Below, piece after piece: positions 1-64,000 of a stretch of DNA of 64,000 nucleotides. The position numbers were made by a program, and so were the translations under genes. Under the pieces are notes generated by a model, which was not told where the DNA came from, ran no database searches, and saw only the letters and a list, made by a program, of their open reading frames with translations. Origin of the DNA: Microbotryum violaceum (Eukaryota); assembly GCA_001244265.2 (NCBI GenBank), contig LN717261.1:1503591-1567590 (forward strand). Reading direction: 5' to 3'. Position 1 is the stretch's first letter. The number at the start of each line of letters is the position of its first letter.

Positions 1-1299
1 TCCAGCGCCCTCTGCGTCGCCATGCCTCGACCTTGATCGCCACCACCACCTCGTCCACTCGACCACGATCACGATTCGCGCCCGTACTCAATGCTGCATC
101 GCTCCGATCGTCATCCGCCCCTTCAAATACCCGCGGATATGCCTCGGACTCTTACGAAGGTCCCTCGGATTCGACGCGGACAAGAGCTGCAGTAGGGGTC
201 AGTTCCTCCACCATTTCGATCTCATTCCTGCGCTCCTCACCACGCTTCCTTTGCTCCCTCTTCGATGCCCTTCCAGCCCTTCACCCTCCGAGCAGGGGCC
301 ATCTTTGCGGTCACCGGCTTGGGTCTCTATTTCTACTTTCAAAAGGAAAAGGCCAAGATTCAGGCGCACAAGGAGCAGGAGCATGCGACGGCCAATATCG
401 GACGACCCAATATCGGTGGACCGTTCGGGCTGACCGATCAGGATGGGAACAGTTTCAGTGATCAGGATATGGTTGGCAAATGGAGCTTGGTATATGTAAG
501 CTGCTTTGGGCGAGTGACTCATCCGAATTAATTGGCCCACTCGAGCGGTCCGGAGCAGCTGACGCTTCTCTTCTCTGATGCTCTCCAAGTTCGGCTTCAC
601 CAACTGCCCCGACATCTGCCCCGAGGAACTGGACAAGATGGGACTGGTAGTCAAAGCCATCTGTGAGTCGAACATCCTCAACGCGTTAGGAAACCCTCCC
701 TTCGCTCCGGCCGAAGATCCTGACCTGTTCTGCCCCGCAGCCAAATTGCACAAGATCGACATCCTTCCCATCTTCATCACATGCGACCCCGCACGAGACA
801 ACGTGCAAGCTGTCAAGGCCTATGTTCAGGGTGAGAGAGACAGAGAGCAAGAGCAAGGCCGGCTCGGTTGTGTTTGGGTCCTGTTCGGGGTCGGCGGCTG
901 ACCTTAACGCCCCCACTTTCATTCCGATAACAGACTTTATTCCTTCGTTGGTCGGCTTGACGGGCACGTACGAGGACATAAAAAAGTGTTGCAAAGCCTA
1001 GTGAGTCGTTCCCTGGGGTTGATGACATTATCCCGTGAGTGATCACTCAAGATCCTTCTCCCTTCCTCGATTGGTTTCGTCACAGCCGCGTGTATTTCTC
1101 GACCCCACCCGATGCGAAACCCACGGATGACTATTTAGTTGACCACTCCATCTTCTTCTACCTCATGGACCCGAACGGCAAGTTCGTCGACGCGTTTGGG
1201 CGGTCGATGGGCCCCGTCGAGGTGGAGAACAAGATTGGCAAGTATTTGAGCTTGTGGAATCAGACCGATGGGAAAGAGGGCTGGAGTGATATGAAGTAG
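1..1299 (+). CDS. SCO1: SCO1/SenC copper chaperone for cytochrome c oxidase assembly (5' start lies upstream of window)
   Basis: GT-AG splicing of exons <3-197, 277-495, 590-662, 741-830, 934-1000, 1086-1299 gives ..RAAVGPFTLRAGAIF(TM)..IGGPFGLTDQDG..VYFGFTNCPDICPEELDKM..PIFITCDPARD..LVGLTGTY..YRVYFSTPP..DYLVDHSIFFYLMDPNGKF. Contains the CxxxC motif and the conserved His of Sco1. Confidence 0.96.
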
Positions 1300-1499
1300 T
1301 TTATGCTTTGTAGGGTGAAAAAAGAAAGAATATTTTCCGACTCTTGCTTGTTGCATCCGAGTCCTCTCTTGTTGGACTCTTGAGCTCGTCTCTCCACACC
1401 TCTCTAGGCCTTGTCGATAGAAACTCCCCCCCCCCCCCCCTTAAGATTACACACGCTCTACTCCGCAGCGAGTCCCTAGTCCTCGACTGAAGGCGATAT

Positions 1500-2290
1500 C
1501 TATTCCTCCTCCTCTCTTCGCTTCCTCTCGGCCTTTTCGAGTTGCTTCATACGGTTCATGTAGCTGAGCACGGGGTGAGAACACGAGGGGGGGGAGGACG
1601 GATGTGACGTCAGCGGAATGGAGGGGGTGTACGTGACATTCACCGAGATACTGACTCGTCGTATTGGCACCTATGGGCGAAAGAGCACAAGAGGGAAAGG
1701 GTCAGTTCGGCGTCGACGTGCCGCCGGCGCTCCCTCGACGGCGTTTGGGAACTTACTTTTCGTAGACGTGCCTGTGGGACGAAGCCAACGAATGGAGAAG
1801 GTGGGGTAGAGTAAACACGTTACACGTTACACGTTGCACGTTAGTGATCAGGTTATGTCGATGGCCAGTGGGTCTCGGAGTGGGTCGTACTTCTCGTGGT
1901 CGCATTCTGATGGAGGAGGGGAGCAGTCAGTCAGTGCGTGCGCTCGCTACGGTCCACTTTGGTTAGACGTGTACTCACTCCAGGTCATGTAGAGGTTCTC
2001 GTGTCGGCACACGTTCAACGGGATCAGCAGTCTGTGCGAGGGAGCGACAAGTGGGAGGCTCAGCTGGACCGGGCTGGGCTGGGTGTTCCTGCGCGGGTCG
2101 GTGGCAGAGGGGCGACTGACTTTCCGCACTGGTCACGCCATCTATTGAGTGCGAGATGGAAGGATTAGCTCTACTCGTGTCGGATGGGGTCGTGCGACGG
2201 AGTGACTGACCCGATCGGCAGACGGGCTCGGTTCGCGAGTTCGGGAGCGGCCGGTTGCGGCTCGAACAGTCCAGTGGCGTGTGCTCCCAT
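1500..2290 (-). CDS. NDUFB7: NADH:ubiquinone oxidoreductase subunit B18 (NDUFB7), 7 exons
   Basis: Exons 2290-2211, 2141-2121, 2031-1979, 1906-1891, 1771-1757, 1670-1656, 1563-1500, all GT..AG, splice in frame to MGAHATGLFEPQPAAPELANRARLPIGWRDQCGKLLIPLNVCRHENLYMTWKCDHEKHVYEKCQYDDYMNRMKQLEKAERKRREEE*. Twin CX9C pattern typical of NDUFB7. Confidence 0.93.
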
Positions 2291-2535
2291 AGTGTGTGAG
2301 CGTGTGCAGAAGCTTGAGTCGGCGGGTGAGGAGGGAGGAGGGTGGGTGCTCGTGCTGTAGGAACGTGGGAGGTGGGAGGTGGGAGCGGCAGAGCGAGGAA
2401 AGTGATCAAAGTGAACGGCGTGCAAGTGGTCGGCGGCGCGCTTGGACCAGCTTTTAGGGTAGCACTGTCACAAGTCAGAGCTGGTCAGGACTAATAGTTG
2501 ATAGGCAGGACCGGGTGAGGTGTTATTAGGGTAGA

Positions 2536-5297
2536 CTAGGTTCGGTGGCGCGCGGACGCGCCACCTCACATTGAAAATCAGCAGTTCTGTTACATTATTG
2601 CAGATGGCTACGGTTCTACGCTGCTTTCATCTATGTTTTCGGAATTCTTGCAGGACTGGACAGAAGTTCCGAGCTTTGATCATCGGCAGCTCCACCTTGC
2701 CGTCCTTGCAACTTGCCCTGAATACTGGAGTGTCCCGTCCTCCCAAGCGTTCAAAGTCCCAGTGGAAGGCGCTACACTTCCGACACAGAAGATATATTGC
2801 ACCTAAGTCGTGTCGAGGGTAGGCTCCCGGCAGTGGACGCAGTGCAATCGGTGACTGTGCGGCGGGTGGATGTCGCCGTGCGCGAACTGAACGCGCTCCC
2901 GGAGGTTCCGGACTGTAGGTCGTCGCTGCGGGATAGCGTTGGCATCGGGCGTTGGCTGGGGTGGACGGGATTGTCCAACGCAATCATTTTGGGATCTCCT
3001 GGAGGTGGACTGATTCGTCGTGATTTGGCAAAGGCAGGGTCGGGCGGAAAACTGTGCGGGACCGGAACGGAACGCTCTCGCTCAAGCCTTTCCCGTTGAC
3101 GACGTCTTTGCTGACCTTGAGACCTTTGAGAGATCGCAGCGATCACAGGCGGTGGATCCATTGGACGAAGTTGATCCTCCGGCAGTGGACGCAGTGCAAT
3201 CGGTGACTGTGCGGCGACATCCACCGGGACGAAGGTGTCCGAATCCGCGCTGTAGAAGGTTTGAGCGTCACCCGGCAGCAGGTCGAGCACCATGTCGTTG
3301 ATGTGATCCACCTGCAAATTTTTGGGCGCCATTTCTGCTCGCTCTTGGAAGTATTCGACTTTTTTGCCTATCGACATATTGTCCAGTTCGAGCGCGGGAC
3401 GGGATAAACGTGTCTGATCAACCCGGATCTGTTCCTCGTGGTCGCCGGCAGGAGAAGCTCACATGGGAGCGCGATAGTCTTCTGTTTCGTTTGCCGACCC
3501 GTCTCCAACTCCGAACTCCGAAGAGCCAATCTGCAAAGCCCTGTGCCTTTGCCTGTTCCGTTTCGGTCAGGCGGTTTGCAGCGGCCAGAAGCCAGAAGAC
3601 GCATTGTTGGTCTGCGCTCGCACCGTGCCGTTGTTAGTATAGGGTCTAAAGGTCGGGCAAGGACTACTACTTACAGAGAGATCCCCGCAGAAGTCAGCAT
3701 TCATGATGCAAGCATTGTCAATTTGTGCAGGCGATGACTTGGAATAACAGGAAGGCATTGCTTCGGATCCTCTGTGATGTCACAGTCCAACCGGTCAGTG
3801 AGTCATGCTGCCCTGCGCCTTGCTTTTGAAAGATTGGCACATCCTGCCAAAACGACGGTCACTCCACACTCCACCGAACCGAGCCGTTGAGGATGACGGG
3901 ATGGCATTGCTTCGGATGCCCTGTGATATTACAGTCCAACCGGTCAGTTAAGCATGCTGCCCTGCGTTTTGCTTTTGAAAGATTGGCACACACCTGCCAA
4001 CGTGACGGTCACCCCACCGAACCGAGATGTTGAGGATCTGCCACGGGATGGTGAGCCGCAATTCAGGCGACCAGAGCCTGTTTTCTTGCGTGATTCGTTA
4101 CAACTATCAGTATAATTGCTGTTGTCCATCTATAGCAATGGCAGTGAAGACTCACATTTAGTGTGCCGATGACCCGGATTCTCAACCGTACGAAATCAAT
4201 CCTTCCGCTGTTTCACTGATGTCCAATGTCTGTTTTCGTATCAGTTTGTCCGTCATATCTAAGACTACACAGCCATGTCAAGGGATGACTCACACATGCA
4301 GTATCACCAGCTGACGGTGAAGGAACATCTCGAGGGTTGACATTCAAAGAGGACGCGTTGAAGGGGATTTCTGCTTGGTAGGGTTCCATTAGCTTCTGAA
4401 CAATCCCACACCAAGAGCACAGTTCATGAAGTTACGTACTCGAATTCGTAGCTATGCTGCATGTGGCAGCCATTCCTTGATCCCGTACTCGTTGCAGAGC
4501 TTCCACGACGGCCGCTTCAGTCGGATGTCGCGAGCTCGAGGTGGCGATGGGCAGGGTGTGAAGAGCCGGAGGAAGAAAGATGGAGGAGCCTGCGCCTCAG
4601 CTTAAACCGGGCTCATAGAATGTCGCGGAAGGCCGCGGAACGTCGTGGAGTGAAGCCCAGTGTCCGCAAGGCGTGGGGCCCCTAACGGCGGAATTGGCGC
4701 ACTGGCCGACGCTACCCGAGGTCTGGAACTGCTTCAAAGCGTGGAGGAACGAATCTCAAGATTGGAGGTGAAGAACTGCGGGCCCGTTGCACTTGCCGTG
4801 CGACATTGAGACTGCCTGCTGCCGGTGCAGTTGACTTGACGAACCAGTTTGCGCGACGTCGTCTTGATCGGTTTCGCGCTGCTGCTTCTCGCGAAGGCGT
4901 CGTTGCCGCTGAGCTTCGGCGATTGTTCGAGGTTGCTGGCGGCGACGTCTGTGCGATTAGAGCGGGAGTCGGGAGGAGGAGGATTGTGCGGAGGAGGAGG
5001 AACGCGAGCAGCTGCCGACGTCTCTGCTGCCCTGCTGCTCTCCGTGAAGATTGTTGTACAGCAGACGGGACGTGAAAGCTCGCAGATGACTCTTTGGCAG
5101 TGGCAGAACTGGATGGTTGAAGGGACTACACTACAATGTGGCAGGCACGCAAAACCAGTGGTCTGGGAAACAGAGAGTCATGTGCCAGGCTGCTTTGATG
5201 GAAAATGGAACCTCGGCGAACGTAGTCGAAACGGCCTGTGGTCGGCGGACCCATTCTGAAACAGCGCTAGCTAGTTGGGACGCGGTGGACCGAGAGC
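2536..5297 (-). mobile_element. Non-autonomous Helitron, 5'-truncated
   Basis: Minus-strand 3' end: GGTGGCGCG-TCCG-CGCGCCACC hairpin, GAAC, CTAG|T at 2536. Internal RepHel scraps: zinc-finger [25 protein letters not shown] (~2690-2810) and PIF1-like [25 protein letters not shown] (~3240-3320). 3716-5297 is an inverted near-copy of ~61332-62916. Confidence 0.82.
3751..4030. repeat. Two-copy ~149-bp tandem repeat inside the Helitron
   Basis: GGCATTGCTTCGGAT..ACAGTCCAACCGGTCAGT..GCTTTTGAAAGATTGGCAC at ~3754 and ~3903. The same unit occurs inverted at 62610-62890. Confidence 0.8.
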
Positions 5298-5916
5298 CGT
5301 TGCAGTATACCGAAATCGTTATGACGTGTGTGATAAGTCTACAGGAGCTAGAAGAGAGCACTCGACGGCGCCGTGTGGGTGCGACCCCGACCCTTTGCAC
5401 CCGATGATTGTCCGGGACTGGCTGTGCAACCTGATGCCCGAAGCCTACGCTCCCACTATCAACGCACTCGGCGACGATGTCGACATCGGAAAGTTGGAGC
5501 AGGTGTTACACCGTTCGGCACTTGGTGATTGCACCCGGCGTGAGCAGGCCCAAGCTCTCGTGGCCCGTCTTAATCCCGCACCTGCGTCTTCGGCACCGCT
5601 CGCTAACCGCCTGTCGCAGCGCCGCAGCGGCCCAGGCCCGCACGACCCACCCGCAAAGTGCACCAGCCACACAGGACCACACCTTGACGCGCGCAAACTT
5701 CACAACATCACCAAGTGGCCACCCGGAGTCTCAAAGAGAGGCCGGCTTGGTCTCTTCCCGACCCAATGTTTCTTGTGTTACAAGGATGGTCACCTTGCGA
5801 CCGCTTGCATGGTTCCCGACCGCCTCCGCATCAAGTTGAAGGCCGACACGTTGAAGGAATACGGCATCCCTGTCATGTTGGAGCAAGCTCGCGCGCTTGT
5901 GCACAACACTCTCAAC

Positions 5917-10265
<4,349 letters not shown>

Positions 10266-12253
10266 TCAACCAGGAGGAGCACACCAAGGCTTTGGCGGTG
10301 CACGCGCGGTTGGCCCAATTTGACGACAATGATGACGAGATGATGGAGGCTTCCGCGGCCAGCTGGCATGTCAGGATTTTGGGCAAGGACACCGAGCAGT
10401 GTTTCAACATCAACACGGCAACTCCGTTCCTGCTCGACTCGGGTGCCACGAGGCACATGACGACAAGGCTTGACCCCCTTCACAACTATTGCCCATCCCC
10501 GACCAATTGCCGTGTCCGTGTCACCGGCGCATTTGGTTCCGGAGGTTTCGCGAGCGGCACCAGCTCCCTGCGTTTCTCGACCAGTGGCAAAGACATGGTT
10601 CTCCGCAATGTCCTTCATGTCCCTGGCCTCGAAGTGGAGCTTGTTTCTCTTCATTGCCTCATCGAGGATGGTTATGGTGTATGCGTCGCATCGGCACCCG
10701 AGGTGCGCGGCCTCATTGTCTCTCACGGCAACGTCGAAGCCCACTTCCAACTTTGCAACAAGCAATTCGTCCTCGAGGCAAGTCTCCTCACACCCACTCT
10801 CCTCCGTGATTCTGCGCTTAATGTTGCCCTACCTCCCTCCGCAGATCTGTCACTCTGGCCCGGTCGGTCGCTTGGGACATGGTGGGGTGAACGCAGTGTT
10901 GGCAAGCGGGAGAGCAGGGTCGATTGGGTTGAATACTGCTGCTGTAACGCCGGACTCGATCCAACTCGTCAGAACCTGTGTTCCCTGTCATTTGGGAAAA
11001 GATGTTGCGCAACAATCCCACGCTGCCGCAACGCACCGCGCAACCGCTCCCTTTGGTTGAGTCTTCATGGACGTTTGGGGTCCCAGTCCAGTCGTTTCCC
11101 TCTCAGGTCATCGCTAGCTTTGCGGTGGTACAGATGAGTATTCTTGTTATCGCTGGCTCCGTGGTATCACAGCGAAGAGCGACGCGACACGTGCGATTCA
11201 GGACCTCGTTGCGTTCTCATGCGTTCAGTACTCTGGCTTGTTGTTTCGAATGCTTGTGACCAACCGCGGTGGGGAATTTGTCAACAAGCAGTTGGACGGC
11301 TGGCTTGCGTCACGGGGTGTTGTACATGAGCTATCGGCGCCATACAAACACGGTCAGATGGGCTTGCAATAACGTTCCTGGCGCTCAATTTTTGACAAGG
11401 TCCGCACCTCTTTGGCCCAATCCGGCCTGCCATTCTTCCTCTGGGAAGAAGCTGCCCACGCCGCCGTGTACACCCTCAACCTGACGGCAACCCCTGTGCT
11501 CGACAACTCGACTCCGGACTTGGTCCTACATGCCTCCGCCGACCCCGTCGCCAAACATTGTTGCCCACGCGGATCCCGCCTCCGTGTTTGGGGCTGCCGG
11601 GCGCTCATCCCACTAATACGGGAACAGCGCGGGCACAAGCTCGCGCCCCGGTCTCGTCACTGCTTCTTCGTCGGCTACTCGCAGACATCTCAAGCCTGGC
11701 GTTTATACAACCCCGTTCGCCGCAAGGTGTTTGAGTCGTCTCAAGCCACCTTCTTCGAACGGGAATTTGGCCGGCCGCACAACGCGATGGAGATGCGGAC
11801 GCTACGACGATGGACCGGTCCTATGCACAACAACGGTTCGTCCATCGCCGCGGCTCCCGAAGACACCATCGACAACAATGATACAATTTCTGAGGACTCG
11901 CTGCCCCTTCTCAGTCCACCCCATGTGTCCGTCGCCGAGCAGCCTGTGCCTCCTGTCCACGGTGCAGCACCACCACCGCAGGGGCTCGCCTTCAACAACC
12001 CGGGACCAGCCTGGTCAGCTCCGCTTGGCGATCAATCGTCTTGTAATCACGGACCTCCAGAGCGCCTTGGCAACTTCACAATGGCGGCGACAGCCGTCAC
12101 CGAGTTTGCCATCGAAATCATCGACTTTGAATAAGCCTTCACCACCCGCCCAAGCCCCGACACCCCGCATTATTTGGAAGCGATGTCGAGTAAGGACCGG
12201 GAAATGTGGCTCCTGGTGATCGAGACCAAAAAGGCCGCGCTTGCAGCAAAGGG

Positions 12254-16957
<4,704 letters not shown>

Positions 16958-17294
16958 AAGGGGACGTTCTCTTTGCTGCTCTTCAATCTGCCACCCAGCA
17001 CACCCATCATCAAGAGCAAATGTGTTTTCGCAATCAAACGCGACAGCAAAGGCCGCATTGAGAAATACAAGGCTCGTCTTGTTGCTCGTGGCGATATGCA
17101 AAAGGCTGGCCGCGATTACAAGGAAACCTTCTTGCCCACCGGTCGCACCGCTTCACACCGGCTCCTGCTCGCTTTGGCTGTCGAGAACGAGTGGGAAACC
17201 CGCCAATTTGACGTCTCTTCTGCATACCTCAATGGGGAGATGGGCAATGTTGTCGTTCACATGGAGCTCCCGGACAAGTCGGTTGTCCGCTTGC

Positions 17295-17784
17295 TATCAC
17301 GAAGGACAAAGATAGGAGGAACGAGCCGGACGAAGGGGCTCGAGACGAGGGGCGAGGGACGAGGGACAAGTTGAGAGAGGCTCTAGGGACTTCTCAAGAG
17401 AGACAAGGGCGAGAGACGAGGGCGAGGGACGAGTGCAAGGATGTGACCTTTGACGAGATTCGAGTTGCAGAAGGGAAAGAGAGAAGTAAGCTACGGAAAG
17501 GGGGAACTAGACCAGAGGAGTTGGGGACAAGGTGACGAGCTTGAGGAGGCGAGGCACGAGGATCACGTAATAATGTTGAGGCTGAGGATCACGTAATAGA
17601 GCTTGGTTGACGATCACGTAAGAGTCGGGGGCGAGAGGGTTGTGAGTGTGTAGTTAGAGGAGAAGAAAGCAGTGCAGGTGCCGAAGCGGGGAGAGGAGGT
17701 CCGAGGCGCGGGAAGGCCGAGGTCACGCGGATGACGAGAGTGCTGAGAGGCCGAACTCGGAGTGGCGAGCTTCCATTCGTGACA
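17295..17784. mobile_element. Solo LTR (490 bp) inside copia A RT
   Basis: TATCACGAA..TTCGTGACA termini flanked by 5-bp TSD CTTGC. The copia A frame (VVRL|HKTLYGL) rejoins across it. Confidence 0.88.
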
Positions 17785-19488
17785 CTTGCATAAAACCCTC
17801 TACGGCCTGTGTCAAGCAGGTCGGGAGTGGTACAAGGTCTTTGCGGGCTGGATCGAATCAATCAGTTTTGTCCGCACCGAAAGCGATCACACTGTATTTG
17901 TCAAGTCCGAAGGGGCGCGCAAACTGTTCCTGTCCATCCATGTCAACAGCGGCCTCGATGGCTTCATCCAACAACTCAAATCTCGTTTCCAGGCAAAAAG
18001 CTCCGACGAGGCGACCTTCTTCCTCAGTCAACGCATTCTCCGGGATGGCAAGACGGGTGCAGCAATTGCTCACCAGCCCCACTTCATCTCATCAATCCTG
18101 GAAGACCACAACATGGCGGGATGCAGTTCGAGGTTGACATCAATCTCGCTCTACAAGTCACACCCGCGTAAGGACGTCACTTTTGACGCTTTGACAAAGC
18201 CGTACCGCATGATCATTGGCAAACTCCTCTTCCGCAGCGGCACCACGCGGCCTGACATTGCCTTTGCGCTATCAAAGTTTGCATCACATTGCAACAGCTT
18301 TTTGCAACAGGATTGGGAGGCTTTGTTTCACATCCTCCGATACCTCAAGGGAACCCAAGACGTTGGACTTCTGTTCCGCAAGGCGGAGGGTGCTCCTCTC
18401 AAGGGCTTTGTTGACGCCAATCACGGAGCGGACCCGGAGACTTGTCGAAGTGTCACAGGTTTTGTGTTCCTTTGCACGGGTGGCGCGGTGTTGTGGATGT
18501 CCAAGCGACAGGCGCTCGTCACCATATCCAGCACTGAAGCCAAGTACATTGTTATGTCGTTTGCTGCGCGCAAGGGCATCTGGCTTTGCCGCCTCCTTGG
18601 CAAGCTCGGCTTTGCCCAGAGCGAACCAACAAAGCTTCATGGCGACAACCAGTCGGCAATCCAGCTTGCCAAACACCTGGCCTTCCATGCTCGTACTAAG
18701 CACATCGGCATCCACTTTCACTTCATCCGAGACCACATTGCCGAGGGTACAATCAAGATGGTCTGGATTCCCATGAACCTGATGGCAGCGGATGTCTTGA
18801 CCAAAGGGCTCGGGTTGCGGAAGCACTGGGATTTTGTACACGCGATGGGTTTGGTAGATGCATCGACTGAAGGGGCGAGTTGGAAGGAGCGACGAGTGGT
18901 CGAGGAGGTTTGTGCAGCGTATGCGCGAGTGCAAAAGGGCCTGAATAGAATTTGATAGGCCTGATCCCGCGCATGACAAACTGGGTCTTTTCCTCATGTT
19001 TGGCTCTGCATCGGATCAGGTGTGTACTTCGTGTATTCATGCCTCAATGTGTTAAATGATTAACTCTGACGATTGGCTCTGCATTGGATCAGTCCATTGT
19101 TCAACTCTGGCTTCTTCTCCAATGTAGAGGGCCTCCGCCTCTTTGATGAGCAGATTGCCGAGTACGGCAAGGTCCTCCTTTGCCGCACTCATTGTAATTG
19201 GCAAGACTAGACACATCTCTGGGGTGTATGCCTTTGTTCTTGCCCTCGAGGACCCAAACAAAATGCCTCCTGCATCCATCTCCATTGAACGCGACAGCGT
19301 GACCAAGTGAATCCTGCTCAGGATCACCAGTGGCATGCGCCACTGTGCTTTCTGCCGTTCCGTGGCCCGTGTCAGTAAGGAACGTGCAAGTCGTGCGCAA
19401 GCACCTCGCACGCCAGCCAGCATTGCCCGGGCCGCCGCCTCGTGTCGAGCCCCCAGGGCACTCCCAAGTCACGTCCAGCGCAAGCCTC

Positions 19489-19699
19489 TGAAAGGCACGA
19501 GATTGCTCTCAAGCCTCACTGGTTCCGAGTCCAAACTGAAAGGATCAAACGGTGTAATTCGCAGGCAAAGAAAGACTACTAAAAGGACTAAGGTCAAGAG
19601 ACGCGGCGGCGCCGCGCGCAAGGGCAAGCGTGAGGCCGCAGAGGTTGGCTCCTGTCGGCTCGAGGTCGTCGTGGGGCGTAAGCGGAGCGGCGCCTTACA
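19489..19699 (-). mobile_element. Solo LTR (211 bp), gypsy type
   Basis: TGAAAGGC..GCCTTACA with TSD GCCTC. One end matches the LTR family at 24040-24277. Confidence 0.88.
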
Positions 19700-20598
19700 G
19701 CCTCCACTGTGACCAAAGCCCCCCCGGCCTCCAAGTCAATCCCTGCACCACCCGCGCCCGACCGCGCGTCGAAGACCAAAAAATGTCAAGTGGACCCTGA
19801 CCAGGACCTGGCTGCCCAGCCTCAAGATCCATCCAACAGGGCTCAGCCCGAACCCCTGTCGGAGACTCCTCGCCCCGAGTTCTCCTTCAATCCCCCCCCC
19901 CCCCCCCCCAACTCCGCCCCCCTGCCCGCCTCCAACCAGGGAACTGCCCCCCCAACCCCCCCCTCGTTGAAAAATCCTCCGAGTCCCCCAGCTCGGAGAA
20001 GACCCCTCCGCCCCCAAGCCCTCCCCCGGCCACGCCAACGCCAAAGACGATCGTCACTCGTTCCCAGTCGATTGCCGTCCTCTCCACGCCAGCCACTCGT
20101 GAAGACCCTCCCACTACTCCTGCCCCCGAAGCCTCCGAGCCGACCCCCCGGCCATCCTTGCCGTTGCCCTCAGCCGCGCCCAAAGCCCGACCCGATGCCA
20201 CTAACGCCAACGAAGATGCTGACAAAGAAGCCAAAGACCAAGAAGCACCCCCCGAGGACGTGGACGACGCTATGGAGCAAGATGATGAGCACAACTAAGA
20301 TCCCAAATGTGTCTTTTGTTGCTGCCAACGTGCAGTCTATCAATGAGGATCGTAAGCGTGCCTCTCTTTTCTCCAATCTCCGCTCCCATAACGACGATGT
20401 CTTTCTCCTGAGCGAAACGGGCCGGCCTTCCCGGAAAGGGTCGCCCAGTGGACTCAGGAGTGCCAAGACTTAAAGCTCTCCGCTCTTTTCACTCCTCTCA
20501 ACAACACTGCCATACTCTGGAAGAGCGACTCCGTGGTCATCACTATTGATCCCGAGTCACCTCCCAACACTCTTTGTGCCTCTTTCTCTTTCCCAGAC

Positions 20599-23500
20599 TG
20601 TAAGGCCGCCCCCCTTGAGATCAGGCCTTCGACCCCGCGGCCGACTTCAAGACTGACACTGGCGCACGGATCCTCGGCCTCCCTCAATAGGGACGCCTTT
20701 CCCCATTCCTCTCTTTCTCTCTTTCCCCTCTCTTGGGTAGTTTTACATCTAGCTGAAACCCAGTAAAGACGTTTAACAAGTAATCTCTATTGCCTATTAC
20801 CTTCTTGACTTCGATCTACAACCGTCCTTGCGACCTTCTGTAAGGCAACCCTTACATCTTTTTACTTGTTACACCAGTCGAACACCAACTTTGCTGGAGG
20901 ACTTGTACATCGACCTTGACAAAGTCAGTGTCAGGGGACTACTTGTAGCCCTTGTATCTGAAGGCCCAAAAGGGACAGAGCGAGCTTAGCCTCGAGTGAA
21001 CTGCGAAGGGGCTTTGCACCTTCCAGATTCGGATCACAAAGAACAAAGGACCGTGCAGGGATCTCCTCTCAGCACAACACAACAGATCAAACGACGACAA
21101 GTTACTTCGCTGGTCGAAGTATCGTGTAGTTGAGTAGTTGGACGTAATCAACCCAGCTGTAATCAATTACAATGTCGTCAGACTCTTCTAATATCCAGCT
21201 TGCCGGAACGAAGAGAGCCCGTGGGGGACACTCACTTGCGCAACTTGAGGCTCTCAGAAAGTATCGGATTCAAAGACGCCAGGACAGGCAGACGTTGCAG
21301 CGATGACAGGCAGTCATTTGCTAGATAACGAAAACGAAGACAAGGATGGCCCGGATGCGACGCCATCCAAATCACTGGGTGAACATCCTTCTGGAATAGG
21401 AGGCACCGGTGGTGACCATTCGACGGAGGGGCACTCCACGGATGGAAAGGAGTTGAGGCAAATGACATTGCAAAAGCTTGTGGAGAAAGTGAATGAATTC
21501 ACAGAACTACGCCGCAAAGCCCAAGAGAATTTGGACCTTGCAATGGCCGGTATTGAGGGACTCTCAACTACCGTGTCCACACCTTGGGGTTTGTACGAGT
21601 GGACCGTCATGCCCATGGGCCTCTGCAATGCCCCTGCCACCCACCAACAACGTGTCAACAAGGCACTCCAAGGCTTGCTTGGCACCATTTCTTCGTCTAC
21701 CTCGACGACATCACCATCTTTGCGGACACACTGGAGGAGCACAAGGCCCGTGTTCGCCAAGTCATGGAAGCGCTGCGCTGTGCCGAACTCTACTGCTCTC
21801 CAACCAAAACCAACCTTGCCACCGCGGAGTGCTCGTTCCTTGGCCACATCATCAACTGTGCCGGTGTGCATGCTGATCCCAAGAAGATCCAGCGCATTGA
21901 AGACTGGGCCCTACCCAAGATGGCCAAGGAACTCAGGGGTTTCCTCGGGCTGGTGCAGTATCTTCGCAAGTTCATCCCTGGCCTCGCTGAGCACGCCGCC
22001 GCGCTGACTCCCTTGACACACCAAGGACTCTCATCTATTGCCACGCTCTGGACACCCAACGAGGTCCGCCACTTCAAAGCCATCAAGGCCATCGTCACCT
22101 CACTCGAATGCCTTCGGCCGCCCGGCCACTCCGCCGACGCCGCTCCGTTCTGGGTGATGACTGATGCAAGCAATCACGGAATTGGGGGTGTCCTCCTCCA
22201 GGGTCAGGAGTGGAAGATGGCGCCCCATTGCGTACTGGTCCAGGCAATACATACCCGCTGAACGCAACTACCCCACTCACCAGCAGGAACTCCTTGCCAT
22301 TGTCGAAGCACTCAAGGAATGGCGCATCGACTTGCTTGGCGGTCACTTCCACATCCCCACTGATCACTCCACACTCGAGCACTTCCAGACCCAGCGCACC
22401 GTTCTCTCTCGCCGACAAGCCCGTTGGCTGGACACCCTGGCCGAATTTGATTACGACCTTCGGTACCTGCCCGGCGAGGACAACATCGTAGCCGACACCA
22501 TGAGTCGATACTCCTTCACCGATCCACTGCCCACCCTAGTGGCCTCTGTCTCCCATGTCAAGCTTTCGGATGCTGTCAAGCAGCATATCCTCGACGCGTA
22601 CGAGACCGACTCATTCTGCCAGCAAGCCATGGCTAACATTGGCTCGGTCACATCGGACTTCAAGATTGTTGATGCATTGCTGTATTTACGGGGCCGGCTT
22701 ATCATTCCATCACTAGCCCCGCTCCGTGAGTCCATCCTTCATGATGCTCATGATGCGCAGGGGCACCTAGGTGATATGAAAACGTACCGGACCGTTCAGC
22801 AGGCATAATTCTGGCCAAACATGTCCCAGGACGTCAAGCACTACGTCCAACAATGTGATTCTTGTCAACGGACGAAGGCTCGTACCACTCGCATCGCTGG
22901 CAAACTCCACTCGCTACCTGTCCCGGCACGACCCATGGCCGACATTGCCATCAATTTTGTTGGACCGCTGCCCGCCAACAAAGGCTTCGACCGTATGTTA
23001 ATAATCACCGACCGCCTGTCGGGGTACGTCCGTTTGCTCCCTGCACGCGAAGCTGACACTGCAGCGGAGGTCGCTGCGCGCTTCCATGAAGGATGGCACC
23101 GCCTCTTTGGCCTCCCTCAAAGCATTGTCTTGGACCGGGACAAGCTGTTTACAAGCAAGTTATGGACTGCCCTACACAAGCGCCTGAACGTCAAGCTCCA
23201 GCTCTCTTCGGTGTTTCACCCGGAGACGGACGGTTGCAGCAAGAAAACGAACAAGGCTGCCTTCCAGATTCTTCGAGCGCTCGTCAACAAGAAGCAATCC
23301 AACTGGGCGGAGTGCCTTGCTGTCTGCGAGTATGCCATCAACTCGTCTCTCAATGTCGCTACCGGGAAAACCCTCTTCGAGCTCGTGCTTGGCTACACGC
23401 CCTCCCTTGCCCCACTTGCCCGTGTCAACGGTGATGACAACTTGCCATCCGTTGAGGAGTTGCTTGCCCTTCGATTCCAAGCCTGCGAAGACGCCTGGGA

Positions 23501-24277
23501 CCAGCTTGCCATTTCCAAGGTTCGGCAGGCAGCACAGTCCAACAAGAGGCGTCGGGATGAACCCTCTTGGGCTGTTGGGGATCTTGTACTTCTCAACTCG
23601 AGTGATTGCCGAAAGCGGCTCCACACCCACAAGCGCCGCGCAGCCAAGCTCATGGACCACTTTGACGGTCCCTATCGCATCGTCAAGGCCCAACCGGAAA
23701 TCTCGTCCTACACCCTGCAGCTGAACGGGGACGATGCAGCGGTACCATTTTTTCACACGGACAAGCTCAAGACCTACTGCAAGAACGACACAGCCCTGTT
23801 CCCCAACCGTGAACCTGTGCGACTGGGCCCAGTGGATGTAGGTGGCGAGCCAGAATACATCATTGAAGACATTGTCGACGAGAGGATCCGTGCTGGCAAG
23901 CAGCAGTACCTCGTCTCGTGGGTCTCGTGGCCGTCAGACAGCGATTCATGGGAGCCTGCCGAGGCACTGGAGGATACGGAGGCATTGGATAGGTGGGAGC
24001 GTCGGAACGAGGAGTAGGATTTTCGACCGGAGGGGAGAGTGTAAGGCGCACGCCTTACTACGGGCCACAGGCACTAGAAATAGAGATTGCGCGCACCTAG
24101 CTTCTTCAGTTCCCTCCTCATCGGGCTGACACCAGAAGCTAGGTGAGTACTGGTGTTCCATATCTCAGCACTCTCATAGATGATTGGGGTGACACCAGAA
24201 GCTAGTTGCAATCCATATAACTTGCACCTGTCAGCTTAGGTCGCCAGTGAGGCTCGAGAGCAATCTCGTGCCTTTCA
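20599..24277 (+). mobile_element. Chimeric Ty3/gypsy chromovirus with non-matching LTRs
   Basis: 5' LTR 20599-20856 (TGTAAGGCC..CCTTACA). A gag-like start at 21303 runs into [21 protein letters not shown] at ~21577, followed by RNase H, integrase and chromodomain YIIEDIVDER..YLVSWVSWPSDSDSWEP. Polypurine tract GGAGGGGAGAG, then an unrelated 3' LTR 24040-24277. No shared TSD. Confidence 0.85.
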
Positions 24278-24501
24278 CCAATCGCTGAAACGGCATTTGA
24301 GGAGCTCCGCGCGTCCATCCAGGAGTCCAAGGGACGACTGGTTTCGCTGTAATCACCTAAGGGTTTTTTGAGTGGGTATGGTTGATTTTGTTCCAAGGTC
24401 AACGAGTCCTACACTACTGGCCTAGCCAGTGTGCTTAACTGCATTCCCTCCGTCTTTTCCGAGGATTTTTAGGCATTAATATAGATATGCTGTTAGTGAA
24501 A

Positions 24502-24616
24502 TCCTTAAAACTATATAATAAAAAACGTTGTCGAGACAAAGAACATTCTAGAACGAGACAAACCACGTAGACAAACCATGTGGCGTGACATCATGGTTCG
24601 CGCGCCACCGCACTAG
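24502..24616 (+). mobile_element. Mini-Helitron (115 bp) in the LINE 3' UTR
   Basis: A|TCCTTAAAACTATATAATAAAAAA..GTGGCGTG..CGCGCCACCGCACTAG|T. Removing it restores the LINE tail GCTGTTAGTGAAATCTATTAGAT. No TSD. Confidence 0.8.
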
Positions 24617-24741
24617 TCTATTAGATATAAAAAATAAAAAAAAGCCGTAGGGATACCTTAAGGGTGCCATGATTTTCACATGCACATGTGTAAGCCCCTC
24701 CTCTGTGGAGGGGCTTAGTTGAGCCTAGTTCCGAAGAGACT

Positions 24742-25480
24742 TCATTCATGATCCTTGTCAGCGGCCTCTTTCGCCTGCGCGTGGACCGGATTCTTGTTGT
24801 TGTCAGTGACTGTTGAATGCCAAGTAACCAAACCCGTCAGCCGGTATGAAAGGTTTAGTGGGGAATTGTGAAAGGCACAAGGTCACTCTTGAGCCTCACT
24901 GGCGACCTAAGCTGACAGGTGCAAGTTATATGGATTGCAACTAGCTTCTGGTGTCAGCCCCATGAGGAGGGAACTGAAGAAGCTAGGTGCGCGCAATCTC
25001 TATTTCTAGTGCCTGTGGCCCGTAGTAAGGCGCGCGCCTTACAAATTGCGGGATTGAATTCATCCTCGTGACCATCAGTGCTCCCACAAGTCAATATTCA
25101 GCTTGGCGTTCATTGCCAAACGCTTGACAGGGGAGGCAATGACCCGCCTAGGACTGCGAACTGTCGGCGGGGGCGTGGTCTGGCGTGTCATCTGCCACAC
25201 ATCAGACAGGGAAACTACACCAGGCCCATGCAATATGCACAAAACGTTTGCCGGAGTCACCTTCACCCAGGGTGCCCACTCCCCGGCGTGGGATATCCAT
25301 CCTTGTGCAAGTTGCCTAGGGTGCTCATTGACAGTCATGGGGAGTTGCGTGGGATATCCTTTGGCGTACTTGCGACCGGTAAAAAGCCTCTCCCGGACCT
25401 CCGCATAAAATCAACTGTAATCGGACAGGTCGAGAATGTTCTCCGTGTCCAAATGGGAACAGGCGGAACCACGCCGGCCT
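24742..25480 (-). pseudogene. Orphan degenerate ORF of unknown origin, interrupted by a solo LTR
   Basis: One frame reads through (..DLSDYS*FYAEVRERLFTGRKYAKGYPTQLPM..GEWAPWVKVTP..NIDLWEH*WSRG*IQSRN|SPLNLSYRL..KDHE*) with only TGA stops. An 11-bp-stem hairpin lies just downstream (24691-24717). Confidence 0.45.
24869..25043 (-). mobile_element. Solo LTR (175 bp), same family as 24040-24277
   Basis: Reverse complement of the 24040 LTR without its internal duplication. TSD AATTG. Confidence 0.92.
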
Positions 25481-25481
25481 C

Positions 25482-25785
25482 CAGCACCCCCTCATCAACA
25501 AAATGGCCAAACGCGCGTAAGCGCGCGAAACCTTGTAAAGCAGTCGTTAAGCGGCCTAAAGCTGCTCTTAAGCGCCCTTAACCATTCATTAAGCCGCGCG
25601 CGCGTTAAGTGTCGCTTAAGTGTACCCTAGATAAGGGACTCTTACGGCGCGCTTTGTTTGCATACGCAAAGCGGTCCGTAAGCGCTCTTATGCGCATCTT
25701 ATGCACCGTTAAGCGCTGTTAAGCGCGCGTAATCTCGGGCGAATCCTTAAGCGGGTTCGCGCGCATGGCCATTTTGCTGGTGCTG
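25482..25785. mobile_element. MITE-like element with TTAAGCGC internal repeats
   Basis: Inverted ends CAGCACC..CAAAATGGCCA..GCGCG / CGCGC..TGGCCATTTTGCTGGTGCTG and many (T)TAAGCG(C) motifs. No clear TSD. Confidence 0.6.
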
Positions 25786-26472
25786 TGACTCAATCTTCCT
25801 ACTAGTAATGACTGCACACACCCGTGTCAGCCCAATCAACAGACACTGAAGCACACAAAGGCAAACATATACAATACTACTTACATCCTGGGTGTGATCA
25901 ACTGGTGTTGGATGGAGACCACCCGCGGCTTTGCCGTTCCGTTAGTAGGTTGGGCATGTTGAATGCAATTGCTGGCCCGGGCCAGACCGGTGAGGGTGAG
26001 AAAGGGGAAGGAGTCAGGTCTCTGTCTTTCTTTGCAATGGACTCAACTTACATTAACTGTTTCCCAATTTCCATGCCGTTGCTCCATGTTCAGAAAAAGA
26101 AGGATCGCAACTTGGACATGCCCTGAGTCGCAACGTTGCCTCGGACTCGGATGTCACGAGCAAGTGCTTGGTCTTTTCGGCTTTCGCTGCAAGGATTTGA
26201 GGCGCCGATTCAGGCTCGCGCGCACGGACCCTCTCTCCCCTGTGGATGCTATAGCTGTGCTTCCCACATACGCAGGGTCACGGGCGGTACTCGCAACGCA
26301 CGTTCCCTTTCGGGCCTTCACTGCATTGTCGACGTTTCCTTACCAGCTTCTGCGGCTGCGTTCACCACCTGTAGGGACAGGTGCGTTCCTCACTCCCAAG
26401 ACTACCTCCCAGCTGACGAGGTTGCTGATCGAAAGTTCCATCTTGCCGGACGTTCGGGCCCGTACCCATGTC

Positions 26473-26596
26473 GGGGGGTGGGGGGGAGGAGAGGAAAAGA
26501 AAAAGGAAAAAAAAAAGAAGAGGAGAGGGAAGAGAAAGAACTTGGAGAAAGAAGAAGAGGGAGGGGGAGGTGAAAAAGGAGAAAGAGAGGAAGTGG
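26473..26596. repeat. Subterminal polypurine (G/A) tract of the Zisupton-like left end; longer copy at ~35566-35772
   Basis: Almost pure purine run directly inside both copies of the left terminus, differing in length between copies. Confidence 0.8.
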
Positions 26597-27238
26597 TACG
26601 GAACAAGATTTTGACAACATACTTCATATTACGCAGGTATTATACCGCTACGAAGTTGTGACACTTCTTTTGATGCCAAGCTCGGCCATTCATCTCAGCC
26701 CTTGTCAGTCCTCTACAGAATTTGTGATTGTGGGTCGTTCGGATCCATCTTGTCTGTGCTTCCCGCAGTCCAAGCACGCCCCATCACACTCAGTCAGCAA
26801 TCCGTCATCGCTTAGTTTTGACCCCTTGCGTCGACAAGTAATTTGCCGCTTTTGTGGTACCCGCGCGCATCAAAGCGCTGCTCCTGCCCAAGTCCGCGCT
26901 CAAACCAGCGTCGCTCAAGGCAGTTGCAACAAAGGGGCGGATGGATGACGTTGGAGGATCCGAGAAATCGACTTCTACCTCTGTAAGCCTCCCCAAGACA
27001 GGCGGTTTGCCACCAAGTAATGGCTTAGCCGCTAGCATGCTAACATCACGACCGCGGGAGGGGTCGGTAAGCAAAGCTTGAATCACTCTGACGTTGTTCC
27101 CACCCATGTTCATTGTGGCTTGAGCATTTGCCAGCAACAACCATCTCGGTGCCCATGTATTGATGTGCTCTGGCATCTGTGTGCGGATTGCGCTTCAGCT
27201 CAACATCACCATTCAGTGTGACACAGACTTGACATACT

Positions 27239-30200
27239 TTACCCTAACTAGTAAAAAAAAAGTGTGAGTTAAGGAATGTACCTAAAATCGCTGTTTTTAA
27301 CTAGGTTGCGGCCCTCCGGGCCGCCTGTGGTGGATGTACCAGCATACTGTTGTGTCTGCCGCACCTGCCTGTGGTGTCTATGTTCCGATCAGAAGTCATG
27401 TACAAGCACTGTGGTGACTTTTGTATTTTCCGCGCCGTTCCAACGAAGCTACCGCGCTCCCAGTATTTTCTTTCGTTTTTCAGTTGACGTCAAACAATGC
27501 TTACACTTATATTGCATTTAATGGACGGCAAGCGCGTGGCTTTGCATGACGTTGCTTCTACAGCACAGCTCCGCCTGGCGCCTGGCGGCTGACGCGCGGG
27601 GCGAGGGCTAACATTTGTCACGTGATGCGGCGCGCCCGCCGTGTCATTGCCCGTCCGGCAGTCGACCACCGGCTTTAGGGGCTAAACAACAAAACAAACC
27701 ACGTAAATAATCCTGTGCCATTCCCTCGAACCTTCCTTTCTCCCTCCCACTCTCATCCAATTTTAGTGACACTCATTCAAGAACAAACCTTCGCTACTGT
27801 GTAATGCCCCGGTCCCAAGGTCGCCAGGGAGGGCCATCGCAACCTCGCCAAGTCTTGGGCGCGAGGGTAGCGCCGTACCATGGGCCTGCTCGAGCGCCCG
27901 CTGCTGGGCGCCCCGCGGCTCGACCCTCCTCTTCGTCCCGCACCGATCAACAGAATCAGCCCCCCGCGCGTCATGACAACAATGCAACCGATCTTGGCAT
28001 TGCGACACGTATACGAGCCCGCCGTGTAGCTGTGCAGAACGGACAGCGTGGTCAGCGCGATGGCCAACTCGACGCTGGGCTCGCCCCACCACCACCTCCT
28101 CCGCAAAGGCGAGTGCGCCGGGCTCGAATCGCGCTCAAACCCCTCAAGCCCACGTTTCGATCCGCGACGACCTCGGCCCCCAGACGGCCGTGTGCACCCA
28201 CTTCAAGGCTCGGCACTGGGAGTGCGAAAGGTCGAAGTCGACCAGACACTTCAGCGCGTGCTGCTCGCAGGGCAAGGTGCGGCTACCTCCCCCTCCCCAG
28301 CCCAATCTCGAGTATTGGCAGCTTCTTGAAGGCTCGGACAGCGGTCAGTTGCTCCGTCCAACAACATCTCTCTGCAATATGGCCCACATGCTGAACTGTG
28401 CGATGCACCTACATAGACGCTAAAGCATTTCGCGAGGATGCCCGGTCTTACAATAACGCACTGTCCTTTACTTCGCTCGCTGCCCACTGCTGGGACCAAA
28501 CTCAAGTGGACACTCTAGGACCTCCCGTGTTTCGCGTGTTCGGTCGCCTCTATCATCGACTCGGTGCCCTGATCCTTGCCGTGAATCAACGCCCAGCCTT
28601 TGCCCAAACATCGCTGATCGACCCGGCCGAGGCCACCAACACACGACTTCAAGGACCCGACAGCGCAGAGACTCGCATACAAAGATCAACGCTGACCAAG
28701 CTCGAGTCCATGTTGCGTACCAAGAATCACTTTGTGAGGGAGTTCGCATCGGCCAAACCTCGCGCAGGTTGGGATACGGCCAAAGAGTGGATCCTGCGCC
28801 TCTGCCTCCCCCCAGGCCGGGACCGACGCACCCACAACCCTCCTACATCGAGCACGGAAATGGCGATGCTTATCTGCGATTCCGACACCAACACGGGAGA
28901 TCGTGGACCGCAAGACCGTATTCTCCAGGTGCACAGTGATCAATGTCCCGATGGTTGGCCCAAGTACCAAATCCTTAGCTCGCTCCATCCGTCCGCGATG
29001 CCTCTCCGTTACCCACTACTTTTTCCTGCAGGGGAAGATGGCTTCCACCCCAACATTCCTCTTTGCGGGGTTCCACCAAGCCAGGCCGCCAATCGCCAGA
29101 AACCGAGAGCAGATCGACAATGGTGTCCAATTGCGCGAGCTACTTGACGGCCTTGGTCCAGATGAAGAAGACAAAGAGGAGGACGATGAGGATGAAGGCG
29201 ACAAGGAAGACAAAGAGAATGGTGATGGTGAACGTAAGCTAAGCGTCTTGGCTCATTCTCATATACCTCTCTGTTGAGACGCACCCTCAGACTGACCTAA
29301 ATTGTTCGAAAATCTAGGACGAAGGTCAAACAAGAGGGGTCGAGGTGGATCAACCCGAGTTTCGCGTTCCCAATACTTTGCATATCACTTGCACGAACGC
29401 AACGACTACTTCTCCATTCCGCATGCCACCCAGCGTCTCTTCCTCGAGTTCGTGATTGACGGATACTCCCAAGTCGAGACCGATTGACTCAACTACATCC
29501 GGTTGCATCAAGAAAGTCTGCGCTTCACCACGGCCCAAGGCATCACCGACGCTGTTGCCAACGGCCTGACCCCGGATCAAATTGGACGTTCGGTGATTTT
29601 GGGCTCAATGTTCAAGAATAGCCCGCGCGAGATCATGCAGTGCTCCCAAGATGCGATGGCTTGCGTCGTCAAATATGGAAAGCCTTCGCTGTTCATCACG
29701 GTGACGTGCAACCCCAAATGGCCGGAAATCAAGGCTGCACTGGGGCCGAACGACAAAGCATGCAACCGTCCGGATCTCATTGCACGAGTGTTTGAAGCCA
29801 AGCTGAACCGACTCTGCGACGACATTTTTGGCAACAAGCAATGTGCAGGCTGTTTTGGCGTGGTTCTGATGCATACACATGTGATTGAGTATCAGAAGCG
29901 GGGCCTGCCACATGCCCATATCCTCATCACCCTCGCGCCGGACGATCATCCTTTGTCGACAGAAGCGATTGACAAGATGATCTCGGCTGAGATACGGGAT
30001 CCTTCGCGCTATCCTGATCTCCACGAGACCGTCACAAAGCACATGCTGCATGGCAAGTGTGGCGGAAACTCGACTCAGCCCTGCATGGAGAAGGATAAGT
30101 ACGGTAATCCGAGGTGCAAGCGCCATTTTCCTCGCAAACAGAACCCCCACACCCGCATGCACCCTGAAGGCTACCCGTTGTATCGCCGACGCTTTCGCCA

Positions 30201-33084
30201 CGCCATTGTCAAGGGGGGTGTTATCTATAACGATGGTGACTGCGTGCCGTACTTGCCTTATCTCTGCGCCAAGTACAATGCGCATATCAATGTGGAGGCT
30301 GTGACAACAATTGGCGCGATCAAGTACCTCTTCAAGTATGTGTACAAAGGTCCGGATCGAGCTGTGGTGCGTGTTGAGCGTGCAGCGAACGGTGAAGGGG
30401 CTCGCGAGGACGAACCGGTTCGAGATGAGATCAACGAGTTCGTTGAAGGTCGCTACATCAGTGCTCCAGAAGCTGTCCACCGCCTATTCGGATTCTCGGT
30501 TGGTAGAGTGTAGCCACCCGTCAATCAACTACCGGTCCATCTGGAGAATCAACAATCTGTGCAGATCAATCCCAATGAACCGCTGCCCCTCGACACTCCG
30601 CCCACTCGCTCCAAACTGACCGGCTTCTTCAACCTGTGCGCTGCAGCTCCCGACGGCGAGCTCACTACCGCGTTGCTCTACACGAATGTGCCGCGCTACT
30701 ACTCCTGGAATAAGGAGAAGTTGCGCTGGAAACGCCGAGTCCATGATTGCAATGTCATTGGACAAATCTACACCGTCCCACTGCGTAGTGGGGAGCGCTT
30801 TTACCTCAGACTGCTCCTCGAGGTCGTCATGGGCCCAACATTGTTTGCGGACCTGCTCATGTTCGAAGATGTTGTGTATCCTTCCTATCGCGCCGCTTGC
30901 GCCGCTCGCGGACTTCTCGCCGACAATGGCGAGCATCACATCTGTGTCAGGGAAGCTGCACAGATTGAAACCGGTGACCAACTACGCCGATTATTTGTGT
31001 TCATGCTCATCCATGCGACGGTTGCCAACCCACCAGCTTTGCTGGATCGTCACTTTGCTTCTCTTAGCAACGATGCCCGTTATCACATCAAACGCTATGA
31101 AGACGTGCCCGTCAACGATCAAACCATCTGCCTGTGGACCCTCAACAAGATTGGTCTCCTCCTTGCGGCAAATGATCAAACTTTGGCCTTCTTTGATCTT
31201 CCCAAGCTGACCGAGGACAAAGTGTGGCTGTTTGATCGTCTCGAGGAATGGCTTCCCTGTTTTGATCGCCAGCAATGCGCGCAAAATGCCAAAGCGGCGC
31301 ATGCCCGTCTGAACCACGACCAATGAATTGCATTTGACGAGTGTCTTTGTGCGGTCGAGCTCAATGTCGTTGATCAGATGCGTGACAACAACCTTGGGCC
31401 GCAGCATGTGTTTTTCCTGCTAGCACCTGGGGGTACTGGCAAGACTTTTGTGGAAAATGCCCTTCTTGATACTGTGCAAGCTCAAGGCAACCAAGCGATT
31501 ACGGTGGCGTCGTCCGGAGTAGCGGCCTTGCTTCTCAAGGGAGGACACACGGCGCATTCAACTTTTTGAATCCCACTCGACACCTTGCCAACCTCGACGT
31601 GTCCAGTCGACAGGGAGAGTGATCTCGCGCTGATGCTGCGTACCACCAAGCTCATCATTTGGGATGAAGCCCCAATGGCGCATCAATTCCCGGTGGAAGC
31701 TGTCGACCGTTTACTGCGTGATCTCCGAGAGACCAAGGAGCACTTCGGCAGGGTGACAATGGTCTTTGCGGGTCAGTTGGGCTCTTCCGCCTCCGCTCTG
31801 AACAGCGGCATGCTAACAAGGTTTCCAATTTGTAGGGGACTTTTGCCAGTGCCTTCCTGTTGTTCCCAAAGGAACTCCCGGTCAAATTGTCAATGCATCC
31901 CTCATCAAGGCAGACTTCTGGCGCGACGTTTGTGTCTTGCGACTTACCGAGAACATGCGTCTCAGCTCGAACGCTGATGCAATAGACAAGGCTCAATTGG
32001 CTCGAACGCGCGACTTTGCGGAATGGCTACTCACCGTGGGAGATGGAACTGCCAACATGCACCCATACAACAAGATTGCAGTAAGTTTGGCTCCCCTCTT
32101 TTACCCAACCAACCGACACTAAGACCCCTTCTATCCGTTTCGCAGCTGCCTGATTACCTGCTGCTTCCGGACGGTCAAAGAACGGCCAAAGGGTTGATCA
32201 ACTTTGTCTACCCCGATTTAAGGACCGTGAACAAGGAGTCCCTTGAAGACCTGATTCAGCTGTTCTCACGTCAGGCAATCCTAGCTCCGCATAATGCAAC
32301 GGTCGATCACATCAATGCCAAGCTGCTGGAAGAGTTCAATGGCGACTACATCGAGTATCGCAGCGCAGACGAGGTCGTTGAGGCAGGCAAAACTGGGGGT
32401 GGAATGGCGCCGGAACTGATTTCGCCAGAGTATCTACATTCAACCAACCCATCCAACTTCCCTGCGCATCACTTGCGTCTCAAGGAAGGGATTCCCATCA
32501 TTCTTCTTCGCAATTTGGACCCAGACGCGGGCCTCTGCAACGGTACCGCCTGATCGTGTCGCACGCAAGATCGAGAGTCATTCAAGCCATCATCTTGACC
32601 GGAGATCGAGCGGGCACCACGGTCTTCATCCCTCGCGTGCGACTTGAGACAAATGCGACTGGCAGTCGCCAACTTGGTTTCACTATGCGCCGGCTCCAAT
32701 TCCCGCTTCGCGTTGCCTTGGCCATGACGATCAACAAAGACCAAGGTCAATCACTTGATCTTGTTGGCATCGATCTCTCCCTACATCCCGTATTCACTCA
32801 TGGGCAGCTGTATGTGGCATTGTCTCGAGCCATGAGTGTTGATTGAATCAAGGTGCTACTGCCCTCTCGCAACCCCGCCAATGATGACGACGGCCTACAA
32901 GCCGTTGATCGAGCGGCAGCCGCAGCCACCGCAACCCCAAACCCAGTATTCCGCTCTGTTCTCAGAGTAATGAATGGGGAATAGTTTTGAAGCTGTCCTT
33001 TGTATTGTGTGTTTTACCTTCAACTGAGATCATGTTTCTGCTATTTAATTTTCATCCTCCATTAATTTAACAGGTTCCCACTGG
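27239..33084 (+). mobile_element. Full-length Helitron (degenerate) inserted in the Zisupton-like left arm
   Basis: Splits host CATACT|TTGTAAAA, which is uninterrupted at ~36447-36460. Starts TTACCCTAACTAGTAAAAAAAAAGTG; ends with a decayed hairpin plus CTGG|T. Confidence 0.9.
27804..32984 (+). pseudogene. Helitron RepHel (HUH Rep + PIF1 helicase), with introns and several stops
   Basis: Zinc finger CTHFKARHWECE..FSACCSQGKVRLP; Rep motifs LFITVTCNPKWPEI, HVIEYQKRGLPHAHIL, IKYLFKYVYKGPD; helicase motifs [53 protein letters not shown]. Confidence 0.95.
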
Positions 33085-33186
33085 TTGTAAAAAATGTCTA
33101 GTCCGTTGGCATACTTGTTCCAAGGCTAGGTAATCTCGAATATCCGAAGATTTTGAGGAGCTCCCAGTCGTACCTTGCTTGAGAGA

Positions 33187-33597
33187 GGTTGTGATCAGGA
33201 TCAATGACGATTCGCCAACAGTCGCTGCATAGTCACCGTCACTGGCGGGCTGCTCGAGGCTGAGATTGTGGCGATGGTTTCGGGCAGAGCCGAACGACCT
33301 CGGGCTCGAGTATGTTCTGCTGGATTGAGAATGGGTTCGTGGTCGTCGCTTAGGACTCGAGTGGATGTACTTGCTGCTACGGTGGCTAGCGCCGCCGTCA
33401 CGGGGATCGCGGGGGTCGTCGTGGCGGTCGTTGTGGTCAAGTGGTGGTGGTGGCAGCAGGGGTGAAGGAGGCGCTATCGGGTCAGAGTACATTTGCTCGG
33501 CGTCATCCTCCTCCTCCGAGTATCCGACATCGTTCTCGTCGTCTTGCAGTGGTTGGCTGAGGTCGGGCAAGGACCGGGTCGCCAGCGATAGGGGCAT
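33187..33597 (-). pseudogene. 5' fragment of an unidentified host gene, cut off by Zisupton-like sequence
   Basis: ATG at 33597: MPLSLATRSLPDLSQPLQDDENDVGYSEEEDDAEQMYSDPIAPPSP.. open until an abrupt switch at 33186 into sequence matching ~36455-36554. Confidence 0.55.
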
Positions 33598-34018
33598 CCT
33601 CACTCGACGAGCAGCACTCGAGATGACGGCGAGAGCGAGAAGCCTTTTTGGGGCAATCTGCGACCCCGCCGATCATGATGCGAGTGCGATGCTCGGGCTG
33701 TGCGTTCAATCCAGTAGCAACACCCCTGGTTCAAAGCTTGCGTGGTATTCGTAGTGCCTAGGATTTATTGGACTTGCTGTGATCCGGGCCTTTGCTGCGT
33801 AGTGGTGGTCACACCTGCCTGTGTAAACTTCATTTTTCTCGCGCTCCAAGCTTCAAGGCGCTTTTGCGAACCACCCGGAAATATTTCGGACTGAGACCAC
33901 ATGACTCTCTGTGGGTTCGACAAGTCTCCACAACTACAACGGATTGCGATTTGCACACTCGAGGTAGGAATCATACAACGTGAAGAAGGACACAAAACCG
34001 AAGACGGGTCGAAAATGA

Positions 34019-35202
34019 TTACTTCTTGGCCGTCTTGCGACCATTCTTCTCCATCGCGTCCTGGCGCGAGGCTTCTGAGGCTGAGGGAACGTATGGCTGA
34101 TCAGTTCAAGCAAGATTCGGTCCGCGTTTGCCATGCACGCACGCCACCTCACCATCGGTTTCGGCCTTGCGACGAGCTGCCGCCTGTTCCCGTTGTTTTC
34201 GGATCTCGGCCAGTTGAGCGAGATCGGCGCGAGCGGCATCGGTCTGAATGATCAATCGAAACAGCGTCGACGATTTTGAGCAAGAAGGAACAAGATAGAA
34301 TGGTTGGAGCACCAAGCTTTTTGAATGACTGGGGACTCACTTTTCCAGCGGCGTGCAGTTTGGCATAGCGTTCGGCCGCTGCCTTCTTGTCGGCTTGTTC
34401 CCTTGGAGGTGGGCACAATTGAAAAGCTTGTAAGGGTGACTCCTAGTTGCCGAGCTAGGAACATGCGACGTTGACAAACCTTTCGCGCCTCGACATCTCC
34501 TTGGGAGCATCCAAGTCGCCGAGCTTGATCCCTTTGTTGAGTTTCTTGTTGGCGTTCATCATGTCGAGCGCATCGTCGCCGTCGTTGTCGCTATCGCTGC
34601 CCAGCGCTCTCGTCGCGGCCTGCCCTCCACTCTTGGCAGCCTTCTTGTCCTTTCTCGCTTGTGCGACTTGATCGGCTGTCTTGACATGCCCTCGGCGAGG
34701 CAAGTCGGTCGAGGCGTTCGATGGTGCCGATCCCGAGAACGAACTCGGGTTGTGAGCCGGGTCGAGTTGAGGTTGCGTACGAGCCCTTCGTCCTCGGGCT
34801 CGTCTTTGTCTGATTCAGCAGTGGGTGGGAGTTCACCTACGCGGGTTGCGGGCATTTCTTCTTCATCGGACGAGGACTCTCCCTCGCTGCTGGATTCATC
34901 CGAGTCGTTCAAGCCTTCCAGTTGTTGAGAGTTCCCATCGGTGTCCAAGCGAGAGAGATCGCGCGAGAAGCTGAGGTAGGTAGACGGGAGGAGGAAGACA
35001 AAGTGGGCTCGAGATCAATCTTTGCCAGGTACTTCTGCACTCTGGGTGGGTGTGTGTTTTTGGGGGGGGGGGGGGGGGGAGCGAAGATCGAGCAAGTTGT
35101 CCATTTACTCCCCGACTGAGAAGGATGAAGGGGGGGACGAGCCACGTACTGTCTTCCTCCTCCGCGCTTAGCCTTGCCGAACTTGCCGGCGTTGCGAACC
35201 AT
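34019..35202 (-). pseudogene. PP28/PDAP1-family (casein kinase substrate phosphoprotein) gene, apparently frameshifted
   Basis: Five exons: MVRNAGKFGKAKRGGGRH|FSRDL..acidic tract..KEMSRRER|EQADKKAAAERYAKLHAAGK|TDAARADLAQLAEIRKQREQAAARRKAETD|ASEASRQDAMEKNGRKTAKK*. The frame changes near 34750 with no usable intron. Confidence 0.85.
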
Positions 35203-35989
35203 AATTGATGGATGTGAGAAAAGGCGGGAAGGCAAGAGAGGAAAGAAAGCGTCGAGAATGAGATGGTGCTAGGAAGATACCAAGGGTGTCGGTGAGTATC
35301 AGGTAGGGAGGACTTGCCCGCGTGCACGCGCTGTCCTGACTCGAACTCGGATCTTGAGCTCAATTCAACTACTACGACACACCTGAACTTGTTTGGGCCG
35401 ATTTGTAATCCAAATGTACCCATCTAAGGGGTGTATGAATGCCGGTGTAAGCTCTATTGAACGATGAAAATACCCTACTGAAAAAAGTCACCTTGTGTCC
35501 TAGCAGGTTACAATGCACGAACGGGCCCGAAAAGTACTACAAATTTCCGGGCCCGTACCCATGTCGGGGGGGGGGGCGGGGGGGGGAAAGAGGAAAAGAA
35601 AAGGAAGGGGGAAAAAAAGAAAAAAAAAAAAAAAAAAGAGGGAGAGGGAGAGGAGAGGGAGAGGGAAAGAAAAAAAAAAAATGAAAAGGGGAAAGGAGAA
35701 GAGGGATCGGAGGAAAGAGAAAGAAGGAGAAGAAGAGGGAGGGGGAGGTGAAACAGGAGGAAGAGAGGGAGTGGTACGGAACAAGTCATTTTGACAATAC
35801 ACATCATATTACAGGTATTATGAAGCTACAAAGTTGTGACACTTCTTTTGATGCCAAGCTCGGCCATTCATCTCAGCCCTTGTCAGTCCTCTACAGAACC
35901 TTTGTGATTGTGGGTCATTCGGATCTATCTCGTCTGTCAGCCCGAAAGGCTTCCCGCAGTCCAAGCACGCCCCGTCACACTCATTCACC

Positions 35990-37660
35990 GATCCGTCATC
36001 GCTTAGTTTTGACACCTTGCGTCGACAAGTAGTTTGCCCACATAATCGACAGTGCCTTGCCCCTTTTGTGGTACCCGCGCGCATCAAAGCGCTGCTCGTG
36101 CCCAAGTCCGCGCTCGAACCAGCGTCGCTCAAGGCAGTTGCAACAAAGGGGAGGATGGATGACGTTGGCGGATCTGAGGCATCGACTTCTATCTCCGTAA
36201 GCCTCCCCAAGACAGGCGTTTTGTGACCAAGTAATGGCTTAGCCGCTAGCATGTTAACATCACGACCGCGGGAGGGGTCGGTAAGCAAAGCTTGAATCAC
36301 TCTGACGTTGTTCCCACCCATGTTCATTGTGGCTTGAGCATTTGCCAGCGACGACCATCTCGATGCCCATGTATTAATGTGCTCTGGCATCTGTGTGAGA
36401 ATTGTGCTTCAGCTCAACATCACCATTCAGTGTGACACAGACGCGACATACTTTGTAAAAGATGTCTAGTCCGTTGGCATACTTGTTCCAAGGCTCGGTA
36501 ATCTCGAATATCCGACGATTTTGAGGAGCTCCCAGTCGTACCTTGCTTGAGAGATATCTGTATAGCGCTTGTTCGCTGGGTGTATGGACATACAATACAG
36601 CGAATCGAGTACCCTGACGTTTCGCTGGCCAGTCGTGGCGAAGCTTGCCATTGGTTGGCAGCCGGCTTTGCATATGCTGTATTGCCGGCGTATTGTTTTG
36701 CAGCAAGTTCCGTGGCGACCACTTGACGGGCTCCAAACGCAGAGTCCCGCGCTCGACTTGATAGGGCTCGATCAAAAAGGGCACTTGCGCTGTTGGCAAC
36801 TGAACAATAGGCACAATGCCCAACGTTTCGGGGTGTAGAGCAGCGGGTTGACTATATCTGACATGGTGGTTGAGTGCTGTGGGAAAAATGCCGAGGTTTT
36901 GCGCCTCAGACAATGTAGTTCCACAGTGAGCCAGAGGTCGTAGTGCCCCACAAATGGTATTCCGGTACGATTGAACGTCCCAACCTGCGAATACAAGGGA
37001 GAATGGGTGAGAATGGTTGTCGCTTCTTTGAATTGCGATGATGGAGTTGGACTGACCGTGAGATTGTGCACTAGCACGTAGCCAGCCGTGCACGCATTGA
37101 CATGGCACGGAGAAACACCAGACTTTGGAAACCGTTGGCGAAGGTTCCGATGGATGCCTTCTTCGAGCCTATTGGTGTCGCGCTGGCAGGAATATAAACG
37201 GACACTGTCATCCGCCTTTCCATCTGGCCCTCCGCAAGGCCCAAGGTTGGTGTACAGCTCGATGCCAACTGGATCCGATACTTGGCCTTTCCGAATCGCC
37301 TCAAGACATCTCTTCGCTGCCTCGTGCGCCCCTTTTTTCAAAAGTGGTTGCTTCGACTTCGCATCAACCGAGCTTCTCAAAGACCTCCCGGACCAAAGGC
37401 TCGAGAATGCCTGGCGGAGGGATCCATCGACGAACGCGTCTCCAAAGCTTCTTATTCCATACCGGCGAACGGACCGCTTTCTCCCACGTCATTCCGAGTT
37501 TTGCTAGGCAAGCCTCCATCAGGAGTTGATCATCCGCATTTGGGATGAAAACCGCATCGGAGAAGGCGCGAGCAAAGGCTTTGGCAGTGCCATGTTTTTT
37601 GGACACATAGATCCGGTCAAAGAACTGCCAGAAATCGATTAGAATTTGCACAGCGGTATC
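35990..37660 (-). pseudogene. Zisupton/KDZ-type transposase, C-terminal half
   Basis: DFWQFFDRI..HGTAKAFARAFSDAVFIP..RVRRWIPPP..GQVSDPVGIELY..RLYSCQRDTNRLEEGIH..GHYDLWL..WNKYANGLDIFYK|MPEH..HCRLCGQTTC. Resembles the Zisupton QDPPGVQLY..YRCARGSTSLESFH block (recalled, not searched). Confidence 0.75.
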
Positions 37661-37970
37661 GTCTGAGGAAGGGACTAGCGAAAGGGGATAGTTTGAGATA
37701 CATACATCAGCTCCAGCCCCAGCGCCAGGACTGGCGCAAGTCCGTAGTAACTGACCTTTGCTTGTTGCAGCCTTGCCCCAGATAGCTTTGCCAGCTGCTT
37801 CATTTTGGCATCCGTGTTATCGGCGCTTCGTTTCCGAAAGAAGCGTGACAGCAGTTGCATCGTAGGATATGGCACGTTGCAGCATGAAGACAAGGGGATG
37901 GCGGCGTGCGGCGCGCCTGATTGCGCCAACTCAGTGCGCCAACTCGGGCGCTCGACTGCGCCAACTCAAG

Positions 37971-38245
37971 CTCTAAGGAACGGTTAGTTGGACGCGAGTC
38001 GAGGTACTTGGGCGCGAGTTGGGTGCGAGTCGGCGCTTAGTTGGGCGCGAGTCGGCGCTTAGTCCGAGCACGAGTCGGTGCTTAGTCGGGCGCAAGTCAA
38101 AAATGTTAAAAAATCCGACTTGCGAGTCGGAAGGGAGTCAGGCACGAGTTGACCCCCGGTCGACCGCGAGTCGTGCCCGAGTCTGTTCAACTGGGTGACG
38201 GCAAGTCGGATTCGAGTCGACAGAGTCGGACGCAAGTCGAGGCAG
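37971..38245. repeat. Subterminal (CGC)GAGTCGG array; mirror array at 56300-56532
   Basis: More than ten degenerate GAGTCG(G) units, inverted relative to the CCGACTC units at the other end. Confidence 0.85.
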
Positions 38246-38699
38246 TTGTGTTAGAGTGGGGTGCAGGTCAAATTTCTGCGCTGGGCATTGTAATCTGAAC
38301 CTTTGGAATGCCAAAGAAACAAAAGAAAAAAAAGTTCATAGCCCTGGTCGGGCCCCTTCCTTGGCGTTGGGACCGTACCAGGCTTCCCTTCCACAAGGAC
38401 CTTTAGGGCACGGGCGGCCACAGTCCGGGGCTGATCAAAACTCTCCCCTTTAAATCACTCATACGGATATTGGGCAGGTCGTTAGGATACGATTAGATTT
38501 CGTGGGGTAAACGATCAGTGGCTGTTCGTGCTCTCCTTGGAGGCGGATGTCTTTCTCATTGGCTTTTTATTTATGAGTTCCTTAGAGTGAGCTCGTAGCA
38601 TTACTGAATTAGAAGTCCCTGGAGATAATACTCACTTAGAAGTCTGGGGGAGAATACTCGCAACAGTCTCGTCAGATCGTTACTTCGGATTGTCTAGAT

Positions 38700-41600
38700 C
38701 GAGACAGACGACGAATGCTTGCGCCAAGTCGATCCAATAGGCTGCGCGCTTGTGGTGTCAAATTGTCGCGCGACAACAAATTGTGCTTATCCATTGTTAA
38801 TGCCTCTCCATGGCCCTAACGTGACCAATGACCCTGAAAAGCTTCGCCATTGCTTCGGCACCGTCATAGCTGCGAGAATCTCGAGCGCAGCCAGGCCATT
38901 GGGAGTACCTACTGTCACGTCACATCGATTCACGGTCTTGCCGGCAGCCTTGTCGATGTGCGTCGACAGGACTCGATAGACCTTCGCGGCCTGATAGCCC
39001 ACGACCTCGATTTCCCGCTTGGGCTCCGCAATTCAATGGATGACAACACTCTGTCGATATCCAGCATGTCTTGTGTTTCGCACTCGCCCACCAGCTTGGA
39101 CCTCGCCAATCTGTCTGGGAGCAAGACACCAGCGTTACCTCGGATGGCGCCTTTACCCCACAGTAGCTGTGGCGCAACGCTTTCTCGAAGATGTAGCCGC
39201 CGTGTCCAAGGTCCAGATCCCCGGACGCGATCGGTAGCCTCCTGACCCTCCGCTTGTCAGCCGGCACAGACTCTCGACTGGCAGAGTCCGTTCGTACAGC
39301 TTGCGCTGGCCGGTCCGGGGAGCAATACTCACCCGGCCGGCCGGCCTGTCTTGTCGACTATCGGTCCGTTGTAGAATTGCTCGAGTCGACCGTAGCAGTA
39401 TGCATGCAAGCGATTACCGTTATCTGAAACATTGCCTTGCTTTTCCTCACCTGCCCGCCTACCCTCACACGTGATCTTCCGAACATCCAATCAAAGCTGT
39501 CCTTTTCCGATCAGCAAGTTGCGATATATTTCGGACGACTTGACGGGTTCTTGGCACGGCAATGACGTCACATGTATTGCCACGCAGAAGAAGAAGGGGA
39601 AGTAGGAGTAGAAGAAGAAAAAGTACACAGGCAATCAGGCTGCGGCAACGGAACCTATCTTCGGTGCGCCCTTCCTCCAGCATTTGCCGCCGCACCCAGC
39701 TTTTCAGAACCCACAATTGCCTGTGATTAATATGATTGGCCGTAATACTCGATGTCAGAGGCTGGTACTCGCAAGCGTCCAAGTGTTTTGCTTACGGACT
39801 GCGTCGCCACCGTCTTGGGAGAGGCATGCTTTGGAAGGTTGCCTCTCCTGTGCTTCTTCGCGAGCGGAGTCGCAATCGTCTTGTTGATTTGGTCCGGTGT
39901 GGCGGAATGGAGCTGTTGGAGCGTTGCGTCATCGGTAACTAGTTCAATTGGAATTGGAAGCGGTGGTGAGCCCAACACAATTGCGGTGTTTGTTTCGAGA
40001 TCTCGAGCTCGAGGCGGCGGGCAGACTTACATTTCGCCTTCTTCTTCGCAACGGAAAAGCCTGCTCCCGTCGCTCCCGCTGGGCGCTTCGAGCGAGACGG
40101 CTGCGTGTGGGCATATACCATGCGCGGGACATCAAGTGGCAGCAGAGTCAGGAGAAAAGCGAGGAATCAGTTGCCCGGCCGCAAAGCCACTCACGTTGCT
40201 GCTCGTCGTCGCCAATTCACTCTCGACCTCACCACGGGTTTCATTCTTGTGTTCGTCCAGCGCCTGCTCGATCGTCTTCATCAAGTCCTGCACCGTCGAC
40301 ACCATTGCTGCCCTGAAAATATAGCCAACCTTGACCTTGGCAAGCGTTTGACCGTCGTCGCCATTCCTTGCCGTAGCCTTGCCCTTGCGACGTACGTGTG
40401 CAAACTCGTCCCGCACGATGGCCGCAATACAGTTTCAGAGTCGGGTGACGACGTCCCGAATGGACCAGTTGGGCCAGTTGGCGAGGTATTCTCGGGTTTC
40501 AGCGAGCTCAGTGAGTCCCAACTTGCCGTGCCCAAACTGGGCACCCCCATTGTCGAGGTCGTCTTGATTGAGCCCGTTTGTCTCAGCGCTCAGTTGCAAC
40601 TTAGCAAGATCCTGTGCGAATATCTCGCTGTGGGGATGAACATGTTTTTGAGTTGACGAGAACGTTTTGTCGTATCGGCAAAGCTCGGTCGCACTATTGA
40701 GCAAACGCTGAAGATCGCGACTTAGGTCATCGGCGCCCGTATCACCAAGCCAGCAAAGTCGGGCTGGTGTCATGCGTGGTGTCCGTCAGCGTGTATAATC
40801 GGATACAGTGAGAAGTGAACGTACTGGGGACAGCGGGTGCTACGAGCAGTGTGCAACATGCAAAGTCAGCTCTCAAGACAATTTGATGTTGTGCTATCGG
40901 GCACTGGGTTTTGCTTACCATTTGGCAGGGTTGGGTACGTTTGCTCCGCCAAGCGCATCTATGAGGGGTTTCAAAATCAGAAGAAACTCAGCCCGCCGGC
41001 CATGCGTGCAGAGAACCGCGAAAGCGCTCGGCTCACAGTCTCGCTGTATTCATCATCGTCATTGTCGTAGTCGGTTCCAGCTCGTTCCTTCTCTCCTTCG
41101 CTTCCCTGCTCTTCTTCCTGCTCTTCTTCGCACATTTTGGCCTCTTCCGGATCAAAGCGCAGCTGTTGGACCGGCGTACAAGCATCAGTATCAGCAGCAC
41201 GGAAAACAAAGACCAACCTTACCTGCTCCCCTTGACTTGAGCGGGCCCCTCCATTTCGCCCTCCGCTGTTGTTCTCCTTCGGCTTTACCCTTCTGGTGAA
41301 GGGGATTCACTTGCCGTGGACTTTGAAGCCGGGGTTGACCTCGAGGAATGCAACCAGCTTCGGGCGGTACTGCGCTCGCAGGTTCTCTAGGATGTCGCCG
41401 AGCCAGACATACGCCTTGTACGACGCTGAGCAGAGACGAAGTAGCGGACTGACCGTTTTGAGCCCTTCTGGAATCTTGATGGCGGGCGCGAAGAGTGAGT
41501 TATGATATTCTTTTTGGAGTTTGTCGAGGAACAGAGTTCAACAGTTGACGCTGTCATGTGACCACAACGATCGGATGAGTCGAGCCACGAGTTTTTTCCC

Positions 41601-42090
41601 TTGATCGACGTCGCGAGCGTACGAGACTGTATCTTTGAACTTGAGGTCCAACACCCTTTTTCCCGATTGGGTTCGGAGGACGAAAGGAAGACGGAGCTTG
41701 GGGGTTTGGGCCTTTTCCTTCCCACTGGAAGTCGGATCAAGCGGCTGAGCCCTCTTCAGAGCCGCGACCGCCTCCTGGCGCGTCCAGAGAACCAAGGGGT
41801 CTGCCTTGACAGGCCGTTGAACAGGCGACAACCAAGTGGTGGCAGAAAAATTCTCTGCTTGGCCTTGAGGATTTGGTCCGCAGCTTGAAGAATTGCGAAC
41901 CCCTGCTGGGGTTTTGATCAGGAGCTGCTCGCTGCGTTGTCGGTAAAAGTTGTACAGCTCATCGACTTTAGAGTGGTAAAGTGGGTGAAGGAGAAGCTCC
42001 TTGTGCATCGCCAATAAGAATGATATTCATTCTATCGGTCTTGCCGTTGTCTTGGGTCTCATATCCACTATCCTCGTTGTCGTACATGTT
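38700..42090 (-). pseudogene. Degenerate accessory ORF(s) of the TIR element, divergent from the transposase
   Basis: Broken protein-like frames at 41538-42014, 41310-41540, 40435-40773, 40132-40416 and 38787-39124. No domain recognised. Confidence 0.4.
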
Positions 42091-42678
42091 CTTGATGGTG
42101 TCAAGTGGGTAATGATGGAGAGCGTGATCGGGGCCACCTGGGCACTCTGGGCCAAACCGCGCGCTTTAAAGCGGTGTAGGCCGTTTTAGTGAGTTCTAGG
42201 AGAGGCTCGGTGTCAACTGCCGGTCGCTTAGCGCTTAACCGTCACCGTTGCCACCGGCTCAGGAGGTGGTTTAACACCGGTTACACCGGTTATAGTACAG
42301 TTTTAAGGTGGCTGGGAAAGGAGCGAGCAAGCCGGCCTCACCGGCCGAGTTGATCAATTGGGCGCTGCAAGGGCGAGAAGGCGCAATAGTCCGTGACTTG
42401 ATTTCCGCGGCGCATCTTCGGTCGCACCACCATCTCGCAAGCTAGATGCCGCCGAGTTCCTCAGTGAGTATAACGAGCTGTGACATCTATTCGAAGTTTC
42501 TGACATTCTGGTCACTGTTTCGTCGTATCCCTCAGATCTCAGGCGGTGGCTCGACACAATTTTGCTGTCGCTGCTTCCTCCACGCCTGTGACTGTCGACC
42601 TCGTACAAACCTCCTCCGCAGCCACCCTCTGGTCCACCTACTCCTCGAATCAGACTATCGGACTTTAGTCCTGAACAG

Positions 42679-45405
42679 ATGCTGTCGCTACGCCGCTTCA
42701 TCCGCGCACTGGACAGCGACATGTCTGATAAGCAGTACCTTCATCTAATTCAAGAAGCAAATGTGCAAAAAGGTGTGGATCCTCGGCGATGTATGTTGAT
42801 GCGGGGGATGGCGGAGTTCATCCAGACAGCATTACAGCTCGAAGCCGAATGGTTCGACATCTGTATCGAGGGACACGTGGCATTCGTCGGCCCCCACGCT
42901 GACCAAGAGGTGTGTGGAACTTTGCACAAACGCGTGGACACCGACCCCGAGACGAAGAAGAAGAAGACGATCACGGAACGATGCACCGAACCGAGATACA
43001 AGATGATCAGGACTCGCCGCAGCAATCTCCAACGAAGACCTCGAAAGCAGGCAGTCTTCCTGGACCCGGTCCCGCGGATCAAGGCCATGTATGGCTGCCA
43101 GCAGCAGGCCAAAATGCTTCGCTTGCTGCATGAGGATATGACGCGGTTCATCAGTCTTCGCAAGGCTCGAGGCGATCCGCATGCCGGCGGCTACAGTGAC
43201 GTCTCGTCTGGTCAAGCTCTGGCACGTGCATTTGAGGCAGGCGTCTTCAATGACGAACAAAACGGATTCTTTGGTCTGTCGACCGACGGTGCGCTGGTGA
43301 AGGAGAACAGAGAGGGTTCGTTCTGGATATGGACGGTCACTCTGTACAATGTCCCAATCGAGTCCGGTCGATATCGCCGCGACAATACCTACATCCTCGT
43401 CATTGTCCCATGTGCGACAACAACGACGGACTTTGAAAGCTTCGCATTCATCATCTTGAATCGGTTCAAGGAAGCGGCAAGGGGGATTTGGATTTTTGAT
43501 TCCATCGATCACACCTGGTTCCTATGGCGAGGCTACATCCTCTTCTTCTTAGCTGATCTTATGGGAGAAGCTAAGCAGTCAGGCTTTGCGATGAGCCGCG
43601 GTACCTTCCCATGCAATAACTGCAAGATGCCGTCGGCGACCAAACCCAACAGCGCCGGCCACTACATGGTCAAAGACGGCCAAGCAACATACAAAGGAGA
43701 TCACTGCGTGGGCAGGAAGAAAGCCGCAGAAAAGGACACCGGCGAAGATGATGGCGGCAACAACAGTGACGGCGACAGCGACGGCCACGAGCGACCTCAA
43801 ACAAGGTGAAAGGGCCATGATCAATTGTGCACAAACAAGTCAATGCCCATCAAGCGGTCAGGGGCTACTACCCGTACAATGGTGCTCCCCATCCCAGGCC
43901 CAGAACCCTGACGCAATACAAGGCACAAATTTCGAAAGCTTTCAACCCTACGCTCAGCCAACAAGCGAGCAAGAAGGTGCGCACACAATTCGGCATCTCA
44001 GTGATTCCACTCGCCGCCAAATCAACACTGTTCGACGTGCCCGGGTCCTTCCCAATCGACATTGCACACCTGCTGGGGAACAACATTCCCACTCTACTGT
44101 GGAAGTCACCTGTCTGCTGGAGATCCGTAAAAGATGGCACTCACATCCTCTCCACCGCTGCGGCTTTGCTTGAAGGTGCCCAGGTCACGACGCCAAGCGC
44201 ATTCGGAGCCTACCTGTGAAACCCTCAAGATAAGGCCAACACGTGCTACAAGATTCACGAGTGGTTGCAATTTGAGTTGAATGGATCCGTCGCTGTCCTC
44301 CAAGACGCCGGCATGCCCAACAAGTACGTCGCACACTGGGCTGACTTTGTCAGGCTTGTGCTCGACCGCAGCCCCGCCAGCATTGAACGCATCCAAACCA
44401 TTGACGAGCTCGCCGACCGGTTCGTACAAAAGCAAGAGCGTCTGTATGTCGGATTCAGCGGGGACCAGGTCGAAGCGATGCCCTTGGCCATTTGCAAACT
44501 TCACCACCTTGGGGAATGGATCAAGTGGGTCGGTAACCTCAGCCTTGTGTCGCAGTTGCAGCTCGAGTGAGTCATTGGCTACTGCAAGAAGGATGCGACT
44601 TCGAACGTGAGCCCGTGCATGAGCTTGATGAAGAAGGCAAGTCCCCAGAGCAGCAGGGAAGTGCTCGGGATGCCTGCGGCTGACCGTGACTGGGTGTTTG
44701 CCTTTGACACCGCTTCACAGACCATTGTACGCGAACAGCAGAAGTGCTGGGCGGATAACAATCCTGAGTTCGCCGCACTTGTGCTAGCCCAAACCGTCGC
44801 TGCCTGAGCCAGGATGGGTCTTGACACTCTTCTCGCCGGTCGAGACTCAAGCCAGCGAGGACTGGCACCGAGGGTGCAAAGCTTGGACAAAGGCGTTCGG
44901 GGACGGCAAAATAAGAGGGTTGGTTGGAAGCATTGAAGACAAAGTCGTTTACTGGGATCACTACGGTCGTGCCACACTCAGTAATGCCAAGCGAAACTAC
45001 TTGTCAACGACAAGGCGCGAAGGTGAAGACGACAACGACCGGCGGCAGGCGTCTCGCTTTGTGACAACATCATTTGATTTGACGGGAGCTCAAACTCGTA
45101 AAGCAATGTACACAATTGGTCGAGCCATGGCGATTGTACGGGTGCCGCCCCATGTCGAACTCAAGCAACTTAAGCTCGGGCGTTCGCGTCTTGCCGTAGT
45201 TGCCAAACTGTACCCACCGGCACGACTGTTGTACAAGTCGATGCCGTTTGTTCACACGGAGCCCACGACACCAGCCATGAATCCGATCGAGGCCGTGAAC
45301 AAGCTAGTCGGTGCGTACTACTCGACCAAGGACCCACGCATGTACGTGTTTGAGGACATATTCAATAACAACGGATCCACCATGGTGAGGGTTTTTGAGT
45401 GCTAG
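42679..45405 (+). pseudogene. CACTA/En-Spm (tnp2, Transposase_21)-like transposase
   Basis: FDICIEGHVAF..CTEPRY..PRIKAMY..YSDVSSG..GLSTDG..LYNVP..RYRRDN..ADLMG..PCNNC, then PIDIAHL and CKLHHLGEWIKWVGNL..QLQLE. In-frame TGA stops near 44217 and 44568. Confidence 0.88.
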
Positions 45406-45998
45406 TTCTGCAAAAGTAGATTTGAGCATCAGATTGGACACACCCCCCATCCCCCATCCCACATCTATGTCCATCATCCATTCCAAATCCTGTACCAATC
45501 ACTTTGAGTCGAGAGTATTGTGTACACTTGAGCATAGCGCCGAGTGGAGGCAAAGAGAGCAAGGTGCTAGTCGTCTGACTCGTGCTCAACTCTGGCTTGC
45601 CTTGGGCGCATGTCTGTTCAGCTTTAGCGGTGCTAAGAATCACTATGCAAGCGGGTTTTAGAGTCTCGACCACGGTGGCTTCGGTTTGATTGACTTACCT
45701 TGGCGTCTCGCAATTGATCATGCCAAGCGGGTCTTTCATCTTTGGGACCCGGACGGCTGCTTCATTCGGCACCTCTTCAACATCCGCACTTGCCTTCAGG
45801 CAACAAACAAATGCACCCCCTTTACCTTGCCCGAATTGGGCCCCAACCCACATCGTCGCTTGTGGGTCTGGATCTGGTGGGCCTACTTTTGCCACCCTCC
45901 TCCACAATGGGAACGTGCAGTGAGGAAGACGAAGGCGCTGCTCCCTCCACAATGGATCCGCTACTTCAAAGCCTGGGATTTGGTGACAATGCTCAACC

Positions 45999-50282
<4,284 letters not shown>

Positions 50283-50395
50283 CAACCCCCTGCCCCCCCC
50301 CCCAAACTTTCCAAGAGCTCAAATCTCAAGCAATGGGCAACACACGTCCTCTACTTCCCAGCAGGCCACGGAATCCAACTCTCGGTGAACCCAAC

Positions 50396-50581
50396 TGCAA
50401 GGCCTGAGGCCTTTGCCCGAGGTACAATGGAAGGCGATAGAACTTTTGGCTTAGTTGAATAGCTTGCGCGCGCCTAGAACCTCCCTTGGCTTTCGCCAGC
50501 TCACTGACCCGAGGTTCTAGTGAATTACTATTGTTTGATCCTGTCTATCGTTCTGGAGCACCGCTGCACGCGGTGCTTCCA
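50396..50581. mobile_element. Solo LTR (186 bp)
   Basis: TGCAAGGCC..GCTTCCA flanked by CCAAC / CCGAC (TSD with one transition). The LINE frame SVNP|TLFRGP rejoins across it. Confidence 0.82.
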
Positions 50582-51298
50582 CCGACGCTTTTCCGAGGAC
50601 CCAATGGCGAGGTGATGACTCCGTATTCGTTTGTGAACGCGTCCAAACGCCAACAAACCTTCCTCTATCCTCCTATCCTCCCTGTCGGTCATCAGAGGGT
50701 TTTCTGTCTCCCCAAGCAATGCTGGAATGCCTGGTGGAAGGCGCTACGCAAGGTTTGCAGGGTTCATTCGGACACCGAAGACACGGCCCCCTCCTCTCCC
50801 TGGGGCCACTTCATCCAGGCAGCCAACTCGCTTCTCCAAACAGCCCTTTTCTCCACAATCGATCTACCGCATGTGTCATGTGCCTGTCGGAGGCTCCGGA
50901 GACCCTGGCACACCTAGCGGTCGGTTGCCCGTTTGCCCGCCACCTCTGGTCTGCGCTCACTCCTTTCCCACACCCCAACTTTGTTCAGTTTGGGTGCCCG
51001 GTCGTCTCTCGCTCGGAACGCCGACTCGTCGAGCTGTGTCTACTCTTCTTCCACGCGATCTGGAAGCTCTCTTGTCACCGCCAATTTTCGTTGGACCCTC
51101 TGGAGCCGATCGCCGAAACGGCCTTCGAGGAGCTCCGCGCGTCCATCCAGGAGTCCAAGGGACGACTGGTTTTGCTGTAATCACCTGAGGGGTTTTTTAG
51201 TGGGTACGGTTGATTTTGTTCCAAGGTCAATGAGTCCTACACTACTGGCCTAGCCAGTGTGCTTGACTGCATTCCCTCCGTCTTTTCCGAGGGTTTTT

Positions 51299-54200
51299 AT
51301 TCATTTGATAGACTTCATTAACAGCATAATTATATTAATACCTAGAAATCTTCGGAAAAGTCGGAGGGAATGCTGTTACGCACACTGGCAGAAGCCAGTA
51401 GTGTAGGACTCATTGACCCTGAACCAGGATCAACCATACCCACTAAAACCCCCTTTGGTGTCTTACAGAGACACTAGGCGACCCTTGGACTCCTGGATAG
51501 AGGCTCGAAGCCCCTCGAACTCCTTTTCGGTGATCGGTTCCAAAAGATCCGACGAGAATCGACGACGGCGACAGAGCTTCCAGATCGAGTGAAAGAAGAG
51601 GACTCGTAGTTCGACAAGTCGACGTTCCGAGCGAGACACGACCGGGCATACAAAGTCCACAAAGACTGGGTGGGGGGTCAAAGACAGAGCAGACCAGAGG
51701 CGCCGGGCAAATGGGCAGCCGACCGCGAGGTGAACCAGGCACTCGGGTGCTTCCGAGAGGCACATCACACAGGAGGTAGATCAATTGTTGGGATGTGGGC
51801 TGGTTGGGGAGGCAACTTGGCTTCCCGGATGGAGGGACCCCAGGGAGACAAGGTGGCCGGTATCCTCGGCGTCCGAGTGAACCCGGCGAACCTTGCGCAA
51901 AGCCTTCCACCAAGCGTTCCAGCGTTGCTCAGGCAGATTGAATACCTTCTGGTGTCCCTTGGGGAAAATAGGGGGAAGATGAAGACTTGGTGGCGTTTGG
52001 ACACGTTCACAAACGAAGACGAGGTCATCACCTCGCCATCGGGCCCTCGAAAAAGCGTCGGGTTTACCGAGAGTTGTATTCCGTGGCCCGCTGGGAAATA
52101 GAGTACGTGCGTCGCCCATTGCTCGAGGTTCTGGCTCTTGGAGAGTTCCGGGGGATTGAGCGTGGTCACCAACGCCCAGGCTTCGAAGTATCGGACCCAA
52201 CGAGCAGGAAGAAGTTTTGTCATTTTTCTCACCGCATGGTCCCACTTTGGGGGAGGATGGCAAAAGTATGCCCACCAGAATCCAAGGGCAACGATGCCGG
52301 TTGGGGGCCGGTCTGGACAAGGTGAAAGGGGTTGGTTCGTTTGGTGCCTGGAGGCGGATGCGGATGTCGAAGAGGTGGTGTGTGAAGCAGCCGTCCGGGG
52401 CCCGTAGCTGGAAGACCCACTTCGCGTGATCGATTGCTAGACGCCGAGGCAGATCAATCAAACCGAAGCCGCCGTGATCGAGAGGGGTGCAGAGGCGCGA
52501 CCGGGAGACCTTCGGACGTCGCTGAGTACCATCCGAAGCTCGACCATGAATGGCGAGCATGGCGGCCTCCTCGATCTCCTTGACAACGCTCTTGGGGGCG
52601 GGAAGGAATCGGCTGTAGTACAAGATCTTTGTGTAGCAGTAGATGTTGATGATCGAACACTTGGCTGCATATGGGAGATCGTACATCGAAACTGAGCGTA
52701 TCCGAGCGATGGTCGGGGCCTTGACATCTTCCCAGCCCGACCTGAATACCAAGGTCGCGAAACTGCGAATCACTGAGACGCCAGGTCCCGAGATCTGGGG
52801 CGATCGACCGATTCCGAAAAGCTCCAAGGGGGTAGAGGAAAGATTTGACGATGCTGAGCTTGCTGGCACTTGCCCGTTCGTAAAGCTCGATCGCCTGATT
52901 GAGGTGGTCGAGGTCCGAGAGGTTGTGGAGTGCGCAGCAAGCGTCGTCGGCAAAAAGGAGTTCGCGAACGTTTTGGAGGCCCGCAATATCGATGCCCTTG
53001 ACTCTCAATCGAATCTAACAGGCAAAACCTTCGATCGCCAGGACGAAGAGAGACGGAGCCAAAGGATCACCTTGCCGAACGCCCGACAGGATGTCGAAAG
53101 TGGCAGAGAGCCAACCGTTGAGGAAGATCGAGGCAGATTGGTTGGTGTAGGCCGCTCGGTACCATTGGCGGGCTTTGGGGCCGAGGCCAACGGCGCAGAG
53201 GACTGCATCAAGGTACGGGTGGGAAAGACGACCGTAAGCCTTTTCAAAGTCCATCACCGCTAGCATGCCAGACACGGGTGTTGAGCCCGGAAGTCCAGGG
53301 TCCATGAGACATTGGACCTCAGCGATGTTCGTGCCGATCCAACGGTTCGGAACAAAGCCACGTTGGGTTGGGCCGATCAGGGACTCGAGCAAGGGAGCGA
53401 GGCGCTGGTTGTGGGCTTGCGAGATAATGCGCTCGTCCGCATTGATGAGCAATATGGGGCGTTTGTTCGAAAGCTGATCCCTCTCGTCGCGTTTGTGGAT
53501 GAGATGGATGTGGGCGGTGTTGCGGGGAAGAGGTCCAGGCTGACGGGCCTTGGTGGGGATCGAGTTGATGACGTCTCGAAGAATCGGGCCAGTGGCCGGC
53601 CACGTAGCACAATAAAACTCAACCGGGAGGCCGTCAGGCCCTGGCGAAGAGTTCGACTTACACGCCGCTTGAGCCTTTGTCATCTCCTCCAACGGGTACG
53701 CTTCCTCGAGCTTGAGTGAGTCCGCGGGGGAGAGGCGAGTTGAAGCGAGGCCGTTGATGATCGCCTTCGGGGCCGCGTCATCGATGGGGCGGTCCTCATA
53801 GACCCGCTCGAAGTAGTCGCTGGCCGCTCCAAGCATCGAATCAGGGTCGGAATGAACAACATCGTTGACCGTGAGCGAAGGGATCAGGTCGGATGCTCGC
53901 ACTTTGCGCAGGCGGATGAAGATGGAAGAGGGACCCGCCAGAGATGGGTCGAGGCGGGACCGCAGGGCCGCGCCGTAGCGCGAGTGGTCAGCCCTCTCTT
54001 GCTCCGACCCGCCACAACGGAACCGAGCGAAAGTCCGGGCCAGAGCCTGCAGCTCGGGCAGCAGGCGGTGTTTGGTGAACATCCAAGCTGCTGGTGGATC
54101 GTTGGGCGTCTGGAGGAGGGCTTTGTTGTAAAGGGTGCGGACAATGAAGGTGAGGTACTCGCAGGTCGCGTCGCCCTTGATCACGTGCAAACCCAGCTTG

Positions 54201-56225
54201 AATTTGCCCGGACCGATGTCGATTGCGCCCGGCACTTGGAACCGTGCCACAACCATTGAGTGGGTCGATTTGAGGACAGGAGCCCAAATTTTGTGATCAT
54301 GGAAGAGGTTGACCCAATCAGGCAAGACATAGATGTGGTCAAGGCGACGGCACGTGCTGGGCGCTGAGCGATTCGTTGTGGCACGTCCTTTGGGATGATG
54401 GAGCCGATAGGCGTCAAAAAGGTTGTTGGCCGTGGCAAGGTCGCGCATCTCCTGACCCCCATAATTCGTTCCGTTTTGGTTCTCCGAATCGAGGGGCTGG
54501 GACTCAACACAATTCCAGTCCCCCCCCGACTAGGAGCGCAGGCGGCAAGGGTTTGTCACGTACAACTTGTCAGAGGGCGGTGCTGAGGTGTGAGAGGAAG
54601 CGTTTTTTGTCTGGCTTGTCGGAGGAAGGCGCATATATTGATAGAACCCGGACTTTTGAATCACCCACACAAAAGGTGGCGTCGGTGACTCGGTCCGGGA
54701 AAGAGAAAGAGGCACAAAGAGTGTTGTGAGGCAACTTGGGATCAAAAGTAATGACCACGGAGTGGCTCTTCCAAAGTATGGCAGTGTTGTTGAAAGGAGT
54801 GAAAAGAGCAGAGAGCTTTACGTCTTGGCACTCCTGAGTCCACTGGGCCACCCTTTCGGGGGAAGGTCGGCCGGTTTTACTCAGGAGAAAGACGTCGGCG
54901 TTATGGGAGCGGAGATTGGAGAAAAGAGAGGCACGCTTACGGTCTTCATTGATTGACTGCACGTGGGCAGCAACAAAAGACACGTTTGGGATTTTAGTTC
55001 TGCTCATCATCTTGGTCCATAGCGTCTTCCACATCCTTAGGAGGTGCTTCTTGGTCTTTGGCTTCTTCGTTGGCCTCATCGTCGGTGTTGGCGTCATCGG
55101 GTCGGGCTTTGGGCGCGGCTGAGGGCAACGGCGTGGGCGAAGACGGCTTGGGGCTCGGCTCGGAGGCTTCGAGGGCAGGCGCAGTGGGAGGGGCTTCACG
55201 AGTGGCTGGCTTGGAGAGGGCGGCAATCGACTTGGATCGAGTTATGATCGAATTTGGCGTGGCCGGAGGAGGGCTTGGGGATGGAGAGGTGGTCTCTGAG
55301 CTGGGGGACTCGGAGGATTTTTCAACGAGGGAGTAGGCAATTCCCTGATTGGAGGCAGGCTGGGGGGCAGGAGGAGTGACAGTTTTGCAAGGGAAATTGA
55401 AGGAGAACTCGGGGCGGGCATTCTTCGACAGAGAATTGGGCTGAGCTCTGTTGGACAGATTTTCAGTTTGGGCAGCCAGATCCTGTTCCACTCGACGTTT
55501 TTTGGTCGTGCGGTCGTGGGCGGAGGCCGGGGAGATTGACTTGGACACGGCGGCGGGGGCAAAACATCTACATCCTTAAGGGCAAGAATAAAGTCGTACA
55601 CCCCAGAGAAGCGTTTCGTCTTTCCAATGTATTGGATGCGACAACGGAGGACCGTGCCATAGGCAACAATCTGCTCATCAAATAGGCAGAGGCCCTCGGG
55701 GTCGGAGAAAAAGCCTGTAAGGGTGCATTGTACAACACCTCCTCTAGTAGAGCTGTACAGCTTCTCGAATTTGCACAGAGTCTTGCCAACAGTGAGGCCG
55801 TTGGCCACCAGGGTGTTGAGATCGGCGGCCTTGGGAAAGCGGAGGCCGCGCTGACCCTTGATGACGCATGGCATTGCGCCGGTAAGGCCAGGGTAGTATT
55901 TGTCAAGCGCGAGGAGGACTTGCTTGACCGAGGTTGAGGGTGGGGTGTTGATGATGACGCAATTCTCGATGTTGTGCATCAGTGGATGGGCGGCGACGGC
56001 AGTCGAGGCGTTGGCGGTGGCGTTTCCGTGCTTCGCAGCGGAGCGGGCGCCGACCGCGGCGGAGTATGATTTGGTGGTGGTGGCGGGGCTTGGCCGGGAG
56101 GATCGGGAGGGTCAGGGCGAAGAGGTGGTATAGTAGCATGGCTGGCGTTGTTGGTGTTGTTGTTGTTGTCCATCCAATAGGAGTTTTTGACAGGGGGGTA
56201 AGACTAACTTAGTAGATGGACAGAC
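51299..56225 (-). mobile_element. Near full-length L1-like LINE (ORF1 + APE-RT-zinc finger ORF2), frameshifted
   Basis: ORF1 56173-54994 with an internal deletion at ~55550. ORF2 from ~55006: NVSFVAAHVQSIN, GGDWN, RLDHIY, SPGPDGLP, DFEKAY, GVRQGDPLAPSLF, LFADD, C-terminal CxxC..H..C; stop at 51463. Tail TCAAATGAATAAA. Confidence 0.95.
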
Positions 56226-56532
56226 AGGCATTAATATAGATATGCTGTTAAAAAGGAGATTTATGAGATAAAAAAAAGTTGAAATCGTGTGGACCACTCT
56301 CCGACTTGGGGCTGAAAGCGCCCGACTCCCAATGGCTCGCTAACGAGTTCACAACCGACTAATAATCGACTCCCGGCCGACTCCCCGCCGACTACGGTCT
56401 CGACTCGCCCCCGACTCGCCCGACAGTTGCCCGACTAAGCACCGACTCGGCGGCGACTCCCGGGACCGCTAGCCAATCCCGACTCGCGCCCAACCGAGCG
56501 CCGACTCGCGCCCGACTAACCGTTCCTTAGAG

Positions 56533-56660
56533 ACTCAAGTGCGCCAACTCACGCGCGCGCGGTGCGCTAACTCAAGTGCGCTAACTCGGGCGCTCGACTG
56601 CGCCAACTCAAGTGCGCTAACTCAATTGCGCCAACTCAATTTGGCGCGCGCGAGTTAGCG
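56533..56660. repeat. GCGCCAACTC subterminal array of the Zisupton-like right end (continues 37905-37970)
   Basis: Repeated GTGCGC(C/T)AACTC units on both sides of the 37971-56532 insertion. Confidence 0.8.
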
Positions 56661-57419
56661 CAAGCGCACCCCCAGCACCGGTACCGCCCCGGACGTTCAC
56701 AGCTGTTAGCAGCTCGTTATGAAACCCTCGACGTGGCTCGCTTAGAGTAGCTCGGGTAAGTGCTTCGATACACCCAAGCTTGTTGCATGGTGTACTTTGC
56801 ACTTGGATCCCTGCAAATTCTTTGTGGGGGCATTTTGCTCCGGGCCCTTGTTGGGCAACGAGCTAAATCGCATATCTCTCAGCATACCCTTTGCCGTCCT
56901 TTGCACCAACCGCGCCCCAACTGTCTTTGTACAGTGTCTTGCCTTTGTCGCAAAGGTATGCTGAGACGATCAGTGGACTTGCTCCATCATCAGTTGCAGC
57001 CGACTGACATCCAGAAGCTTGGGCCGCAAAGCTCCCAATTGTCATCCCGCCCACCATCCCTGTGTATCACCAAGAAGTTCGGACTCTCTTCCGTTTAGAT
57101 CAATCTCTTGCGGTTTTCCCCAAAAGGCTAGGTTTTCACCGCTTGAGGTATCTGTTTAACAACTCCTACACCACCAATGTTGTCCTTCGTCTTGCTGCAA
57201 CTCGAACCACTATTCCGCTATGACTCGGCGCGCGAGTGGTCAGGAGAGTCGACCGACCGCTGCCTTTCCGGAGGCAAGCTTGTGCTCGAGACTGATCACA
57301 CAAAGTGTACCCCGAGTCAGTCTCTATAATAACATCTAGTAGTAGGTGAGCTGGCCCTCTGGGTCGCTTCGCCGATGGACTACGCGAATCAGTGATTGCA
57401 GCACGCCATTTGGCATTCC

Positions 57420-57720
57420 TCGAGCAGCGAGCGAAGTGAAAGACGGCGTGTTGTTGTACGACCGGGCGTTTTCGCGGAATGCTTTAGCTTCTGTGTCGGT
57501 GGGTCGCACCAGCACAGTTCAGCATGTGGGTCTACTGCAGACGCATGTTGTTGAACGGAGCACCCGACCGCTATCCGAGCCTTTAAGCAGCTGTCGATAC
57601 TCCGAAGTGGGCTGGGGAGGGGAGGCAGCTGCATGCTGCATCGCGAGCAGGACGTGCTAAAGCCGTGACGTGGGGAGAGGTCGTCGGTTTTCTTGGGTGA
57701 TTTCGGGGCACGTTTGGACA
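57420..57720 (-). pseudogene. Helitron RepHel fragment
   Basis: Inverted homology to ~28245-28480 (FSxCCS..LPxPPQP..EYxQLL..intron..AKAFRENARSYNNA). Confidence 0.7.
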
Positions 57721-57873
57721 CCAGAACCTTTGCTTGTTAAGCAGCTGCAGAGAAACTGGGTTTGAGAGTATGTAATTCCAGAGTCAATGGGCACACTTTG
57801 AACCCGATTTTTTCACATTGATTGCTTCCAAAGTACAACACAAAGCCTGATCCATAGTCTAGAGAAAAGGGGA

Positions 57874-59898
57874 TCAGGAGAAATGACTTGTTGGAAACCA
57901 TCTGCGAGAAAAAAACCTGAAAGCCAATCAGATCACAGCATGCTTGGGCTTCTAGCCCGGAACAAGCCTTACCTCGTGTCCACGCTTGCGATTAGTCCCT
58001 GCTCAATCTTCTCTTCTCCGCCAAGTAGCGCGAGCATGCGTCCAACGTTCGACGAGGCGCTCATCACCAACCCGTGCGTCACTTGAGCAAGTATTGTGAT
58101 GTCGCGCACAAAGCCTTGCGCGACGCGCTCTCGGGCCTCAAAAGGCAGCATGTTGAACTCCAACTCGTCCTGCAACAACGTGGAAAGCGCATATACCAGA
58201 GTCCGCCCATTGAGCCTTGGGGCTTGGTGTTCGTAGTTCAGTGAAATAGAGGAGTGGACTCACAAAACCATTCTCAGCGACGCGCATACGTTGCTTTCCA
58301 TGGATGGACTCGTCAGGAGCAATGGCCTCGGATGGGTCTAGATCAGCAATGTCGATGACGTTGAAAGCTCTACCCAACTTGTGCTTGGCAAACGCCGTCG
58401 ATACGGTGAGGCTGTCAGAGGCAACCAGGAGTACCGGTCGCTCGTCGAGGGAGAGAACGACACCAGTTCGCAGGACGCGCTCCACAAGATTTATCGCAGC
58501 TACGAGATATTTCTCGATGGCGCGGTCATCGAGGTGGCTTGTCTTCGTTGGTGTGGCTTGCGGTAAAGTCGAGCGCCCGCCCGAAGTATCCATCATTGCC
58601 TGTGGTCCTATCCGGTTGATTTCCTTGTATTTGTCGCCTAGTCGAACATGCATACCGATGATGATCGGGGAAGCATCGCCACTCAATTGCTGCGCAGCTC
58701 GCAGCTGCCGAGTCAACGACTTGAGATTTGCCCGAGCGGCTCGCACGCGCACCGCTGCAGGCCTCGAAAGACGCCACAAGGCCGACAACGACTGAGCCTG
58801 TCGGGTAAATATAACCTGCAGAGCTGATGGCACCAGCTGGGATGCAAGCTTGAGCTCAGGCGTGGTCAAGCTGGCGCGATCCGCAGCTGGATGGACCAGC
58901 TCCTTCAGATCCTGATGGTGAAGGACATCCATCTCACTAGAGGAAGTAAGGGTGTCCAACAGCGCTTTGTCAAGCCCATCGTTGTCCCGACTTCTCCACG
59001 TCACGTGGTCGAAGGTCGCCCAAGACTTGCGGACAGCGGCCTTATCAAGCGTCCTCGCTTTCCTGTCGAACTTAATCCTCGCCCTCCAGGTTGTCGAAGG
59101 CGGGGGCTTGCAGTCCAGCGCGGGGGCTTGGAAGACCGCCTCCCACGAGCCATAGTTCCACCGGGACGAATCGACCAAGAGGCTGTAGTTGAACATCTCG
59201 GCAAGAACCGCCATGCGGGTAAGCATGAGTACTTCGCTTCCGAAACCGTGTAAACCTGAATGCAGCACGACAAGTTGCGGTCTAATCAGTTTCGCTAGCC
59301 ATGCAGAAAATATCATGACCCCGAACGAAGAATTCTTGAGCGCAAAACGAAACGCACCGGCCATGTTGAACAAAAGTGTTCGCTTGCATATTGCCGGCTT
59401 CTCGTTTGTGGAGACTGGTCGTTCCACGGCGTTGTATATCTTGTCAAGTCTCGAAGGCGGCGACGACGACTGGGCCAAGGGCTCGTCGCCCCCGTCGGTC
59501 ATATGCGCACTTTGATTCGCCGGTGCAAGCGACGAGTAGTGCCGATGCTTGTGCTCGTCATTGTGTCTGTGCTCGTGCCCAGGAGGCTGAGCTGTACCGG
59601 TTTCGCCTGGCACCCACGGTCGCTCGTCTCGAACGTTTCGCGATGCCAATTCGGCTTCGATGCGATGTCGTACGCCCAGGAGTATTTTTTCGGAGGGCCC
59701 AAAGACGACGAAGGCGGCTGTGAGAACGATGCAAATGAGGATCCGAAAATATGCGAACTTGGAATGGGACCTGGCGATAGCGATCGAGGCGTGGCGCACT
59801 TTGGCCATTGCTCGGCGAGGCGAACCCGCCGAGCCAACTGCCCCCGCCCCCCCAGGCGAACTCGGTGGGGTGACGAGCGCCGGTAACCGAGGCTTCAT
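57874..59898 (-). CDS. Type II membrane GT23/FUT8/NodZ-like (putative alpha-1,6-fucosyltransferase)
   Basis: N-terminal TM FRILICIVLTAAFVVF, then GLHGFGSE, IGMHVRLGDKYKE, VLLVASDS, RDITILAQVTHGLVMSASSNVGRM, WFPT. Introns at approx. 59356-59257, 58263-58170 and 57972-57902. Reading frame intact. Confidence 0.78.
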
Positions 59899-60333
59899 CC
59901 CCCTCGACGATGTTCTTCTTGCGCGAGAGACTACAATGCCGTTCTGCAATCGGCTGATCACTCCTCGACGGTGATGTCCCAGGAAGGCTCAGTGGGTGGC
60001 ACTAGGGTTCCGCGTCTGGTGCCAGGGTTCGTGACAATGTCTGGGATGGTGATCAGGAGATTGTCGCGCGGAGCCTTGACGCGACACCTCGCCAAATTGA
60101 ATCGCGTCGAGTCGTCGTCTCACAGGCGTCTGCGTATTCAGTTAATTTACGATGTGTGCCGGTGGGTCGGTGTGCAGCGAAGAACGGGCGAGAAGTCGTC
60201 GGAACTCGGGCGTGCAAGGAGAACAAGGGTTTGGCGTGACAATAGCTCAGGAAGGGTTCGGGGTTTGACAGAAGGGGACTGTGCGGCGCGACTCGTGCGG
60301 GCATTTAGGCCGTGCCGCGTTCCGTCGACGCGC

Positions 60334-60603
60334 TTTATTTATTTATTTATTTGATAGATAGACTTCACTAACAGCATACTTATATTAATACCTAGAAATC
60401 TTCAGAAAAGTCGGAGGGAATGCTGTTACGCACACTGGCAGAAGCCAGTAGTATAGGTCTCATTGACCCTGAACCAGGATCAACCATACCCACTAAAACC
60501 CCCTTTGGTGTCTTACAGAGACACTAGGCGACCCTTGGACTCCTGGATAGAGGCTCGAAGCCCCTCGAACTCCGTTTCGGTGATCGGTTCCAAATAATTC
60601 GAC
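60334..60603 (-). mobile_element. Heavily 5'-truncated LINE copy with (TAAA)n tail
   Basis: Near identical to 51303-51553 and ends in TTTATTTATTTATTTATTTG on the + strand. Confidence 0.9.
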
Positions 60604-61134
60604 TGGTCGCCGCGGTGTGGCCATCGATCAGCGGATGCATCACGCCATCTGCACAACGCACGTAAGCATGAGCATGAGTCTATGGGCGTAGGTACCCCAA
60701 ATTAACGTTAGCGGTACGAGTTTTGTGTTCCCAACACAATTACAGTATTACACTATTACGCGATGTCCGGCCGGGCTCGCCGGTAGACTGGGCTCGAGCG
60801 AACACTTCAAGGCGCACCTCGGTAGTCACGACTATTGAGTGTGGACCGAAGGGCTTATCGGAATTTGGCGTAGCGACCGCTAGGGCTACTGGTGGATCGT
60901 CGACGTGGCAAGGATGCGACGGACGGTCGACAGGAGAGGTCGTGAGGCAGCACGGGCGCGGTCTGATGAGACGGACGCGGTGCGGCTGGGCGATCTGTTC
61001 TTCACCGAAGATTAGCAGTAGCGGGGAACAAGTCGAGTCGCAGTATCAGGCATGAAACCCCGCATCCCGTAACAAACGGAATGGGTTGAAAGAAAGTACC
61101 CACAAAACGACAGACCCAGAGAACAGAAGAGAGA

Positions 61135-61249
61135 TCCTTAAAATCCTTAAAACTTAAAGAATAAAAAACGTCGTCGAGACAAAGAACATTCTAGAACGAG
61201 ACAAACCACGTGGCGTGACGTCATGGCGCGCGAAGCGCGCCCGCACTAG
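61135..61249 (+). mobile_element. Mini-Helitron, second copy
   Basis: A|TCCTTAAAATCCTTAAAACTTAAAGAATAAAAAACG..GGCGCGCGAAGCGCGCC hairpin, CGCACTAG|T. Homologous to 24502-24616. Confidence 0.82.
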
Positions 61250-63463
61250 TCTTCTATGAATCTGTGTGGCTAAAGAACGTCAAAGAACGTCAGAGAACGA
61301 AAGACAAACCACGTGGTTTGACGTCATCGGCAGCTCTCGGTCCAGCGCGTCCCAGTTAGCTAGCGCTGTTTCAGCATCGGCGAGACCGCTTCGCCTACCT
61401 TCGTCGAGGTTCCATTTCCCATCAAAGCAGCGTGGCACATGACTCTCTGCTTCCCAGACGACCGGTTTTGCGTGCCTGCCACATCGGAGCGTAGTCCCTT
61501 CAACCATCCAGTTCTGCCACTGCCGAGCAATCATCTGCAAGCTTTCACGTCCCGTCTCCTGTACAACAATCTTCACGGAGAGCAGAGGGGCAGCAGAGAC
61601 GTCGGCAGCTGCTCGCGTTCCTCCTCCGCACATTCCGAATCCTCCCGACTCCCGCTCTAATCGCACAGACGCCGTCGCCAGCAACCTCGAACAATCGCCG
61701 AAGCTCAGCGGCAATGATGCCTTCGCCAGAAGCAGCAGCGCGAAACCGATCAACACGACGTCGCGCAAACTGGTTCGTCAAGTCAACTGCACCGGCAGCA
61801 GGCAGTCTCAATGTCGCACGGCAAGTACAACGGGCCCGCAGCTCTTCACCTCCAAGCTTGAGCTTCGTTCGTCCACTTGTTCCAGTTCCGGACCTCGGGT
61901 AGCGTCGGCCAGTGCACCAATTCCGCCGTTAGGGGCCCCGCCAGCGTGTCACGGGCTTGCCGACACTGGGCTTCACTCCACGACATTCCGCGGCCTTCCG
62001 GGACATTCTATGAGCCAGGTTTAAACCGAGGCGCAGGCTTCTCCGTCTTTCTCCCTCCTGCTCTTCACCCCTGACCCATGGCACCTCATCCCAACGCCAC
62101 CTTGAGCTTGCGACATCTGAAGCGGTCGTCGTGGAAGCTCTGCAACGAATACGGGATCAAGAAGTGCTTGCCGCATGCAACATAGCTACGAATTCGAGTA
62201 AGTAACTTCATGAACTGTGCTCTTGGTGTGGGATTGTTCAGAAGCTAATGGGTTACTACCAAGCAGAAACTCCCTTCAACACGTCCTCTTCGAGTGTCAA
62301 CCCTCGAGTTGTTTCTTCACCGTCAGCTGGTGACACTGCATGCGTGAGTTATCTATTGACATGGCTGTGCAGTCTTAGATATGACGGAAAACTGACACGA
62401 GAAACAGACATTGCACGTCAGTGAAACAGCGGAAGGATTGACTTCGTACGGTTGAGGATCCGCCGGGTCATTGGGACACTAAATGTGAGTCTTCACTGAC
62501 ATTGCTACAAATGGACAATAGCAAGAATACTGTTAGTTCTAAAGGACGAATCACGCAAAAAAAAACAGGTTTCGTGAATTGCGGTTCACCATCTGTGGCA
62601 GATCCTCAGCGGCTCCGTTCAGTGGAGTGACCGTCGTGTTGGCAGGTATGTGCCAATCTTTCAAGAGCAAAGTGCAGGGCAGCATGATTAACTGACCGGT
62701 TCGACTGTAACATCACAGGAGAACCGAAGCAATGCCTTCCCGTTATTCCACGGCTCGGTTCAGTGGAGTGACCGTCGTGTTGGCAGGTATGTGCCAATCT
62801 TTCAAGAGCAAAGTGCAGGGCAGCATGATTAACTGACCGGTTCGACTGTAACATCACAGGAGAACCGAAGCAATGCCTTCCCATTATTCCCAAGTCATCG
62901 TCTACACAAATCGTCGATTTCCTTGATGCTCCGGGAGGGACAGGCAAAACGTTCTTGGAAGAAACGGTCCTTGCTCGGATTCGGTCAGAGGGAACATACG
63001 CTCTTGCCGTTGCATCATCGGATATTGCCGTGCGACTGGCAGTCGCCAACTTGGTTTCACTATGCGCCGGCTCCAATTCCCGCTTCGCGTTGCCTTGGCC
63101 ATGACGATCAACAAAGTCCAAGGTCAATCACTCGATCGTGTTGGCGTCGATCTCTCCCTACATCCCGTCTTCACTCATGGGCAGCTGTATGTGGCATTGT
63201 CTCGAGCCATGAGTGTTGATCGAATCAAGGTGCTACTGCCCTCTCGCGACCCCGCCGATGATGACGACGGCCTACAAGCCCGTTGATCGAGCGGAAGCCG
63301 CAGCCACCGCGACCCCAAACCCAGTATTCCGCTCTGTTCTCAGAGCAATGAATGGGGAATAGTTTTGAAGCTGTCCTTTGTATTGTGTGTTTTACCTTCA
63401 ACTGAGATCACGTTTCTGCTATTTAATTTTCATCCTCCCGTTGATTTAACGGGTTCCCACTGG
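61250..63463 (+). mobile_element. Chimeric non-autonomous Helitron
   Basis: Starts TCTTCTATGAATC and shares ~61332-62916 with the 2536-5297 element. Then a PIF1 scrap [15 protein letters not shown], then ~63033-63463 nearly identical to ~32655-33084, ending in the CCCGTTGATTTAACGGG hairpin + CTGG|T. Confidence 0.82.
62610..62890. repeat. Two-copy 141-bp tandem repeat
   Basis: GTTCAGTGGAGTGACCGTCGTGTTGGCAGG.. at 62617 and 62758, almost identical. Confidence 0.9.
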
Positions 63464-64000
63464 TAAATAGTAAAAAAAAAGTGTCGATCCGCGACCATGT
63501 ACCTAAAATCGCTGTTTTTGACTGTGTTGCGGCCCTCTGGGCCGCCTATAGTGAATGTACAAGTACAGTATTGCGTCTGCCGCACCTGCCTGTGATATTG
63601 GCGTCCCGACCAGAAGTCATGTACGACCCTTTTCGCATTTTCTGCACCATAAAAGTCGAGCTACAGTCCGAGGATTTTTTTTGTTGATTTTTGACGGGGT
63701 GCCCAACTATTGAGCAGTTTGTGTGGGATTTAATATATAGCAAGCGCGTGGGTTTGCATGACACTTCTTCTAAGGAGCTCAGGCGTGGTCTCGCTGTCGT
63801 TGACGCGCGGACGCGGGCGTCACTAATAAGCTGCGCGATGCCCCGTCGATCACGTGACGTATTTCTGGCATCCCGATACCGGTTTTAGGGGCTCAACAAC
63901 AACATGAGGTTCCAGGCGCTGTGAATACTCCTGTAAATACTCCCGCGCTACTCTCTCCAATTTTCGCCTTTTCCCTCCCACTCTCATCGAATTTGCGTGA
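63464..64000 (+). mobile_element. 5' end of a Helitron related to 27239-33084, running off the window
   Basis: TAAATAGTAAAAAAAAAGTGT..TGTACCTAAAATCGCTGTTTT..TTTAGGGGCT..CTCCCACTCTCATC aligns with 27245-27770. Confidence 0.85.

Follow-up and report, generated by a model that had tools for sequence, protein, structure and literature searches.

A TSD-bounded, Dada-like transposon insertion in Microbotryum violaceum encloses a PP28 gene and a DUF747 gene fragment

The window analyzed here is a stretch of 64,000 nucleotides from the genome of the anther-smut fungus Microbotryum violaceum (assembly GCA_001244265.2, contig LN717261.1, positions 1,503,591 to 1,567,590). It contains a 30-kb block with two left ends and one right end of a transposable element, and host DNA lies between the two left ends. 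The features of the block and its flanks are listed below in window coordinates.

26226 to 26447, plus strand: left flank, from a repeat found in another copy upstream of a LINE ORF1 (alignment to P0155)
26448 to 26455, unstranded: left copy of the target-site duplication (TSD), GGACGTTC, directly abutting the outer left end
26456 to 27240, plus strand: L1a, outer left end of the Dada-like element, with the same terminus as at 35549 and remnants of a transposase-like gene on the minus strand
27241 to 33084, plus strand: Helitron nested in the outer left-end fragment, interrupting sequence that is continuous in the inner copy
33085 to 33186, plus strand: L1b, 102 bp in which the outer left-end fragment resumes before breaking off at element position ~1006
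33184 to 33597, minus strand: host cargo 1, codons 1 to 138 of a DUF747-domain gene, truncated at the L1b junction
34022 to 35202, minus strand: host cargo 2, a complete-looking PP28 gene with 6 exons, MVLG_06559-type paralogue (D240)
35541 to 35548, unstranded: AAATTTCC, flank of the inner left end, without a partner in the window
35549 to 37970, plus strand: L2, inner left end with a truncated transposase-like gene (minus strand, 35821 to 37929)
37913 to 38260, plus strand: subterminal repeat module of TGCGCCAACTCA units, then CTCTAAGGAACGG, then GCGAGTCGG units
42592 to 45405, plus strand: ORFs of a nested Transposase_21 element (tnp2, CACTA/Plavaka-type)
45664 to 51299, plus strand: LINE copy D, with zf-RVT at 50539 to 51180
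45999 to 50280, minus strand: Ty3/Gypsy element nested in LINE copy D
51311 to 56172, minus strand: LINE copy C, with ORF1, endonuclease and RVT_1
56290 to 56690, plus strand: right end, with CGACTCG units, CCGTTCCTTAGAG, 8 units of the 14-bp motif TGCGCYAACTCAAG and the terminus ...GGTACCGCCCC
56691 to 56698, unstranded: right copy of the TSD, GGACGTTC, directly abutting the right end
56699 to 57257, plus strand: right flank, the same repeat as the left flank, continued (alignment to P0155)

A sequence-only reading of this DNA had reported GGACGTTC at both ends of the block (26448 to 26455 and 56691 to 56698) beside imperfect inverted repeats (16/22), and had paired the right end with the outer left end at 26456 and not with the inner one at 35549, which is preceded by AAATTTCC. 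Our searches reproduce this arrangement. The window contains GGACGTTC 5 times (2.6 expected), so its presence alone means little, and its placement at both ends is what matters. The 21-nt left terminus GGGCCCGTACCCATGTCGGGG has exactly two copies in the window at up to 3 mismatches, at 26456 and 35549, and none in 100 shuffles at the same tolerance; the 8 nt of AAATTTCC in front of the second copy occur once in the window. The element begins with GGGCCCGTACC on the left and finishes with ...GGTACCGCCCC on the right, and the right end, once reverse-complemented, shares 16 of 22 positions (or 15 of 21) with the left one; 16/22 is reached by a fraction of only 8.5e-6 of 2,000,000 random ungapped window pairs. 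An 8/8 flank match adjoining a 16/22 end match is not a chance event. The symmetric solution for the TSD length is 8 bp, resting on the single insertion with both ends (n = 1).

The flanks agree with this assignment. P0155, a chimeric gene model of M. saponariae, aligns with the left flank at 26226 to 26420 (residues 723 to 787, 75%) and with the right flank at 56846 to 57257 (residues 799 to 894, with shifting frames), and it reads from left-flank into right-flank sequence with only 45 residues between them. The two flanks are neighboring parts of one repeat in another copy, a contiguity seen only at the level of the protein model, in which the 8-mer itself falls in a presumed intron. A host gene disrupted by the insertion was considered and rejected: no coding frame carries on from 26455 into 56699. 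Together, these observations confirm that the 30-kb stretch is a real, TSD-bounded transposon insertion.

Most of these 30 kb are later nested elements (the Helitron, the Transposase_21 element, two LINEs and the Ty3/Gypsy element), and the earlier view of the block as a single 30-kb unit is not supported. A Helitron, a truncated host gene and PP28 do lie between the two left ends, as had been described, but the Helitron (Helitron_like_N at 29488 to 30513, Pfam E 6.5e-41) sits within the outer left-end fragment, which resumes after it. The Transposase_21 match is below the curated Pfam cut-off (E 1.3e-4), and the domain is carried by 25 of the 30 nearest protein clusters, from Basidiomycota. 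Inverted ends considered for this element (42351 to 42373 and 45698 to 45720) were rejected: their flanks show no matching duplication, and the right arm extends into the LINE. LINE copy C aligns with residues 921 to 1869 of P0155 at 89 to 95%, and a 238-aa ORF matched unnamed clusters only in the protein-cluster search.

Beneath these insertions, the two left ends are copies of the same sequence. L1a is ~94% identical to 35549 to 36454, indels aside, and is matched by P0001 to P0004 at 26643 to 27194 (tblastn), while L1b is 97% identical to 36453 to 36554, with homology stopping at 33186. The gene in L2 extends from the DxxH motif region (DxxQ here) through the E motif to a C-terminal Cys cluster, and the GCGAGTCGG units that follow are inverted relative to the right end.

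Both left ends adjoin a gene remnant that corresponds to the C-terminal part of fungal proteins of ~1500 to 1650 aa, with 303 relatives at E ≤ 1e-3. All five long relatives scanned with Pfam (P0006, P0009, P0015, P0017, and P0021) carry DUF6729 and DNA_pol_A_exo1, the latter always located between DUF6729 and the window-matching part. Their order is zinc finger, D/D, DEDDy 3'-5' exonuclease, DxxH and E, read in the alignment as CxxC...C, AIDHSHK, YTDN, the exonuclease, D..H and TEGGVH, and all five have an N-terminal CP..CS...C..C block. A C-terminal Cys cluster is present in the window ORF at 35818 to 36408 and in P0156, P0003 and P0021; P0009, P0006 and P0017 end before it. The window copy covers only the region from DxxH, which reads DFWQ, to the end; the exonuclease is absent from the window's own copies, which are without the catalytic half of the transposase. 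Pfam includes a KDZ transposase family, and no KDZ match was found in 20 window ORFs inside the block or in eight relatives (P0001 to P0003, P0006, P0009, P0015, P0017, and P0021). Fungal (Laccaria) Dada transposases have the same build as the long relatives in the available text of PMC3706591. The zinc fingers of Dada are of the CCCC type at the N terminus and of the CCHC type at the C terminus. Because the relatives have the Dada build and no KDZ domain was found, we drop the original Zisupton/KDZ label and regard the element as Dada-like, an assignment set by the published description of Dada. A literature search for DUF6729 found no paper that mentions it.

The host DNA is off its ancestral place, as had been proposed. 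The DUF747 fragment is 96 to 97% identical to residues 1 to 138 of the 802- and 828-aa orthologues; the gene encodes 802 to 838 aa in four Microbotryum species, and the window holds codons 1 to 138 only, with residues 139 to 802 found nowhere in it. PP28 was detected by Pfam on two exon ORFs, and in an exon-by-exon alignment to P0167 and P0169, the 252-aa orthologue extends across 6 exons with no stop or frameshift. Microbotryum lychnidis-dioicae p1A1 has two PP28 genes. One of them lies beside a full-length DUF747 gene, as in M. intermedium (adjacent locus tags 07183/07184 in p1A1 and 7157/7156 in M. intermedium). The other, MVLG_06559, differs by A to D at residue 240, and the window PP28 is likewise D240. 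MVLG_06559 and MVLG_06564, a 94% homologue of the window ORF at 58138 to 59988, are each on a 51,168-bp contig of p1A1. That 616-aa ORF was considered as a host neighbor and rejected, being multicopy, with three identical genes in M. silenes-dioicae and a helicase fusion in M. saponariae; it is probably Helitron-borne.

By these alignments, the host segment is a truncated second copy of the native DUF747-PP28 locus, and the cargo within the TSD-bounded element is real. Since the native locus keeps the whole DUF747 gene, the fragment here would have been copied rather than cut out. C-to-T or G-to-A changes account for three of the four differences from p1A1 in DUF747 and for both of those in PP28; the three in DUF747 are all in CpG, two of them in TCG. 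These private changes fit a silenced repeat context.

Contigs of four sequencing runs were compared with positions 24600 to 38400. In all four, contigs match the window down to 33185 and then continue for 283 to 3944 nt that are unlike the compared region; together with the end of element homology at 33186, this leaves 2 nt shared at the join. The X1 and X12 contigs leave the host segment at 33185 and enter 126 nt resembling the Helitron 5' region in the opposite orientation. The template-switch reading favored below does not predict this joint, which may reflect a rebuilt left junction or a donor allele that was itself broken at this base. We rejected a simple inversion (33185/27276) or the Helitron copy at 63464 as its source: the match is limited to 126 nt, and the copy at 63464 shows greater divergence (71% identity across 474 aligned columns). 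At the junction of PP28 with the inner left end, the X1 and X12 contigs reach just 11 letters into the element, short of the 31-letter minimum for an alignment, before a low-complexity run, and the X14 contig ends at 35549, a hint that this junction is present in other strains. The host segment has the lowest depth of the compared region in all four runs; we discarded a single-copy reading of this, as the depths are contig means and give no copy number.

We favor, with a probability of about 0.5, the reading that the host DNA was copied in by template-switch repair over composite macrotransposition. The element would first have inserted, creating the 8-bp duplication of GGACGTTC around 26456 to 56690. 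A later break or excision gap in the element would then have been repaired by copying from a related element adjoining PP28 at the native DUF747-PP28 locus. Synthesis would have started in the shared element sequence, run out past the left terminus of the template element (35549) and gone on over AAATTTCC, PP28 and the first 138 DUF747 codons, before the copied end was joined, with 2 nt of microhomology, at element position ~1006 (33186) of the recipient's left part. The outcome would be a pair of left ends in the same orientation, separated by 2.4 kb of duplicated host DNA, with the original TSD outside; the Helitron, the Transposase_21 element, the two LINEs and the Ty3/Gypsy element would later have enlarged the unit to 30 kb. 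We infer all three of the event order, the template-switch mechanism and the related element at the native locus. Such a process would be a transduplication of the Pack-MULE kind, in which host gene fragments are copied into DNA transposons. As in Pack-type elements, the host sequence is a copy with its parental locus intact, given the two PP28 genes of p1A1 and the full-length syntenic DUF747.

The same final structure would result if the outer left end and the right end had moved everything between them to the GGACGTTC site as a composite. The donor would then have held a fractured left end (26456 to 33186) and a complete element (35549 to 56690) in direct order, with the truncated DUF747 gene and PP28 between them. 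The pairing of the TSD with the outer left end and the right end, and the different flank kept by the inner left end, are as expected of such a move, and Ac/Ds macrotransposons of like design in maize were reportedly described by Huang and Dooner in 2008. However, the p1A1 native locus retains a full-length DUF747 next to PP28 and, as it stands, cannot be the donor. An extra locus or extra steps would be needed (element insertion, deletion to codon 138, the move, and donor loss or repair), no donor was seen, and the catalytic half of the transposase is missing from the family's copies in the window. We therefore consider composite transposition unlikely. The specific proposal that a Dada-related fungal lineage, with an 8-bp TSD, inverted ends and no small-RNA targeting, transported this 2.4-kb host segment and its whole PP28 gene as a macrotransposon seems to us about equally unlikely. 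The sequence-only reading had left the choice between composite movement and ectopic recombination between copies; the intact native locus speaks for copying and against simple cut-and-paste of that locus.

Stepwise build-up, with no role for the element's own repair or transposition, is likewise improbable. A host fragment could have been captured in a first element by end joining or a replication-based template switch, or a second element could have inserted separately and lost its right end by deletion between homologous bodies. Nested elements are indeed densely stacked in this region, 2 nt of microhomology are found at the join, and the different neighbor at 33185 in contigs of other strains suggests that rearrangement is ongoing here. 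Yet more events are required, and the right boundary of the host DNA lies exactly at the terminus at 35549 while its left boundary is inside an element; one homology-guided copying would cover both. Finally, a coincident 8-bp match of independent insertions, or a mis-join at 33186 or 35548, is very unlikely: the 8-mer occurs five times in the window and no contig among the matches listed for the four runs bridges 33186/33187, but the joint flank and end matches, the contiguity of the flanks in another repeat copy and the independent p1A1 assembly, with the D240 PP28 and the homologue of the 58- to 60-kb ORF each on a 51,168-bp contig, argue against it.

Among DNA transposons, Mutator, CACTA, hAT and Helitron elements are well known to capture genes, and this case is a tidy, testable example that introduces no new principle. 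We know of no earlier termini or TSD for a fungal Dada relative, and those found here differ from the fish and protist Dada families in TSD length, inverted ends and target. We found no report of gene capture for Dada, and the available text of PMC3706591, PMC8869645 and PMC5751038, supplements aside, describes no cargo. If true, the macrotransposon reading would make this the superfamily's first described case of composite transposition and of host-gene cargo. For Microbotryum, the locus shows a small, housekeeping-type PP28 gene duplicated into a transposon-dense region and now gaining C-to-T changes.

Compared with Dada as characterized in the available text of Kojima and Jurka 2013 (PMC3706591) and Kojima 2022 (PMC8869645), the likenesses are the build and length of the long relatives (~1500 to 1650 aa), the exonuclease before DxxH, as reported for Laccaria and Ectocarpus elements, and the subterminal repeats; a C-terminal Cys cluster is present in some of the relatives and not in others. 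In contrast, the TSD is 8 bp here and 6 to 7 bp in those accounts (the 2013 paper left 8 bp possible for Dada-U1), and the ends are imperfectly inverted here, whereas characterized Dada elements are without inverted repeats. Dada elements also insert into multicopy small RNA genes, whereas the target sites here lie in the repeat that precedes a LINE ORF1 and in intergenic DNA beside PP28; there is no tRNA and no Rfam family at gathering score in the window, and no tRNA or snRNA gene at the three junctions. On a more speculative reading, the repeat upstream of LINE ORF1 would hold two independent insertions ~220 bp apart, that of the window and another in M. saponariae P0155, which would hint at a preference for multicopy targets comparable to the RNA-gene targeting of Dada. 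The copies here further differ in keeping only the C-terminal half of the gene, with DxxQ for DxxH, and in carrying host genes.

The 8-bp TSD and inverted-repeat ends are shared with Zisupton/KDZ elements, but no counterpart of their KDZ transposase domain was found here (Pfam, window ORFs and relatives). The sequence-only reading knew of no description of cargo for that group, but TET/JBP genes, which are host derived, are published on Kyakuja, Zisupton and other elements, according to the available text of PMC12730594. As in Ac/Ds macrotransposons, host DNA is enclosed by two directly ordered ends of different copies, and a single TSD surrounds the whole; the differences are the intact native locus, the other superfamily and the unseen donor. 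The favored copy-in by repair has its closest parallel in Pack-MULEs, in which a host gene and a gene fragment likewise lie between transposon ends, with an intact parental locus and microhomology at the join. The carrier here is Dada-like and not Mutator, and a second left end was apparently copied in with the host DNA, which suggests a related element as the entry point of copying.

The 8-mer GGACGTTC lies at 26448-26455 and 56691-56698, directly against both ends of the block, and the left end and the reverse-complemented right end agree at 16 of 22 positions, a score reached by a fraction of just 8.5e-6 among two million ungapped pairs drawn at random from the window. By itself the 8-mer is not rare (five in the window versus 2.6 expected), but an 8/8 flank match directly adjoining a 16/22 end match is no coincidence. 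The left terminus GGGCCCGTACCCATGTCGGGG occurs at two sites, 26456 and 35549, and nowhere else in the window with up to three mismatches allowed; the inner copy (35549) is preceded by AAATTTCC, which is single-copy in the window. The positions at both ends and the random-pair test thus bear out the sequence-only reading, which proposed a GGACGTTC target-site duplication with imperfect inverted ends, pairing the right end with the outer left end and not with the differently flanked inner one. Given the duplication, 26456 and 56690 must once have been the two ends of a single inserted unit.

A chimeric gene model from M. saponariae, P0155 (1902 aa), bears on the insertion site. This read-through of several elements comprises, in order, a Dada-like gene, the reverse-complemented left terminus (PPPPPGTGTGP), a stretch corresponding to the window's left flank (26226-26420, 75%), then 45 residues including PCWAT (56846-60), a match to the right flank (56946-57257), and a LINE ORF1 beginning MDNNNN. 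Since the left-flank match runs into the right-flank match, the window flanks are, in another copy, adjoining segments of a single repeat, and P0155 can serve as a putative paralogous empty site at the protein level, with the GGACGTTC position coinciding with what is presumed to be an intron. P0155 also records a further, independent insertion of this family, in the same repeat and in the opposite orientation (against 26226-26232); two independent insertions ~220 bp apart may reflect a target preference.

According to self-comparison and alignments, the outer left end is fragmentary, spanning ~1006 element positions. The two left ends are ~94% identical outside indels and therefore represent separate family members rather than a fresh duplicate. 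The main features are as follows.

Features of the block (window positions)
27241-33084: Helitron (Helitron_like_N), a clean 5.8-kb insertion splitting the outer left-end fragment
33085-33186: resumed part of the outer left-end fragment, 102 bp, after which it breaks off (self-comparison and alignments)
35821-37929, minus strand: transposase-like gene remnant, after the inner left end
37913-38260: repeat module, units of which also make up the right end (56290-56690) in partly inverted order
Inner block, ~18 kb: other elements, namely Transposase_21 ORFs, a LINE with a nested Ty3/Gypsy element, and a second LINE
42592-45405: Transposase_21 ORFs
45999-50280, minus strand: Ty3/Gypsy element nested in the LINE

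The Ty3/Gypsy LTR parts at 45999-46144 and 49636-49781 are 100% identical, so this insertion is very recent; one LTR contains a 392-bp insert (49782-50173). The ~4.3 kb at 38261-42590, flanked by the subterminal repeat module's two inverted arms, contain ORFs of 100 to 230 aa that gave no Pfam match. Since other elements fill so much of the inner block, and the window's first 24 kb is also wholly transposons, the 30-kb block is mainly the product of later growth through nested elements; the element proper perhaps measures ~3 to 4 kb. Beyond the block, a foldback-like element occupies 24040-25043, with ~100-bp inverted arms (24040-24145 and 24938-25043, 97%). At the other edge, 63031-64000 is a head-to-tail Helitron junction, in which a 3' end (63031-63464, 96% to 32654-33085) directly adjoins a diverged 5' region (63464 onward, 71% identical to 27241-27700 over 474 aligned columns).

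The gene remnant at 35821-37929 had no match in Pfam scans, and a full HMMER search returned 303 relatives. The nearest are Microbotryum proteins of 500 to 700 aa; distant ones, of 1500 to 1650 aa, come from Sporobolomyces, Rhodosporidiobolus, Arthromyces, Marasmius, and Mycena. In each of the five long relatives scanned, DUF6729 precedes a DNA_pol_A_exo1 3'-5' exonuclease, the window sequence corresponding to their last third, and their alignment shares an N-terminal Cys block, AIDHSHK, YTDN, the exonuclease, a D..H motif, and TEGGVH. No Pfam scan, of window ORFs or of relatives, matched a KDZ family, and the Zisupton/KDZ label first given to the element is not upheld. Instead, the element appears to be Dada-like, an assignment made from the published Dada description. 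The window copies and the short Microbotryum proteins begin just upstream of DxxH (the family's conserved D..H motif reads LLDPWHFFD in M. saponariae versus LIDFWQFFD in the window copy at 37364-37816, minus strand); they have neither of the D motifs nor the exonuclease, and cannot move autonomously.

The host DNA consists of a DUF747 gene fragment and a PP28 gene. The minus-strand ORF at 33184-33597 corresponds to codons 1 to 138 of a DUF747-domain gene (97% identity with the 802-aa MVLG_07183 of M. lychnidis-dioicae p1A1 and 96% with the 828-aa C011g06317 of M. silenes-dioicae) also present in M. saponariae and M. intermedium; the remaining 660 codons are absent throughout the window. PP28 aligns with a 252-aa orthologue across six exons with no stop. 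Strain p1A1 has two PP28 genes, one residue apart: MVLG_07184 (A240) shares an 11.6-kb contig with DUF747 (in M. intermedium, too, the tags are adjacent, 7156/7157, and the residue is A240), and MVLG_06559 (D240) lies on a 51,168-bp contig. The contig of MVLG_06564, a 94% homologue of the window ORF at 58138-59988, is equally 51,168 bp. Since the window gene carries D240 and A240 is found beside whole DUF747 elsewhere, the block holds a derived second copy; the ancestral locus retains DUF747 in full. The earlier claim that the block encloses host genes is thereby confirmed, in the form of a second copy. A minus-strand ORF of ~610 aa at 57972-59898 is probably a Helitron-borne gene; it matches no Pfam family, has three identical gene copies in M. 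silenes-dioicae, of which C006 carries two and C017 one, and in M. saponariae corresponds to part of an 1809-aa "ATP-dependent DNA helicase."

Twenty sequencing runs (three organism labels, six studies) contain 0.26 to 0.47 of the words of 25549-35548, and contigs of four were aligned to 24600-38400. Each of the four has a contig that spans the host segment, matches to 33185, and continues for 283 to 3944 nt unlike 24600-33184; since homology to the element stops at 33186, 2 nt are common to both sides of the join. Past 33185, and thus from exactly the base of the window's own junction, the contigs of runs X1 and X12 carry 126 nt resembling the Helitron 5' region (27276-27402, opposite strand) and then ~3.8 kb unlike the compared stretch. 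A remaking of the left junction, or a break at this point in the donor allele, may lie behind this. At the other side, the X1 (no differences) and X12 contigs extend into the element for 11 letters, to 35559, where a low-complexity run is skipped, and an X14 contig, ~4% diverged, ends at 35549. With 11 letters below the 31-letter alignment threshold, this is no more than a hint that the PP28/left-end junction predates the block. Contigs of three runs skip 24864-25043, in the foldback-like element.

Three of the four DUF747 differences from p1A1 (P47L, D111N, and S132L) are C-to-T or G-to-A changes, all in CpG and two in TCG; the fourth, E32D, is common to M. silenes-dioicae. PP28 differs from both p1A1 copies at two residues (G to D and R to Q), read as G-to-A. 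Across 24600-38400, the window has A/T versus G/C in the X1 contigs at ~190 places (97 + 95) and the reverse at ~40 (20 + 22), a strong asymmetry present in contigs of all four runs. This excess is a RIP-like or deamination signature and fits RIP-like decay, which has been reported for the genus Microbotryum.

An element terminus (35549) forms the right border of the host DNA, a microhomology join within an element forms the left one, and the recipient element's first ~1006 positions occur twice. The simplest single event giving this arrangement would be copying-in by template-switch repair, the usual model for filler DNA and Pack-type capture; we put its probability at about one half. Repair synthesis would have jumped to a related element residing at the native PP28 locus and passed out via its left end into its flank, and the host DNA so synthesized would then have been joined back to the recipient element. 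Movement of everything from the outer left end to the right end as one composite transposon yields the same final structure, but with DUF747 intact at the native locus it requires a further donor locus whose fractured end already lay at DUF747 codon 138, and thus more steps; we consider it unlikely. Other stepwise routes are likewise doubtful, and chance or a mis-join is very improbable.

Compared with the described Dada, with its 6- to 7-bp duplication, the element here departs in its 8-bp duplication, in its imperfect inverted repeats, and in that no small RNA gene adjoins any of its junctions. Macrotransposons are known for Ac/Ds. We found no Dada cargo or fungal Dada termini in the published accounts consulted, the supplements of which may hold Laccaria-family termini, and no Microbotryum Dada paper in a literature search. 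Cargo in fungal DNA transposons is already in print: TET/JBP genes have been described as cargo of Kyakuja, Zisupton, Plavaka, hAT, Helitron, and other elements (PMC12730594).
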